Positions 1 through 64,000 of a stretch of DNA of 64,000 nt are shown in pieces (position 1 is the first letter of the stretch; each line of letters opens with the position of its first letter). This DNA is from Candidatus Obscuribacteraceae bacterium (GTDB lineage: Bacteria; Cyanobacteriota; Vampirovibrionia; Obscuribacterales; Obscuribacteraceae). The notes below the pieces were generated by a model. The model was not told the origin of the DNA and did not search any database. It saw only the letters and a list, made by a program, of their open reading frames with translations. The stretch spans positions 1,011,435 to 1,075,434 of the forward strand of contig JBGAHS010000002.1 of the NCBI GenBank assembly GCA_044226015.1. Direction: 5' to 3'. Made by a program: the position numbers and the translations under genes.

Positions 1-96
1 CATTGTTTTTGTAGTATCACAGGAATCAGCCTGAGCCATTGGTGCCAAAAACAGACCTAGCCCAGCGATTGCCATCGCTATTACCCTACCCTTCAT
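1..96 (-). CDS. 5' part of a secreted small protein (runs off window start)
   Basis: Not in ORF track; ATG at 96 with AAGGAGG RBS; translates MKGRVIAMAIAGLGLFLAPMAQADSCDTTKTM (signal peptide, resembles next gene's AETFCTKTTKT). Confidence 0.7.
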   Translation of the reverse strand, partial: MKGRVIAMAIAGLGLFLAPMAQADSCDTTKTM

Positions 97-143
97 CTTA
101 CCTCCTTGGTATAAACCTTGTTTCCAACCTCTATCCGCTAGTA

Positions 144-551
144 CTAGAACAAATCAACTCTGCCAAGCGGAGATACACCAACGTGAAGCAAGTGATGACC
201 GTGTTTCTTAATCACTACTGGCTGTGCCATAAGGGTGTCTCGTTGCACGACTACTGGACTTTCCACCACCACCGGTCGTTCCACCATCACTGGGGACTCC
301 TTGATTACGACAGGTTTTTCAATAACCCGATCAAAGCTAGTTAGAGGAGCGTCTGTACAGCTTGCTGCTTCCTCAACTGTCACTGGGCTTTCTACAATCT
401 GCCGCACCGTATACGGTGCGCTCGAACTCGTTGTCGTCGTAACGGTTTTTGTAGTCTTCGTGCAAAAAGTCTCTGCTGAAACTGGCTGCGTAAGCGCTAA
501 ACCTAACAAACCCATGATGGGAGCTATAAACAGTTTCTTCGATATCTTCAT
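144..551 (-). CDS. Secreted protein with Val/Pro-rich V-V-E-x-P repeats
   Basis: Start MKISKK at 551 with GGAGA RBS; signal peptide; repeats IVESPV/VIEKPV/VERPV/VESPV. Confidence 0.7.
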   Translation of the reverse strand: MKISKKLFIAPIMGLLGLALTQPVSAETFCTKTTKTVTTTTSSSAPYTVRQIVESPVTVEEAASCTDAPLTSFDRVIEKPVVIKESPVMVERPVVVESPVVVQRDTLMAQPVVIKKHGHHLLHVGVSPLGRVDLF

Positions 552-594
552 TGCAATCTCTCCTTGTATTTTCCTTCTGGAGCATGTAGCGAAC

Positions 595-619
595 GACGCC
601 TTGAGCCATCCGCAGTTCC
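595..619 (-). promoter_or_regulatory. ECF-type promoter GGAAC-N16-CGTC
   Basis: Exact motif, 43 nt upstream of ATG 551. Confidence 0.8.
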
Positions 620-827
620 CAAACATCGCCTAAGAGCATCAGCATGCCCCCACTTTCGACGGACTGCCGAATCCTCCTATTGCCTGATGATCAGAGCTTT
701 TCAAAGAATTAAGTACGCTCTACATTTTTGCAGCCATATTTTGTTCAATCTGCTTTAATTGTCATTAGCCGACTCGACCAAGGTCTGATCGGCTTCCTGC
801 ATTATTTGAACAGAGCACCGCTAGACG

Positions 828-1553
828 ATGAAAATAAAAAACCTGCTATGGCAGTCAATGCTGCCCGCCATTTTGTGCTGCGTACTTTTACAAGCTTCTT
901 CCCCAGCCAGACCGAATCTCGCTTCAGTGAATACAATAGGCGAGACCAACTATTCAAGCGACCTGGCTTCAGATGGATATTACACATGGTCACCAGACAA
1001 GTTTCCTTTGAAAGTTCATTTTGCGAAAAATGCAAATACACCAGGGTTCAAATCGACAAATGTGGACCTTCTCAAAAACTGTTTTGATGAATGGTCTCGC
1101 GCCTCAGACGGACGAATAAGTTGGGTCGAAACCCAAAATGCCAACGACGCAGATATTGACGTTGTATGGTCAGACCGAGCTGTTGAAGCCAGCCGCGGTA
1201 CCGAAGCTGGCAACACCAGAAACTACGCCAGATATAACCCGGAAACCAATTGGGGAGAGATTGATCACAGCAGAATGCGCCTACTCACAAGATTACCAGA
1301 ACGCGAATTTACTCCAGTTGAAACCAAGAAAGCCTACTTACATGAAGTCGGACACGCCCTCGGCATAGCTGGCCATTCAGCTGACCCCGATGACATAATG
1401 TACTTTTCTGTTTCAAATCATAAGCGAATCAACCTGAGCTTTAAGGATATAGGAACACTGCATTTCCTTTACGAGAACAAAAATTCGAATTCGAATACGC
1501 TCAGCCACGCGAACGTTTACACCGACAGAGCTTCATCTGTGCATCGACCATGA
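828..1553 (+). CDS. Secreted matrixin-like (M10) zinc metalloprotease
   Basis: HEVGHALGIAGH zinc motif and Met-turn DIMY; signal peptide. Confidence 0.85.
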   Translation: MKIKNLLWQSMLPAILCCVLLQASSPARPNLASVNTIGETNYSSDLASDGYYTWSPDKFPLKVHFAKNANTPGFKSTNVDLLKNCFDEWSRASDGRISWVETQNANDADIDVVWSDRAVEASRGTEAGNTRNYARYNPETNWGEIDHSRMRLLTRLPEREFTPVETKKAYLHEVGHALGIAGHSADPDDIMYFSVSNHKRINLSFKDIGTLHFLYENKNSNSNTLSHANVYTDRASSVHRP

Positions 1554-1648
1554 GATGCACGTTCCAAACAGACGGTATCACTCGCTAACCGATACTAATA
1601 GTGATGCTTAGCCAGCACACTTTTCGGGACCTGACTCTAAAAAACTGG

Positions 1649-1673
1649 GGAACTGCACGTTCTCCAGTCCGTC
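1649..1673 (+). promoter_or_regulatory. ECF-type promoter GGAAC-N16-CGTC
   Basis: Exact motif, 49 nt upstream of ATG 1723. Confidence 0.8.
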
Positions 1674-1722
1674 TGCTTTCCACATCCAACACTGGCTTGC
1701 CAGAATGAGGAGAGGAGGAAAT

Positions 1723-2292
1723 ATGAAAGCAAACCTATCGATTAAAGAGATACTCGGGCGCGAATTTCTCGACAATAAGGAGCTTACAGCGCTAAGTGCT
1801 CTTTTAGCGGGCGAGCTCTCAGCGATTCAAGCTTACAATATGGCCATCGACAAAGTGCGCAACAAGCATTTGATACCAACACTCGAAGAATGCCGCAATT
1901 CACATGCACTGCGCGTTCAGCCATTACGTGAGCGAATGGAAGCTCACGGTGCACCGGCACTGCGCAATGCTGGCTGGTGGGGGTCATTCGTGAGCGCTGT
2001 AGAAAACGGCGCCACATTCATTAGCGATCGCGTGGCAATGAGTGTACTTTGCGCTGGTGAAGATTATGGCTTTGAGCAATACGAAAAAAACATGAAAGAT
2101 TTGGATTCGGAATCTTATGAGTTAGTTGATTCAGAGTTACTTCCAGCCCAATCACAGACGCTTCAAACCATGACTCTTCTATGTGCATATTTGAAGTCCG
2201 AAGAGACTAGAATCGCCCAAGAAAACAAACTCAGCCAGGAAGAAACCGAAGATTCTGAGGTTGTGAGCATGAAGAGACCAATTCAAGAATAG
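1723..2292 (+). CDS. Ferritin-like four-helix bundle protein (DUF2383/PA2169-like)
   Basis: LLAGELSAIQAY...H...GEDYG..QY pattern; GGAGG RBS before 1723. Confidence 0.75.
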   Translation: MKANLSIKEILGREFLDNKELTALSALLAGELSAIQAYNMAIDKVRNKHLIPTLEECRNSHALRVQPLRERMEAHGAPALRNAGWWGSFVSAVENGATFISDRVAMSVLCAGEDYGFEQYEKNMKDLDSESYELVDSELLPAQSQTLQTMTLLCAYLKSEETRIAQENKLSQEETEDSEVVSMKRPIQE

Positions 2293-2320
2293 ACCGATAA
2301 GAAGCTTGCGAAAATAATCA

Positions 2321-2347
2321 AAGGGAGGTTCAGATTGAACCTCCTTT
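2321..2347. terminator. Bidirectional intrinsic terminator
   Basis: GGAGGTTCA-gat-TGAACCTCC hairpin between convergent genes. Confidence 0.75.
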
Positions 2348-2348
2348 C

Positions 2349-3419
2349 TCAATTTGAGAACAAAAAGCTTTCGGCATTTTTTATCAAAAGCGACTCGATA
2401 ACAGCCTTGTCAAATCCACATGCTCTAAGACGAGGCACAATGGTCCTCAAAACATGGTCGTATCCCATGCCACCATATTTACGCAACTGCATTTTGGTAC
2501 AGACGTCTTGAGAAATCAAAATCTGCTTTTCGAAGCCGGCTTCAATCAGTCTTGAAAGAAATCCAATTCGCTCAGCATCAGAAGGTTCACGTAAAGAATC
2601 CTCATCAAAATAGACTTCGGACCCAAAACAATCCAGCTCAACAAAACATCCCCTTTGCGCTAGCGAAATGCGATATTCATCGTCAGGCAATTCGTCCAAA
2701 TGACTTAGAGCCACTTTATTGAGTGAAAGCCCTGTACTCTCTAAAATATCCAGGACATTGTGCCCTTCCTTTGCAAAAATTGCTAGATGCACATTGATAC
2801 TTGCACCTGTAAGCTTGCTGGCCTCAGCCGCCGCTAGCAATACTTTTTTCTCGTCAGGATGAATCGGAGAACTTGTTCCAACTTCACCAATAATTCCGGC
2901 ACGCACGCTTGAGCCTTCAAACCCATCGTTCAAGTCGCGAATCATTCTTTCTGCAAGCTGCGAAATTGTCTGCTCAGCAACACATGGTGGATGCGCACGT
3001 TTAGTATAGAAACCGGTCGCTGCAACGATATTTACGCCGGTGCGCTCCGAAATCACCCTGAGCTTATCCGGGTAGGGACCGATGGTTTGAGTAGAAAGAT
3101 CAAGAATCGTATTGCCGCCCACGTTCTTAAACAGGAGAACTTCCTGCACCGCTAGCTCGATGTCATCGAGAATCAAATTATCTTTGCAGTGATAGGGGTC
3201 ACCCATCAAAAGACCGCGAATGCCGCAACAAACATCAGCCGCAACCAAATGCTCTCTAGACTCATCTTTTGGAAAATGCCACAAACAGGAAAGATCAATC
3301 AGTAAGTGTTCGTGTGGCAGAGTTACGCCCAATTGCTCTGCTTTGATAGGACCTGTCACTGTCATCAACTCGTGCAATATTCTTCCTCCCATCGAGCACA
3401 AGCAGTCTATCAGCCTCAT
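2349..3419 (-). CDS. Phosphotriesterase-family amidohydrolase
   Basis: TLPHEHL, GIIGEVG, SHLD, ILISQD metal-binding motifs. Confidence 0.9.
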   Translation of the reverse strand: MRLIDCLCSMGGRILHELMTVTGPIKAEQLGVTLPHEHLLIDLSCLWHFPKDESREHLVAADVCCGIRGLLMGDPYHCKDNLILDDIELAVQEVLLFKNVGGNTILDLSTQTIGPYPDKLRVISERTGVNIVAATGFYTKRAHPPCVAEQTISQLAERMIRDLNDGFEGSSVRAGIIGEVGTSSPIHPDEKKVLLAAAEASKLTGASINVHLAIFAKEGHNVLDILESTGLSLNKVALSHLDELPDDEYRISLAQRGCFVELDCFGSEVYFDEDSLREPSDAERIGFLSRLIEAGFEKQILISQDVCTKMQLRKYGGMGYDHVLRTIVPRLRACGFDKAVIESLLIKNAESFLFSN

Positions 3420-3450
3420 GAATCATTGTCGATGCCACCCAATATCAGTG

Positions 3451-3475
3451 GGAACAATCTCTCAGTTTCCTGGTC
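3451..3475 (+). promoter_or_regulatory. ECF-type promoter variant GGAAC-N16-GGTC
   Basis: One-mismatch motif; no ORF downstream, followed by hairpins and terminator. Confidence 0.55.
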
Positions 3476-3480
3476 TTCAT

Positions 3481-3596
3481 CTTCGAACGAACCGAAAGGT
3501 TCAACCTATCCAGTAAAAAGGAAGAGGTTAAAAAAAGAGCTGAAAAATGCACTTTCCCCTGCAGAAGCGTGATCCCGACTGCAGGGTTTTTCTTTT
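3481..3596 (+). ncRNA. Candidate small RNA
   Basis: Promoter motif upstream; GAACC-GAAA-GGTTC hairpin (3489-3502); second stem 3503-3529; terminator CCCTGCAG...CTGCAGGG-TTTTTCTTTT (3557-3596). Confidence 0.45.
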
Positions 3597-3668
3597 GAAA
3601 CACCAGACAAAGAAAACGGCGCAGCCGTAGTTCCCACAACACGACTGCGCCTGGCAATTGTTCAGTTC

Positions 3669-4664
3669 TTAGGATTGATTCAAATCATCAAGAAGTTTTC
3701 GTGCATTAGATGCATGCCCTAGCTTTCTCAATGCAAGACACTCAATTTGCCTCACCCTTTCACGAGAATATCCAAGCGATCGACCCACCTCTGCTAGCGT
3801 CATTGGCACACCATTGGCGATACCATACCTGAGCTCAAGCACGGAGCGCTCTTGGTCGCGCAACTTAGAGAGAAGTCCTCTAATTTTGTCCTTCAAGACT
3901 ATTTTCTGCACAACCTCGTCCGGATTTAGAGAACGACTGTCTTCCACAAAGTCCTTCAACTCTGCATCAAAATCAGCTCGTGGTTTGCAATCAAGCGATA
4001 CCGGCTCTCGGAATGCAGACCATACCGACAACAAAGTCTCTTCGCTTATTCCCGTTTCTTTCGAGATTTCAGGCAACACTGGACTACGACCTAACTTAAC
4101 GCTAAGCTTTTCGACTGCCTTTCTTACAACATTTCTCGTTTCAGATAGGTGAACAGGAACTCTTATCGTTCTGGAATCATTCGATAGTGCCCTCGTTATC
4201 GCTTGCCTGATCCACCAGGTGGCGTAGGTTGAGAACCTGAATCCCTTCTCGGGATTGAATTTCTCAACAGCCTTCAACAATCCCATATTTCCTTCTTGAA
4301 TGAGATCTTGAAAGCTGAGCCCACGGTTCTTATAATTTTTCGCAACACTAACCACGAGGCGAAGGTTCGACTGCACAACTCGCCTCCTCGCGGCATCGCT
4401 TCCTTTCACTACCTGCCGAAACAAATCTACTTCTTCGGACTTTTGCAAAAGTCGATGTTTGCCTATCTCTTTCAAATACACTTTGATTGAATCGCTTTCG
4501 GTTAAAGACATACCCCGAGTTTCGGGCACACTCTCAGGAGCCTCTGGTTCCGTCGTTTCCTCAAACTCGTTTTCCACATCTAGGAAATCGATATCATCGA
4601 GAATATTCGGCGGACCGAAAGAATCATTTACGTCAAAGGTGCTGTTTTCATCTTGTAATTTCAT
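3669..4664 (-). CDS. RpoD/group-2-like sigma-70 factor
   Basis: [42 protein letters not shown]; likely start MKLQD at 4664. Confidence 0.9.
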   Translation of the reverse strand: MKLQDENSTFDVNDSFGPPNILDDIDFLDVENEFEETTEPEAPESVPETRGMSLTESDSIKVYLKEIGKHRLLQKSEEVDLFRQVVKGSDAARRRVVQSNLRLVVSVAKNYKNRGLSFQDLIQEGNMGLLKAVEKFNPEKGFRFSTYATWWIRQAITRALSNDSRTIRVPVHLSETRNVVRKAVEKLSVKLGRSPVLPEISKETGISEETLLSVWSAFREPVSLDCKPRADFDAELKDFVEDSRSLNPDEVVQKIVLKDKIRGLLSKLRDQERSVLELRYGIANGVPMTLAEVGRSLGYSRERVRQIECLALRKLGHASNARKLLDDLNQS

Positions 4665-4895
4665 ATCTATCGCCGCTGCAAAAGCGCTGATGTAAAGGAA
4701 TCCACAACAAGATTCGCATGCCCTCCGTAGCTCAGCCATCTGAGTTAGATGAGGTATGCAATCATGTCACATTCTAAGCCTAACATGATTTCGGAAACCC
4801 GCAGAAATGAAGCAAAAAGATTCTCTGCAAAACAGTAATTGACGAACCAAAACAGAAATTCGTAACTGCAAGTAAGCTAGAGCGAGCTCAAGAAC

Positions 4896-4929
4896 AAAGG
4901 GTTGGCACCACTACCAGTGCCAACCCTTT
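4896..4929 (-). terminator. Intrinsic terminator
   Basis: AAAGGGTTGGCAC...GTGCCAACCCTTT inverted repeat after 4959 stop. Confidence 0.7.
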
Positions 4930-4958
4930 CGGTACACGCATAAAGCGTTCCAGCGCTA

Positions 4959-5666
4959 CTACTGAGCAGGCTGAATGGGCAAATCAGTCTGTATTGTTTG
5001 ACCAGCATTTGGAGCTGCTGGCACAAGTGCTTTTGCGCTTAAGATTGCTTGCTCATTTGCAAAAACCGACCAGCGCAAGCCCAGCAATATGGGATGAAAA
5101 CCATAATTCAGCATTTCTCCATAAGCTTTCTTTGCTGTCCAATTCTCCACATTCATTCTGTACATTGCGACCATTGTGCCGCATCTGTCCATTCCCTGAC
5201 GACAGTGAACGAACGTCTTTCCATCTTTATTTGCGCTTACAGTTTTCAGAAATTTATCAACCTGCGACGGAGTAGCTGTTTTGAACACGCTCATCGGAAT
5301 GCTCACAAACTTGAGTCCAAGCTTATGCGCTGTTTGCTTCTCGCGCTCGATGTCCTCCAGTCCATCCCTCAAGTTAACAATAGTGTTAACACCCGCTTTT
5401 TTAAGCGCTTCCAAGCCACCTTCTCGTGGCTGTCCACCTCGAAGAAGCTTTTCCGAAACAACGCCAAAATTAGGAACGACAGTGTTAATTTCCTGGGTAA
5501 GACCAGCACTCAACAATGGAGCTGCGCTGGCTACAGAAGGCGACTGTGCAAAACACACAGGTGCAGCGGCTGAAACAATACAAACTGACAAAATAAAACG
5601 ACCGAGACTCTTAGTCACTAGCGCAATCCTCACGCGAGATCTCACCAACGAATTTGAGTCTAACAA
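4959..5666 (-). CDS. Secreted dual-specificity/tyrosine phosphatase-like protein (Siw14-like)
   Basis: NFGVV..RGGQP, HCRQGMDRCG (CX5R); signal-like N-terminus. Confidence 0.85.
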   Translation of the reverse strand: MLDSNSLVRSRVRIALVTKSLGRFILSVCIVSAAAPVCFAQSPSVASAAPLLSAGLTQEINTVVPNFGVVSEKLLRGGQPREGGLEALKKAGVNTIVNLRDGLEDIEREKQTAHKLGLKFVSIPMSVFKTATPSQVDKFLKTVSANKDGKTFVHCRQGMDRCGTMVAMYRMNVENWTAKKAYGEMLNYGFHPILLGLRWSVFANEQAILSAKALVPAAPNAGQTIQTDLPIQPAQ

Positions 5667-5763
5667 CCTAAAAAAATTACCGCCCGCTCTAGCTCAGGCG
5701 AAATAATACACCATTTCGTTTTTTTTACAAAAGTGCCAAATTACTGATGCCAGGCTGCACTAG

Positions 5764-6876
5764 TCAGCTAGCTGCTCGGTCATCTGACCTATACATACTT
5801 GCATGCTTTGTAATCTGACTGACACCACAAATTTCACCTTCGTGCCTTTCTACGTTTATCAAGTTCATCGATTCAGCAACTTCTTTTGGTACCAGAATTG
5901 TTGCTGCTTGTGGAATAACCGTTACCCTCATTGGAGTTGTAGAATGAAGGTCGCCATCTATCATGCATGGCATTTCAGTAATTCGCGGCTCATCATCTAA
6001 CTTCTCGCGGGTCACAAACTCTACGACTTTCTTAACCATCAACTGAAACGATGAGCGCACTCCGCGCCTGGGCAACACCTCTACGACAGCTTCCTTAACT
6101 CGAAAAAGCATCTCTGGAGCTTTATTCGAAAGGTCTCCCGCAGCATATCGCTTAGTCAGCTGAATAAAGTCCCCCAGCCGCTTAGGATTCATTACATGCA
6201 AATCCAACAACCCATCGGAAAGAAGCCCAATGTCAGCACGTTTTCCTATTCCCAGGTCTTCAACGTTACTCAAAAACACGCCACCTGCCTCGACCTTAAA
6301 TGAGCCGCCCGAAGTAGTAATTCTGAAATGACGACGAGGCCTGGCAATACTGGTAATCAGCGACTTGAAGTAAGCTTTGAGCTTATTTTGGGTCTTTTCT
6401 TCACGTGCTGGCAGCATGAAAGCATCAGCAATGGGTCCGACTCCAGCCATTCCGGCAAAATACTCACCGTTCATCATTCCCATGTCTATTCTCATAGGTA
6501 CGCCATTTTTGATGTATTCATAGGCATTTTTCAGTGGATCGGCCATCAAGTGTTGTTCGATGATACCTATATTCCTTGCCATGACATTGCCAGTGCCCAT
6601 TGGGAAAATAGCCACAGGAATAGAACTCTTTGCTTTGGCGACGGCGGCTAGCGCGAACCTGAGCGTTCCATCACCACCCCCAGCAATGATAAGTTCCAAT
6701 GGATCCTGAATTAAGGGAATCAAGTCATCTGGGGTGGTATGAGCCTCTGTTGGAAAGAAAGATACAAGATATTGATCGTCTTTGTTCAGCTCAGCAACCA
6801 ATTGACCAATCCATTCCTCAGTCTTGACTTGTGACTTGGAGACAGGATTATAAATAACTAGCGCGTGTTTAACCAT
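5764..6876 (-). CDS. Diacylglycerol/lipid kinase family (YegS/DAGK-like)
   Basis: NPVS, GGGDGT, PMGTGN, IDGD motifs. Confidence 0.85.
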   Translation of the reverse strand: MVKHALVIYNPVSKSQVKTEEWIGQLVAELNKDDQYLVSFFPTEAHTTPDDLIPLIQDPLELIIAGGGDGTLRFALAAVAKAKSSIPVAIFPMGTGNVMARNIGIIEQHLMADPLKNAYEYIKNGVPMRIDMGMMNGEYFAGMAGVGPIADAFMLPAREEKTQNKLKAYFKSLITSIARPRRHFRITTSGGSFKVEAGGVFLSNVEDLGIGKRADIGLLSDGLLDLHVMNPKRLGDFIQLTKRYAAGDLSNKAPEMLFRVKEAVVEVLPRRGVRSSFQLMVKKVVEFVTREKLDDEPRITEMPCMIDGDLHSTTPMRVTVIPQAATILVPKEVAESMNLINVERHEGEICGVSQITKHASMYRSDDRAAS

Positions 6877-6988
6877 CTCAGAGTTCCCCGGTTTACGTCG
6901 CTATAGATTCACCATCGACTAAGTAGTTCCCAACTTTTAACTCTGTGTTTGGACATGTTTCGCAAACCATCTGGTAAAACTAGTAGTA

Positions 6989-7474
6989 ATGAAAGATGAC
7001 ACACCCAAAGTCCGAGTGAGAAACTTCCACCAGATTCACGACTGGCTATACCGTGGCGCCCAGCCGCCAATGGACAGTTTTGCCGAACTTAAGGCAATGG
7101 GGGTGAAGACAGTTGTGAACCTGCGCTGGCGCAAGGGTCCTGTGAACAGAGAGCGAGCACGTGTCACAGAACTCGGCATGAACTTCATCCATATTCCATT
7201 GAACTATTGGACACTGCCAAATCGTGCAAACGTTGATGAATTCCTAGACGTATTAGATAAAGAAGAACTGCGCCCGTTTTTTGTCCATTGCCTTCACGGG
7301 GCAGATCGGACAGGAATTCTGTTTGCTATGTACCGTATCTTGCGCTGCCAGTGGAGCTTGAAACAAGCCTACGAAGAAATGGTTCGCTGTGGTTTCCATC
7401 GCTTAGCTACAAGACATTTTAAGTGGGCTCTGTGGCGCATGGTCGCACAGAACCGTGAAAGAACTAAGGTTTAG
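6989..7474 (+). CDS. Dual-specificity/tyrosine phosphatase-like protein
   Basis: NFHQI..LYRGAQP, HCLHGADRTG. Confidence 0.9.
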   Translation: MKDDTPKVRVRNFHQIHDWLYRGAQPPMDSFAELKAMGVKTVVNLRWRKGPVNRERARVTELGMNFIHIPLNYWTLPNRANVDEFLDVLDKEELRPFFVHCLHGADRTGILFAMYRILRCQWSLKQAYEEMVRCGFHRLATRHFKWALWRMVAQNRERTKV

Positions 7475-7478
7475 TTCG

Positions 7479-7503
7479 GGAACTGAAGTAGTCGACCTGC
7501 GTC
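7479..7503 (+). promoter_or_regulatory. ECF-type promoter GGAAC-N16-CGTC
   Basis: Exact motif, 46 nt upstream of ATG 7550. Confidence 0.8.
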
Positions 7504-7549
7504 CCATCTAGCGCAGTGACAATACTTTCGTTCAACAGGTTATAGCAAA

Positions 7550-8320
7550 ATGAATATGCAATTCTCCTTTCGCAATCTCCTTATCATGAGCGTTGTTCCC
7601 GCGGTTTTAGCACTCACGGGATGCAAGGGATTCGGTCAAGTCGACCAGATGTGTTTTTATGGCCCGGTGCCAGATGAAGCCAGAATGAATGAACTAGAAC
7701 ATCTCGGCGTCAAAACGATGGTAGATTGCCGCCAGCGACCTAATCACAAACTCGAGAATGCGCAGCTCTGTGAGAAACACCATATTCAATACATTTTTCT
7801 GAAAACAGGTCTCTATAAAAACCCTGACGAAGCCGTCATGGACAAGTTTGTCACTATGATTAGTGACCCGAAAAATCTCCCCATCTATGTTTGTGATGTC
7901 GCAGCAAAAGATAGAACCCAGTTTTACCTCGCGGTATACCGAATTGCAAAAAATAAATGGACAGCGCAAGATGCATCTTGGAAGATGTACCGTAGCGGGT
8001 TGCGACACTGGTGGCCCTGGTTCTATAAGTTCCCTAGTGTCCTGGAAGCTCACGAGCAAAAATTCAAAAAGGACTTTGACAGACAACACGAACGGGCTCT
8101 CGCTCTTGGTGACAAGACTGACGCTCCGAACGGTCTGGTCTTGAGTAAAACCTCAGACGAGATATTCGCAGAAATGAGTGGCGGCAAAAAAATGAAAAAG
8201 CAGGATAATGAAAAGCGTTCTGTTAGCGAGAAAAAGCCACTCAAAAAAGATGAGCTAGTTGGTCCGAGTGTCATTACCGAAGAAGCTCCAGAGCAAAGCA
8301 GTATTAAGGCTTCTTTGTAA
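7550..8320 (+). CDS. Lipoprotein with degenerate DSP/PTP-phosphatase fold
   Basis: Lipobox LALTGC; LEHLGVKTMVDCR and PIYVCDVAAKDRTQ align with neighbouring phosphatases. Confidence 0.7.
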   Translation: MNMQFSFRNLLIMSVVPAVLALTGCKGFGQVDQMCFYGPVPDEARMNELEHLGVKTMVDCRQRPNHKLENAQLCEKHHIQYIFLKTGLYKNPDEAVMDKFVTMISDPKNLPIYVCDVAAKDRTQFYLAVYRIAKNKWTAQDASWKMYRSGLRHWWPWFYKFPSVLEAHEQKFKKDFDRQHERALALGDKTDAPNGLVLSKTSDEIFAEMSGGKKMKKQDNEKRSVSEKKPLKKDELVGPSVITEEAPEQSSIKASL

Positions 8321-8373
8321 AGCTCTTGAAATAGCAATGTGGCGATAACAAGAAGTAACACGTTACATTTAGT

Positions 8374-9546
8374 ATGGAACAACACCCTCGCGATTTTGCG
8401 AGGGCTCTTGCTTCGCTGAATTTCCTTTTTCGGAGGAGGGCATTCGCAGTGCGCTTTTTTGTTTTCTTTACCATGTCACTTTCTCTGGCAATCGCCAGCA
8501 TACCCTCTTCCGAGGCTCAAATGAGCGCTCTGAAAAACTTTCGTATTTCGAGATCTACCAAACCAGCCGAAGGCGAAAATACGCAACGTAGCCGCTATTC
8601 GGGTGATGGTATCAACGCCCCGTTAACTGGTGGCATCGAGCACCAGGAGGAAGACTCCCTGGTATCTCCTGACGAATTCAAAACGCTGCCAGCAAAATCG
8701 GACAGTTATAGCCGACCATTGTCAGGAATGACAGATAACACGCAACTAAGAGCGAACACCGGCATGAGCAACCTTCGCTCAGGTACAGATGCGTTTAACC
8801 TTAAATCTGGTTTGCTCAACAAAGTTTTGCCCTTGATCCAGGGAAATCCAACAGAAGACGCACTGCCTCCGCTGCCCAAGCTTCACGCAGACGTAAACAA
8901 CGACGAACTAAAAGTTCTCAAATCACGAGACATCGTGATCATGCAAGATCGATCAAGTTCAATGGGAGAGCGTGAAAATTTTCCTGAGGGAATGTTTCCG
9001 CGCTGGTACTGGTGCTTATCGCAAGCGATGGATTTCCGCCGACAAAGCGCACGAATCCCCGACTGGACCTTCAATCTAGTAATGTTCTCCAGTCAATATG
9101 ACGTTTACCGCAGCGTTCGCATGGAAATGCTGCCCACGGTCTTTTCTCGCAATCACATATGGATCGGAACAAAATTGGCCGAGCCTATGGCACAACAACT
9201 GGGAGAGTACTTCCAAAAACGAGGAATGCAGAGACAAGCGAAGCCGCTCGTAGTAGCAGTTATCACCGATGGCAAGCCACAGGATGAAAGCAATCTCAAA
9301 GATGTAATCATAAACGCTACGCACCAAATGCGATACCCGACAGAGGTTCAAATTGTATTTCTTCAAGTTGGAACAGACGATGAAAGCTACAAGAAATTGA
9401 GTAAGCTGGATAATCGATTGGTCTCAAACGGTGCAAAATATGACATTGTAGGCGTAATGCCGTTCAATGAGGTGACGCGCCTTGGGCTTGCAAGAGCACT
9501 CGTTAAAGCTGTGCAGACAGTGCCACAAGCTATGCCGCGCTATTAG
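8374..9546 (+). CDS. VWA-domain protein (start uncertain)
   Basis: MIDAS DRSSSM, VITDG, IVFLQVG. Confidence 0.75.
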   Translation: MEQHPRDFARALASLNFLFRRRAFAVRFFVFFTMSLSLAIASIPSSEAQMSALKNFRISRSTKPAEGENTQRSRYSGDGINAPLTGGIEHQEEDSLVSPDEFKTLPAKSDSYSRPLSGMTDNTQLRANTGMSNLRSGTDAFNLKSGLLNKVLPLIQGNPTEDALPPLPKLHADVNNDELKVLKSRDIVIMQDRSSSMGERENFPEGMFPRWYWCLSQAMDFRRQSARIPDWTFNLVMFSSQYDVYRSVRMEMLPTVFSRNHIWIGTKLAEPMAQQLGEYFQKRGMQRQAKPLVVAVITDGKPQDESNLKDVIINATHQMRYPTEVQIVFLQVGTDDESYKKLSKLDNRLVSNGAKYDIVGVMPFNEVTRLGLARALVKAVQTVPQAMPRY

Positions 9547-9589
9547 GTCGAATCCTTCAACATTGTATGATAAGCAATCAGACTGAAAC

Positions 9590-10714
9590 TCATCCTAGCT
9601 GACGACGGAAACGCCACGCACTGATACTCAATAAAACGGAAGCGCTGATGATCAGAAAGGCGACGTTTGGTAGCAGAACGTCCCACGATGCACCTTTCAA
9701 TAAGCTTTCTCGCACAAACAGAGTAAAGTAACGCAGTGGGTCAAGCTTAGAAAGGCTCTGCAGGAAAGCTGGCATACTTTCAAATGGCACCACGCTTCCA
9801 GACAACTGTATGAGTGGAATACTAATGAAAAAGGACGATAACTGCGCCTGCCGTTGACTTGAGCAAAACGTTCCTAACAGCATCCCGAAACCGATGCAAG
9901 AAACTATGTAGGCTGATGCTCCCATCAGGAAAACCAGAGGATTGCAGAGGAAAGGTAATCCAAAGAACATTCTAGACAAAAGCAAGGCCAAAGTAAGATC
10001 GCACACGAGCAAAAACACCAGGGGCAAAATCTTGGCGAGAATAATCTCTCCTGCCGTAGGTGGAGCCATCAGCAATTGCTCAAGAGTACCATGCTCCTTC
10101 TCCCGCAAAAGCACTGCAGAAGACACCAGTGTTCCAACCACAGTCAGGACAGCACCTAAGACACCGGTGACAAAAAACCAGCTGCTCTTCAATCCCGAAT
10201 TGAATAACATCTTCGTTTCAATATCGACAGCAGGCTTGTGCTCTTCATTAATGTCGGATGGATTGAAATGAGCAGCAATGTCTTTGAGATAAGCTTTGGC
10301 AACATTTGCTGTGTATGCGTCAGTTCCATCAAGAATGGTTTGACTCTCAAGGATATTTTCCTTATTGTATTTTTCTGCAAAATCGCTTGGGATAATCAAG
10401 GCCGCAGAAGCCTTTCCTTGCTCAACCATCTTGTAAGTCTGGTCAGGATTGTTCATTCTCTTGATTGGATTGAAGACTGATGCAGAGCTAAACGCATCTA
10501 CATAATCTCTGCTAATGGCAGTATTGGATTGGTCACAAACTGCAAGACTTAAGTTGTGCAATTCTGGATCTAGAGAAGCAGAGAGAATCAATAACTGCAC
10601 AGTCGGCGGAACAAGCAAAAGATACAATAAAAGCTTGTTTCGCAGTGTCTGCCTGAACTCCTTTTTTACGAGAGCCCAAAGCCTTGAACCTAAGATAGCG
10701 TCAAAAATATTCAT
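9590..10714 (-). CDS. ABC-2 transporter permease (YbhR-like)
   Basis: KEFRQ, REKEHGTLEQLL, multiple TM segments. Confidence 0.9.
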   Translation of the reverse strand: MNIFDAILGSRLWALVKKEFRQTLRNKLLLYLLLVPPTVQLLILSASLDPELHNLSLAVCDQSNTAISRDYVDAFSSASVFNPIKRMNNPDQTYKMVEQGKASAALIIPSDFAEKYNKENILESQTILDGTDAYTANVAKAYLKDIAAHFNPSDINEEHKPAVDIETKMLFNSGLKSSWFFVTGVLGAVLTVVGTLVSSAVLLREKEHGTLEQLLMAPPTAGEIILAKILPLVFLLVCDLTLALLLSRMFFGLPFLCNPLVFLMGASAYIVSCIGFGMLLGTFCSSQRQAQLSSFFISIPLIQLSGSVVPFESMPAFLQSLSKLDPLRYFTLFVRESLLKGASWDVLLPNVAFLIISASVLLSISAWRFRRQLG

Positions 10715-10722
10715 ATGCGCAT

Positions 10723-11826
10723 CTATTCCTTAAACTTCATCTGGCGCCAGGAAAACCAGGAAATCGAAAAAAGTCCCAAGCAAAACAAAATCAAAACTGT
10801 AATATCCTGAACAACTGCGAAGCCGCCCATTCCGCGCTCGAACGAGTCGCGACTTACTTCAATGAAATATCGGGCGGGTACAAGATAAGAGAACAAAGAC
10901 AACGGGAATGGAATATTGCTGATTGGATAAACGAACCCAGACAAAAGCAAACACGTAAAAAACCCCAAACTAGAAACGCCCTGAACTGCATTGCTCTGCG
11001 AATTCGCACACGAACCCAGAGCCATGCCAAACAAAACAGAGCACAGAACATAGATGGGCAATGCAATAAAAAACAACGGCGCACTCGCAAGAAAATGCAG
11101 CCCAAAAATAAAGGTTGCAAGACTGATGATTATCACAGCCTGAGCCAAACCTACGAGTGTGTACACAAGGGCCTTTCCCAGAACAAGCTCATGAGCTTTT
11201 ATGCTAGAAACGAAAACTTGAAGTACCGTCCCCTGCTCTTTTTCTCGCGCCATTGCAACACAAGCCAACAGAGATGGAAACATCCAGAGCACAATGCCGA
11301 AGACTCCTGGCACTATGAATAGCGACTCCTTCAAGCCTGGGTTGAACCACACTCGCAAATTTGGCTTAACCTGAACAGGGGGCTTGTCTATACCGTTGGC
11401 CAGGACAAAATAAGTGCAGGCTCCTCTTATAGTGGCATCTATCAAACGGGCATTAACGATATCAGTGCCATCCACCGAAACGTCAATTGATGTTGGACTC
11501 TTCGATAACAACTTGCTCTCAAAATCTTGAGGTATTGTCACGCTAGCTTTGGTTTCGCTGGCAAGCTCTTTCTCTACTGAAATTGCCTTATCAGCATCTT
11601 GTATGTGCAACGTGTTGGTTGCTTCTAGCCTTTCAATAAATGCTCTGCTGGCAGTAGTCTTACTGTTATCATGCACTGAAACTAAGACGTTATGAGATTG
11701 CATTCGGACTCCAAAGCCAAAGAGCAATAGCGTAATAAGCGGTAGCAGGAATGCCAATGAGAGACTCAAGCGATCGCGTTTGAACTCGCACCACTCTTTA
11801 AGCGCTTGCTCCAGGATATGTCTCAT
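10723..11826 (-). CDS. ABC-2 transporter permease (YbhS-like)
   Basis: WFNPGL, AREKEQGT, multiple TM segments. Confidence 0.9.
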   Translation of the reverse strand: MRHILEQALKEWCEFKRDRLSLSLAFLLPLITLLLFGFGVRMQSHNVLVSVHDNSKTTASRAFIERLEATNTLHIQDADKAISVEKELASETKASVTIPQDFESKLLSKSPTSIDVSVDGTDIVNARLIDATIRGACTYFVLANGIDKPPVQVKPNLRVWFNPGLKESLFIVPGVFGIVLWMFPSLLACVAMAREKEQGTVLQVFVSSIKAHELVLGKALVYTLVGLAQAVIIISLATFIFGLHFLASAPLFFIALPIYVLCSVLFGMALGSCANSQSNAVQGVSSLGFFTCLLLSGFVYPISNIPFPLSLFSYLVPARYFIEVSRDSFERGMGGFAVVQDITVLILFCLGLFSISWFSWRQMKFKE

Positions 11827-13601
11827 CTGACACCTCCCTGCGGATAGCGTGCATTCTGAACGAGCTGAATGAAGGCTTCTTCAATCGAGCCTGCATTTTG
11901 TGAAGCTTTAAGTTCAGATGGCGAAGACTCCGCAAGAATCTGTCCTGCGACCATTACTCCGAGGCGATTGCAATATTCCGCTTCGTCAAGAAAATGAGTG
12001 GTGAGAAGCACAGATGCACCATTTGCTGCAAAGAGCCTTATCAAACTCCACAATTCTCTACGAGCAACCGGGTCAACGCCTGAACTGGGTTCGTCAAGGA
12101 ATATAAGCTCCGGAAAGTGCATGACAGCAGCGGCAAATGCTACTCGTTGTTTCCAGCCTCTAGGCAAGGAAGATACTATCTCCCTGGTATGGTCAGACAG
12201 TCCACAAGACTCAATCATCCAGTCCAAACGTGCCTTTCTCTGACGCAGAGGAATCTCATAAACACCAGCAAATAACTCAAGATTTTCGGCAACGCTCAAG
12301 TCGCCGTAGAGCGTGCTTTTCTGGCTCATATAGCCAATTCTCTTGCGCAGCGTTCCATTCTCGAGAGCGTGCTCACCGAGTATTTTTATTTGACCTGAAC
12401 TCGGGCGTTGTAATCCACAGAGCATTTGAATCGTAGTGGTCTTGCCTGCACCATTCGCACCGAGCAGTCCGTAAATTTCACCACGCTTAACTTCTAAACA
12501 AAAGTCCTGAACCGCGACAAACGAACCAAATTGTTTGCGCAGGTTTTTCGCTTCAATGGCTGCACCATTAGTGGCATCGACTCGCACGCAGTTCTCTGGC
12601 AAAACGTGAGTTATAACAGGCAGCTCTCCTCTCTTTGCCATGTGCAGATAAAAGACATTTTCCACGCTTGGTTCTGTCAGTATAATGCGATCAATTGCAA
12701 CCTCATCTTGAGTCAACAAAGAACGCAACTGCTCAACAAGTTCGGCTTCCCGTGGAACGAGTATATCCACACGATCTCCCAGCGGCGAGACGTCCCTAAT
12801 AAAATCGGGACTATGAACTTGAGCAGCTCTACAAACCTGAACTGCTTTATCAATTGCTGACGTATAGATTTCAATGCGGTTCAAGTTTAATGCATTTTTC
12901 AGCTCACGCGGCGAGCCTGAAACCTCAATAGCACCATCCATCATAAGACCAATGCGATCGCAGAACTCCGCTTCATCCCAATACGGAGTAGCCAGAAGTA
13001 TTGCTGTACCCGACCGTTCCCTTGCTTCCTCCACAAGGTCCCAAAACTCGCGTCGAGAAAGAGGGTCAACACCAGCAGTTGGCTCATCCATCAGAATTAA
13101 CGCGGGCTCAGAAATCAGCGCACAACAAAGTGCCAACTTCTGCTTCATGCCACCAGAGAGTCGTCCACTTGGACGATCCCTAAATCGGGCCAGGTCCATA
13201 TGCTCTAAGAATTCTTCTTTTCGCTGCTCGAATACGTCTCGAGGTACATCATGCAGCCCGGCAACGTAGCGCAGATTTTCTTCAATACTCAAATCGGGAT
13301 ACAGAGAGTACTGCTGGCTCAAATATCCAATCAATTGCCTGGCGTCATGAGGTTTGCGCCCCAGAACTTCTAGCTCGCCAGAATGAGAGGAAAGCACACC
13401 AGCGAGAATTTGCATTGCGGTTGTTTTGCCGGCTCCATCTGGACCGATCAAACCATAAAGCTCACCCGGTTTGACATCGAAACTAAGATTTCTCAATACC
13501 TCTTTCGTGCCAAAAGATCGACAAAGTTGATTGACTCTCAGTACTAGATTGTGGGTTTCCATTTTGGTATCAAAAGCGGTGCGCGATACTCCTGCCGTCA
13601 T
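11823..13601 (-). CDS. ABC transporter ATP-binding protein with two ATPase domains (YbhF-like)
   Basis: Two Walker A motifs (GPDGAGKT, GANGAGKT), LSGGMKQ, DEP; ATGA overlap with upstream gene at 13598-13601. Confidence 0.92.
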   Translation of the reverse strand: MTAGVSRTAFDTKMETHNLVLRVNQLCRSFGTKEVLRNLSFDVKPGELYGLIGPDGAGKTTAMQILAGVLSSHSGELEVLGRKPHDARQLIGYLSQQYSLYPDLSIEENLRYVAGLHDVPRDVFEQRKEEFLEHMDLARFRDRPSGRLSGGMKQKLALCCALISEPALILMDEPTAGVDPLSRREFWDLVEEARERSGTAILLATPYWDEAEFCDRIGLMMDGAIEVSGSPRELKNALNLNRIEIYTSAIDKAVQVCRAAQVHSPDFIRDVSPLGDRVDILVPREAELVEQLRSLLTQDEVAIDRIILTEPSVENVFYLHMAKRGELPVITHVLPENCVRVDATNGAAIEAKNLRKQFGSFVAVQDFCLEVKRGEIYGLLGANGAGKTTTIQMLCGLQRPSSGQIKILGEHALENGTLRKRIGYMSQKSTLYGDLSVAENLELFAGVYEIPLRQRKARLDWMIESCGLSDHTREIVSSLPRGWKQRVAFAAAVMHFPELIFLDEPSSGVDPVARRELWSLIRLFAANGASVLLTTHFLDEAEYCNRLGVMVAGQILAESSPSELKASQNAGSIEEAFIQLVQNARYPQGGVR

Positions 13602-14695
13602 TTCTCTGATGGCTCCTCCGCTTCTAGCTCTGCTTCGCAAGACATTCCTGGCTTGGCAGTTCCATCAGGATTGTCAATTCTCAGCTTCATTCCAAAAACT
13701 TGTTTGACACGGTCATCTTTGAAGTAAATATTTTCAGGAGTGAAGGATGGCTTAGCGTCAATTGAACTGATATGAGCGCTAAGTCTCTTCTTGCTATTGC
13801 CTTCATCAATAAGCACAGTAGCAGACTGACCCACTTTCACCAGCCCGATCTGCGACTCAGGAATGAAGCCTCTTACATAAACGCTCGCTGGGTCGTTAAT
13901 GAGCATTAACGGCTTCCCGGCAGGTACGACATCGCCGCCATGCACCAGCACATTAGCAACGACTCCATCGATTGGCGAAACAATCTTGTACTGTCCTTTT
14001 TTGATGGACAACTGCCTCTTTGCTGACTGAGCTTTTTCCACACTTGCCTGCGCCAGCATAATTTGTGAGTTGACCTGCGCAAGCGCCATCTGCTGCGAAT
14101 CATGCTGTGCCCTGGCAATCTGCTGCTTTATCGACTTTTCAACTTTTTCTGCTTTCTTGGCTGGTGCCGTTATCGGTTTCATCAGCAAACGGGCTGGAGC
14201 CGTAACAAGACTGAATGCTTTCTTGCCGAATCCTGCTGGTTTAGCTACAGTAGTTTCTTCGCTAGCTACTTGTGCCTGAGAAGTCTCAAGCATTTTTTGT
14301 CCAAGCTTAGCCTTCTGAGATTTCGCATACACGAGTAAACGTCTTGCCTCAACAAGCGCTCTTTCGGCTTCGACAGCTCCTGCAGAAAGGGCGCTATCAT
14401 CGAGCTTTACAAGCTCCTGCTCTTTCTTAACCGTATCACCTTCTTTGATCAATACGGTTTCGATTCTTCCTGGCGCAATGCTTGCTACTCTAAATTGCTC
14501 AATCTCAATTCGTCCACTAATTGAAAGCTCAGGCTTTTCTAGCTGGGAATCAGTCAGCGTCTTTAGCCAAACCAGAAGAGCGACCTCCAGGATAACGAGG
14601 GCTATCGCCCCCATGACCAGAAGGGTTCTTTTTCTAGCACGACTGCTCGCGGCCGCACTCGTGCTGACTGTCGCTCTTCCTGTTTTTGTATACAT
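13598..14695 (-). CDS. HlyD-family membrane fusion protein (YbhG-like)
   Basis: N-terminal TM, SGRIE, SPIDGVV, FTPENI, KPGM. Confidence 0.9.
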   Translation of the reverse strand: MYTKTGRATVSTSAAASSRARKRTLLVMGAIALVILEVALLVWLKTLTDSQLEKPELSISGRIEIEQFRVASIAPGRIETVLIKEGDTVKKEQELVKLDDSALSAGAVEAERALVEARRLLVYAKSQKAKLGQKMLETSQAQVASEETTVAKPAGFGKKAFSLVTAPARLLMKPITAPAKKAEKVEKSIKQQIARAQHDSQQMALAQVNSQIMLAQASVEKAQSAKRQLSIKKGQYKIVSPIDGVVANVLVHGGDVVPAGKPLMLINDPASVYVRGFIPESQIGLVKVGQSATVLIDEGNSKKRLSAHISSIDAKPSFTPENIYFKDDRVKQVFGMKLRIDNPDGTAKPGMSCEAELEAEEPSEK

Positions 14696-14715
14696 CTTTG
14701 GCTCCGAAATGTGTA

Positions 14716-16089
14716 TTAGTTTGATGTGGATGGTTTAACACTAATTGTGGTGGCTGGCGTTTTTTCAGCGATTAGTTTCATAAGCGCATTAGCTCTTTGC
14801 ACACCAGCGTCTTCCTTTCCGAGACTGTCAGATCGAACCTTTATGATGTCCTGCAAGTGTTTTTGTGCATCAGCTATTTGTCCTTGCGCAACATCGACAT
14901 TGGCAATTGTTTCTTTGTCACTCATTAAGAGAAGAGCTGGCTGACCCATCGCCTGTCTTTGCGCTAAGGATTGCTCTGCAAGACTTTTTCCTTCATGAAG
15001 TTGTTTGTTTGCAACAGCTATCTTGCCCAGCAAAGACAGGTAATCGGCGTGTGCTGCTGCATCCTTATTCTTAGAAATCAAATCTGCTTTCGCCATTTCA
15101 TCGAGCAGTTGCTTTGCAGCACTATTCTCTCCAGCAGCAAATTTGAGCTCAGCTAACGACTGCATATCGCAAAGATAATCGGCTGCATCTGGAGCAAGAT
15201 TTTTGCGATCATATTGAAGCAGTTTTGCAACGTGCACACCCAAACCATCAGTTCTGCCCAGAGCCAATTCAGCTCGTACGTAGTTTCTGGTACACGCCAT
15301 CATTGTTCCCGCATCTTCATTGGCTTGCGCAGCCCGAATTGCAAAAGCCTTTTCCATGCATCTAGCAGACTCGACTATTTGTCCAGCCTGCCAATTAACA
15401 ACCGCAAGCAATTCTTGATGTCGAGCTGCCATGTCAGTTGAGGCGTTATTATCAAATTCAACAAGCTCATTAATGTACTTACTTGCAGAGACAAAGTCTC
15501 TGTTACTCATAGCAATTTTGGCGAGACCTTCCTTTGCAAGAGCAATTGATTCTCCACTACCGCCTGCAACTGTCGCTGCCTCACTGTAGCTGGCTTTTGC
15601 CTTTTGCGAATCTCCTGCTTCTTCATAAAATTCTGCAGCTTTCAGCAACGCATCAATTTTTGCTTGTCCCTGAAGAGTCGACGAATCACCGCGAACAGCA
15701 ATCGCTTTTAGCCCAGCTTGCAAACTGTCCTTTTGATCCCCAGTGATTTTGTAAGCTTGTGATAAAGCCTCGAAAGTCTCAGCCATTTCAGGGCGACTCA
15801 ACTTTAGCAACTCTGCCTCTTCGACCGCTTTGCCAAGCATATAAAGAGCAGCGTCATAGTCACCCTTTTTCATGGCTTCTACACCACATCGATGATATTT
15901 CGACCAGAGCCCATATACAACTTGTTTTCGTTTTGCTTCGTCTAGTGGAGCAGCCTGGCCTGGTACAGTTTGATTTGACGGCAGCGCATTGAGTGCCTGC
16001 GCAAAAACGGAATTTGTTGAAACACTGAAAAGTGCGAGTCCAAACATCAATGAACATGCACTGTTTTTTATAGAAAATTTGGCCGTCAT
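14716..16089 (-). CDS. Secreted TPR-repeat protein
   Basis: Signal peptide after MTAKF (GGAGAGG RBS); helical TPR-like repeats. Confidence 0.7.
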   Translation of the reverse strand: MTAKFSIKNSACSLMFGLALFSVSTNSVFAQALNALPSNQTVPGQAAPLDEAKRKQVVYGLWSKYHRCGVEAMKKGDYDAALYMLGKAVEEAELLKLSRPEMAETFEALSQAYKITGDQKDSLQAGLKAIAVRGDSSTLQGQAKIDALLKAAEFYEEAGDSQKAKASYSEAATVAGGSGESIALAKEGLAKIAMSNRDFVSASKYINELVEFDNNASTDMAARHQELLAVVNWQAGQIVESARCMEKAFAIRAAQANEDAGTMMACTRNYVRAELALGRTDGLGVHVAKLLQYDRKNLAPDAADYLCDMQSLAELKFAAGENSAAKQLLDEMAKADLISKNKDAAAHADYLSLLGKIAVANKQLHEGKSLAEQSLAQRQAMGQPALLLMSDKETIANVDVAQGQIADAQKHLQDIIKVRSDSLGKEDAGVQRANALMKLIAEKTPATTISVKPSTSN

Positions 16090-16165
16090 ATTCCTCTCCC
16101 TGAATATACGATTTTTTGTATGCTCCGGACAGGACAACCCTGCCCGGAGCGTGTACCGCGAACCC

Positions 16166-17218
16166 TTAATAAGGCTTCGTCAGTCTCCAACCAATCTGGT
16201 CTTTTCTACGCAGTCTCAGATAATCGCTTTGCGGTGCGTTCTGAGAAGCGACGGTCAGTTCTTTCACGGACTTACCGATATCGTCACGAACCTCTCTCAA
16301 ATCTGCGATAAAGAGAGCAGGCTCTGGATCCTCAGGATGCAGCAATTGTGCTTCTCTGTAGCGAACTAACGCAGCCTGATCAAGCCCCTTACTTTCCATA
16401 GCTTCCCCCAGGGCGAGATGAACTTGCGCATCATCATGGTCTAACCATCGAGCAGACTCGAGTTCAGAAATTGCTTCCTCGACTCGACCTTGCTTAAGCA
16501 AGGATGTACCGAGACCATAATGTGCACGCTGATTATTTGGTTCCATAGCAAGCGCTCTGCGGAACTGAATTTCTGCAGCCTCAGGGTCACGCTTCATCAT
16601 CGATTGGAATCCGTCATCACGCACGCTGGCGGAGCTGACCATGTCGAGTTGAAGTTCTGGACGAGCCTCGTTTGCAGCATGGTTTAGACGAGCTGCTTTC
16701 CATTGCGCTCTCTTGAATGGAGGCGAGTAAGGCGCGTACAAATAGTCGCCAGACAACTGGGCGACGTAATTGTTGACTTTCTCACCGTCAGCAAGAGCAC
16801 TTCTAAGATTAGCAGCCCACTCATCTGCGAGCGCCTCCATCGAAGTACCGTTCATTGCGGCGAGGTTTGAGTCGATAGTGAGTACGTGCTTGCCACCTAC
16901 GCGAATAACCGGTAAGTGATTAACAGTCACGATCTCGACTGCCGACGGTGAACGATCCTTGCTCGAAATTAGAGCGTTGTTCAGATTGCGTTCAATAATC
17001 GTGCTTCTTTCTTCGGCGGTAAAACCACCTGCAGCAGCCCGAATAGTGAACACATCTGTTCCAGCGCAACGAACTGGACTAATCGCCGAGCTAATATAAC
17101 CTTTCTGGATAACAATTTTTTCAGTGCTCGTCTGCACTGTCTCTGCCGATGCCGGCAACGCGGCTACTGCCGTAAACAGTGCCAGAGCACTAAGAATAAT
17201 TTGATTCTTGCTTCTCAT
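16166..17218 (-). CDS. Secreted TPR-repeat protein
   Basis: Signal peptide; C-terminal TPRs (AHYGLG, VHLALG). Confidence 0.8.
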   Translation of the reverse strand: MRSKNQIILSALALFTAVAALPASAETVQTSTEKIVIQKGYISSAISPVRCAGTDVFTIRAAAGGFTAEERSTIIERNLNNALISSKDRSPSAVEIVTVNHLPVIRVGGKHVLTIDSNLAAMNGTSMEALADEWAANLRSALADGEKVNNYVAQLSGDYLYAPYSPPFKRAQWKAARLNHAANEARPELQLDMVSSASVRDDGFQSMMKRDPEAAEIQFRRALAMEPNNQRAHYGLGTSLLKQGRVEEAISELESARWLDHDDAQVHLALGEAMESKGLDQAALVRYREAQLLHPEDPEPALFIADLREVRDDIGKSVKELTVASQNAPQSDYLRLRRKDQIGWRLTKPY

Positions 17219-17278
17219 GGCAATCTCCTCAACTGGGACCTAACAATAACGACTATTGAAAGCACCACCGGTGGATAT

Positions 17279-17303
17279 GACGCGGGGCCACCCTTCCGGT
17301 TCC
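17279..17303 (-). promoter_or_regulatory. ECF-type promoter GGAAC-N16-CGTC
   Basis: Exact motif, 60 nt upstream of ATG 17218. Confidence 0.8.
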
Positions 17304-17613
17304 AAGTCATAAGAAGCCATTTTTCAACGACTAACACCAGGCAAGGATGCTGCTCAACCCTTTCAACAGGGAGGCGCCAATGCATAGCCAGAGAAGCTTT
17401 GTATCGATTTCAAATCAGAACGCGCAGCGCACCATGTAGCAACTGCATTTGACGTCAAGCTGGGAGAAACCCGATCAGATCTAATGCAATCCGATTGCAG
17501 GCAGAAATGATGAGCAGTCCAGCTTGCATCAGCAAATAATCAGCAGGAAGCGCCCATTGAGGGTCTCATCCGATCCCATATAAATGAATAGAACGCGACA
17601 GAGGCGGTAACGC

Positions 17614-17659
17614 AAAAAGTTTGCGGCTAGCGCTGTAATAAACGCGCTAGCCACAAACT
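17614..17659 (-). terminator. Intrinsic terminator
   Basis: TTTGCGGCTAGCGC...GCGCTAGCCACAAA stem with A-run on + strand (U-tail on -). Confidence 0.65.
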
Positions 17660-17685
17660 AAGCTGATTATTGAAAAACTCGGTGA

Positions 17686-18021
17686 TTACTGAGCTCTTTC
17701 AAACATTCCGATATCTGCACCTGGAGGCGGGCTGAATGATTGCACAAAACCTGGAGCCACTGCTGTGGTATCGGCGTCGGATTCAAGAGCATGAATCATG
17801 TCTTTTAGTTCGAGTCCCAATCCATGGGCGATAAACCAAGCAGCACCGATTGTGAGGTTACGAATTCCACGTTCAACATCACTTACATATGTGCGGTGCA
17901 AACCGGCTCTGTCAGCAAGCTCTTCTTGGGACAATCCTAACGATTGTCTTTTTCTTCTGATGAATTTGCCCAGAGCAATCAGCTTTGGTTCAACTTCTTG
18001 TTTCAACATGAATGTCTCCAT
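17686..18021 (-). CDS. XRE-family HTH transcriptional regulator
   Basis: LSQEELADRAGLHRTYVSDVERGIRN. Confidence 0.9.
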   Translation of the reverse strand: METFMLKQEVEPKLIALGKFIRRKRQSLGLSQEELADRAGLHRTYVSDVERGIRNLTIGAAWFIAHGLGLELKDMIHALESDADTTAVAPGFVQSFSPPPGADIGMFERAQ

Positions 18022-18875
18022 GATTTTTCTCCTTCGATTCTTCTAGATTGATTCAGTTTGGTCTAGCCAAAGCAAAAATTCCTGCGAGCGACCAAGCAGT
18101 TCTTCGCTGCCGCTCATCACTTCAAGTTGGGGATGCATTTCCACAAATCTGTTGTGGTGATGCAATTTTTCGACAAAATTACCTTGTATTTCAAATACTA
18201 CCAGCAAAAAATCATAATGGTGCTTCCAAAAGACGAAGCTTGGGGATAACCCGTAAGAAATACAAGGCTATCTATATGGTTTCACTAAAGATTGCTCAAC
18301 AATTCAACACGTCAAGAGAGGACACAAATTATAGTCATCATCCGCATAACGCTTGCTGAACAAGCACTTACGGCGACGCGTCCAACCCCTTGGCAATAAC
18401 ATTTCTGTTAGGGTTTACTTTTTTGTTCGAATAGCCAACTTGTGCGAATTCCTTTATATGGAATACGCCAGTATGTAATGCGATATTGAAGAACAAGTTG
18501 AATACTTTCGCAAAATCTGCGAATTTCACGCCCAATTATAAGAGCGATTAATGCTCCAGTCGATCCGCGCCTAGCGCAGAGCAAAATCACGGACGCAGTA
18601 GGACAAAAAATTAAATTTGCTTGCGTCTCTTTTAAGAAGACGAATAAAGCACAATGCCACTGACACCAGCATTGGTATCACCGACTCAGTAGCCTTTGTG
18701 CTGCAGCATGCATTAGTGAGCATTCGAGAGACCAGGGAAATCCCTTAGGAAAGCTCCTCGATCCCCTAATTTTTCCTCGCATAAAACAAATATTGGTTAT
18801 TCTCGAATGAGGGAGATACATTGCAAAACCGCCAGGAGAGCGTGGACCCTAACATAATTGTTGGATTTCCCGAGG

Positions 18876-18900
18876 GGAACCACAAAAATGAATTGCCGTC
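18876..18900 (+). promoter_or_regulatory. ECF-type promoter GGAAC-N16-CGTC
   Basis: Exact motif, 65 nt upstream of ATG 18966. Confidence 0.8.
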
Positions 18901-18965
18901 CAATTCCGTGATCTGAAATGGAACAGAAATGTTTCCAATGATGGAAAAACTTGGAGGAATGAACA

Positions 18966-19286
18966 ATGGGCAACTGCTGCAACAACAGCGATAAGAGTTC
19001 TTACGAAGGCGATATGGAAGCGCGTCTTGCAGAACTTGGTAAAAACATAGATAGCTTCGTCGAGAAAGCTGCGGAGAAAGCCGACAACTCCAAATGTCAG
19101 GCACTTGATGCACTCAAACAGAAGCGTGACGAAGCAACATCTAAATTGAAAGAACTCAAAGAATCTGGAAAAGATGCTTTCTCAGAACTAAAAAAAGGTA
19201 CGGATAGAGCCTGGGAAGACCTGCTCTCTGCCTGGGATGAAATGAAAGTCGCTGGCGATCAAGCGATATCGAAGTTTCAACACTAA
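18966..19286 (+). CDS. Coiled-coil stress protein (sll1863-like)
   Basis: GGAGG RBS; LKELKESG..AF.ELK.G...AW..L pattern. Confidence 0.7.
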   Translation: MGNCCNNSDKSSYEGDMEARLAELGKNIDSFVEKAAEKADNSKCQALDALKQKRDEATSKLKELKESGKDAFSELKKGTDRAWEDLLSAWDEMKVAGDQAISKFQH

Positions 19287-19296
19287 ATAAAAAACT

Positions 19297-19326
19297 GTGC
19301 TATCCGACGACTTAATCGGATAGCAC
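19297..19326 (+). terminator. Hairpin/terminator
   Basis: GTGCTATCCGA...TCGGATAGCAC perfect 11-bp stem. Confidence 0.55.
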
Positions 19327-19361
19327 TCAAATTTTCTTTTCGGTTATTGGAGTATTTCAAA

Positions 19362-20828
19362 ATGGATCTCATATCATACAGAGGACCTGGTGTTGCAGGT
19401 GGTGTCTCGTCGGGTCTCGGCGCTGTGTGGATTGGACAACAAGAAACACAATCTCGTTGGTACTACATCAACAAAGAAGTATTTGAGATGCGCCAATCAG
19501 ACGAGCAGCGCAGCAAATTTATAGCCATGCTACCGGAGGCTATGATTGATGGTCATTACCGTTATTGCAACGAATTAATCTGGCCTATCATGCATGACCT
19601 GCCGGAGCATGCGTCGTACAACGCTGACCAACACTATCAATACAACGCATTTAACAAATTGATCGCAGAGCAAATTGATGTTGAATCGCCAGGCTCGAAT
19701 AAACATTTTGTTCAAGACTATCAATTAGCTTTAACACCTCAGTGGCTCAACCTGCATGGTCACCACTCCGTTGTTTTCTGGCATATTCCCTGGCCCAAAA
19801 ACGTGCCAGATGAATTTGTAGAACCTATTAAAGAGATTGCCCTCGGACTGCTGGGCGCCGACGCCGTAGGCTTCCATACAGATGAATATGCAAAAAACTT
19901 TCAACAATTTGTGAGCAAGCACATTCGCAACCACCGCGTTGTACCGCAAGCGATGGCGATCATAAATGAGTCACAAGCGTGGCCACCATTTATGAACAAA
20001 TCAACGCGAATGGGTCACAAAGCCTTCGTTATGCAAGAGCCTAACTTCGTACCCAGACACAGCAACGTCTGCCAATTAGTTGTACACCCGCTCGGCATTG
20101 ACTTCAAATACTGGCAGGACATGAGCGAAACACCAGTTGCTGAAGAGACACGAAGCAGTCTTGCATCACTTACAAACTGCGATTTTATTCTCTCGGTTGA
20201 CCGCGTCGACTACACAAAAGCTGTATTTGACAGAATTCTTATAGTAGATAGATTCTTCAGAGACAACCCAGACCTCGTGGGCAAGGTCACATTCGCGCAG
20301 GTGTCGGGACGCTCGCGAGCAGGACTGCCAGCCTTTGATAAATACTGGACTGATTGCAAAGCCTTGTATGCAGCGTTGAATAACACCTGGAAAACCGAAG
20401 ATTGGCAACCTCTGGTGTGGATTGACCAAGCACTAAAACCATCAGACCTCGCTTATCTCTATCGCCACGCAAAAGCACTCATGGTAAACGCAGTAAGAGA
20501 TGGACTCAACTTAACCGCTAAAGAGTACGTCGCTTGCCAGGAAAACAATCCAGGCGTTCTACTACTTTCACCAGGTGCTGGCGCCTGGGACGAGTTAGGC
20601 GAATACGCTCTTCCCACTCACCCAAAGAAACCGGAAGAAGCAGTTCAGTCTATTCTGCAAGCGCTCTCAATGCCGCTATGGGAACGCCACCAAAAAAGCC
20701 TAAAAATGAAAACGTCGATTGCTGGAAATCAACTCACCCACTGGTGGGATCTATTTAGTCAGATCGCACACGCTCCGATGCCTGCAGCATTGGAAGAGGT
20801 GCATACGAAACATGCTCAGCTGGGTTAA
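19362..20828 (+). CDS. otsA: Trehalose-6-phosphate synthase-like glycosyltransferase (GT20)
   Basis: WPIMH, VQDYQL, FWHIPWP, VDRVDYTK, RDGLNLTAKEY. Confidence 0.8.
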   Translation: MDLISYRGPGVAGGVSSGLGAVWIGQQETQSRWYYINKEVFEMRQSDEQRSKFIAMLPEAMIDGHYRYCNELIWPIMHDLPEHASYNADQHYQYNAFNKLIAEQIDVESPGSNKHFVQDYQLALTPQWLNLHGHHSVVFWHIPWPKNVPDEFVEPIKEIALGLLGADAVGFHTDEYAKNFQQFVSKHIRNHRVVPQAMAIINESQAWPPFMNKSTRMGHKAFVMQEPNFVPRHSNVCQLVVHPLGIDFKYWQDMSETPVAEETRSSLASLTNCDFILSVDRVDYTKAVFDRILIVDRFFRDNPDLVGKVTFAQVSGRSRAGLPAFDKYWTDCKALYAALNNTWKTEDWQPLVWIDQALKPSDLAYLYRHAKALMVNAVRDGLNLTAKEYVACQENNPGVLLLSPGAGAWDELGEYALPTHPKKPEEAVQSILQALSMPLWERHQKSLKMKTSIAGNQLTHWWDLFSQIAHAPMPAALEEVHTKHAQLG

Positions 20829-20865
20829 CCAGTTGACGCAAATAAAGGGAGAATAAAAAACAAAT

Positions 20866-22740
20866 ATGAGAACCAAGAATAAAGGTGCGTGGCTCGTACT
20901 CGCAGCAACCCTTTTGCTATCAGTCAGTTCAGCTGCTATTGCGGCTCCGGCTGGCATGCAAGTAACACCATTTCGTGATGGAAAGTTATTCAAGGGTAAT
21001 GTTAGCTACCATGTATCTAGAGCAGAGAATGCACTCATAAACGGCAGCTATCAAAAGGCTGAGACTTCTTTCCGTTCAGCGATAGCAAAGAACCCGAGGG
21101 ATTATCGGGCCAGGGCCGGGCTGGGATTAGCACTTGCAATGCAATTCAAATTGGATGGCGCTGAGGACCAGGTTGATAGGGCTCTAAAACTTTCACCAAA
21201 AGACGCTCTTGCTCACACAGCAAAAGCTATGGTGCTCATGAATCGGTTGCAATCCTCTTCTGGAACTGTTATGAGAAATCGCCAGTCGATTTTATCGCAA
21301 GCAGAGCAACACGCTCGTGAGGCAATCAATTCAGATCCTAATATGCCTGAAGCACGGTTCATGATGGGGTCTATATACAAAGAAGAGGGTCGCTTAGCAG
21401 ATGCTAGCCGAGAATTCGAAAAAGCTTGCGATTTGGACCCGCACTATTCGTCAGCACAATCGGCTCTGGGTCTGAGTTATCTTGCACAGGGCAAGTTGGA
21501 CGATGCTAGCAACAGCTTCAAGCACGCAATAGCGATCAAATCGAAAAACAGTACCGCCCATTACGGGCTGGGGAAAGTTTACCTGCAGAGAGGCCAAGCC
21601 GACGCAGCTCTCAAAGAATTAAATACTGCGTTGTACCTCAATCGCAACAGCGCACCAGTACAGATTGCGCTGGGTGACACCTACACCGCACAAGGAAATA
21701 CTGTGGGTGCGTTGAAATCTTATCAGGAAGCCATTCGCATAAAGCCAGAGAGCCCCGATGCCTATATGCGCATTGCCGATATAAGAGAATCTCGCGTCGA
21801 CCTTGAGCACGCTATCGCCGAACTTCACTCTGGACTTGCGATGAATCCAGATAGCATCGAATTACACAATCGAGTCGGTGATATGTCACTCAAGCTTGAA
21901 AAACTCGATGATGCAATCAAAGAGTACCGTGCCACTCTGGCAGTCGACCCAGGCAACATTCAAGCTGTGGATGGTCTAACAACTGGTCTTTATTTGAAGA
22001 CTCAAAAAGAAGGTCAAGGTGCATTCTTTGTCAGCGATGATTATGAAAGCGCTCAACAAAATATAAAAGAAGCGATCACATTGGCACCCAATAATATGAT
22101 GCTAAGACTAGCTGATGCAAAACTCAGAGCACTTTCTGGACAAGAGATAGATCTCAAAGCGATCGGTGAACCCAGAAATGACGGAGAGCGTGTAGCATAT
22201 GCAGAAGCACTGATGAGCCAAAATCGCTTCGATGAGGCAAGTCAGCAGTTCGGAGCGCTGATAGTCAATGCACAAAATGCTAAACAGACCTTTGCCGTGG
22301 CAGATCTAGCGTTAATGCTAAAAGACCTCAACAGTGCACAGCTAGCCTATGCAAAAGCGAAGACTTTTCCTGGCTATGAAGAACGCGCAAAGCGAGGAAT
22401 GGCAAAAATTGCAAAGGTAAAAGAAGAGTCAAGACAGCATCTAACAATGGCAAAAGACTTTTATAAAAAAGGTCAATACAATAGCAGTGTCGATCAATAC
22501 AGAGCGGCAATTTACAATAACCCCAAGGATGCAGCAGCAAGACTGGAGCTTGCAGAAGCAATACAGAAAACACATCCTAATGCTGATTTGATGCGTGACG
22601 TAGCCAATCAATATCGCGCATACCTGGCGCTAAGTCCTACACTGGAACAGAAGGAACAGGAGAAATTTAAAAAGAAGATTGCCAGTGCAGAATCGAAAGC
22701 GTCAAAGATTGAACATCGTGCAATAGCACGGCAGCGCTAA
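20866..22740 (+). CDS. Secreted multi-TPR protein
   Basis: Signal peptide and many TPR repeats. Confidence 0.85.
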   Translation: MRTKNKGAWLVLAATLLLSVSSAAIAAPAGMQVTPFRDGKLFKGNVSYHVSRAENALINGSYQKAETSFRSAIAKNPRDYRARAGLGLALAMQFKLDGAEDQVDRALKLSPKDALAHTAKAMVLMNRLQSSSGTVMRNRQSILSQAEQHAREAINSDPNMPEARFMMGSIYKEEGRLADASREFEKACDLDPHYSSAQSALGLSYLAQGKLDDASNSFKHAIAIKSKNSTAHYGLGKVYLQRGQADAALKELNTALYLNRNSAPVQIALGDTYTAQGNTVGALKSYQEAIRIKPESPDAYMRIADIRESRVDLEHAIAELHSGLAMNPDSIELHNRVGDMSLKLEKLDDAIKEYRATLAVDPGNIQAVDGLTTGLYLKTQKEGQGAFFVSDDYESAQQNIKEAITLAPNNMMLRLADAKLRALSGQEIDLKAIGEPRNDGERVAYAEALMSQNRFDEASQQFGALIVNAQNAKQTFAVADLALMLKDLNSAQLAYAKAKTFPGYEERAKRGMAKIAKVKEESRQHLTMAKDFYKKGQYNSSVDQYRAAIYNNPKDAAARLELAEAIQKTHPNADLMRDVANQYRAYLALSPTLEQKEQEKFKKKIASAESKASKIEHRAIARQR

Positions 22741-22761
22741 TAAAATAAAGCATAAGAAAGA

Positions 22762-22790
22762 AGAGCCCCCTGAGCAAAACAGGGGGCTCT
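22762..22790. terminator. Terminator between convergent genes
   Basis: AGAGCCCCCTG...CAGGGGGCTCT. Confidence 0.7.
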
Positions 22791-22799
22791 AGCTGACCG

Positions 22800-23042
22800 C
22801 TATTTAAGGCGACTTCCGTGCCGATGCCTATGTAGCGAAAACGTTTCCGTCAAACCAAGTGTTGAACTTCTAATTGTATTTGCTAGATCACCTGCGCAGC
22901 CTGAGTGTCCGCAGTCACAGGTATCCGATACTGTGGCATGCCTGCACTCCTCACTGCAATAACTATCGCTCAAATCAATTTTGCACGAGCAGCATGCATG
23001 CTTGCATCTGCTCTCCTCATCAAAATTACCAAAAAATTCCAT
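22800..23042 (-). CDS. Metallothionein-like Cys-rich protein
   Basis: CKHACCSC...YCSEEC...CDCGHSGC. Confidence 0.65.
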   Translation of the reverse strand: MEFFGNFDEESRCKHACCSCKIDLSDSYCSEECRHATVSDTCDCGHSGCAGDLANTIRSSTLGLTETFSLHRHRHGSRLK

Positions 23043-23123
23043 TTCAGATTACCTGCATCTGACTGACTAGAAAGCCAATTTTTCAGAAACTGGCTTTCTA
23101 GAGTCAACTAACTAAACTTGTGT

Positions 23124-23402
23124 TTAGTAATAAGGATAGTAGCTGGTGCCCCATCCGTTATTGCCCCATCCATATGGGTTTCCGTAGAAAGCACGATTAT
23201 TGTAGGAGTAATTACCCCAATTCATATTTCGTCGCCACGAATTATTCCAATTGTTTCGATGGTGATGATTCCAGCCGTTGTTGTAATTTCCCCAGCCGCC
23301 ACGATAATGATGATGATCATGCGCCTCTGCTTTAGGAATTGCTAAACCAACAGTTAGTGCCGCCAGCGAGAATAGTAGTGCTTTCTTCATTAGACTCTTC
23401 AT
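23124..23402 (-). CDS. Small secreted Asn/Gly/Trp/His-rich protein
   Basis: AGGAGG RBS; signal peptide ending AEA; low-complexity mature part. Confidence 0.75.
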   Translation of the reverse strand: MKSLMKKALLFSLAALTVGLAIPKAEAHDHHHYRGGWGNYNNGWNHHHRNNWNNSWRRNMNWGNYSYNNRAFYGNPYGWGNNGWGTSYYPYY

Positions 23403-23440
23403 TATTTTTCCTCCTGCTGAGAGGGTCTCATGTGCTAATC

Positions 23441-23465
23441 GACGACTCCCCCTTCCGAAGGTTCC
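23441..23465 (-). promoter_or_regulatory. ECF-type promoter GGAAC-N16-CGTC
   Basis: Exact motif, 38 nt upstream of ATG 23402. Confidence 0.8.
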
Positions 23466-23613
23466 GAAATCGCCTTAAGAAAATCCCCATCAAGCCCTAT
23501 TGAAAGTACTTTCGAGGATCACATCGCAGACACAATGCAGACGATTTACACTGTTATTCAAAACAAAACAAGTGTCGATTGAGACTCGCAGATCATCGTG
23601 TTCGATATCACTT

Positions 23614-24864
23614 CTAATTAATATCGAAGCTGCCAGAATATCTGGTAGAGCCCTCGGGAGTCCATATGATTGCTCCGTGCCGTGCAAGCCCAGGCGTTTC
23701 GTTCGGCGCTTTCAAAGTCTTACCTGAAAGCCGTTTGTTCAAATCTTCCACAAAAGATTTCAAGCCCGAATCACCACCCGCAATATGAATGGAAATCAGG
23801 CTCGCTCGCAGCTGTTGAGCGCTATTGTCTTTATCGCTTGCACCCGCAAGCACAGCTTCCACATTCTTTATAGACTTGCTCATAAGAGCAGCCCTACGAC
23901 TCTCAAAACTCAAGCGCTCGATTTCATCTTTCATTTCAACACTATCGATAGAAGCGAGATGGCGATTGAGCGCATTAGCATAATCGACGGTTTCTGGAGT
24001 ACCGGCTCCATAGCGATTTCTAACCACATTAAGAGCGGATCTCAATTCGCTTTCTGCAGAAGCGTTCAATTCAACCGAATGTGCTCCATCGATGTTAGCT
24101 GTTTTTTCCAACAGCAAGCCTAAATCGAGGCTAGCCTTTGCAGAAATCAAACCAGCAGCATCCACATTACCCTTTGCCATAGCATGTGTCGCGTCTTTCT
24201 TTTCTGCTTCAATATGGGCTAAATCCTGCTTCAGGTCGTTACGCTGTGCATCAGTAAACGTCTCTAGCAAATCTTGATTAGAGGGCAAACGAGGAGTACT
24301 GCCCACATGTTTTGGAGAGAATGAAAGAAATAAATCTTCGACATTGTCTTTCTGAATCGATTTGAGACGTTCTCCACTAAAAGTTAAGCGCAATCCATTC
24401 GCGTTGGTTAGCACGGTTTCTTCCCAGGGTGAGTTGAAAAAACGCACTTCTTTTTGCAAACGGTCTTCACTATCGACAAAACTAGCACCATTAACGGTAT
24501 CGATGTGAATCGCGCGCCCTTTATCGGAAAGTTCAATATCTATTCCATTACCCGATCTTCTAATAGTGCCACCGACCTGCAGCTTTTCTGAATTCTGTCC
24601 AATCTCAGAATGAGCTTTAACCAGATCCGGCTTTGGCATGTTGTAGCTGGTTTCTCGTAAGGGCTCAAATGACTGCCCTGCTGAGTGATCAACTATTTCG
24701 ATTTTAACGAGTGTGGTATTTGCATCATAAGCCTGAGGAATAGAATCGGCTTCACGCGAATCATCAAGCAAAAGCCGCGTTAATACGTTTTCACCAACTG
24801 CTTTGCCGGCAGAATTATCAGGCAAGTCACTGGCAGCAGCATTTGCTGCTTCATTCCAGATCAT
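23614..24864 (-). CDS. Hypothetical protein
   Basis: 416-aa ORF with RBS; no recognised motif. Confidence 0.65.
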   Translation of the reverse strand: MIWNEAANAAASDLPDNSAGKAVGENVLTRLLLDDSREADSIPQAYDANTTLVKIEIVDHSAGQSFEPLRETSYNMPKPDLVKAHSEIGQNSEKLQVGGTIRRSGNGIDIELSDKGRAIHIDTVNGASFVDSEDRLQKEVRFFNSPWEETVLTNANGLRLTFSGERLKSIQKDNVEDLFLSFSPKHVGSTPRLPSNQDLLETFTDAQRNDLKQDLAHIEAEKKDATHAMAKGNVDAAGLISAKASLDLGLLLEKTANIDGAHSVELNASAESELRSALNVVRNRYGAGTPETVDYANALNRHLASIDSVEMKDEIERLSFESRRAALMSKSIKNVEAVLAGASDKDNSAQQLRASLISIHIAGGDSGLKSFVEDLNKRLSGKTLKAPNETPGLARHGAIIWTPEGSTRYSGSFDIN

Positions 24865-25013
24865 AGATTCTTCCCCCTATGGGCAAATGCCCTTCCTGAT
24901 GCGATGATAATGTCGCTTTCAGTTTAGAAGAAATGAGGAGATCACGTAGAATAATGCGCCTGCTACGTTGATTTTTGCTCATATAGCACTTCAGTAATCA
25001 GTTGGAGACTCGT

Positions 25014-25232
25014 ATGTCATTATCCATTAGCGGTAGAAATAAGCTCACAGGGAAGATTGTTGCCATTGAACTGGGGGACATAATGGCCCTTATAACGGTT
25101 CAGGTAGGTGAGCATCTGGTTGACGCCGTTATAACGAGACGATCTGCCGAAGAACTTCGCCTTCAAGTCAATGACGAAGTGGCTGCTCTCATTAAGGCGA
25201 CTGAGGTCATGATCCTGAAGAACTCCGGCTGA
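25014..25232 (+). CDS. TOBE/Mop molybdate-binding protein
   Basis: ISGRNKLTG...AVIT..S.EEL.L...ALIKATEV. Confidence 0.85.
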   Translation: MSLSISGRNKLTGKIVAIELGDIMALITVQVGEHLVDAVITRRSAEELRLQVNDEVAALIKATEVMILKNSG

Positions 25233-25267
25233 GCATTGATTTCGAAATTGAACCTTCTGTCAGCATA

Positions 25268-25292
25268 GGAACCTTCTTCTAGCGTCCGCGCC
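25268..25292 (+). promoter_or_regulatory. ECF-type promoter variant GGAAC-N16-CGCC
   Basis: One-mismatch motif, 23 nt upstream of ATG 25316. Confidence 0.55.
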
Positions 25293-25315
25293 ATGAATTA
25301 CAACCAAGGAGGACG

Positions 25316-25843
25316 ATGGAAATGATTGAAATGTTCGTAGCAGGTATCACCATGGACCAAGCCCATTCCTGTCCTATTCTTGTTCTAATCGACGCTCAAA
25401 AGCAGCGCGCTCTACCCTTCTGGATTTCACCAACCGATGCCAGTTCAATGCTCTCATCCTTGAGTGGAGATCAGCATAGTCGCCCAATGACGCATGAACT
25501 TACTATCGACATCTTGAATAACATTGGCTGGCAAATCGAAGATGCAGAAATCAACGAAGTGAAAGATGATGTACTGATGGCAAGTTTACGTTTAAAACCG
25601 CGTGAGGGATCGCCCATTGAAGGTCTGGATGATCTGGTTATTGATGCACGCCCATCTGACGCTGTTGCATTAGCTCTAAAAGCTCAAGCACCAATACTGG
25701 TATCACTAGAAATCGTAGCAAACGCAACTATTCCAGCAGATTTTAAGAAGGACAAGAATTCGGCAGAACAATTTGAACGCTTTGTTCAAGATTTGAAAGC
25801 ATCTGATTTCAATACAATAACCAAACGAGAAAGAGGCTCTTAG
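25316..25843 (+). CDS. Bifunctional nuclease family (DUF151)
   Basis: RPMTHEL, IDARPSDAVALAL. Confidence 0.9.
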   Translation: MEMIEMFVAGITMDQAHSCPILVLIDAQKQRALPFWISPTDASSMLSSLSGDQHSRPMTHELTIDILNNIGWQIEDAEINEVKDDVLMASLRLKPREGSPIEGLDDLVIDARPSDAVALALKAQAPILVSLEIVANATIPADFKKDKNSAEQFERFVQDLKASDFNTITKRERGS

Positions 25844-26136
25844 GCGCTGCTCGCCATAGAGTTGAGATCTCCAACAAGAGAATACTTTTGTTTCATCGAA
25901 AGTTCGACCAATTCATGGGCAGTCATTCCCAAAATGCTGGCGCAATCTTCTAATATCTGGCTGGTTATTGGAACCTCAGCCCGCTCGATTTGAAGAACGA
26001 ACGTAAGAGTGGAATGTAGCCTACTGGCAAATTCCCTTGGAGAAAGTCCCATATCCAGGCGACACTTCCTAATAGTTTCGCCCAAGGCAGGAGAATTGGT
26101 GTTTATCTGGATATCAATTCTTCTGTTTTTCAGCAT
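25840..26136 (-). CDS. XRE-family HTH protein
   Basis: LGETIRKCR..GLS..EFA..L...IERAE. Confidence 0.65.
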   Translation of the reverse strand: MLKNRRIDIQINTNSPALGETIRKCRLDMGLSPREFASRLHSTLTFVLQIERAEVPITSQILEDCASILGMTAHELVELSMKQKYSLVGDLNSMASSA

Positions 26137-26498
26137 GTGGTGTCCCCAACTTTCTAGAGCAGATACTTTAATGATTTCACAAATAACTCGAGGGCGCCCA
26201 CTATATCTGCTACGGGAAAGCCCTATAATCTCTGGTTTTTTGTTGGATTTCGTCGAAGACTTGCATGCGCTGATCTGCGTTAGACGAAACAACAGCGATG
26301 TTAGACGGCGAAAGCAGTCAACTCAAACCATTCGCCCAGTTTTGTCTTATTTACAGGCAAGCCATATCATATATCGAGCAAACCCCAGCTTTTAGTCTTA
26401 AACAGATCTATTTCCTCATTCACGCTGGTATTCTGAAATTCAGGCAAGCATAGTTTGCCAAACCTGAATTTTGACGAGTGCTGACTTGGAGACTCACA

Positions 26499-26792
26499 AT
26501 GTTCGAAGATAAGCAAATTGTTTGTAGAGACTGCAAAAATTGGTTCAATTTCTCCGCAGGAGAACAAGAGTATTTCGCTCAACGATGTCTGGCGAATAGA
26601 CCAAAGCGCTGCCAGAACTGCCGTCTCGAAATGAGACAAAAGCGCGGAAATAATCCATCAAAAACAGTCGCGGAAATTTGCTGCGCTGGTTGTGGCATCC
26701 CAACGAAAGTGCCCTTTCAACCAAAGGGACATAGCCCTGTATACTGCATCACCTGCCTGGTGACCATTAGACAGAGCGCAGCAGTCTCCTAG
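26499..26792 (+). CDS. Zinc-ribbon / CxxC-x17-CxxC protein
   Basis: DKQIVCRDC..F.FSAGEQ.YF...PKRC..CR...CAGCG...VPFQP....PVYC..C. Confidence 0.85.
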   Translation: MFEDKQIVCRDCKNWFNFSAGEQEYFAQRCLANRPKRCQNCRLEMRQKRGNNPSKTVAEICCAGCGIPTKVPFQPKGHSPVYCITCLVTIRQSAAVS

Positions 26793-26883
26793 CCTGCTTG
26801 CTCACTTATAGGATAAATGGGAGGGAATCAAACTTGATTCGCTCCTTTTCTTTGTTAGCGCTGTGAGCTTGAAACTGAAACAT

Positions 26884-26908
26884 GGAACTGCAGAAATTGC
26901 TTCTCGTC
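26884..26908 (+). promoter_or_regulatory. ECF-type promoter GGAAC-N16-CGTC
   Basis: Exact motif, 34 nt upstream of ATG 26943. Confidence 0.8.
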
Positions 26909-26942
26909 GCAGAACAAAATGCGAACACAGAGGAAGAATTCT

Positions 26943-27290
26943 ATGCACGATACAAGTATTACAAAGGTCAACTCTAACTTCTCTCCCACTGGCAAAATGG
27001 GGCAGAAGTATCTTGCCTCAGGCGTGAGCGTTTCTATGCGCCTCTGGAATGAAGAGCCCGCAGAAGAGCAAAAAGAGTTTAACAGTCGAGATTACGAAAC
27101 AGTAGGTTATGTTCTAAAGGGTCGCGCCGAATTGCATATAGAAGGACAGATGGTTCTTTTGGAAGCTGGGGATTCGTGGGTTGTTGCGAAAGGGGCGCTG
27201 CACAGCTACAAAATCCTGGAGAGTTTTTCAGCTGTGGAAGCAACAGCTCCACCTGCACATGCACACGCGCGTGACGAACAGGCAACCTAG
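26943..27290 (+). CDS. Cupin-domain protein
   Basis: YETVGYVLKG.AEL...L.AGDSWVV.KGA.H; start MHDTS after GAGGA RBS. Confidence 0.85.
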   Translation: MHDTSITKVNSNFSPTGKMGQKYLASGVSVSMRLWNEEPAEEQKEFNSRDYETVGYVLKGRAELHIEGQMVLLEAGDSWVVAKGALHSYKILESFSAVEATAPPAHAHARDEQAT

Positions 27291-27293
27291 AGT

Positions 27294-27638
27294 CTAGGCT
27301 GATTTAGCTCTATTGCTGTTAACTCTGGAGAAGTATTTCTCAAGGTGAATAGAAGTAAGAGCATTTACTGTTTCTGATATGTCTGGATGGTTTGATGGCA
27401 AGTTCTTGCGCTCAATCTCCAGACATTTCATTAGCAACTGCTCAGCTTTTGAGTAATTCTCAAGCGCAAAATACAGCATGCCGAAGTTATACATAGTCGT
27501 GGTGAGGTTCAAGCTGTCTTTGCCCCACTTCTTTTCTTCCATAGAAAGCACTACAGTCCACAATCTTTCCGCAGACTCGTAGTCACCGATTTCTTCATAA
27601 CGCTCAGCTCGCGCAGTTAAATATGAGAGCGCATCCAT
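27294..27638 (-). CDS. Small TPR protein
   Basis: TPR_12-like YNFGMLY...AEQL..CLEI...HPD. Confidence 0.75.
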   Translation of the reverse strand: MDALSYLTARAERYEEIGDYESAERLWTVVLSMEEKKWGKDSLNLTTTMYNFGMLYFALENYSKAEQLLMKCLEIERKNLPSNHPDISETVNALTSIHLEKYFSRVNSNRAKSA

Positions 27639-27887
27639 TTACCAAATACCCCTGCTTCACAACGTCATAAGAATATAGCTTGTAATTCGAGTTTATAGAT
27701 CAAAGATTAGGGATTGCACTAGTATTTGATGCTCAATCCCTTAACTCAAGATATACAATCGATACCGATCGAGATCCACTTGGACTGCGCCTTGGCAAAA
27801 ATAGGAAAAAAGAAAGCGGGCATTAAGTCCCGCTAACTGATTCGATCAATTCAAATTGCTTCCTAACAACCTAACCGCTAACCGCGA

Positions 27888-28400
27888 TTACTTATCTACG
27901 TCAGGTCCAGTCCCTGTATCCGGAGCGATGTACATCGCCCCCCACAAATCGCGATCGATGAACTCTTGTTCTGATTCTTTCGAAATATTCCTGAAGGTCT
28001 CTTCGACGCATTCTGGGCTGAGATCGCTATAAAGCGTTATATCAGCAGTTGAAACAATGCCTTGAATTTTGTGCTCGCTATCAAGAACTGGTATTCGCCT
28101 GACCTGTTGTGCTCTCATCAACTCAGCAACTTTATCGACCTCGTCATCTGGTCCACACCAGACCACCGGCGTGTGCATCAGTTGATCTAGCCTTGTCGCC
28201 TTCGGGTCTTTGCCATCGGCTATTACAGCCATACACAAATCTCTGTCTGTAATTACCCCGACAACCCGATAGCTTTTCTCATTCTCGACAACTGGAATTG
28301 CACCAATGTTGTGTTCCTTCATCCTCTTTGCGGCGACGTCGGCTGTTTCCGTTCCGTAACAGCAGATCGGATCGACCGTCATGATTTCATGCACCTTCAT
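27888..28400 (-). CDS. CBS-pair protein
   Basis: VHEIMT, IGAIPVV, GVITDRD, QVRRIPV. Confidence 0.9.
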   Translation of the reverse strand: MKVHEIMTVDPICCYGTETADVAAKRMKEHNIGAIPVVENEKSYRVVGVITDRDLCMAVIADGKDPKATRLDQLMHTPVVWCGPDDEVDKVAELMRAQQVRRIPVLDSEHKIQGIVSTADITLYSDLSPECVEETFRNISKESEQEFIDRDLWGAMYIAPDTGTGPDVDK

Positions 28401-28428
28401 GTCATGTCCTCCACTTTGCGAAAACTTA

Positions 28429-28453
28429 GACGGAACAATTCGTTAGCAGTTCC
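28429..28453 (-). promoter_or_regulatory. ECF-type promoter GGAAC-N16-CGTC
   Basis: Exact motif, 28 nt upstream of ATG 28400. Confidence 0.8.
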
Positions 28454-28478
28454 GGAACCAAATTGCCCAAAGCTAGTC
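28454..28478 (+). promoter_or_regulatory. ECF-type promoter variant GGAAC-N16-AGTC
   Basis: Abuts the divergent copy; 40 nt upstream of ATG 28519. Confidence 0.65.
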
Positions 28479-28518
28479 TTTATCCAGGTCGTTTAATAAG
28501 GTAAATGGGGATCGAACA

Positions 28519-28722
28519 ATGAAAGCAAAAATGCCGGACAAACCACCGGAGGCAGCCAATTATCTGTGCACAAAATGCGGAAAGCAATTCGCATTCCGCA
28601 TGGGTGAACTCGTCTGTCCAAAGTGTTCAAGCGACAAGCGCTCAGATTTCGTTCCCATTTTTGTAAAGAGCGATCCTCAAGAAGATTCAATGTACACAGC
28701 GGACGATTTCCCTGGAGGATAA
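28519..28722 (+). CDS. Small zinc-ribbon protein
   Basis: CTKC...CPKC; precedes nitroreductase by 2 nt. Confidence 0.65.
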   Translation: MKAKMPDKPPEAANYLCTKCGKQFAFRMGELVCPKCSSDKRSDFVPIFVKSDPQEDSMYTADDFPGG

Positions 28723-28724
28723 GA

Positions 28725-29387
28725 ATGCTCAAATTAGTAACTCCTATGCGAGGTGCCACCACTCCATTAAACGAGGCGGTGACTCAACGCAGGGCAACAC
28801 AAGGCTTCAAAACAGATCCTATAGCTGACGAAGTCTTGCACGAGCTACTCGGTCTTGCGTTGCTGGCTCCTTCTGGGTACAACCTGCAGCCCTGGAAATT
28901 TATAGTGGTGCAAAACCAAGATAACAAAGAGCGATTAATGAAGGTCGCAATGAACCAGGCAAAAGTGGCTGAAGCACCAGTAGTGGTGATAGCATGCGCA
29001 AATCCAAATGGGTGGCGTGATGACCTGGACAAGGTTATTGCGATGGCCCGGGAAACAGGACAGATCAAGGATGACAACGTGGCTTCCCAAATGAGGGAAA
29101 AAGCCAGCACTTACTTGAGTAGCGTTGACAATCGAGTCTGGGCTACAAAGCAAACAATGATAGCTTTTTCTCATTTGATGTTGCTTGCGGAATCGTACGG
29201 CATCGATACGGCTCCAATGGAAGGTTTTAACGAAGTCGAAGTGAAGGCTGAATTCAATATTCCAGACGATTTTCTCGTACTGGCTCTATTGGCCATGGGG
29301 TACCGTTCAAAACCTGATAGACCATATGGTGGAAGATTCGAACTTGGAGAACGCGTGTGCTTTGAACGCTACGGAAATCCTGTTTGA
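28725..29387 (+). CDS. Nitroreductase family protein
   Basis: RRA..GF, APSGYNLQPWKF, DTAPMEGF; GGAGG RBS before 28725. Confidence 0.9.
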   Translation: MLKLVTPMRGATTPLNEAVTQRRATQGFKTDPIADEVLHELLGLALLAPSGYNLQPWKFIVVQNQDNKERLMKVAMNQAKVAEAPVVVIACANPNGWRDDLDKVIAMARETGQIKDDNVASQMREKASTYLSSVDNRVWATKQTMIAFSHLMLLAESYGIDTAPMEGFNEVEVKAEFNIPDDFLVLALLAMGYRSKPDRPYGGRFELGERVCFERYGNPV

Positions 29388-29465
29388 TCCACTCTAGACC
29401 ATTTAGAAAACCCAAAGGAGGAATAATACCTTAAATTAAGTAATTGAGTTTTCCCACCTGGAAAA

Positions 29466-29503
29466 TCGCCATGCAGCGCAAGCTGCGTGGCGACTTTGTT
29501 TTT
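29466..29503 (+). terminator. Intrinsic terminator
   Basis: TCGCCATGCAGC-GCAA-GCTGCGTGGCGA followed by T-run. Confidence 0.7.
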
Positions 29504-29527
29504 GATGCCATGCGAGAACCAGATTTT

Positions 29528-32425
29528 CTAGCTTTTTGCTCTCTTAGGATTCTGTTGATTGTTCGCTGACTCCGGCGTTGTCTGCTGGTGCTCCTCATGC
29601 TCCCTTTGCTGTAAGCGAGCTCGCTGACGACTATTAGGTTTTAGAGCTCTTACTCTCTCACGAATTCCATTTGCGATTTGCTCTGCGTTTGTCTTACCGT
29701 CACCCTGTTCAAGAAGCTCTTTAACAGGGACAGGCTCGCCGAATATAACAGTAATTTTTTCGAACTTCGGCCAGAACGCCCCTGGAGGAAGTGCCTCACG
29801 CGTTCCATCTAGATAGACAGGAACAACCTCTATTTCTTCAAACTTTTCAAGCAACATACCAATACCAGGTTTGAACGTGAGTAGTTTTCCATCTAATGTC
29901 CTTTCACCTTCAGGAAACCAAATCAAGCTTCGGCGTTTTTTTAACACAGCCGCTCCCAAGGCTAAACTCGAGATAAGTGATTTTTTCGCTTCAATTGGGA
30001 ATGCGTGCACCAGACGGCTCATGAATGTATTGAACGGATTGTGGAATGCGATACCGCTCCACGCTGCCACCTGAGCCTTCTTTAACATCCTGTGCGGAAG
30101 CGCAGAGCACAAAGCGAAGATATCGAGATAACTGGCATGATTAGGATTGAAGACATACTGCTTACTTTCATCAAGCTTTTCTAGCCCCACGGCACTCGAA
30201 TGAAAGAATGTACGCATCAAGCCCAGGTTGAAAGCAAATATTGAGTCAGCAAGAGACTGTTCCCAGCTGCTCAAAGGACTGAGCCAGTGCTTTTGTTCTT
30301 TACTAAGATACTTCTCCGGTTCTTCTAGCGGCGAAGCTTTGGCTTCGCTGCCCTGGTCTTTTGCTTCCACAACTTTTTGTATGAGATCTCTCACGCTACT
30401 GATAGAAGCAATTGCTTCATCGTCCAGCTCAACTCCGGTTGTCTCCGATAGCTCAAGGGAGAGATTTAGCCATTCGAAAGAATCAATATTCAAATCGAGC
30501 GCAGGACTGGTATCTAACCCGATTTCGTGATCTGGAAATCTTCCTTTCAACCAGGACATGACCTGCTCTGCGGCATTGTTTTCCATAAGCGCACTATCTT
30601 CAGCACTTAGCCGCGGCTCGCCTGATGCTCCAGACTTGCTGTTTTCCTTCACCTTGCCAGATTTAATGCCCTTATACTGTTCTTCAAGCTCTTTCCTCTT
30701 TAACTTGCCCAAATTTGTTTTAGGCAAGGGTTGCTTGGTGATAGCAAAACCACGCACGCGTTTGTATGAGGCTAACTTCGAAGACATAGAAGAAAGTGCT
30801 TCAGAGATTTTGTCTTGACTATCACTCGCTGATGCAGGCAGAACCAGAGCAACCAGCTTGTTATCAACCTGGAGAACTCCAATTTCTTTTATAGCAGGAT
30901 GTTCTCCATACACTTTTTCAATTTCATCTGGCTGAACTTTTTTGCCACCCTCCATCACTATTAATGACGATGCCCGTCCATTGATGTGCAGCTTTCCCTG
31001 AGCATCGAGGTGCCCAAGATCACCAGTTTTGAACCAACCATCACTAGTGAAGGCTTCAGCAGTTACTTCCTCTAAATTTAGATAACCAGAAAAGACGTTA
31101 GGTCCGCGAGCTTCAATTTCTCCTTCGTTGGAGCCAGATGATGATTCGTCAGCATCATTCTTGCTTGGATCAGGATAGTGAGTTATGCGAAGCTCGACTC
31201 CGTTTATTGGTTTGCCTGCGGTACTGAAATTAGTATCGTCAGGCAAACGCATTGTTAAAAGTGGTGCTGTCTCGGTAAGTCCATACCCCACTGCAATTCT
31301 CCATCCAAGCCCACTCAATTTATTTGCAAGCTCTTCCTCCAGCAAAGCACCTCCAGAGCAGAGCAACCGAAGACCAGGAGATAGCTCCTTATGGACTTTA
31401 GAGAACAGAGCTTTTCCGCAGTTCACGCCTGTTAAGCGTTGAATCACTCCGCTTGTACTCATTAAAGTATTAAAAGCAAATTTTGAAACTTTCGAATCAA
31501 GCTTGCCTTCAATTCCATTCAAGATAGATCGAAGCAGTCTTGGCACAGCGACAAGGACAGTAGCTTTACCCATCTTGAGGGCTCTCATCAACTCAGGACC
31601 CGTTACTGACTGCGGCAAAATTACAGGCAACCCCATCCTCAGTGGACCTAACAGTCCTACATTCAACGGGTACACATGAAAGAGGGGTAGCGGCAAAAGA
31701 ACACGATCCCTCTTCTCAAGAAGCTCAGATTCGGATATGGCAGAATCGAGCTGCATCATTATATTTGCATGAGTTAGAGGTACGCCTTTTGGCATACCAG
31801 TGGTGCCAGACGTGTAGAAGATGCAAGCAAGGTCGTCGGGAGCCAATTCCATTTCTTCGAGTTTTTCATCGGTATTAAGCAAATTTTTCCAGCTCTTTTT
31901 TTCACTCTCGAGATCAAGCCTGAATACACGAAATGGCTTGCGGTGAAAAAGTCTATGCAGAACCTCGTTTCCATTTGCATCAGTAAACACAAACTTTGGT
32001 TTGCTATCTGCAATGATGTGTTTGAGCACCTCTTCGCCTTGCTGTCCATCGACGGGAAGCGCCACTGCTCCGATATACACAGTTGCAAGGTATGCATAAA
32101 TCCATTCAGGCGAATTCGCCGCCATCAGCATGATGCGATCACCTTGCTTTATTCCGAGCTGCTGCATTCCGATAGCCAATCGTGTTGCGTTAAGAAACAG
32201 TTTTCCAAAAGTAACGGGCTCTGAACCGTCCTTTTTGAATTGCACAAGCGCAGTCTTTTTCTTATGATTTGAAAAATCATTAACAAGGCTTCGCAGCGTA
32301 CGCGCGTTTCTCCCTTTTTGCAATGGCAACACCTGATCAGAGCTACTACGTGCGATGACAGTGCCAACAACACTAGTATCGACACCTGAATTATTTGAAC
32401 TATTTTTTCTAGCTTGCATTGTCAT
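29528..32425 (-). CDS. AMP-dependent acyl ligase + acyl-carrier + PlsC acyltransferase fusion
   Basis: YTSGTTGMPKG, GYGLTET, FKTGDLG; carrier motif LNIDSF; NHASYLD and FPEGER. Confidence 0.88.
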   Translation of the reverse strand: MTMQARKNSSNNSGVDTSVVGTVIARSSSDQVLPLQKGRNARTLRSLVNDFSNHKKKTALVQFKKDGSEPVTFGKLFLNATRLAIGMQQLGIKQGDRIMLMAANSPEWIYAYLATVYIGAVALPVDGQQGEEVLKHIIADSKPKFVFTDANGNEVLHRLFHRKPFRVFRLDLESEKKSWKNLLNTDEKLEEMELAPDDLACIFYTSGTTGMPKGVPLTHANIMMQLDSAISESELLEKRDRVLLPLPLFHVYPLNVGLLGPLRMGLPVILPQSVTGPELMRALKMGKATVLVAVPRLLRSILNGIEGKLDSKVSKFAFNTLMSTSGVIQRLTGVNCGKALFSKVHKELSPGLRLLCSGGALLEEELANKLSGLGWRIAVGYGLTETAPLLTMRLPDDTNFSTAGKPINGVELRITHYPDPSKNDADESSSGSNEGEIEARGPNVFSGYLNLEEVTAEAFTSDGWFKTGDLGHLDAQGKLHINGRASSLIVMEGGKKVQPDEIEKVYGEHPAIKEIGVLQVDNKLVALVLPASASDSQDKISEALSSMSSKLASYKRVRGFAITKQPLPKTNLGKLKRKELEEQYKGIKSGKVKENSKSGASGEPRLSAEDSALMENNAAEQVMSWLKGRFPDHEIGLDTSPALDLNIDSFEWLNLSLELSETTGVELDDEAIASISSVRDLIQKVVEAKDQGSEAKASPLEEPEKYLSKEQKHWLSPLSSWEQSLADSIFAFNLGLMRTFFHSSAVGLEKLDESKQYVFNPNHASYLDIFALCSALPHRMLKKAQVAAWSGIAFHNPFNTFMSRLVHAFPIEAKKSLISSLALGAAVLKKRRSLIWFPEGERTLDGKLLTFKPGIGMLLEKFEEIEVVPVYLDGTREALPPGAFWPKFEKITVIFGEPVPVKELLEQGDGKTNAEQIANGIRERVRALKPNSRQRARLQQREHEEHQQTTPESANNQQNPKRAKS

Positions 32426-33495
32426 CTGGTTTGTCCTTCAGTGTCTGGATTGACTGACGTTCGTTCTAAGGCATAGGTGTTTTCCAACTTCGCCCTAATT
32501 TCTGGCATTAGCTTATCTGCGGCAGCCTCACCGGCGTGAATGCCCTTCCTTACGAGCCGAGCATCTTTGCAGAGTATTGGAATCTCATCACAATTTGGAT
32601 AGATCAATATGTCTGCACTCTGTGCTTGATGCTTGTCTGATGCTGCCAGCATTATGTCCGATACGCGCTTTATTACAGAGCGAATGGATTTCAGCTTTTC
32701 ATCAGGTTCAGGTCCGATCGCAGTGTCGACAGTGACAGCGATTACCAAATCGCTTTGCTTATCACTAGCTACTTTGACGGGAAGATTGGCCTTCAACCCA
32801 CCATCTACATAGAGCTTGCCATCAAATTTACGAGGCGCAAACACCGCAGGAATCGTATTACTAGCCATGACGGCCTCCGGCAATTTCCCCGAAGCCAGAA
32901 TTTCCGTTTGACCGTCAGTTAAGTTCGTAGCAACTGCAGCGAATGGAATTCTCAAATCTGAAAACTCATCAGGCAACTTAGACTTGAGCAACGCAAAATA
33001 TCGCTTGCCGCTAGAAAGCCCAGCACTCCGATCAGCAAGATGTAATTTAGACAGCAGTACACTAATGGGATGAATAAATGTTCCTCTCAAAAACAGATTC
33101 ACAGAACCAGCTTTTTGAATCTTCCCACTCGTGAATAGTTCTTCAATTTCTGACAAAGGAGTGCCGGCACAATACATAGCACCAATAAGCGCACCCATGC
33201 TCGTACCCACGACTCCATCAATTTTTATTCCATTTTTTTCAAGGCTTTTAAGCACTCCGATTTCACCAACAACCTTGCAGCCTCCGCCCCCCAGGCACAA
33301 AATAACGCGTTGATGCTTTTGCGGCAAACGCGAAAGGAAATCAACGTTCGGTCGAGCAGCTCGCGACAGGCTAGCATCGTCTCGGACAACACCCTGGTTC
33401 TGGGTTGGATGGTACTCCTCGGCAGCGGCAGCCCACAGCCAACCGTTGTTAGCCAGACTGAGAGAAACTGCCGCTACAAGAGCCAATCGCTTCAT
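32422..33495 (-). CDS. Patatin-like phospholipase with signal peptide
   Basis: LGGGG, GTSMG, DGG motifs. Confidence 0.9.
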   Translation of the reverse strand: MKRLALVAAVSLSLANNGWLWAAAAEEYHPTQNQGVVRDDASLSRAARPNVDFLSRLPQKHQRVILCLGGGGCKVVGEIGVLKSLEKNGIKIDGVVGTSMGALIGAMYCAGTPLSEIEELFTSGKIQKAGSVNLFLRGTFIHPISVLLSKLHLADRSAGLSSGKRYFALLKSKLPDEFSDLRIPFAAVATNLTDGQTEILASGKLPEAVMASNTIPAVFAPRKFDGKLYVDGGLKANLPVKVASDKQSDLVIAVTVDTAIGPEPDEKLKSIRSVIKRVSDIMLAASDKHQAQSADILIYPNCDEIPILCKDARLVRKGIHAGEAAADKLMPEIRAKLENTYALERTSVNPDTEGQTR

Positions 33496-33595
33496 AAAAC
33501 ACCTCAGGCAGACCTTTTACGATCAACTGAAATTAATTCGGTGACATCACGAGCTAACATTTTGAACTCCATTACATTCGCTTTTCGTCAGCTTA

Positions 33596-33620
33596 GACAG
33601 ACGCAAGCGGCTTTGGTTCC
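33596..33620 (-). promoter_or_regulatory. ECF-type promoter variant GGAAC-N16-TGTC
   Basis: One-mismatch motif, 100 nt upstream of ATG 33495. Confidence 0.55.
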
Positions 33621-33661
33621 CAATTGTAGATGTATGGCAAATTCGCAAAGCCATAGAACCG

Positions 33662-33686
33662 GGAACCTTTACAGCAAACCCTTGTC
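33662..33686 (+). promoter_or_regulatory. ECF-type promoter variant GGAAC-N16-TGTC
   Basis: One-mismatch motif upstream of hemerythrin operon. Confidence 0.65.
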
Positions 33687-33731
33687 CAACTAACAGATCA
33701 CTAATTCATGTATGGAGTCCATTTAACACTC

Positions 33732-34148
33732 ATGAACAAACCGACCGAATCCAACGAAAAAAGAGTGTTGTCGAAAGATCACAAAAAGCTCAGCAAGCTC
33801 TTAAACAAGTATGCTGATAGCAATAAGATCACTGATAGAGCCGGTTTAGCGCAATTCCTTGCTTCAGAGTTGCACTCACATCTGAAGTTGGAAGAAAAAA
33901 TGATATTCCCTGGGTTGTCACGGAACCCCGAGGGTGAGCGCGTAATAGGTGAAATGCTGCGGGATCATCACGCGATGATAATGATTATCGATGAATTGCT
34001 TGCGATTTGCACAACAAAAAACGATCTTGCATATCAGTCAAAATTGCAAGACTTGAGAGCTGGGCTCAGTGCCCACATTGAGGAATCAGAACACAACTTC
34101 TTGCCGCGCGCGACCGAATTAAAACTGAATAGACCACTTTCGCATTAG
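33732..34148 (+). CDS. Hemerythrin (HHE) domain protein
   Basis: DH..L, H...EE..IFP, DH, HIEESE; start 33708 or 33732. Confidence 0.75.
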   Translation: MNKPTESNEKRVLSKDHKKLSKLLNKYADSNKITDRAGLAQFLASELHSHLKLEEKMIFPGLSRNPEGERVIGEMLRDHHAMIMIIDELLAICTTKNDLAYQSKLQDLRAGLSAHIEESEHNFLPRATELKLNRPLSH

Positions 34149-34206
34149 CGGGTTTCTGTGCGCTTGAGTGAAAGCCGCTGCCTAAGCAGCTAGCAAAGGA
34201 GACATT

Positions 34207-34398
34207 ATGAAAGATAAAAATGATACGGCATTGGAAGACCAGGATAGCAAAAATAAAGATTCCAACAAACTCGAAAATGGCAAGCCCAAAGATCAAAAAC
34301 AAAATCAAAAAGATGAGTCATTGAAGCAGAAGGGCGAAATGGACAATTCGAAGAACAAGGAATGCGACACGGAAAAGAAAAAGTGTTGTGACAGCTAG
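34207..34398 (+). CDS. Small highly hydrophilic (hydrophilin-like) protein
   Basis: AAGGAG RBS; K/D/N/Q-rich. Confidence 0.6.
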   Translation: MKDKNDTALEDQDSKNKDSNKLENGKPKDQKQNQKDESLKQKGEMDNSKNKECDTEKKKCCDS

Positions 34399-34460
34399 GC
34401 ATCTAGTTGCGGGGTTGACTCTGTTAACCCCGCCTCTTCCCTTCACCTTAAGGGGCAATT

Positions 34461-34892
34461 ATGAAAATAAAAAGTGTAATGACCGTTGACCCAGTTTGCT
34501 GCTACGTTGAAGAAAGTCCAATGGAAGCAGCCCGGTTAATGGAACAATTCGATGTCGGGGTCATTCCGGTTACAGAGACCCAAGACAGCTTCAAATTAGT
34601 TGGGCTCGTGACCGATAGGGACATAGCACTCTCTGTGGTGGCAAGAGGCAAAGACCCCCAAACCACGACACTCAGCGAGTGCATGAGCAATCGCATCATT
34701 AGCTGCCATCCCAACGACGATGTCCAAGAAGTAATTTCATTAATGCGAGAACATCAAGTACGAAGAATACCTGTAGTGGACGAAGCTAATAATATTGCCG
34801 GCATGGTATCAATTGCCGATCTCGTCAATATAGAGGACGTCAATCCTCTTATGAAGGATATTTCCAAAGAAGAAAATGCCCCTCATGAGTAA
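34461..34892 (+). CDS. CBS-pair protein
   Basis: VMTVDP, VGVIPV, GLVTDRDI, QVRRIPVVD. Confidence 0.9.
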   Translation: MKIKSVMTVDPVCCYVEESPMEAARLMEQFDVGVIPVTETQDSFKLVGLVTDRDIALSVVARGKDPQTTTLSECMSNRIISCHPNDDVQEVISLMREHQVRRIPVVDEANNIAGMVSIADLVNIEDVNPLMKDISKEENAPHE

Positions 34893-34959
34893 GCGGCGCA
34901 GACGCAAGCTCATTCACACTTGACAAAAACAGTTCTTCCACACAAACAAGGAAAGTATT

Positions 34960-35433
34960 ATGGAAAATGTGTATTTGCTGGAGCTGATTGCGTGCATGGA
35001 GCGCGAAATTGAAGAGCACAATGCAGGTAAATATAGTGGATCTGAAATTCATAGTAACTGCAACGATCGGTTTCAATCTGCAATTGATAAACTAAAAAAT
35101 CAGTACTCGAAACAAGAATTTAATAGAGCGCCAAACTTGCAAGAGGAAGAATGTACTGATGCCTCCGCTAAACGAAAAGTAGTGCGGGGTGAAGAATCAG
35201 AAGGTGCATTGCTGCTTGAAAAATTAGCAAATGAACTCGACCGTCTTGGAATAACAGAGGAAGCGGAACTGGCAAGAGTTCACGCACGCGAATTGCTGGC
35301 TTCCCAGCTAAACGAATTTGATGGATTCAATTATGATGCCGAAGAAGAGAAAAAAGGACCTGCAGTTGTTGATTCAGTGCCCGCGGCTGCACAGCCAGAT
35401 GAATCACAGTACCGCATGGCGGATGGTCCCTAA
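34960..35433 (+). CDS. Hypothetical acidic protein
   Basis: 157-aa ORF with AAGGA RBS. Confidence 0.6.
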   Translation: MENVYLLELIACMEREIEEHNAGKYSGSEIHSNCNDRFQSAIDKLKNQYSKQEFNRAPNLQEEECTDASAKRKVVRGEESEGALLLEKLANELDRLGITEEAELARVHARELLASQLNEFDGFNYDAEEEKKGPAVVDSVPAAAQPDESQYRMADGP

Positions 35434-35452
35434 CACCGGTTTTTGACCTGCA

Positions 35453-35477
35453 GGAACCGCAGTCCAAATACTACGTC
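35453..35477 (+). promoter_or_regulatory. ECF-type promoter GGAAC-N16-CGTC
   Basis: Exact motif, 33 nt upstream of ATG 35511. Confidence 0.8.
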
Positions 35478-35510
35478 AACTGCATCATAAGTTTATTTTG
35501 AAATCTAAGA

Positions 35511-35744
35511 ATGAGGACCGATGCTATGCGTGGGCAAATATTTGACTTGATTGAATACCAGGACAAAGCAAGAGGCACGACAAGCCCCAGAGAATTGTTC
35601 AAGCTCTGGGATGAAGTTTGTAAATACTACGAACAAGGCAATATAGGGCTTTACGAATGGGATGAGATGAAGGAATCGATCTATCCTATGCTTCGCGAAT
35701 TAAACAAAATCAAACACATGATAAATGAAAAAAAAGCAGCATAG
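35511..35744 (+). CDS. Hypothetical small protein
   Basis: ORF preceded by motif promoter (start 35511 or a nearby downstream ATG). Confidence 0.65.
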   Translation: MRTDAMRGQIFDLIEYQDKARGTTSPRELFKLWDEVCKYYEQGNIGLYEWDEMKESIYPMLRELNKIKHMINEKKAA

Positions 35745-35804
35745 TCGACGAAACCCAAGGCGCTGGAGGCATCTACTTTTCCAGCGCTAACCTAAAGCAA
35801 ATTA

Positions 35805-35829
35805 GGAACTCTGCTCTAGTGACCCCGTC
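35805..35829 (+). promoter_or_regulatory. ECF-type promoter GGAAC-N16-CGTC
   Basis: Exact motif, 31 nt upstream of ATG 35861. Confidence 0.8.
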
Positions 35830-35860
35830 AAGACCCTCACCTAAGAAGGAGGTTATGCAC

Positions 35861-36121
35861 ATGAAAGACCTGATCAAAAAATTGTTCATAGCAGGCTCAG
35901 CCCTATCAATGATCGGTATTGTTAACATGCCAGGCGCGGAAGCAAGAGATCATTGGCGATACTATGAGCCAGGCGGATACCGAACCTATTACAATTTGCC
36001 GATGGGCAGTATCGTAGAAGTTCGCAGAGGCTATGGACCAGGCTTCTACCACAGAGGCAGATGGCACAGAGCATATTTCAACGATGGTCGTTGGGGCGTT
36101 AGAGAACGCATGTACTTCTAG
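35861..36121 (+). CDS. Small secreted Tyr/Gly/Arg-rich protein
   Basis: AAGGAGG RBS; signal peptide ending AEA. Confidence 0.7.
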   Translation: MKDLIKKLFIAGSALSMIGIVNMPGAEARDHWRYYEPGGYRTYYNLPMGSIVEVRRGYGPGFYHRGRWHRAYFNDGRWGVRERMYF

Positions 36122-36150
36122 ACGCTAAGCCAAATACTCTTAACCGAGAG

Positions 36151-36191
36151 AGAAGAAAAGCCCTCACTTTTTAAGCGAGGGCTCTTCTTCT
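36151..36191 (+). terminator. Intrinsic terminator
   Basis: AGAAGAAAAGCCCTC...GAGGGCTCTTCTTCT. Confidence 0.6.
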
Positions 36192-36244
36192 GGAACGTTA
36201 TTTTATATCTTGCTTCTATCCATCTAGAGAAGGAGAAATGAACG

Positions 36245-36514
36245 ATGTTACCTGATTTAGAACCACCGGTGCGACTGAGTCGCCCAACTCGACGTTTTCG
36301 CTTACGAAAAGACTATGGTGCGCTGATTGAAAAGTACGCTCTTTGTGGCGCCATAATGGGCATCCTCACAATGTTTGTGTTAATAATGACGAGCAGCAAA
36401 TACAGCATTATCGCTCAACTCGGCTTCTTTTACTCTCTTGCTTTGGGAGCTGTAATTGGATGCATGGTTTGCACTTTGCTCGGTTGCGTTGCGTCTGGAT
36501 TGAAAGCAGACTAA
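36245..36514 (+). CDS. Small two-TM membrane protein
   Basis: AAGGAG RBS; two hydrophobic segments. Confidence 0.65.
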   Translation: MLPDLEPPVRLSRPTRRFRLRKDYGALIEKYALCGAIMGILTMFVLIMTSSKYSIIAQLGFFYSLALGAVIGCMVCTLLGCVASGLKAD

Positions 36515-36615
36515 AGAGAAACAAACAGCATACCGATCCTTTTCCTAAGTGGGAACTAGTGATGTCGATTTGGTATCACTAGACCATCTGAAGAATAGAG
36601 AAGAGGAATCAAACA

Positions 36616-37419
36616 ATGAGACTCAGAAAAGCTTTAACCATGGGGCTCTGCGCACTCATGTCAGCGCCATTTATTTGCGCCGCAAGCAGTGCAGGAACAC
36701 TTACCGAAATATGGCCAGTGGCAATGATCAAGAGGGCCACTGTTGCAAAAACGCTAGGCAAGTACGAGCTCGTAGTGCTTATTGATTCTTCAGGGTCAAT
36801 GTCAAAAGCAGATTGCCCAGTGAATATTACTTCAGAACCTAGCGAAGCACAGAGAATTGAAACTGACCCTTCGCTTTTGAGCCGTTGGAAGTGGTCAGAG
36901 AAAGAACTTAAAAAGTTAGAAAAGGATCTAGGTGAGCATACTGGTCCACTCACAGTTCTGACCTTTAATGCTGCAAGCAAACAGCATAACGCAAATTCAT
37001 TGAAGAGCCTCAAGTCAGTTTTCGAGGAGACGAAACCGGGTGGGCAGACGGATACAACTGCTGCTGTAAGGAAGCAACTCGAAGCTTACATGACGCGAGC
37101 TAACTCTCCTGCCGCAAAACCACTTTACCTGGTGGTGATAAGCGATTGTGCACCGGACAACCCCGCCAGCCTCACAAGCACTGTGATTGATGCAAGCAAA
37201 AAGATCGGCAGCAAAAGCGATTCACACATTGCATTCCTGCAAATTGGAAATGATGACCGAGGCGAAAGGTTCTTACAGCGATTAACGCGCGACATTCGCA
37301 AACACAATGGCAACGAAGAATTCGTAAGTACGATGAACTATCGCAACCTTGTTCGAAAGGGGCTGGACATGGCTCTGGTAGAGCTTGCGCAAGCGGCTCC
37401 GAAAGAAGCCACTATGTAA
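36616..37419 (+). CDS. Secreted VWA-domain protein
   Basis: DSSGSM MIDAS, VISD, IAFLQIG; paralog of 8374..9546. Confidence 0.8.
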   Translation: MRLRKALTMGLCALMSAPFICAASSAGTLTEIWPVAMIKRATVAKTLGKYELVVLIDSSGSMSKADCPVNITSEPSEAQRIETDPSLLSRWKWSEKELKKLEKDLGEHTGPLTVLTFNAASKQHNANSLKSLKSVFEETKPGGQTDTTAAVRKQLEAYMTRANSPAAKPLYLVVISDCAPDNPASLTSTVIDASKKIGSKSDSHIAFLQIGNDDRGERFLQRLTRDIRKHNGNEEFVSTMNYRNLVRKGLDMALVELAQAAPKEATM

Positions 37420-37459
37420 TAAATCAATCTGGCAAAGATTAGAAAAATGGAGAACAATA

Positions 37460-38149
37460 ATGCAAGACAAAACTATGAACACTAGCGGTTCATCGCCTGT
37501 CCCAAATGACCAGGGTAAAGCCACTAAACCAAATTTCTCACTGGCAAAAAACAGGCTCGCTTCCAATCCTGGAACAGCACCGGAGACACTGGAAAAACTT
37601 GCCAAAAAGCCGGTAGCACATGTGGTTGAGAGAGTGGCAGAAAATCCACAAACGCCTCCAACGACTCTGGAGAAATTATCTACTCATGAATCTGCAGAAG
37701 TCAGAGGTGCCGTTTCTGAAAACGAAAACACTCCCGAGCAAACAATTAGTGAATTGGCCAAAGACAGCGACCCCGATGTGCGATTTCGAGTAGCCGAAAA
37801 TCCCAAAACACCTACTGAGCTTCTCCATAGCATGTTGGAGGATGAGAATCCGTTTGTCGCAGCACGAGCCAAAGATACACTCGAAGCCAGCCGAAGCTTG
37901 GTACACAGAGCTGATGACCTTTTTTTGAATGACAGGTTCGCGGAAGCGGAAGCCCTATACGACGAGCTAGTAACCAAGTTAGTTGAACTCTTGGGGGAAG
38001 ACCACAGAGAAGTGGCCCTGGCTCTGCATAAACTTGCCGCCACAAAAAAGGGACAGGGTAAGGCTGACGAAGCAGAGAGTATAGCGAACAAAGCGACTAT
38101 CATTTTGGGTGCCAACGAGGAAAGAATAACTCCTATGGCTTCTGAATAA
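37460..38149 (+). CDS. HEAT/LRV-repeat plus TPR protein
   Basis: Repeated A.NP.TP...L..LA.D..V; C-terminal TPR; GGAG RBS before 37460. Confidence 0.75.
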   Translation: MQDKTMNTSGSSPVPNDQGKATKPNFSLAKNRLASNPGTAPETLEKLAKKPVAHVVERVAENPQTPPTTLEKLSTHESAEVRGAVSENENTPEQTISELAKDSDPDVRFRVAENPKTPTELLHSMLEDENPFVAARAKDTLEASRSLVHRADDLFLNDRFAEAEALYDELVTKLVELLGEDHREVALALHKLAATKKGQGKADEAESIANKATIILGANEERITPMASE

Positions 38150-38160
38150 AGGAGGGTGAA

Positions 38161-38367
38161 GTGTCTACCGGTAACGACGATAAGCAAGATGCTAATGCAG
38201 TTCAAAACGGCTCTGCCAGCCCAGTCAAGTGTGCAAATCCAGAGTGTAAATGCAAAGCGTCAATTGGCGGCGACTCTTGCTGTCAGGTCTGTGCTCAACT
38301 TTCACGGGAAAGCGAAGACAGAGTCTGTGAATGCGGACATGCCGAATGTGGCGGTCCCTTAAGCTAA
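38161..38367 (+). CDS. Metallothionein-like Cys-rich protein
   Basis: GTG start with AGGAGG RBS; CANPECKC...CCQVC...CECGHAEC. Confidence 0.65.
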   Translation: MSTGNDDKQDANAVQNGSASPVKCANPECKCKASIGGDSCCQVCAQLSRESEDRVCECGHAECGGPLS

Positions 38368-38389
38368 GTGCAAACACAAAACATCAGAC

Positions 38390-38430
38390 AAGAGAAGAGG
38401 AAGGGTGTGAGCAGCTCTTCCTTTTCTCTT
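38390..38430 (+). terminator. Intrinsic terminator
   Basis: AAGAGAAGAGGAAG...CTTCCTTTTCTCTT. Confidence 0.55.
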
Positions 38431-38576
38431 GCAGATTCGTTGGGAGCAACTCTGTTGATTTACACACCTTGCAGTTCATGAGCTTTTCACGGCGCTTTCT
38501 TTAGACTTGTTTATCGCCTAATTATTTAAGCAGACCAACAATCGGTGGTCGTGGATACCGTAGCAGGAGCAGGAAG

Positions 38577-39029
38577 ATGAATCATCCCGATCTAAAAGCC
38601 AGCCAGGACAAAACCACGAAGACCGAAAAGTTTGATGGCAATCTAGCGCACGATACAGAGAATAATTCATCAAGAAAAGAGGACGATAGCAAAATCCCTG
38701 AACATGCAAAAAAGATTGGCATAGCGCTAGACTTTCCACGAACCTGGACTTTTGCCAATAATGAACAATTAGAAGAAGCAGCAAAAATCATAGAAGCGGA
38801 ATTACAACATAACCGAAAAACTGGCATTAAGATGGTTCGCGACTTGATCAAACAACATAAATGCGTTGAAGAGGCATACTCCATTCAAATGGCATTCAAC
38901 AAAGTAGCAACCGAAGACGAAAAATATGAATTATTCGAATGGATGACAAAAGACAGAGAAGCGAGAGCAGCTGATCCGCACAATTTTGCCTCAAACTTTT
39001 TAGACAGATTTAGCTTGATCCACAAATGA
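38577..39029 (+). CDS. Hypothetical protein
   Basis: 150-aa ORF with AGGAG RBS. Confidence 0.6.
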   Translation: MNHPDLKASQDKTTKTEKFDGNLAHDTENNSSRKEDDSKIPEHAKKIGIALDFPRTWTFANNEQLEEAAKIIEAELQHNRKTGIKMVRDLIKQHKCVEEAYSIQMAFNKVATEDEKYELFEWMTKDREARAADPHNFASNFLDRFSLIHK

Positions 39030-39075
39030 ATTCAAACAAAATCTGTCTGAAAGACTCGGATTTCCTCGCAAATCT

Positions 39076-41346
39076 TTACTGCCACATTTGGGAAGTACCG
39101 GCGATTTCCTGAGACTGGGCAGGCTGTGGAGCAATCTCACCCATATCGCCATTCATAGAGGCTGCTCGCATGACTTGCGGATGCTGAGATGGCAAAGCAG
39201 CACTGGCTGTGGTATCAATTGATGCAGCAGCAGTGTCAGTCCATTGACCTGGTGTTGGTTCTCTAAGACTAACAAGAGCCGTATTGAGAGCCATCAAATC
39301 TCCCACTTTGGCAATTCCAGAATCGTAGACCTTCTTAACCAGGGCATTGTATTCAACAACATTGCCTTGCAGAGCAGCGAATCTGTTAGTGAGTGACTGT
39401 TCGTTTGCCAGAGCCGGAGCCGAAGTTGAGACTGCCATCTGCAAATCATACATTTGCGGCACAGATGATATCAGCGCGTGAGCAGGCTTCGGAAAGCTTA
39501 AGCCTTTAGGCATCGGATGACTTTGGTAGAATCCATGCATTACCTGATGCCAGATTCCTGCCATGACCTTACCACCTGTTACGTCTTTATTGGCAATGGG
39601 TTTATTGTGCTCATTACCAGCCCAGACTGTTGTGACAGTATCAGGAGTGAATCCAACGAACCATATATCCTTGCCTTTATCAGCAGTTCCAGTCTTTCCG
39701 GCAACGGGAATTCCTGCTAAGGATGCTCTTGTTCCGGTGCCATAGCGCACAACGTCTTGCAATACGTCAACAAGCTGTGAAACCTTTTCCGAATCAAGTT
39801 GCTTACTACCAACAGCTTGATACACCTTATAATCTTTTCCACTTTCCGTTCGGATAGCACGCACCAGTTGCGGTTGCATAAATACACCACCTCTAGCAAG
39901 AGTGGCATAGGCGGTGGTCATGTTCAGGGGTGACACCGCGCAAGAGCCTAGCGCTAATGACGGGTAAGGGTCAAGTTGCGCATCTAGTCCAGCTGCTCGC
40001 GCAATACAAATCACTTCATTCAGACCAGTTTCGATGGCCACCCTGGCGGCACATACATTTTTGGAGAATGCCAGAGCGTTGCGTGCGGTCATCCAGCCAT
40101 GAAAGCTCTTATCAAAATTCTTCGGCTCCCATACCTTTGAAAATGCATCGGCAGCAACACTCAATGGCGCGTCGTTGATGACGGTTTCTGGCTCGATTGT
40201 GCCTTGCACCAAGCCTGCAAGATAGACAAATGGCTTAAAAATCGAACCTGCAGTGTGAGCCGCAAGAGCTCTATTCCAGTGATTGGCATCGTTAACCCCG
40301 CCAACTATCGCAAGAACGGCGCCATCTTTGACAGACATCGTCACAAGAGCGCCCTGGTCGATTCCCTTGGGAGCATTTTTGATCGCTTTATTTAGCACAC
40401 TCTCCGCAAGTGCTTGGGTTTTAGGATCCAGGTTGGTGTAAACCTTCCACTCTTGGGTCCACATCTTGTCACCTAGCTCTCTTCTAACTTGTTCAAGAAC
40501 CGGTGAAACATAATAAGGCCATCTAAGTTTCTCTGGACCTGACTTAAACACAAGCTTAGTCTTATGCGCTGACAAAAGGTCATTATCCGAGATGTAACCG
40601 CAGACCTCCAGGTCACGCAGAATTTTATCACGACGAGCTAGAGCCAACTGACGATTAGATGGACGCGCCATTTCCGAAGGTTGGCGAATCAACCCAACGA
40701 GGAAGGCAGATTCAGAAAGATTGAGCTGTCCCGCATGTTTATTGAAAAAATGCTGGGCTGCGCGCTCAATTCCATGCACCCCGTCGCCAAAATAGACTTC
40801 ATTGAGATAAGCCTCTAAGATTTTCGCCTTGGAGTAGTGTGTATCTACATACACTGACATGGCCGCCTCTTTCAACTTTCGTTGATAACTGCGATCATTC
40901 TTATCCAAGTATAAATTTCGAACAAGCTGCTGAGTCACTGTGGAAGCGCCCTGGACAATACGCTTAGCCTTATAATTCACTACTGCTGCGCGCGCCATGC
41001 CACCGATATCGATACCATGATGCTCATAAAAGTGCCTGTCCTCTGAAGCGATGACGCCTTCACGAACGTACTTACTCATTTTAGATAGGGGAACTGGCTC
41101 GCAGTCACGGTCGTGATGAACGGTACATAGCAACTTATCGTTTCTATCATAAAGACTTATGCCCTGTTCCGTTTCTCTTAGAGTAGGAAGCTTGACGTTC
41201 TGACTTTCAAAAAGCCCCCAAAAGTAGAGACCGGCGGCACCGATTATAAATAGACTTAAGACAAGCGGAGCCATAAAAGTAGGTGCAACCCACTTTTGCT
41301 TTTCAGTATCGGAGCTAACAATCTTCTCTTTCTCTACAGTATTCAT
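39076..41346 (-). CDS. Class A penicillin-binding protein (transglycosylase/transpeptidase)
   Basis: EDRHFYEHHG, QGASTVTQQL, RKLKE, SIFK, SKN, KTGT. Confidence 0.93.
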   Translation of the reverse strand: MNTVEKEKIVSSDTEKQKWVAPTFMAPLVLSLFIIGAAGLYFWGLFESQNVKLPTLRETEQGISLYDRNDKLLCTVHHDRDCEPVPLSKMSKYVREGVIASEDRHFYEHHGIDIGGMARAAVVNYKAKRIVQGASTVTQQLVRNLYLDKNDRSYQRKLKEAAMSVYVDTHYSKAKILEAYLNEVYFGDGVHGIERAAQHFFNKHAGQLNLSESAFLVGLIRQPSEMARPSNRQLALARRDKILRDLEVCGYISDNDLLSAHKTKLVFKSGPEKLRWPYYVSPVLEQVRRELGDKMWTQEWKVYTNLDPKTQALAESVLNKAIKNAPKGIDQGALVTMSVKDGAVLAIVGGVNDANHWNRALAAHTAGSIFKPFVYLAGLVQGTIEPETVINDAPLSVAADAFSKVWEPKNFDKSFHGWMTARNALAFSKNVCAARVAIETGLNEVICIARAAGLDAQLDPYPSLALGSCAVSPLNMTTAYATLARGGVFMQPQLVRAIRTESGKDYKVYQAVGSKQLDSEKVSQLVDVLQDVVRYGTGTRASLAGIPVAGKTGTADKGKDIWFVGFTPDTVTTVWAGNEHNKPIANKDVTGGKVMAGIWHQVMHGFYQSHPMPKGLSFPKPAHALISSVPQMYDLQMAVSTSAPALANEQSLTNRFAALQGNVVEYNALVKKVYDSGIAKVGDLMALNTALVSLREPTPGQWTDTAAASIDTTASAALPSQHPQVMRAASMNGDMGEIAPQPAQSQEIAGTSQMWQ

Positions 41347-41382
41347 ATTCGTCTACTTCTCGCCATTCTGGACCTCGGCAGA

Positions 41383-41407
41383 GACGCGAGGGCAGCATGA
41401 TCGTTCC
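41383..41407 (-). promoter_or_regulatory. ECF-type promoter GGAAC-N16-CGTC
   Basis: Exact motif, 36 nt upstream of ATG 41346. Confidence 0.8.
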
Positions 41408-41438
41408 CGATAGACGATTTGAATTCAGGCGAAATTCG

Positions 41439-42365
41439 CTAAGCTTTTCTGATTGCTGTTCTCTTGAATGCCAGCTGTTTTTCTTCCAGTGCACTAAGCC
41501 CTTGTCGAAACGCAGTCCAGTCAAATAAAACAGGGTCACTGCGATCTGCAGGTTGGACCTGTCCGTGACCAACAATCTGTTGCAATTCAAATCTATCTTT
41601 CAAATAATATGAAAGGCGAGTCAAAGACTTCATCTGCGCATCAGTATAGAGCTGGTCAGACGTACGCACTGTCTCAATTCCGATGCTGTTTTCATTTTTC
41701 ACACCTAACAAAGTTTTTGAAGAATCAACATGATAGGTCGCGTAATAGGGATCAACAGTCTGGTAAATGGTTCCGTCTCTATCGATTATGTACTGGGTTC
41801 CGGCGTGGTAAGTCCCAGCATTGTTCCAGCTTCGCACTATTTGCCTTGCACTGGCGATTGACGCGGTTTCCGTTGAGTGAATTACAAGAGTTTGTGGCAT
41901 GTTCTTCCTCTTGAATATTCCGCCTCTTAAAGGACAACTCTGAAACACGCCTGCAGCCACAAGCTGCGATGGGGCATAAGTGCTGGCCGAACCAGAAACA
42001 AAAGAAGCCATGATAGCCGCACGTTGCATTTTTGACATTACAGCTACCTTGCGGCGAGCAACAGTTTTCGCTTTTGCAATTACACCCTTTTTAGTATTCT
42101 TCCGATTCAAATTCTTCGCAAGCTTTGCCGAAATAATTTTCTTCTCTGAATGCTGATGAAAAGACGACTTCACAGCCCTGGCTGATTTTGTTCTATTATC
42201 TTTTTTTGAGTTGTTGGTTTTAACAGCTGAAATTTGAGCACTCATAGAAGGTGTTACGGCAGGAACAATTGACCTTGTGAGTGAATGGGCAGGAACTTGC
42301 AATCCTATTGCAAGTGCGCAGAGGGCAAAAATAAATTTAGGGGTTTTTGCAATTATTTTTGTCAC
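41439..42365 (-). CDS. N-acetylmuramoyl-L-alanine amidase (Amidase_2-like), secreted
   Basis: LVIHST, YIIDRDGTIYQ, NSIGIE, IVGH..V...DP; likely GTG start at 42365. Confidence 0.8.
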   Translation of the reverse strand: MTKIIAKTPKFIFALCALAIGLQVPAHSLTRSIVPAVTPSMSAQISAVKTNNSKKDNRTKSARAVKSSFHQHSEKKIISAKLAKNLNRKNTKKGVIAKAKTVARRKVAVMSKMQRAAIMASFVSGSASTYAPSQLVAAGVFQSCPLRGGIFKRKNMPQTLVIHSTETASIASARQIVRSWNNAGTYHAGTQYIIDRDGTIYQTVDPYYATYHVDSSKTLLGVKNENSIGIETVRTSDQLYTDAQMKSLTRLSYYLKDRFELQQIVGHGQVQPADRSDPVLFDWTAFRQGLSALEEKQLAFKRTAIRKA

Positions 42366-42717
42366 TAGTATATTTCCAGAATAAAAGGTGTAGCAACGCG
42401 AAAACGCGCAAGCAAAATGAACTCGCGTCCGAACGCACTGCATCCCATGATGCATGCCGTGCTTCAGCTCGCGCGACTTCATTGCGCTTGATTCAGTTTT
42501 AACACACCTCTTACAAAACCTACTTGCTCAATAAGGTCTTCAAATTTAGGGGAACCAGCGAAACCATTGCACACACGGCGATACAACGACACGCCAGCGA
42601 GAGCACGTCGTGGTCTACAGCTTCATCGCTACAAATGTTTACCGCAAGAAGCGTTTAGTGTTCGCCTGCAGACCCAGTACAGAAGCGAGTATCCGCCGAT
42701 TGACCTAGATTCACAGA

Positions 42718-43539
42718 TTAAATTGCCTTTCTGTCAAATGGCATATGGGCCATAGTGTCTGCCAGCTCAAGTCTGAGTGCTCGCATTTCCTCAGAAAGCC
42801 TGGTAAGCGCTTCTATGTCCTTTTTCCTACCTTGTAGGTCATTTCGTAGGCGACCCAAATCATGAATACGTCCGAGGGTCTGCTGCGCTTTTTCCAGCTG
42901 CTTGGATGGCTCCGCACCAAAGTCCTCAAGAAGATATCGCCAATTTTTCACTGCAATTCGAAGCCTGTGAAGTGCTTTGTAATCAGCAGCGGATGAAAGC
43001 GATTGCGTCAACTTGGCTTGGTCATTCAATACCAGCGCAAGATGCCGAGATGCTGACTCATTCCGAAGGTCTGACTTATGAATATGCTTTGCCACAACCC
43101 GTACTTCTTTGCGAAAGAATGTTCGTAGATTTTCGATCAGTTCTGCAATATCAATAGACTTCAAGAAATCTTTCAACTTACCTTTCTGCTTTCTGCGTTT
43201 ATTTTTCCATCTTCGCAACAGTTGTGGTCGACATCCGAGTTCGTCACCTAATTTGAGGTTTACATCGAGATCTCTCACGTCGCCCAGCCTATCAAGCAGC
43301 CTTCTGAGCTGAGCAACGTCTTTCTTTTCAAACCTAAAATCTTGCCAGCCATCCTGAACCAACACTGCCCATAAAGCAAAGAAATGACGCAACGCTATTC
43401 GGGCATCGTGAATATTGCTTCGACTTGTTTTTTCAGCCAGGCTCCGCAAGACTTTCTCCAGACCATTCAAAACGCGCTCACTAGCTTTAGCCTCAGCATT
43501 CAACCATGGAATTGTGCCTGTTTTAGAACTCGTTTTCAT
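42718..43539 (-). CDS. CHAD-domain protein
   Basis: IHDARIALR, LGDVRDLDV, LHRLRIAVK..RY..E, LGRIHD. Confidence 0.85.
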   Translation of the reverse strand: MKTSSKTGTIPWLNAEAKASERVLNGLEKVLRSLAEKTSRSNIHDARIALRHFFALWAVLVQDGWQDFRFEKKDVAQLRRLLDRLGDVRDLDVNLKLGDELGCRPQLLRRWKNKRRKQKGKLKDFLKSIDIAELIENLRTFFRKEVRVVAKHIHKSDLRNESASRHLALVLNDQAKLTQSLSSAADYKALHRLRIAVKNWRYLLEDFGAEPSKQLEKAQQTLGRIHDLGRLRNDLQGRKKDIEALTRLSEEMRALRLELADTMAHMPFDRKAI

Positions 43540-43550
43540 GATGCCCTCCA

Positions 43551-44057
43551 CTATTTGTGAGCTAACATTGTGTTGACATCAGCAAGAGAGAAGGCTGATT
43601 CATCAAGATCGACTCCTTCTTCCTCAAGAAAATACTGTTTTTCAAGAATAGCTTTGATGTCCTCAGTGATATTCTCGATTTGGTTGGGGGCAACCAAAAT
43701 AAGCCTGGTAGTGCCATTTTTCACAAGATCAGACAATAAAGCGCTTGTTTCGACTCGTGAAGAATCATCCGTGACGGCGATAACCTGTCGCCATAAGATG
43801 TGTTCAGGTTGCCAGAATTCTGGAGGTGCCACCATATCCAGCGGCATGTGAAGAGCCTTAGCCATGTCATAGGCAATAGGAACAGACTGATATCCGAGAG
43901 CTACTACAGCCCACTCTTGGTCTGCATAACAAAGCAATTTTTCAATAAATGCTCTGGCAACTTTAATCTTGCTTTGAAACTGCATAGACATTACCCACCA
44001 GCAATACGGTCTTAATGACACCCCGGTGCATTTAAAGTTCCACGGTTTCCTATTCAC
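43551..44057 (-). CDS. Degenerate phosphoribosyltransferase-like protein (start uncertain)
   Basis: VVALGYQSVPIAYDMAKALHMPLD and VIAVTDD...LILVAP resemble PRT family. Confidence 0.45.
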   Translation of the reverse strand: MNRKPWNFKCTGVSLRPYCWWVMSMQFQSKIKVARAFIEKLLCYADQEWAVVALGYQSVPIAYDMAKALHMPLDMVAPPEFWQPEHILWRQVIAVTDDSSRVETSALLSDLVKNGTTRLILVAPNQIENITEDIKAILEKQYFLEEEGVDLDESAFSLADVNTMLAHK

Positions 44058-44076
44058 TTACAGCATTGCTAGACCA

Positions 44077-47000
44077 TTACTGATGCTGACTTTCAACCTC
44101 ACCTGTTTTCACGTCAAAAACGACGGTTTGTCCAGACCTTAGCTCTACCACGTCTTTTGAACCAACCTTGATTGCGTCGGCGCTGCTATGTCCCGCCGTC
44201 ACTAGAATCTTTCGCTGACATATATCTACTTTAACACTCTGATGACGATACTGAATTCGAAAGGACAACCTGTTGATGCCTTTCGGCAAGTTAGGGTTCA
44301 GCCAGAGGACATCATCTCTCGTCACCATACCTGTGTAGCATCTTTGCACTATGTCTACGGTGCCGGCCATTGCTCCAAGATGTATTCCTTCCGGTGTCGT
44401 GCCCCCCTGAATATCCATATAATCACTGCTCAGAGCTTCCCGAAATAAGCCCCAACTAGCTCCTACGTGCTCAGGATCCATCTGCATTTTTCCTTCCACC
44501 ACAGCAGCATCTTTGTTTTCACCACTCGCGTTACGAAGCGCGGATAAGAGCTTTAGTGAATTTTTTCTATCAATGCGCGACAAAACCCAGCTCAGAGCAA
44601 CACGGCTCAGGGTCGACTTGTTAGAAGTTCTCTTGATGTAATAATCAACATTTAAGTCAAACGCCTCAGTGTCAAAATCATAACCAAGGTGCTGGAATAT
44701 TTCCTTCAACTCCTCAGTACTGAATAGGTAAAACAACATGAGTACATCAGCTTGCTTGGATACTTTGTACTTGTTAAAAGTGCCCCCTTCGTGGCCAAAA
44801 ACTTTATCCAATTTATTCATATCGAGCTTTTCATCCTTGTAAAAAGGAAACTCCTCAAGCTTCTCGTATCCCTCAAATTGTTCTATAAATCCGGATTCGC
44901 CAAAAGGAACGAAGAACTTTGCACTCATACTGTTCCACTGAGCCACCTCCTCCTCACTTACATTGAGCCGCTCTAATAGCTCATCACAGCGATCCTCGGG
45001 AATGATCTTTATAAGTTCAAGGGCTCTGCAAAGGCACCACGAAGCCATCACATTTGTGTAGGCGTTATTATTAATGCCAGGATGCTCAGACCCAGGATAT
45101 TTGACGTGATACTCGTCTGGACCAACAACACCATGCAGCTCGAATCGCTCGCGATCTTTGTTCCAAATTGCTATGCTGGAAAAAAACCGCGCAATTTCCA
45201 TTACTAACTCCGCGCCGTAAGCGTAGAGAAATTCTAGATTTCCAGTCACCTGGTAGTATTGCCAGACGTCCATGACGATTGCGGCATTAACGTGAATCTG
45301 CATGTGACTATAGTCGGGTACCCATTCATTCCTCGTCGGATACCAGATAGCGGCAGGTGTTTCTTCTCTTCCACTGCTTCCACTTTGCCAGGGAAAACAG
45401 GCTCCCTTCGCACCACGCTGACGAGCAATTTCTCGCGCAGCATCGAGTCTTCGATATCGATACTTAAGCAGCGACTGAGTTACTTCGGGTAACCTCAAAT
45501 TGACAAAAGGAAAGCAAAACAGGTCGTCCCAGAAGACATGCCCCTGGTAACCCTCAGTCCATCCACGAGCAGGAACACCGACATCAAGATCAACAGAGTT
45601 TATACAAACAGTTTGCAGAACATGGAAACTGTGCAAATGAAGCAGGAGTGAAATGTCCTTTCGAGAATTAACATCATCAGTTTCAATTGCCAAATCGAAG
45701 CGGCGCCAAAGCTGATGCCAGGCTTCCTTTTGTTCCTCAACCAATAAATCAAAACTCGATTTCCTTCCAAGGACAAGATTTTTTGCAGCTGCCTCTGGCG
45801 ATGCAATTGCGAAGTCTTTAGAGGAATAAACTGCCACCATTTTCTGTACTTGCACGCGAACGTTGCGCTTCAACTCGAGTTCATAATCATTCCTCGCTAC
45901 GCCGTTGTGGGCATAACTATTCGGCGTTCCTTTCTGCTCATGACCATCAATGAGTATGTATGTCGAAGCACAGACAGCAATCTCTACATTAGACTGTCTT
46001 GTTTTTACTAAGACAAATAAACCATTTTTGTCAGCTTCACTAGACAAGGACGCAAGATGCGCCTTTCCCATGTTTGAATAGAGTCGTGTACCTATGTTGG
46101 AAACCGAACCATCAATTGCGGAGCGAACGGTAAGCCTGCCATCCCAGTTTAGAGCCGTAAATGTAAGCTCGATTCCGCAAATGTGAGTCGAACGCATGTG
46201 CACGAACCGTCGCTCTGCAACAGCTGTTTGCCGTCCCTTCTTGTCAGTGAACTCAAGAAACCGATAGAGAATTCCCTCGCGCAAATTAAGTTCTTGCCGC
46301 CACTTTTGCAATTCTACTTTGTCGATCGAGAACCAATTGTCGTCCTCGATCTTGAACTGAAGCAAGGTCCAATTCGGAATATTGACCAGGTCCTCATACT
46401 CAAATGACGTAGTCTCACTTGAATAAAGCGATCTGTCATAAACACCAGCAAGGTATGAACCGGGAGAGTGAATTTCATTCGCGACAGATTCACACGACGC
46501 TGCTCGGCACGCCAAATATCCATTACCAAGCATACACAAAGCTTCCCTTCTGCCAACAAGCGAAGGATCGTACTCATCAAAAACAAGCGACCAACTTTCA
46601 TCGCTCACTCCAAGATCGGCAACGGCATAAGACGCAAGTTCTTTCTTTGTGCCCGCAAGCTCGACTTCATCAAGATCGTCAACAACTAAATCCGCACCAT
46701 GCTTGATCAATGCATCTCTGTGATTGGCACGGTTGACACCTATTACAAGTCCAAACTGTCCAAGCCTTCCCGCTTCGACTCCCGCCTCAGCGTCTTCGAT
46801 GACTACAGCATTCCCCTCCTCGACATTCAATTCTTGAGCAGCGTGCAAAAATGTGTCCGGAAAGGGCTTGCCACGAAGCCCTAGAGTGTGCGCATCGACA
46901 CCATCGACTACAGCATCAAAAACATTCTCAATGCCAGCTGCTTTGAGGATTTGTCGACCATTTTCGCTTGCGGTGATGACAGCGACTTTAGCACCAGACT

Positions 47001-47406
47001 TCTTGAGAGCATGTATTAAAGCCAGTGTTGTTTCATAAACCTCGACTTTGCCTAACTGAATTTTCTTGAGAAAAATCGAATTTTTCAAATTTCCCAAAGC
47101 GTGAATAGAGTTGAAACCCGGCTTGTCTTGAGCCTTTCCTTCAGGAAGATCTATGTGACGTGAGGAGATAAAACTTGCTACACCCTGATAACGCGGTTTG
47201 CCATCGACGTATTGGAGGTAATCACTCTCGATATCGAACGGAACGAAATCACTTTCACCGCCGCGCGATTTCAGAAACTTATCGAAAGTCTCTTTCCAGG
47301 CTGAAGCATGAAGCTGCGCTGTCTTAGTTACGACGCCATCCATGTCAAAAAGGACAGCCTCATATTTTGAACTGGAAATCACGGCTGACGTTAAACTATT
47401 GCGCAT
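44077..47406 (-). CDS. HAD (beta-phosphoglucomutase-like) + GH65 glycoside phosphorylase fusion
   Basis: FDMDGVV, GKPFPD, EDAEAG; LGNGYL, YQGHVFWD, GPDEYH, NNAYTN, KQADV. Confidence 0.9.
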   Translation of the reverse strand: MRNSLTSAVISSSKYEAVLFDMDGVVTKTAQLHASAWKETFDKFLKSRGGESDFVPFDIESDYLQYVDGKPRYQGVASFISSRHIDLPEGKAQDKPGFNSIHALGNLKNSIFLKKIQLGKVEVYETTLALIHALKKSGAKVAVITASENGRQILKAAGIENVFDAVVDGVDAHTLGLRGKPFPDTFLHAAQELNVEEGNAVVIEDAEAGVEAGRLGQFGLVIGVNRANHRDALIKHGADLVVDDLDEVELAGTKKELASYAVADLGVSDESWSLVFDEYDPSLVGRREALCMLGNGYLACRAASCESVANEIHSPGSYLAGVYDRSLYSSETTSFEYEDLVNIPNWTLLQFKIEDDNWFSIDKVELQKWRQELNLREGILYRFLEFTDKKGRQTAVAERRFVHMRSTHICGIELTFTALNWDGRLTVRSAIDGSVSNIGTRLYSNMGKAHLASLSSEADKNGLFVLVKTRQSNVEIAVCASTYILIDGHEQKGTPNSYAHNGVARNDYELELKRNVRVQVQKMVAVYSSKDFAIASPEAAAKNLVLGRKSSFDLLVEEQKEAWHQLWRRFDLAIETDDVNSRKDISLLLHLHSFHVLQTVCINSVDLDVGVPARGWTEGYQGHVFWDDLFCFPFVNLRLPEVTQSLLKYRYRRLDAAREIARQRGAKGACFPWQSGSSGREETPAAIWYPTRNEWVPDYSHMQIHVNAAIVMDVWQYYQVTGNLEFLYAYGAELVMEIARFFSSIAIWNKDRERFELHGVVGPDEYHVKYPGSEHPGINNNAYTNVMASWCLCRALELIKIIPEDRCDELLERLNVSEEEVAQWNSMSAKFFVPFGESGFIEQFEGYEKLEEFPFYKDEKLDMNKLDKVFGHEGGTFNKYKVSKQADVLMLFYLFSTEELKEIFQHLGYDFDTEAFDLNVDYYIKRTSNKSTLSRVALSWVLSRIDRKNSLKLLSALRNASGENKDAAVVEGKMQMDPEHVGASWGLFREALSSDYMDIQGGTTPEGIHLGAMAGTVDIVQRCYTGMVTRDDVLWLNPNLPKGINRLSFRIQYRHQSVKVDICQRKILVTAGHSSADAIKVGSKDVVELRSGQTVVFDVKTGEVESQHQ

Positions 47407-47430
47407 TACCGAGCCTCACCTTGTTGGCGA

Positions 47431-47455
47431 GACGTACCATAAGTTGTACGGTTCC
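47431..47455 (-). promoter_or_regulatory. ECF-type promoter GGAAC-N16-CGTC
   Basis: Exact motif, 24 nt upstream of ATG 47406. Confidence 0.8.
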
Positions 47456-47464
47456 GCACAGAGA

Positions 47465-47500
47465 CAAAAATGTCGGCTCCCAACTGGAACCGACATTTTG
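47465..47500 (-). terminator. Intrinsic terminator
   Basis: CAAAAATGTCGG.TCC...GGA.CCGACATTTTG hairpin after 47538 stop. Confidence 0.6.
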
Positions 47501-47537
47501 TATTTTTTGCCCTGGGCAATAGCTAGGTTGACGCGCG

Positions 47538-47822
47538 TTAGCGATGCCTCGTGGAGGTACGAGTTCTGGTGCGCCAATGATAATTAACAACTTTCGGTTT
47601 GGTTGTAGTTCTCTTCACGGCACTGTAAGTGCGCGTTGATTGTACTTTAGTAGGAGCGGGAGCCTGCTTGACTGGAGCGGATGTCTGAATAGGGGTTAAT
47701 GGAACGCCACCTGATTCAGAAGAAGATTCTGTCCCAGCTTCAGTCTGGGCGAGACCAGCCGACATGGTGGAGAACAAAATTGCAAGAGCAAACATACCTG
47801 AAAGACCCGTCTTGAAACTCAT
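47538..47822 (-). CDS. Small secreted Ser/Thr/Pro-rich protein
   Basis: GAGG RBS; signal peptide; disordered mature part. Confidence 0.65.
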   Translation of the reverse strand: MSFKTGLSGMFALAILFSTMSAGLAQTEAGTESSSESGGVPLTPIQTSAPVKQAPAPTKVQSTRTYSAVKRTTTKPKVVNYHWRTRTRTSTRHR

Positions 47823-47856
47823 CTTACTTACCTCAAAAGTGATCCGTGCTCACGAT

Positions 47857-47881
47857 GGCGAAGACGCTTTACGAAAGTTCC
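47857..47881 (-). promoter_or_regulatory. ECF-type promoter variant GGAAC-N16-CGCC
   Basis: One-mismatch motif, 34 nt upstream of ATG 47822. Confidence 0.55.
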
Positions 47882-47932
47882 CGCAGAGTTTTTCCGACAG
47901 GACCTTTTATCAAGGTCTGTCGTATGAATTCC

Positions 47933-47957
47933 GGAACAAAAGCTCACAACACCAGTC
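47933..47957 (+). promoter_or_regulatory. ECF-type promoter variant GGAAC-N16-AGTC
   Basis: One-mismatch motif, 31 nt upstream of ATG 47989. Confidence 0.65.
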
Positions 47958-47988
47958 CCTGAACAGGTATGTGTAGGAGTAAAAGATA

Positions 47989-48390
47989 ATGATGAAACTC
48001 ACAAAGCAGCTCTGCTCTATAGCAGGATTTGCTATCTTACTATCTGGCTGTAGCGCCGAACAACAACGCATTTCTGAGGAAAAGAAGCAGGTTGATGAAC
48101 AGAGAGATGCACAAAAGGCAGTTGTAGATGAAGACGCGAACCTTATGAAAAAGAAGGTCGATGTTCAAACAAAGCGAATCAAGAGCTATCTTGCAGCGAC
48201 AAGCGACGAAATTAATACTCGCAAGGATGAATTGAATGCCGAAAAATCTCAGGCGGATAAGAATGGTAGTCACGCTAAAAGAGACATAGATGATCGCGCA
48301 CGCGAACAAAAGAAAGCGCTTGACGAACAAGCAAAAAATGCAAAGAAACAGCTGGACGATAACGCTAAAACTGACAAGAATACATACTAA
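47989..48390 (+). CDS. Coiled-coil (LEA-like) lipoprotein
   Basis: Lipobox LLSGC; approximately 11-mer K..D repeats. Confidence 0.75.
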   Translation: MMKLTKQLCSIAGFAILLSGCSAEQQRISEEKKQVDEQRDAQKAVVDEDANLMKKKVDVQTKRIKSYLAATSDEINTRKDELNAEKSQADKNGSHAKRDIDDRAREQKKALDEQAKNAKKQLDDNAKTDKNTY

Positions 48391-48418
48391 CGCTCGATGC
48401 AGCTTTACGAACATCAAT

Positions 48419-48449
48419 AAGGGAGAGACTTGTCTCTCCTTTCTTTTTG
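48419..48449 (+). terminator. Intrinsic terminator
   Basis: GGAGAGAC-tt-GTCTCTCC plus T-run. Confidence 0.65.
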
Positions 48450-48552
48450 CCCTTAATATGAATGGAGCATTAGACAATAGGTGAATTGACCTAATTTTGC
48501 TATGCTCGATTCACAAAAGAAGCACCGACATTGCGGCCCTCAAATCTGCCAG

Positions 48553-49410
48553 CTACGCAACACCTTTATTGGACTTTCGCTTTTTAGGATTAGTTTTTTT
48601 GTCAGGCTCTGCAGGCTTTTCCGATTTTGACCTGGCTTTCTGTTGCTGAAGATTATCCAGGCTGGCTTGCAACGACTCCATAAGATCAAGCACGTTAGCG
48701 CTGGAACTGGTCTTCGAACGCTGAGTTGGTGGAACACCCTCAACTTTTGACTCGATTAACTTCAGCAACTCTTCGCGATAAGTATCTTTGAATTGCTCGG
48801 GCTCAAATGGGGCTGTAAGCATATCAACCAGACTCGACGCCATCTTTTCCTCTGCAGCCGACATTTTCTCGGACGGAGGATTGGCTGAAAGATCAACGTT
48901 TATTTCATCAGGAAAATAAAGAGTGGACAAAAGCAATCCATCACCTACAGGGCGTAATGCACAAAGTCGTTCCTTGGTGCGCAAGGTAATTTTCCCCAGA
49001 GCTATAAGTTTCTTTTCCACAAGCACATGCAATAGCAAACCATAGGCATGCTTAGCTGCTTTATTTGATTCAATGGAATAAGACTTTTCAAAATAGACTG
49101 GATCAACTTCTTCCAGGCGGGCGAACTGCACGATGTCGATCAGATTTTTGCTTGGAACCGGCAGTTTTTCGAAATCGGACTCGGAAAAGGATATGAAATC
49201 ACCTTTCGTGTATTCATATCCTTTTTCAACTTCATCCCATGGCACCTCTCTATCACAAACCGGACACACGCGTTGCTCTTTTATTCGTGTTTTACACTCT
49301 TTGTGAATTTGATGGAAGGCAACACTTTTGCTGCTCGTCGCAGTCTGCAGGCTAACTGGAATATTTACCATTCCAAAACCTATAGAACCTGTCCACATAG
49401 AACGCGCCAT
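48553..49410 (-). CDS. ku: NHEJ DNA end-binding protein Ku
   Basis: RSMWTGSIGFGMVNIPV, KGYEY, DPVYFEKSY, F.PE.FKD.YRE, VLDLMESL. Confidence 0.95.
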   Translation of the reverse strand: MARSMWTGSIGFGMVNIPVSLQTATSSKSVAFHQIHKECKTRIKEQRVCPVCDREVPWDEVEKGYEYTKGDFISFSESDFEKLPVPSKNLIDIVQFARLEEVDPVYFEKSYSIESNKAAKHAYGLLLHVLVEKKLIALGKITLRTKERLCALRPVGDGLLLSTLYFPDEINVDLSANPPSEKMSAAEEKMASSLVDMLTAPFEPEQFKDTYREELLKLIESKVEGVPPTQRSKTSSSANVLDLMESLQASLDNLQQQKARSKSEKPAEPDKKTNPKKRKSNKGVA

Positions 49411-49426
49411 GACTAAACCTCAGGTG

Positions 49427-49813
49427 TTAGTACGAATCAAAAATGAAAGCGCCAGGAAAAACTGGTGTAACAGTGGTGCGAACTGGTGTGTTATAAACAC
49501 CACCGGAGTTAACCGCCTGTACCTGTCCATTCGTAAACGCGCGCTGGGATGAAACCGCAGTGTCAGCCTGATTGGAAACAGCCTGCATAGCCTGGTTCTT
49601 AGCTGTCATAGATTCCACCATTGCACGGTTTACTTTCATTTTTTCGCCTGTCTCAGCCAGGTCTTGGCTAAACTTTTCAAAGTTTGCATCAAAAGCAGAT
49701 GTATGCGAAGTACGAACGGTACGCGAACTTCGTATGGTCTGCGCTTCTGCCGGCAACAATGAGAATCCGACCACTCCTACAACAAACGAAAGTGCGAATA
49801 ATTTTCTCAACAT
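49427..49813 (-). CDS. Small secreted protein
   Basis: Signal peptide ending AEA; probably co-transcribed with ku. Confidence 0.7.
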   Translation of the reverse strand: MLRKLFALSFVVGVVGFSLLPAEAQTIRSSRTVRTSHTSAFDANFEKFSQDLAETGEKMKVNRAMVESMTAKNQAMQAVSNQADTAVSSQRAFTNGQVQAVNSGGVYNTPVRTTVTPVFPGAFIFDSY

Positions 49814-49856
49814 AAAAGAAGTACCTCGTATCTCAATTTAATTCCTTTGTCGAAGA

Positions 49857-49881
49857 GACTAAAAAAATGCCGTGCGGTTCC
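49857..49881 (-). promoter_or_regulatory. ECF-type promoter variant GGAAC-N16-AGTC
   Basis: One-mismatch motif, 43 nt upstream of ATG 49813. Confidence 0.65.
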
Positions 49882-49968
49882 TCTTCATTCTTGAATCTAC
49901 TTATTAGAATTTGCAAAAGACATTCAAAGAGCGATTAAAATAGATCAGTTGGGTCAGGAATTAGCAAA

Positions 49969-51075
49969 TTGCCAAAGCGCAAATCATCAGACAAAGAGCT
50001 TGAGGCAGAGATCGAAGCAACCCTCGATTTGCTTCAAGCTGCAAAAAAGCAAACTGTTATAGAGTTCTCTCAGCACAGAATTGAACTGAGCAATCTTTCC
50101 AAAGTCCTGTTTCCTGGTGACGGCAAATCTCCTGAGCTGACCAAGCGAGACTACTTGATCTATCTTTGCAAGCTGGCACCCGAACTTTTGAGGCACTTGC
50201 ATAACAGGCCGCTCACCATAATTCGGTATCCTGATGGTGTTTTGGGCAAGCGCTTTTTTCAGAAACACTGGATGCACAAGTTGCCTCCTTTCGTTGAAAC
50301 CGTGACCTACTTCAGTGAGCAAAATGATGGAGACAAAGATTATTTACTCTGTAATAACTTCTCCACACTGATGTGGCTCGGACAAATAGCAGCACTTGAA
50401 TTACACACAGTGCACAGTCGCTATGATCAAAAACCCGACGGAAAGTCTCATTCTATGGAAGTGACCGGGTCGGCAGAAATAATCGAGGCTTCAATATTGA
50501 ATTATCCTGATTACCTGATATTGGACCTAGACCCATATCTTTATAGCGGCAAAGAGAAAGAAGGCGATGAGCCCGAGCTACACAAAAAAGGATTTGCGAA
50601 GACATGCAAGGCCGCTCGCACCATCAAAGAAATTCTGGCATCAATGAACCTGGATTCTGTTTACCTTAAAACCAGCGGAAAAACAGGCTTACATGTCTAC
50701 ATTCCAGTAATTCGCAATTGCACAAACGAAGAATTGCGAGCCTTTGCTGGAACCATAGGAAAGCATTTGGTTTCAATCCAGCCAAAGGAGATAACGATTG
50801 AATGGTCTGTAAAGAACCGAACCGGAAAAATATTCTTTGACCACAACATGAATGCCCGAGCAAAGACTCTGCCATCGCCATACTCAACTCGCAATAGTAT
50901 CTATGCTACTGTTTCCACCCCCATCTCGTGGGATGAACTCGAAGATGTTTACCCAACTGACTTCACAGTATTGAGCCTACCAGAGCGCGTCGCAGAGAAA
51001 GGCGATTTGTGGATTGACATTTTGGAAAACAAAACAAACCTGCGACATTTGTTCAATAAGAAAACCCTTGCCTGA
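49969..51075 (+). CDS. LigD primase-polymerase domain protein (stand-alone, no ligase domain)
   Basis: LSNLSKVLFP, RYPDG, FFQKH, LDLDP, KTSGKTGLHVYIP, PYS.R, VSTP..WDEL. Confidence 0.9.
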   Translation: MPKRKSSDKELEAEIEATLDLLQAAKKQTVIEFSQHRIELSNLSKVLFPGDGKSPELTKRDYLIYLCKLAPELLRHLHNRPLTIIRYPDGVLGKRFFQKHWMHKLPPFVETVTYFSEQNDGDKDYLLCNNFSTLMWLGQIAALELHTVHSRYDQKPDGKSHSMEVTGSAEIIEASILNYPDYLILDLDPYLYSGKEKEGDEPELHKKGFAKTCKAARTIKEILASMNLDSVYLKTSGKTGLHVYIPVIRNCTNEELRAFAGTIGKHLVSIQPKEITIEWSVKNRTGKIFFDHNMNARAKTLPSPYSTRNSIYATVSTPISWDELEDVYPTDFTVLSLPERVAEKGDLWIDILENKTNLRHLFNKKTLA

Positions 51076-51234
51076 AGCACCAGGCATTGTGTTACCCACA
51101 TATAATCGACAATTGTCTAGCACCCATCATTATCGCTCCAGGAACCACCTCAGTTCACAAGAAAGTGCTTGCTGAACAAAAAAAACGAGATGCCGCTAAC
51201 GGCACCCCGCTCTTTAGTTTTTTTGCTCATGCAA

Positions 51235-51837
51235 TTAGCTGATCAAATCTGCTAATTCGTCAGCGTGCTCTTCTTCGACCTCAAGAATCTCTTCAAGGAT
51301 GCGACGTGTTGTGGGGTCACACTCTGCCACAAATTGAATCATTTCACGATAGGAATCGATGGCAATTCTCTCTGCAACGAGATTCTCAAAAATCATCTCT
51401 TCGAGTGTTTTTACATCTTTGTATTCAGCGTGGCTCTTTTGGGTCAGCCGATCTGGATGCAAGTCAGGGTCGCCGCCAAGTTGTGTTATGCGCAATGCGA
51501 TTTTGTCAGCGTGGGCTTGCTCTTCGTTGGAGTGAGCGAGAAACTCTTCCGCGACAGGCTCGGAGTCCAAACCTTTGGCCATGAAGTAGTGCTTACGGTA
51601 GCGCAAGACACAGACCAACTCAGTAGCTAACGCTTCATTGAGTATTTTGATAACTGTCTCCTTGTCGCCGGTATAACCTTCAGTTACCGCGCCAGCTTTT
51701 ACGTTCTCTCTAGCTTGCTTGCGCAATTGTTCAACAGGCGTGAAGCTACCATTGTTCTTACACGTTTCCGGCTTGAAATCTTGCTGCCCTGGAACCTTGT
51801 TTCCTTCTACAGCCTCCGAACTTTTTGATTCCTTCAT
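51235..51837 (-). CDS. Bacterioferritin/ferritin-like protein
   Basis: LNEALATELVCVLRY, EEQAHAD, LVAERIAI, EEEHAD. Confidence 0.85.
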   Translation of the reverse strand: MKESKSSEAVEGNKVPGQQDFKPETCKNNGSFTPVEQLRKQARENVKAGAVTEGYTGDKETVIKILNEALATELVCVLRYRKHYFMAKGLDSEPVAEEFLAHSNEEQAHADKIALRITQLGGDPDLHPDRLTQKSHAEYKDVKTLEEMIFENLVAERIAIDSYREMIQFVAECDPTTRRILEEILEVEEEHADELADLIS

Positions 51838-51879
51838 GGAATATTTCCTCCTTATGCAAATGTGATCCGTATTGCCAAT

Positions 51880-52890
51880 CTATCGGCGTGAGCTTGCTGG
51901 CGCCGGATTACCTGGCACCACTTTAGGCATTTCTTTCTCGCTAATTTTTGGGAACAGCTTATTCCTATTCACGTAGATGAGGATAGCTGCAATTGGTGTG
52001 CCTATTGCAATAGACAGAGTTGCCACCACTATCGCTACAATGATCCAGTTCAATTGAGCCTGAACCCGCGACAAGGGTTGCGCAACAGAGCCAATTGGCT
52101 CTTTCAGCTGAATGAGCGGTTCATGAAGTGATGAAATGGACTTCTGCATTTCGTGCAAATCATGACGCACGCCAGTCACTTGTGATTCCATGGCGTTCAA
52201 TTGGCTTTGCATGTCATCGATGCGCGAGTCAACTCCCGTCATCTTGTGCTGCAAGGAAACCATTGGAGGGTTCAGTCCAGCAATCGGACCTTCTAGCTTC
52301 ATAATTTGCTGCTGCAACTTAACAACCATGAGCTGCATATTCTCAATAGGACGCAACGCTTTCTTTATGGGATGAAACCCTTTGATGGGCGGCAGCGTAG
52401 GCGGCTCGAGGTCCTTCTCTGAGACTTCGACACCCGGTACAGAATTAGCAGCACGAGCCGTTTCCTTTGCCTGTTTTGAACTTGTTCCACTTAGCTGGAG
52501 TTTGGCATCAGAGCCAGTTTTCTTAGATTGCTTAGCCTTTTCCTTTTCAGCCTTTTCTTCGGCTTTCTCAGCGGCTTTGGCTTCTTTCTTCGCCTCTTTG
52601 AGCTGCGCTTTTGCAGCCTTTGCCTCCGATTTCGCCTCATCTTTTGCCGACTTAGCGCTATCTTTGCTTTCGTCTGACTGCTCCTTCATTGCATTGACCT
52701 CGGACTGAGAATTGTCCTCGGTTCCTGCATTTTTTTTGTCGCTATCGTCACCCTTTGCAATAAGCACTCTCGAATGATTTCCTTCATTCAAGTTTTGAGA
52801 TAACTGAGCTTGTGCGCTGCCAACAGCACAGGTCAGCGACAATAAAATGGCGCAATTAGCTAACAGTAGTTGTTTCGATTGCAACATCAT
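51880..52890 (-). CDS. Secreted coiled-coil protein with C-terminal TM anchor
   Basis: Signal peptide, K/A/E-rich region, heptad repeats, TM. Confidence 0.7.
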   Translation of the reverse strand: MMLQSKQLLLANCAILLSLTCAVGSAQAQLSQNLNEGNHSRVLIAKGDDSDKKNAGTEDNSQSEVNAMKEQSDESKDSAKSAKDEAKSEAKAAKAQLKEAKKEAKAAEKAEEKAEKEKAKQSKKTGSDAKLQLSGTSSKQAKETARAANSVPGVEVSEKDLEPPTLPPIKGFHPIKKALRPIENMQLMVVKLQQQIMKLEGPIAGLNPPMVSLQHKMTGVDSRIDDMQSQLNAMESQVTGVRHDLHEMQKSISSLHEPLIQLKEPIGSVAQPLSRVQAQLNWIIVAIVVATLSIAIGTPIAAILIYVNRNKLFPKISEKEMPKVVPGNPAPASSRR

Positions 52891-53626
52891 GATCCGCCTT
52901 TTTCTCCATGTTTAACCACTTCTGAGCACCACGAGTGTGCAGTCCAGCAATCGATGTAAAAATCGATGCTAGAAGGATGCCTCCAAAACAAACCGCTAGA
53001 GCTGCTCTGTAAGCTGGGGTGGGATCGCTTAAATGATAAGCTGACAAATAGCTCATACCAAACATTGCAATTACAAACACAACTGAACTCAACCAGCTAA
53101 GAGTGAATACAAGTTTCTCTCTACGGTCTTGCTCGTCCATAAGAGGTGGGTCTACTTCAATGGCGCCGAGTTTTTGCATAATTTTCTGAGACTCGAGCTC
53201 TTCTCGTTCTCTTTCGGCTTCGACTCCCACCCAGATTTTTCCACGAGTCATGTTTGACTCATGAATTTCATCTGCGCGCTCAGCAACGTCGCCTCGGGTC
53301 ACAGCTCCGAGCATTAGTCCTACATAACCGCCAGCACAAGCGCCGCTTACGGCAGCATACAGCCCTACGAAGAGATTCGTCGCCGTATGGAGTATGACGG
53401 TGCTACCCAAAGCAACCACTATTCCGATGGCTGCGCCAGAAATGACTGACTGCATTAGGAAGGCTAAACTATCTTCGGGGTACACATCATCTCTGAATGT
53501 CTGGGCATCGCGTTGGCGGCTGCCAAAAACAGATATTCTGGATGAATCAATTCCAGCTCCCTTCAAATCTTCGACGACCTGAGCAGCTACGCCGTAATCA
53601 TCGAATGCACCTGTTACTGTACTCAT
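52856..53626 (-). CDS. General stress membrane protein (YflT-like N-terminus)
   Basis: TVTGAFDD...A..VVEDLK.AG...RISV; Gly-rich TMs. Confidence 0.65.
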   Translation of the reverse strand: MSTVTGAFDDYGVAAQVVEDLKGAGIDSSRISVFGSRQRDAQTFRDDVYPEDSLAFLMQSVISGAAIGIVVALGSTVILHTATNLFVGLYAAVSGACAGGYVGLMLGAVTRGDVAERADEIHESNMTRGKIWVGVEAEREREELESQKIMQKLGAIEVDPPLMDEQDRREKLVFTLSWLSSVVFVIAMFGMSYLSAYHLSDPTPAYRAALAVCFGGILLASIFTSIAGLHTRGAQKWLNMEKKADHDVAIETTTVS

Positions 53627-53961
53627 ACTGCCTCCTGGACATAATCGTCGCCAGCTTGATCAACTTCGCTCTGTAGCACTTCTTTTACTTTTTCTGCTTT
53701 CTGAGCCAATTCGCGGCTTTTTTCTGCCACAGCATCAGCCACTTGTTCGCTCTTGTTCTTCACGTTTTCAGCAATGTTTTTGCCTTTTTCTTTCAAGTCT
53801 TCTCTCAGTTCTTTACCGGACTTAGTAGCTGATAGGGCTCCTACTGCCATGCCTGCGCCCATTCCCGCCAGGATGCCCGCCACTGCACCAGCGGCGACAC
53901 CAGCATAGAACGCAACCTCTATCGCTTTACCGACGCCTACTTTCCAAAGATCTCCCAGCAT
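53623..53961 (-). CDS. YtxH-like general stress protein
   Basis: Gly/Ala-rich TM followed by KSGKELREDLK helical tail; GGAGG RBS. Confidence 0.75.
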   Translation of the reverse strand: MLGDLWKVGVGKAIEVAFYAGVAAGAVAGILAGMGAGMAVGALSATKSGKELREDLKEKGKNIAENVKNKSEQVADAVAEKSRELAQKAEKVKEVLQSEVDQAGDDYVQEAV

Positions 53962-54025
53962 GTGATTTCTCCTCCCGCGGATGCACGCGAATTCATCTAC
54001 TTAATTGCCGACTTCGTAAATGCTT

Positions 54026-54050
54026 GGCGCAAGGATTACAGAATTGTTCC
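54026..54050 (-). promoter_or_regulatory. ECF-type promoter variant GGAAC-N16-CGCC
   Basis: One-mismatch motif, 64 nt upstream of ATG 53961. Confidence 0.55.
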
Positions 54051-54085
54051 GTAAAACCCAAAAACGTGAATCCAAATGAATTCTC

Positions 54086-54110
54086 GGAACAGGAAAATTA
54101 GCTTTGCGTC
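54086..54110 (+). promoter_or_regulatory. ECF-type promoter GGAAC-N16-CGTC
   Basis: Exact motif; implies true start ATG 54154 (43 nt downstream). Confidence 0.75.
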
Positions 54111-54153
54111 TGAGCAGAAATCTAAACTAAACCCATTCTTGGCTGGAAATGAT

Positions 54154-55860
54154 ATGCACGACAAATTAGCGCTCAACTCAAAACACTTCAAACAATACAA
54201 AGAGATCGCTCCGCTTCTTCTCAAACTCTGGAAAGGAACTAATGCTGAGAAAGAGGATTCTGCTGTTGTACTGGATTCTTTGAAAGATGCGAGAATGACA
54301 AAAGCATTTTCGCCGCCTCAAATAATTGATGCAAGTCCAGCTCCGAGCATCTGGGCATTCGTTCAAGAAGTAGAAAAGCTGGGTCCAACATATATAAGGT
54401 TGGCACAGCTGTTGGCTCTGAGACCAAATCTATTGCCAATGAATTACATCGATGCAATTCCCCTACTTGGACAAAAGTCTGAAGCACTTTCATACCTTGA
54501 TGTGAAAGCTACAATAGAAAAAGAACTAGGCTACAGTTTAGATCTTGCCTTCCGCAGTGTGGAAGAACTTCCCATCGCAGTGTCCCCTTTCTATCAAATA
54601 CATAAGGCAATTACCCGCGAAGGAACAGAGGTCGTCGTAAAAGTTCAAAAGCCTGGCGTGAAAGAGAAGGTAGTCGATGACCTTGAAGCCATGAACGAAA
54701 TGGCTCAAATCTACGACAAATATTCTGGACCAGAAGAAGAGTTCGAAATTCAAGATGCTCTGCAAGATTTTCGTGCGACGATTTTAGCAGAACTAGATTA
54801 TCGCCAAGAAGCACATAATCTAAAAACAATGGCTAAGTACTTAAAACATCTGGATGGAATTATCATTCCATCACCGATAGATGGACTATCAGGAGAGAAA
54901 ATACTAACCGGACACTTCATCAAAGGCGAGTACTTGAACGAAGCAAACATGGTCGGATTGTTGAAATCAGAACGTGCAAAACTAGCAGAGCAAGTATTCA
55001 CGGCGTATCTTCAACAGTTCCTCGTTGACGGATTTGTTCATGCAGACCCATCACCGAAAAAATTACTGCTGACCAAGGAAGGTCGAGTAGCGCTCGTTAA
55101 CCTCTCAACAGTAGATCGCATCAATCCCTCTATACAAGCGAAACTCATACAGTTGCTTTTGTCCATCACGGAGGGACGTTCAGAACAAGCAACTCAGTTG
55201 ATACTATCTCTGTGTAAACGACGAAAGAACTTCGATGAAACCCGCTTTCGCCGAACGATCAGCGACATCGTCCTAACGCATAAAGATATTGCCCTCGAAC
55301 AATCACAGGTGGGCAGCATATTTCGAGGCATAATTCAAACGGCGGCTATGTATGGTGCGGCGTTACCGTGGGAACTCTCTGAATTGGGCACAATGCTGAT
55401 TAAGTTGGAATCAGTGGCTGGATTACTTGACCCGAAATTCGATTCAAATCAATTCCTAAAAAAGGCTGTAGGTCAAATCATGCAGAAGCACGTGCTTGAT
55501 GCACTCTCGCCAGCGCATGTTTTTCACACAGTAGTTGAAGCACTGGAGTTCGTAGAGAATTTGCCACAGCAAATTTCCCAGATACTGAATTCTCTCGCCA
55601 ATAACAACCTTGAAGTCACAGTCCATACAATCGACGAAGAAGTATTGATAGGCGGCTTCCAGAAAATTGCTAACCGCATTACCGTTGGCATTGTGCTTGC
55701 TGCCTTGATTATAGGGGCAGCAATGCTAATGCGTGTTCCAACTAATTTCACCATATTTGGGTATCCAGGACTGGCGATGATTTGTTTTCTCGCCGCTGCG
55801 GGTTTTGGATTTCTTCTGGTAATTGAAATCATATTTGGTGATCGCAAGAAGCATGGATAA
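54154..55860 (+). CDS. ABC1/UbiB atypical kinase family protein, catalytically degenerate
   Basis: LGPTY, VVVKVQKP, ELDYRQEA, GFVHADP, two C-terminal TMs. Confidence 0.85.
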   Translation: MHDKLALNSKHFKQYKEIAPLLLKLWKGTNAEKEDSAVVLDSLKDARMTKAFSPPQIIDASPAPSIWAFVQEVEKLGPTYIRLAQLLALRPNLLPMNYIDAIPLLGQKSEALSYLDVKATIEKELGYSLDLAFRSVEELPIAVSPFYQIHKAITREGTEVVVKVQKPGVKEKVVDDLEAMNEMAQIYDKYSGPEEEFEIQDALQDFRATILAELDYRQEAHNLKTMAKYLKHLDGIIIPSPIDGLSGEKILTGHFIKGEYLNEANMVGLLKSERAKLAEQVFTAYLQQFLVDGFVHADPSPKKLLLTKEGRVALVNLSTVDRINPSIQAKLIQLLLSITEGRSEQATQLILSLCKRRKNFDETRFRRTISDIVLTHKDIALEQSQVGSIFRGIIQTAAMYGAALPWELSELGTMLIKLESVAGLLDPKFDSNQFLKKAVGQIMQKHVLDALSPAHVFHTVVEALEFVENLPQQISQILNSLANNNLEVTVHTIDEEVLIGGFQKIANRITVGIVLAALIIGAAMLMRVPTNFTIFGYPGLAMICFLAAAGFGFLLVIEIIFGDRKKHG

Positions 55861-55901
55861 TAACTTTCAGCTCTGCGTAACTGCAAATTATTCGGATGAA
55901 T

Positions 55902-55936
55902 AAAGGAAAGGAGAGGCAACACCTCTCCTTTCCTTT
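55902..55936. terminator. Bidirectional terminator
   Basis: AAAGGAAAGGAGAGG...CCTCTCCTTTCCTTT between convergent genes. Confidence 0.75.
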
Positions 55937-55967
55937 CACTTTTAGCTTTCGCATTCCAACGATGCAT

Positions 55968-57077
55968 TTACTTTTTCGAGCCAGATTCGGCTTGAACTAA
56001 TTTAGGCTTTTTCACTCCAGCCTTTTCTACAACCAAGTCACCATCAGGCTTGCTAGTCAAAAACAGCGACTTGATTTGGACGAGGGCTCCTGTCTCGGCA
56101 GACTCACGAATTGCGTCCAGCACTTTGACGTCGTTCGCGCCCTCGTAACCATTTGGCACTGGCTCTTTGTTTTCCAAAATGCATTCAGAAAAATGTAAGA
56201 GCTCAGGTGCGAATTGATCTCGCTTTGGGGTCTTGTGTACTTCAGTCTTATCGTCCTTGGTTAGTTTGTATTCAAGTTCTACTTCGTAGTCATAAGCAGG
56301 CTCCATTGAAATAGCGCCATCAGTACCTACGATTTCATAACGAGACATACTCACAGCACCAAAGCTGCACATAAACGAGGCCAGTCTTTCATCAGGAAAT
56401 TTCAATATCACCGCCGCACTCTCCTCGATGTCTTTGAATCGACTGTCCTTACCGTATGTGACTTGTGCCATAACTTCTGTCGGCTCATCACCAAACAAGT
56501 ATCTCGCCGCATTCAAACAGTAGATACCGATATCATTTAGCGGTCCCCCACCTTTCTCTCCCTTGGTGCGAATGTTGTCCTCTTTGACTTGCAGCGTAAA
56601 AGTGGAGTTGAAGACTCGCGGGTCACCAATCTTGCCTGATTTGATCAGGTCAACAACAGTCATGTTTGTCTTTTCAAAGTGAAGTCTATAGGCAATCATC
56701 AACTTCACGTTGTTGCTTGAAGCGGCACGTATCATCTCAAGACACTCGGCTTCTGAAGTAGCCATAGGCTTCTCACAAAGCACGTGTATTCCTGCTTCAG
56801 CAGCCTTCACCGCGTACTCACGGTGCATATCATTTGGCAACGCAATATACACGGCATCAAATGCACCACTCTGTAGTGCTAAATCATACTCTTCGTAAGT
56901 CCAGTTCTTTTCCACCCCATACATTTTGCTGAGTTCGGAAACTTTTTCTGGACTGTCAGAAATAAATGCGGTCAGTTCGCATTTATCTTTCGCATGTCGA
57001 AACGCTGGTAGTACCGCAACTTGGGCTATGTGACCAAGCCCTACCACTGCGAATCGGACTTTTTTCTTATCTGACAT
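55968..57077 (-). CDS. Gfo/Idh/MocA oxidoreductase (glucose-fructose oxidoreductase-like)
   Basis: VVGLGHIA, AVYIALPN..H, HVLCEKPM, GGGPL.DIGIY; GGAGG RBS before 57077. Confidence 0.9.
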   Translation of the reverse strand: MSDKKKVRFAVVGLGHIAQVAVLPAFRHAKDKCELTAFISDSPEKVSELSKMYGVEKNWTYEEYDLALQSGAFDAVYIALPNDMHREYAVKAAEAGIHVLCEKPMATSEAECLEMIRAASSNNVKLMIAYRLHFEKTNMTVVDLIKSGKIGDPRVFNSTFTLQVKEDNIRTKGEKGGGPLNDIGIYCLNAARYLFGDEPTEVMAQVTYGKDSRFKDIEESAAVILKFPDERLASFMCSFGAVSMSRYEIVGTDGAISMEPAYDYEVELEYKLTKDDKTEVHKTPKRDQFAPELLHFSECILENKEPVPNGYEGANDVKVLDAIRESAETGALVQIKSLFLTSKPDGDLVVEKAGVKKPKLVQAESGSKK

Positions 57078-57141
57078 AACAATTCCTCCACGAAACATTC
57101 AATCGAATGTTTTAAAGATCGCAATCCTTGATTCGAGAGCT

Positions 57142-57166
57142 GACGGCACGCTAGGAACCTGGTTCC
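57142..57166 (-). promoter_or_regulatory. ECF-type promoter GGAAC-N16-CGTC
   Basis: Exact motif, 64 nt upstream of ATG 57077. Confidence 0.8.
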
Positions 57167-57229
57167 TGCTGAGTTTTCCATGAGCGAAGAAAGACGCTGG
57201 CTTGCAAATACGTAATACGTAAATTGAAT

Positions 57230-57254
57230 GGAACTCAAAGCATAGAGCTCCGTC
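57230..57254 (+). promoter_or_regulatory. ECF-type promoter GGAAC-N16-CGTC
   Basis: Exact motif, 29 nt upstream of ATG 57284. Confidence 0.8.
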
Positions 57255-57283
57255 TTTTCGAACACGAAACAGGTGAGGTCGCT

Positions 57284-57445
57284 ATGAGAATGAGAATGCC
57301 GGAATTTTTACGAAAAGATGATGATGCACGTCGTTTAGCCATATTTGGTGCGCTCGTAATTCTTTTTGGAATTTGTTACGAAACCGTAAATCTGACACAT
57401 CCGAATCAGATTGCGTCGAGCGGCAACAGAAGCTCGACTTATTAG
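57284..57445 (+). CDS. Small single-TM membrane protein
   Basis: GGTGAGG RBS; 53 aa with one hydrophobic helix. Confidence 0.6.
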   Translation: MRMRMPEFLRKDDDARRLAIFGALVILFGICYETVNLTHPNQIASSGNRSSTY

Positions 57446-57594
57446 AAGTGTTAGAACAAAAATGTAGGGCTGCAGAATTAGTGGCAGCCCTTTTTCTTGC
57501 ATGTTACTCTTGAAATGGTGTCTGAAAGTCGCGAGAGACAAACTCTTGCGTAAATGCGCTTTTAAACGGGCGCTATTTTTTTTGTGGGTAGACT

Positions 57595-58638
57595 ATGGCA
57601 AGAATTAAAAGCACAATCAAAACTAACGAGTCCATCTTACTAAGCGATGAATACGCTAACAACTTCGAATTTCACATTCCGAGAGAATTTGTTGATCATC
57701 CACAAATGGGAGAATTCGACGAGTCGGGAGAAGAGGTCACTGCATTTTCTGAAGACGATGAGCAAAGCGAACTTGAAACCTCTTCAACCTACACATTTGT
57801 TTCAGGCACTGAAAATGATGGTGTAAAAACCTATCTGAAGAACATTGGTAGGCACAAACTTCTTGAAAAAGCGGAAGAAATAGCCTTAAGTAGAGCCGCT
57901 AAAACTGGTGACATGGAAGCCCGGTCAAAAATCATTCAGTCTAACCTACGCCTTGTTGTGAGCATCGCAAAACACTATCAAAATCGCGGCTTGAGTTTGC
58001 TCGATCTTATTCAGGAAGGTAATCTTGGACTGATGAAAGCTGTGGAAAAGTTTGATCCGAAAAAGGGCTTTAAATTCTCAACTTATGCGACATGGTGGAT
58101 CCGTCAAGCAATCGGTCGAGCTATTTCAAACGATGGGCGCACAATACGAATACCAGTTCATCTAAGCGAAGCAAAAAACAAAGTCTATAGAGCAGTAGAA
58201 ACACTAAGCAAAGACCTCGGACGGGCGCCGACTATAGAAGAGATAGCAGAGCTTACAAAAGTAAGAACAGAAACACTTAAACAGATATATCAAGCATTCA
58301 AAGATCCCCTTTCTCTCGATGGCAAAATACGAGACGACTTCGATGCAGATCTCAAAGATTTTGTAGCAGACAAAAACTCCCTGAAACCAGAGAAATTGGT
58401 CGAATCACGCATTTTGAAAAACAAAATAAGATCTTTACTTGAGCGCCTGAAATCGCAAGAACGCGAAGTCATTCAATTACGTTATGGTTTAGACGGAACG
58501 CAAACATTGACGCAAGAACAAATCGGCAAGCGTATGGGGTGCTCTCAACAACGAATTCGCCAGATAGAAAGTCGCGCTTTGCGGAAACTTGGACACGCCG
58601 CTACAGCTCGCAAGTTACTCGACGATTTAAACCATTAG
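57595..58638 (+). CDS. RpoD/group-2-like sigma-70 factor
   Basis: [40 protein letters not shown]. Confidence 0.92.
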
Positions 58639-58940
58639 TCTTCAGCAACTCGTTTTTCGGTGAGAGCATAAGTCATCAGATAGCGCTTTTCAATGCATCG
58701 AGTACAAAACACACTTGATTGTCCGCGCGTATGACATGGAACAAGAATCTCGTTTTCGCATGCCTCGCAGCGAACTCTCACGCTGTTATCATGTGCAGAT
58801 TTACTTGCTCGCCTAATAACGAAGCAGCCCTCACAGGGCTTAGGTTCGACTGCCGATGTTTTAAGATGAAACAGCTCATCTTCGTCGGCACAATACAAAA
58901 ACTTTTGTTGGCAATTGCAGCACTTGTACAAGCGTTCCAT
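58635..58940 (-). CDS. Divergent zinc-ribbon / CxxC-x17-CxxC protein
   Basis: CCNC, PKPCEGC, CEAC...VP...VFCTRC; same Cys spacing as 26499..26792. Confidence 0.6.
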
Positions 58941-59147
58941 AGAATCAGCCTTACCAGTCTGAAAAGTCACCCTCATCGGAAAATGCGTTTGCATCGCCTA
59001 ATAATTATGTTGCAAACACTATTACTAGACAACCCGGGCAACCCCCAGAGATTATAGGCGAAACCCCTACATAGCTTTTTGCATGCAATTGATACCATTT
59101 AGTCACTGTAAAAAATCGGGCTGGCTGAGAAAATTGGAGAGAAGGTA

Positions 59148-59624
59148 ATGATGAGAAAAGCGCACTATTCGACTTTGTGGGAGTCTTATCTTCAATCTGT
59201 CAGATTAACCAGCGTTGATGGAAATTTGAGAACAGCTAGAGAAATTTTGGTTTCAGCCCTGAATGATGCTGAAGACTACAACGAACTAGACGAACGGATT
59301 GAGTGGTGTACATACGGAATTGCTGATGAGTGCAGGGCAAGAGGCGACATGCAGAGCGCAAGCCTACTCTACAAAAGACTCATCGAGACGAAAGAGAAAA
59401 TTTTTGGTGCAAACCATCCTAATGTTCTGGCCGGTTTTGAAAAACTTGCGATATCGCAATTGAAAGAAAACATCAGACTAGAAAAACACAATAAGTTTGA
59501 AACTAAATTCAACAAAAAAGAGAATGCGTTGAAGACCTTAGGCGACTCTATGGGTAGTGCATTTCCTTCGATTGGATATCTTGTCAACGCAGCAATGGAA
59601 AAGTTTCGCGGACTATCTCACTGA
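59148..59624 (+). CDS. TPR-like protein
   Basis: A..LYKRL.E.KEK.FG.NHP motif; GGAG RBS. Confidence 0.7.
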   Translation: MMRKAHYSTLWESYLQSVRLTSVDGNLRTAREILVSALNDAEDYNELDERIEWCTYGIADECRARGDMQSASLLYKRLIETKEKIFGANHPNVLAGFEKLAISQLKENIRLEKHNKFETKFNKKENALKTLGDSMGSAFPSIGYLVNAAMEKFRGLSH

Positions 59625-60006
59625 ATGTAACTAAGCAAAAAAAAATCATATAGGGATCACCATATGATCGTCAGTGCTTCCATATAAATGTAGCGGAACT
59701 GGGATTACTTCCATGCTAGTTTGCCGATATAACTTAAAGCGTGTACCAGCTCTTCGACTATGTTCTGAACGAACGACGAGTTGAATTCTGGTGCAGATTA
59801 AAGACTAAATCTGCTTCGAGTTAAGTGAGAATTTTTGCCTTTGAGTGGATCGATAAAAACCAAAACCTTGCTCATTAAGGTGACCAGTCGCGCGATTGGT
59901 CGCCTTTTCGAGCATTGCGCCAGCAAACTAAGCTGTAGATCACCAGAATTTTGATTTTGAAATTGTTTACCGCCCTTTTTTGAAAACAGCACACGGAGTA
60001 TACAAA

Positions 60007-63000
60007 ATGGCTACCCAGGTCCTAAAAGACACAGTTGATACAAGGCAACTGCTTAAAGCGTTGCGTCTAATGTCGAAGGGCGATTTCAATGTACGCATGC
60101 CAATTGACCAGACAGGTCTTGCAGGCGAAATCTCAGAAGCATTCAATACAGCAATCGATTTGAACGAGCGACTCACTCATGAACTTGAACGAATTGGAAA
60201 CGTTGTAGGTAAAGAGGGACGCATCACGCAGCGAGCATCTCTTGGTGAAGCTACGGGATCTTGGGCAAGTTGTATCAACGCAGTCAACACCCTTGTGGGA
60301 GACCTTGTGCGTCCCACAACCGAGGTAGCGCGCGTAATTGGTGCGGTGGCAAAAGGTGACCTCAACCAGACAATGGCTCTGGAAATCGAAGGGGGTCCTC
60401 TGAAAGGGGAGTTCCTCCGCACAGCCAAAACAATCAACACAATGGTGGAACAGCTTTCTTCGTTCACTTCAGAAGTAACACGTGTGGCTCGAGAAGTAGG
60501 TACGGAAGGAAAGCTTGGTGGTCAGGCGCAAGTAAAAGGTGTGTCGGGCACATGGAAGGACCTCACGGACTCCGTAAACTCGATGGCTTCGAACCTCACA
60601 GCTCAGGTGCGTAACATCGCAGAAGTGACGACCGCGGTAGCAAACGGTGACCTGTCCAAGAAGATTACGGTAGACGTGCGGGGAGAAATTCTCGAGCTGA
60701 AAAACACGATCAACACCATGGTGGACCAGCTCTCCTCGTTCGCATCAGAAGTAACACGTGTGGCGCGTGAAGTAGGTACGGAAGGAAAGCTTGGCGGTCA
60801 GGCGCAAGTAAAAGGTGTGTCTGGTACGTGGAAGGACCTTACAGATAACGTAAATTCAATGGCGTCCAACCTGACAGCTCAGGTGCGTAATATCGCAGAC
60901 GTTACAACCGCGGTAGCAAACGGCGACCTCTCTAAGAAGATCACGGTAGACGTAAAAGGCGAAATTCTCGAGTTGAAGAAAACAATCAACACGATGGTGG
61001 ACCAGCTTACGTCCTTTGCCTCTGAAGTAACGCGTGTAGCACGCGAAGTAGGTACCGAAGGAAAACTCGGCGGGCAGGCGCAAGTAAAGGGCGTCGGCGG
61101 AACGTGGAAGGATCTGACAGACTCCGTAAATTACATGGCGTCGAACCTGACAGCTCAGGTGCGTAACATCGCGGACGTTACAACCGCGGTAGCAAACGGC
61201 GACCTCTCGAAGAAGATCACGGTAGACGTAAAAGGTGAAATCCTCGAGCTGAAGAATACTATCAACACGATGGTGGACCAGCTCTCATCATTCGCAGCAG
61301 AAGTTACACGTGTAGCACGTGAAGTAGGTACTGACGGACGACTGGGTGGTCAGGCGAATGTTCGCGGTGTGTCCGGAACCTGGAAGGACCTCACAGACTC
61401 AGTAAACTCGATGGCTTCGAACCTCACAGCGCAGGTGCGTAACATCGCAGAAGTAACGACGGCAGTTGCAACCGGTGACCTTTCGAAGAAGATCACCGTA
61501 GACGTAAAAGGTGAAATTCTCGAGCTAAAAAACACGATCAACACGATGGTGGACCAGCTCTCATCGTTTGCAGCAGAAGTAACACGTGTTGCAAGAGAAG
61601 TAGGTACGGAAGGAAAGCTCGGCGGACAAGCAGATGTGCGCGGTGTGTCCGGAACGTGGAAGGACCTTACAGACTCGGTAAACTACATGGCTTCAAACCT
61701 CACAGCGCAAGTGCGTAACATCGCTGAGGTGACGACGGCGGTAGCAACCGGTGACCTTTCGAAGAAGATCACGGTAGACGTAAAAGGTGAAATCCTTGAG
61801 CTCAAGAACACGATCAATACAATGGTGGACCAGCTCTCTTCGTTTGCAGCTGAAGTAACACGTGTGGCACGTGAAGTAGGTACGGAAGGGAAGCTCGGTG
61901 GACAAGCTGATGTGCAAGGTGTAACGGGCGCATGGAAGGGTCTCACGGATAACGTGAATCTGATGGCGTCTAACCTCACAGGTCAGGTGCGTAACGTAGC
62001 AGAAGTAACGACGGCAGTAGCAAAAGGCGACCTTTCGAAAAAAATCACAGTAGACGTAAAAGGCGAAATCCTCGAGCTCAAGAACACGATCAACACAATG
62101 GTGGACCAGCTTTCATCATTTGCTTCAGAAGTAACACGTGTGGCTCGTGAAGTAGGAACGGAAGGAAAGCTTGGCGGTCAGGCAGATGTACGTGGTGTGT
62201 CTGGAACGTGGAAGGACCTTACAGACTCAGTAAACTACATGGCGTCAAACCTCACATCGCAAGTACGAAACATCGCAGACGTTACGACAGCGGTAGCAAA
62301 AGGTGACCTATCTAGAAAGATTACCGTAGACGTAAAAGGTGAAATCCTCGAGCTAAAGAACACGATCAACACGATGGTAGATCAGCTCTCCTCGTTCGCT
62401 TCAGAAGTAACGCGTGTTGCAAGAGAAGTAGGTACAGAAGGACGACTGGGTGGTCAGGCAGACGTTAAAGGCGTGTCTGGAACGTGGAAGGACCTCACGG
62501 ACTCCGTGAACTACATGGCGTCGAACCTCACCTCTCAAGTACGTAACATCGCAGATGTAACGACAGCGGTAGCAAAAGGTGACCTGTCCAAGAAGATCAC
62601 GGTAGACGTAAAAGGTGAAATCCTCGAGCTCAAGAACACGATCAACACAATGGTGGACCAGCTTTCATCATTCGCTTCAGAAGTAACACGTGTAGCTCGT
62701 GAAGTAGGTACGGACGGAAGACTGGGCGGTCAGGCAGACGTCAAAGGTGTGTCTGGAACATGGAAGGATCTTACGGACTCCGTAAACTACATGGCTTCAA
62801 ACCTCACCTCTCAAGTACGTAACATCGCAGACGTAACGACAGCGGTAGCAAAAGGTGACCTCTCTCGAAAGATTACCGTAGACGTAAAAGGTGAAATCCT
62901 CGAGCTTAAGAACACGATCAACACGATGGTGGACCAGCTTTCATCATTCGCTTCAGAAGTAACACGTGTAGCTCGTGAAGTAGGAACCGAAGGAAAACTG

Positions 63001-64000
63001 GGTGGTCAGGCAGACGTTAAAGGTGTGTCTGGAACGTGGAAAGACCTTACGGACTCCGTAAATGGAATGGCGTCTAACCTCACAGAGCAAGTACGTGGAA
63101 TTGCAGGAGTTGTAACCGCGGTAGCACAAGGTAACTTGAAGCGAACTCTGGTACTGCAAGCGAAAGGTGAAATCGCGTCACTGGCAGACACGATCAACGA
63201 GATGATCGACACGCTTGCGACATTCGCCGACCAGGTAACCACGGTAGCAAGAGAAGTAGGTGTTGAAGGTGTACTTGGCGGTCAGGCACTGGTGCCTGGT
63301 GCAGCAGGTACATGGAGAGACTTGACCGACAACGTTAATGGATTGGCAGCAAATCTCACCACACAGGTACGAGCTATCGCTGAAGTAGCAACAGCGGTAA
63401 CGAAGGGTGACTTGACGCGATCCATCGACGTTGAAGCAAGAGGTGAAGTAGCATCACTCAAAGACAATATCAACGAGATGATTCGCAACCTGAAAGACAC
63501 GACACAGAAGAACACGGAGCAAGACTGGCTCAAGACGAACCTTGCGAAGTTCACTTCTATGTTGCAAGGTCAACGCGAGATGATTACGGTAGCCAACCTG
63601 ATTCTCTCAGAAGTAGCACCACTGGTAAGGGCACAACACGGCGTCTTCTATGTCAACGAACTGGAAGAAAACGAGCCTGTACTGCGCTTGCTGGGCAGCT
63701 ATGCGTTCCAGAAGAGAAAGCATCTGTCAGAAAAATACAAGATGCGCGAAGGCATCATCGGGCAGTGCGCACTCGAGAAACAAAGAATATTGATTCTCGA
63801 TGCACCCAAAGACTACATCACGATTTCATCAGGACTGGGAGAAGCAGCTCCCGTAAATATAGTTGCGCTGCCAGTTCTGTTTGAAGGCGAAGTCAAAGCG
63901 GTAATCGAGCTGGCTTCGTTCCAGCACTTCAGTGAGACTCACCTGGCGTTCCTCGACCAGCTTACAGAGTCAATTGGAATCGTTTTGAACACAATCGAAG
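60007..64000 (+). CDS. Poly-HAMP + GAF sensor histidine kinase (group III/Nik1/OsaA-like), 3' end outside window
   Basis: Not in ORF track (no stop in window); [19 protein letters not shown]...; repeated [81 protein letters not shown]; then [12 protein letters not shown] and a GAF domain. Confidence 0.92.
60430..63490 (+). repeat. Tandem 276-bp (92-aa) HAMP-unit repeats, 11 copies plus one diverged upstream unit
   Basis: GAAGTAGG anchor at 60493, 60769, 61045, 61321, 61597, 61873, 62149, 62425, 62701, 62977, 63253 (exact 276-nt period). Confidence 0.9.

Follow-up and report, generated by a model that had tools for sequence, protein, structure and literature searches.

The question raised by this locus is which factor transcribes its genes. 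Throughout the window, by which we mean the whole 64,000-nt stretch that was analysed (the letters displayed there run from 595 to 57,254), a short bipartite motif recurs ahead of genes. A sequence-only reading had taken this motif for the ECF-type promoter of a physically clustered general stress/desiccation regulon, with alphaproteobacterial EcfG cited for comparison, in a host that was probably a member of the Melainabacteria. The host is indeed a Candidatus Obscuribacterales genome, and the window is devoid of ECF genes, as that reading had also stated.

The motif in the window and in the genome

Exact copies of GGAAC-N16-CGTC number 15 in the window, as opposed to a mean of 0.32 and a maximum of 2 in 100 dinucleotide shuffles, and spacers of 10-15 and 17-23 nt gave only 0-2 matches each. 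The coordinates and strands given earlier for all 15 were reproduced, as was the same-strand ATG 24-65 nt downstream of each. Every variant named earlier (six NGTC, three CGCC) is present, but two further gene-proximal ones had been overlooked, namely a TGTC at 44017-44041 (-) and an AATC at 6906-6930 (-). Neither Rfam families nor tRNAs were found in the window. Its sites, and the two group-2-like sigma70 genes that had gone unmentioned, are as follows.

595-619 (-): exact site, 43 nt upstream of the gene for a 135-aa secreted-type protein (144-551)
1649-1673 (+): exact site ahead of a DUF2383 (ferritin-like) gene, 1705/1723-2292
3451-3475 (+): GGTC variant with no called gene downstream; a 27-codon ORF lies at 3547-3630, and the site faces the 3' end of the sigma gene below
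3669-4739 (-): group-2-like sigma70 gene (regions 1.2, 2, 3 and 4) with no ECF site upstream
6906-6930 (-): AATC variant, 29 nt upstream of a DAGK-family gene (5764-6876)
7479-7503 (+): exact site ahead of a dual-specificity phosphatase-like gene (7550-8320)
17279-17303 (-): exact site ahead of a TPR protein gene (16166-17218), from which TPR, HlyD and ABC genes continue on that strand to 9590
18876-18900 (+): exact site ahead of a 106-aa gene, then GT20 (otsA-like, 19347-20828), then a TPR gene
23441-23465 (-): exact site ahead of the gene for a 92-aa His-rich secreted-type protein
25268-25292 (+): CGCC variant, 23 nt upstream of a bifunctional-nuclease (BFN) gene (25316-25843)
26884-26908 (+): exact site ahead of a cupin gene
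28429-28453 (-): exact site ahead of a CBS gene (27888-28400), abutting the next, divergent site
28454-28478 (+): AGTC variant ahead of Zn-ribbon and nitroreductase genes, back-to-back with the preceding site
33596-33686: divergent pair of TGTC variants, (-) ahead of patatin and AMP-binding/acyltransferase genes, (+) ahead of a hemerythrin gene (33708-34148)
35453-35477 (+): exact site ahead of a 72-77-aa gene
35805-35829 (+): exact site ahead of an 86-aa secreted-type gene
41383-41407 (-): exact site ahead of a class-A PBP (transglycosylase-transpeptidase) gene, 39076-41346
44017-44041 (-): TGTC variant, 25 nt upstream of a gene at 43551-43991, then a CHAD gene
47431-47455 (-): exact site ahead of a HAD-GH65 fusion gene (44077-47406)
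47857-47957: divergent variants, CGCC (-) and AGTC (+), ahead of two small secreted/lipoprotein-type genes
49857-49881 (-): AGTC variant ahead of a 128-aa gene, with Ku (48553-49410) 17 nt further on
49969-51075: LigD-pol gene, divergent from Ku, with no site found upstream
54026-54110: divergent pair, its minus side a CGCC variant ahead of YtxH, YflT-like, 295-aa and ferritin-like (51235-51837) genes
54086-54110 (+): plus side of that pair, an exact site 43 nt upstream of an ABC1 kinase gene with a likely true start at 54154
57142-57254: divergent exact sites, (-) ahead of a Gfo oxidoreductase gene, (+) ahead of a 51-aa gene followed by a terminator-like hairpin (57469-57485)
57595-58638 (+): second group-2-like sigma70 gene, 57-59% identical to that at 3669; the hairpin lies between it and the 57230 site

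In the long ORF at 54076, the first ATG is overlapped by the 54086 site, and an in-frame ATG follows at 54154. The general-stress content claimed for the downstream genes stands, but in the case of GT20 (otsA-like), Ku and the ferritin-like genes it is a small ORF that comes first after the site, and they lie further downstream.

Over the whole genome the core of the motif is GGAAC-N17-GTC, mostly ending in CGTC. Upstream of genes it was counted 94 times; N18 gave 25, and the remaining spacers mostly 10-17. Intergenic gene-proximal sites number 99 (controls: 8-13) at about 90 gene starts, with a median distance to the start of 49 nt; gene calls were made with a simple script of our own. Of the 82 exact matches, 54 lie within 150 nt upstream of a same-strand start; six alternative spacers gave 1-4 of 25-55. 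Enriched -10 words include CGTC (56 vs 2.1), AGTC (25 vs 4.4) and CGCC (20 vs 4.8). Physical clustering was only part of the picture: the regulon is genome-wide, with 76 of its 99 sites outside the window, although the window is a hot spot, its 61 called genes (of 6373) carrying the other 23 (hypergeometric p ~4e-27).

The excess over the wrong spacers N19-22, which served as the baseline across genomes, was found in 21 of 24 same-family relatives (Poisson p<0.01, the p values being overstated since kin are not independent). The reversed pattern, about twice as common as wrong-spacer patterns, was dropped as a baseline. G011, which also yielded no SigG match, showed no motif excess, and some genomes with SigG as their only copy show almost none (G009 +5.5, G132 +3.5). 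Orthologues of window genes in G001, G002, G006 and G021 keep their sites though the spacer sequences differ; the site of the phosphatase-like gene is held in G001 and G006, and the DAGK-family gene of G001 has a CGCC site at 32 nt. Although about 40 exact matches per genome are expected by chance whatever the spacer, the excess in the window, the specificity in spacer, orientation and position and the conservation across genomes refute a chance or compositional artefact, to which we give a negligible probability.

The targets comprise general-stress genes (CsbD, Ku, ferritin-like, GT20, CBS, YtxH, DUF2383) and, genome-wide, envelope-side and other genes (OmpH/Skp, HtpX-type M48, MIP, MscS, PBP, AsmA, TonB-C). 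As an N-terminal hydrophobic segment, which is also our rule for signal peptides, is present in 68 of 99 targets versus 30% genome-wide, the regulon is as much an envelope as a general-stress one.

SigG as the likely reader, and its anti-sigma factor

GGAAC-N17-GTC is likely the -35/-10 promoter of the host's SigG-type (ECF25) sigma factors. This class of promoter is not new: part 9 of the supplement to PMC7826278 predicts GGAAC/GTC for ECF25s1, a motif resembling that of Nostoc SigG. The host has six ECF genes, which are SigG at C7:19045-19674, two duplicates of it (C11:1011766 and C5:136041) and three unrelated ones (C1:118313, C10:281235 and C2:65855). SigG is the likely founding reader, promoters being assignable from sequence to the SigG family rather than to a single copy of it. 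It clusters with cyanobacterial SigG from photosystem-bearing genomes in a maximum likelihood tree; among NCBIfam models it reached the ECF superfamily cut-off only and none of the equivalog cut-offs. The next gene encodes a predicted anti-sigma factor of 298 aa with three HxxxCxxC/zf-HC2 units and one predicted transmembrane segment (243-261), and is followed by the gene for a predicted periplasmic CpxP/Metal_resist-like protein.

Among known systems, SigG/SapG of cyanobacteria (ECF25s1) comes closest, not EcfG. Both share an orthologous ECF (about 47-54% identity, one clade), a single-pass zinc-type anti-sigma factor at +1, the GGAAC/GTC promoter and envelope-type targets. They differ in the three ZAS units of the Obscuribacterales anti-sigma factor (70 of 80 loci), in the existence of duplicates without anti-sigma factor and in the position of the site at sigG. 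The host targets also include classic general-stress and group-2 sigma genes, regulon content having been surveyed on the host side.

In Nostoc punctiforme, SigG is reported to be released from its anti-sigma factor upon envelope damage (Bell et al. 2017, as cited in PMC7826278 and PMC6495340). By analogy, envelope damage would free the host SigG for transcription of envelope, general-stress and group-2 sigma genes and, from a site within its own gene, of the anti-sigma gene and that of the periplasmic partner without sigG. The two anti-sigma-less duplicates, which have the same DNA-reading residues as SigG, likely read the same promoters and would provide a second input. This combination of SigG-type promoter, intragenic feedback and duplicates is in our view probably the correct explanation.

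Obscuribacterales are almost all uncultured, and our literature search found no study of their sigma regulons. Since the motif supplies about 90 candidate promoters per genome and a likely sigma/anti-sigma pair, the system should be testable in E. coli reporters without culture of the host.

The motif copy within sigG

The check proposed earlier, a motif upstream of an ECF gene as a sign of autoregulation, found none at any of the six host ECFs. A copy lies inside sigG, at codons 148-156, oriented towards the anti-sigma gene and 136-179 nt (median 158) from its start. It is present in 80/80 Obscuribacterales sigG orthologues, all of which keep CCG GAA ... ATC GTC while the spacer codons are free to vary. 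Codon-invariant columns make up 5 of 116 conserved degenerate columns, all five within the site, with a maximum of 0.89 elsewhere. The site persists despite amino-acid changes (Q to H, I to V, P to E) and at low GC (15 of 29 loci with GC<=0.39). It is found in 13/13 loci with a downstream zinc anti-sigma gene and missing in 17/17 loci without one.

As the host has no upstream autoregulatory site, the intragenic one would constitute a pure negative-feedback loop, activating only the inhibitor of SigG. In 23 of 25 oxygenic cyanobacteria the motif precedes sigG, whereas in Vampirovibrionia such an upstream site is mostly missing, as it is in 56 of 80 Obscuribacterales, including the host. The swap is incomplete, because the other 24 keep the upstream site too. 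In other Vampirovibrionia families the intragenic site is missing in 14 of 41 hand-picked loci, 13 of which also lack an upstream site. The upstream position in oxygenic cyanobacteria and other classes and the intragenic one in Vampirovibrionia amount to an unusually clean natural experiment on how feedback is laid out around one orthologous ECF, and motif searches restricted to upstream regions would overlook the latter.

No description of the intragenic sigG site was met in our literature look-ups. A comparable layout is that of E. coli RpoE-RseA-RseB, although general stress in E. coli is the domain of RpoS and the host motif covers general-stress genes as well. According to PMC8595263, the sigmaE-dependent promoter rseAP3 lies inside the sigma gene and transcribes negative regulators only; the intragenic cognate promoter, the spacing from -35 to GTC and a Skp-type envelope target are shared, but E. 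coli also retains an upstream sigmaE-dependent rpoE promoter. As rseAP3 occupies rpoE codons ~116-124 and the host site corresponds to 139-147, the two likely arose independently.

Duplicates and other candidate readers

The two anti-sigma-less duplicates might do more than add an input. Under transcriptional control, they may mainly drive the island in the window, leaving the dispersed envelope genes to SigG, which is compatible with the explanation preferred above and differs in the driver of the island. We regard this as conceivable rather than likely. Duplicates without anti-sigma factor lack the intragenic motif and often adjoin stress genes: they lie in or beside stress clusters in G001, G002, G021, G098 and G041, and in G051 by coordinates. 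Ten of them, including both host copies, form one supported clade (100/98) and retain N80, D84, K171, S172 and R176, the comparison covering the positions named in section 6 of PMC7776599. Ku occurs in 47 of 62 genomes with at least two SigG-like copies versus 4 of 19 with at most one, and the median motif excess per Mb is 5.0 (16 genomes) versus 2.0 (8 genomes), correlations for which kinship, genome size and contamination are confounders. A spaced upstream element and a TAnnnT hexamer are common to four duplicates; the element is not enriched genome-wide. However, neither host duplicate is located in the island, the excess persists in the SigG-only genomes G057, G114 and G012, and Ku is missing in 15 of the 62 multi-copy genomes. 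A site was found within ~1.5 kb of 9 of 17 duplicate loci and at none of the other 8, and the -10 words do not differ between island and dispersed sites.

It is unlikely that the motif is read by an EcfG-type (PhyR-NepR) system or by any of the three host ECFs unrelated to SigG. As a -35 element GGAAC is widespread among ECFs, and alphaproteobacterial general-stress regulons have a similar gene content (CsbD, Ku/LigD, trehalose-type and ferritin-like genes in that of EcfG), a resemblance in how the regulon works only. A zinc anti-sigma factor and R171/S172 are likewise features of the ECF at C1:118313. In the 92%-complete genome, however, NepR (PF18557) had no match and PhyR (NF006623) only two receiver-domain matches of ~46 bits (cut-off 240), with a positive Caulobacter control, and the 20 most enriched -10 words do not include CGTT. 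An EcfG/PhyR/NepR system was rejected on these grounds, and the partners proposed earlier were not found. The three other ECFs have no motif within 450 nt upstream or inside the gene, and only sigG carries the frozen copy. EcfG (ECF15) belongs to another ECF group and differs in its -10 (GTT, in the host GTC), and control in the host is predicted to run through a membrane zinc anti-sigma factor. A further likeness is the non-canonical EcfG2 of Rhizobium etli, which, according to PMC3892343, is an extra copy away from the cognate anti-sigma factor and acts in parallel.

An ordinary transcription-factor site, or a promoter for the group-2 sigmas flanking the island, is very improbable, even though two paralogous genes of this kind bracket the cluster and the G007 orthologue of a window group-2 sigma lies ~7 kb from a SigG duplicate. 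The site is non-palindromic and bipartite, its spacer is fixed in length and free in sequence, it is strictly oriented at the median distance given above, and it is the upstream site of ECF25 genes. RpoD-like region 2.3-2.4 reads TATAAT-like elements, and both window sigmas keep this sequence, for which they were rejected as readers. They were also rejected as direct targets, the gene at 3669-4739 having no site and the hairpin separating the 57230 site from 57595.

Returning to SigG as the reader, we tentatively propose that at the base of the Vampirovibrionia its ancestral autoregulatory promoter moved from upstream of sigG into the sigG codons, so that autoregulation, once both positive and negative, was left with the anti-sigma feedback only. 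Within Obscuribacteraceae, duplicates free of an anti-sigma factor and associated with Ku/LigD/ferritin/trehalose islands might then have made an envelope-stress promoter the general stress response of the lineage, with a conserved ECF-to-group-2-sigma step, as an independent analogue of RpoS, SigB and EcfG. Ku is a weak candidate for a conserved direct target: of the 30 best-scoring Ku loci, only 5 have a site directly upstream. The site upstream of the group-2 sigma gene C11:1374560 (N16/17-CGTC) is kept in 30/30 orthologue loci.

Motif sites in the window and across the genome

All 15 exact copies of GGAAC-N16-CGTC that the sequence-only reading had placed in the window were found at their positions, and a same-strand ATG indeed follows each of them after 24-65 nt (15/15). 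The NGTC and CGCC variants it had listed are likewise real, and two further gene-proximal variants lie at 44017 and 6906. Shuffled versions of the window contain on average 0.32 exact sites and never more than two, and other spacer lengths give 0-2 matches. Some of the sites are paired back to back and point in opposite directions (28429/28454, 33596/33662, 47857/47933, 54026/54086 and 57142/57230).

The source genome (8.19 Mb, 13 contigs, 92% complete; 6373 genes called by an in-house script) contains 82 exact matches, compared with 25-55 at other spacers, and 54 of the 82 are located at most 150 nt before a same-strand start, compared with 1-4 for six other spacers. The -10 words enriched in upstream regions are CGTC (56 vs 2.1), AGTC (25 vs 4.4) and CGCC (20 vs 4.8). 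The core GGAAC-N17-GTC occurs 94 times upstream of genes, whereas most other spacers give 10-17 and N18 gives 25. If NGTC and CGCC are included and 15 sites inside a coding sequence are subtracted from 114, 99 intergenic gene-proximal sites are obtained, as against 8-13 in controls. The sites are very probably promoters.

With 23 of these 99 sites (hypergeometric p ~4e-27), against 6 in the runner-up 60-kb stretch, the window stands out as a hot spot within a regulon that spans the whole genome; the clustering proposed earlier stands, and the regulon extends beyond the island, the motif-rich gene cluster of the window. By a crude rule, 68 of the 99 first genes encode an N-terminal hydrophobic segment, compared with 30% of all genes. 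Pfam matches were obtained for 12 of 18 targets outside the window that were selected by hand, namely M48 (HtpX-type), OmpH, CsbD, MIP, 4-TM holin, MscS, HlyD, class-A PBP, AsmA, TonB-C, TPR and a hydrolase.

Of 24 genomes from the same family, 21 contain more N16 matches than the average for N19-22 (Poisson p<0.01), the exceptions being G008 (58% complete), G009 and G011. The motif excess is absent from G011, G030 and G036. No SigG match was found in G011; the query used also gave none in either of the genus-g5 genomes searched and in 12 of the 14 genomes of family f5. Clusters of motif sites together with orthologues of window genes exist in G001 (C10, ~293-327 kb and 392-412 kb), G006 (C14) and G002 (C219); they are rearranged relative to the window and their spacer sequences differ.

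SigG and the motif copy within its gene

Seventeen sigma70 region-2 matches were found in the source genome, comprising nine group-1/2-like, two SigF-like and six ECF proteins. The EcfG-like partners suggested earlier, NepR and PhyR, were searched for in this genome and neither was found. None of the six ECF genes, which were to be checked for an autoregulatory motif, has a site upstream, but one contains a perfect copy among its codons. Its module on contig C7 consists of:

C7:19045-19674, the ECF gene, with the motif at codons 148-156
C7:18152-19048 (L098:605-1501), anti-sigma gene encoding 298 aa with three tandem zinc anti-sigma (ZAS) units and one predicted TM
third gene, a secreted-type protein with a weak Metal_resist match (E 0.001, below the cut-off)

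In the tree this ECF falls with cyanobacterial SigG, and three ZAS units were counted at 70 of 80 orthologue loci, some of which are truncated. For this type, ECF25, PMC7826278 gives a predicted GGAAC/GTC promoter resembling the Nostoc SigG motif, names SapG as a single-pass anti-sigma and describes a function in envelope stress. Both promoter class and sigma family are already known, and the motif sites are quite probably read by SigG-family ECFs.

Throughout the 80 orthologues, mostly from Ca. Obscuribacterales, Obscuribacteraceae or Melainabacteria, CCG GAA C.. and ATC GTC are kept (80/80), and the Arg, Thr and Ala codons of the spacer show many synonyms. Elsewhere in the same genes the four site codons are used at 0.29, 0.59, 0.29 and 0.33. 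Only 5 of 116 conserved degenerate columns are codon-invariant, all five within the site, and every column outside it stays below 0.95. Among 41 loci hand-picked or taken from a search to span other Vampirovibrionia families, the exact site is present in 25 and the core at the same position in 27; it is kept in 15 of 29 loci with a GC content <=39%, and at some loci the amino acid is altered with the motif bases unchanged. The position is empty in 25/25 oxygenic cyanobacteria, 11/11 ECFs from other classes and every duplicate examined (extra SigG-like genes without anti-sigma). In 30 further loci, partly overlapping with genes used before, the site accompanies a downstream zinc anti-sigma in 13/13 cases and is found in 0/17 without one.

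The upstream position shows the converse pattern. GGAAC-N17/18-GTC precedes the gene in 23 of the 25 oxygenic cyanobacteria and in 11/11 other-class loci (for three of the latter, with an identity of only 33-37%, SigG orthology is uncertain). The corresponding counts are 1 of 41 for other Vampirovibrionia, 24 of 80 for Obscuribacterales and 0-3 for wrong-spacer controls. Photosystem II reaction-centre genes were present in 5/5 tested genomes of the cyanobacterial set and 0/5 of the other-class set.

The intragenic copy probably drives transcription of the anti-sigma module, which would constitute a negative feedback. The known precedent is E. coli rseAP3 (PMC8595263), which is located ~23 codons earlier in its gene; E. 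coli rpoE also retains an upstream autoregulatory promoter, unlike most Obscuribacterales sigG. In Synechococcus PCC 7002, sigG and sapG are co-transcribed and their products interact (PMC2758279). By analogy with SapG and RseA, envelope damage may well release SigG. No study of sigma regulons in Melainabacteria came up in a literature search that could not reach most subscription papers, and the group is absent from PMC11119718.

Duplicates of SigG

Duplicates are frequent in Obscuribacteraceae. Ten sampled ones, including both from the source genome, form a supported clade, and five others fall outside in unresolved positions. They retain residues 80, 171, 172 and 176 (E. coli numbering) and, with one exception, residue 84; positions 84, 171 and 172 are described as specificity determinants in PMC7776599. 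Duplicates lie within or adjoining stress clusters in G001, G002, G021, G098 and G041. Ku is present in 47 of 62 genomes with at least two SigG-like copies, compared with 4 of the 19 that have one or none, and the median motif excess per Mb is 5.0 in multi-copy genomes vs 2.0 in the others, both contrasts being inflated by kinship and contamination. Only 5 of the 30 best-scoring Ku loci have a site directly upstream. R. etli EcfG1/EcfG2 (PMC3892343) offers a functional parallel. The duplicates are less likely than not to be the main activators of the island. Four duplicates (L014, L015, L221, L165) share an upstream AAACCC ... CCTG/C element, always 25 nt ahead of a TAnnnT hexamer, which suggests that another regulator activates them via a sigma70-type promoter; the element is not enriched elsewhere in the genome.

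Group-2 sigma genes and surroundings of the island

Further features of the window are:

3451-3475(+), GGAAC-N16-GGTC with no called gene downstream, facing the 3' end of the 3669-4739 sigma gene
3547-3630, 27-codon ORF downstream of this site
3669-4739(-) and 57595-58638(+), paralogous group-2-like sigma70 genes bracketing the island
4959-14695, block with three DSP-type phosphatases, a DAG-kinase-like gene and an HlyD/ABC transporter
~19300-19345, strong hairpin and then a T-rich stretch, between a 106-aa gene and the GT20 gene
60007 onward (C1:1071441-1080087, L245), 2125-aa poly-HAMP/GAF hybrid histidine kinase with three receivers, bordering the island and followed by a 727-aa receiver-kinase protein

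The site at 3451 is a candidate promoter of a small RNA, antisense transcript or peptide, and the hybrid kinase a candidate second input. The hairpin may limit read-through into GT20, which in G001 has its own motif site. G001 and G006 retain the 4959-14695 block in a rearranged form that includes motif sites. The GC content of positions 1-58000 (45.8% vs 47.3% for the genome; as low in 6 of 134 equal-sized stretches) points no more than weakly to a foreign origin.

The bracketing sigma genes are 57-59% identical and mutually closest in their genome; among five same-genus genomes a closer relative was found only in G007 (56%), where a SigG duplicate lies ~7 kb away. Exact sites precede two group-2-like sigma genes located outside the window. 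For one, C11:1374560, the site is present in 30/30 best orthologue loci of 37 matched (L277-L306); its spacer (ATTTTAATAG-like) shows unusual conservation and is one base longer in 11 of the 30, which hints at an overlapping element.
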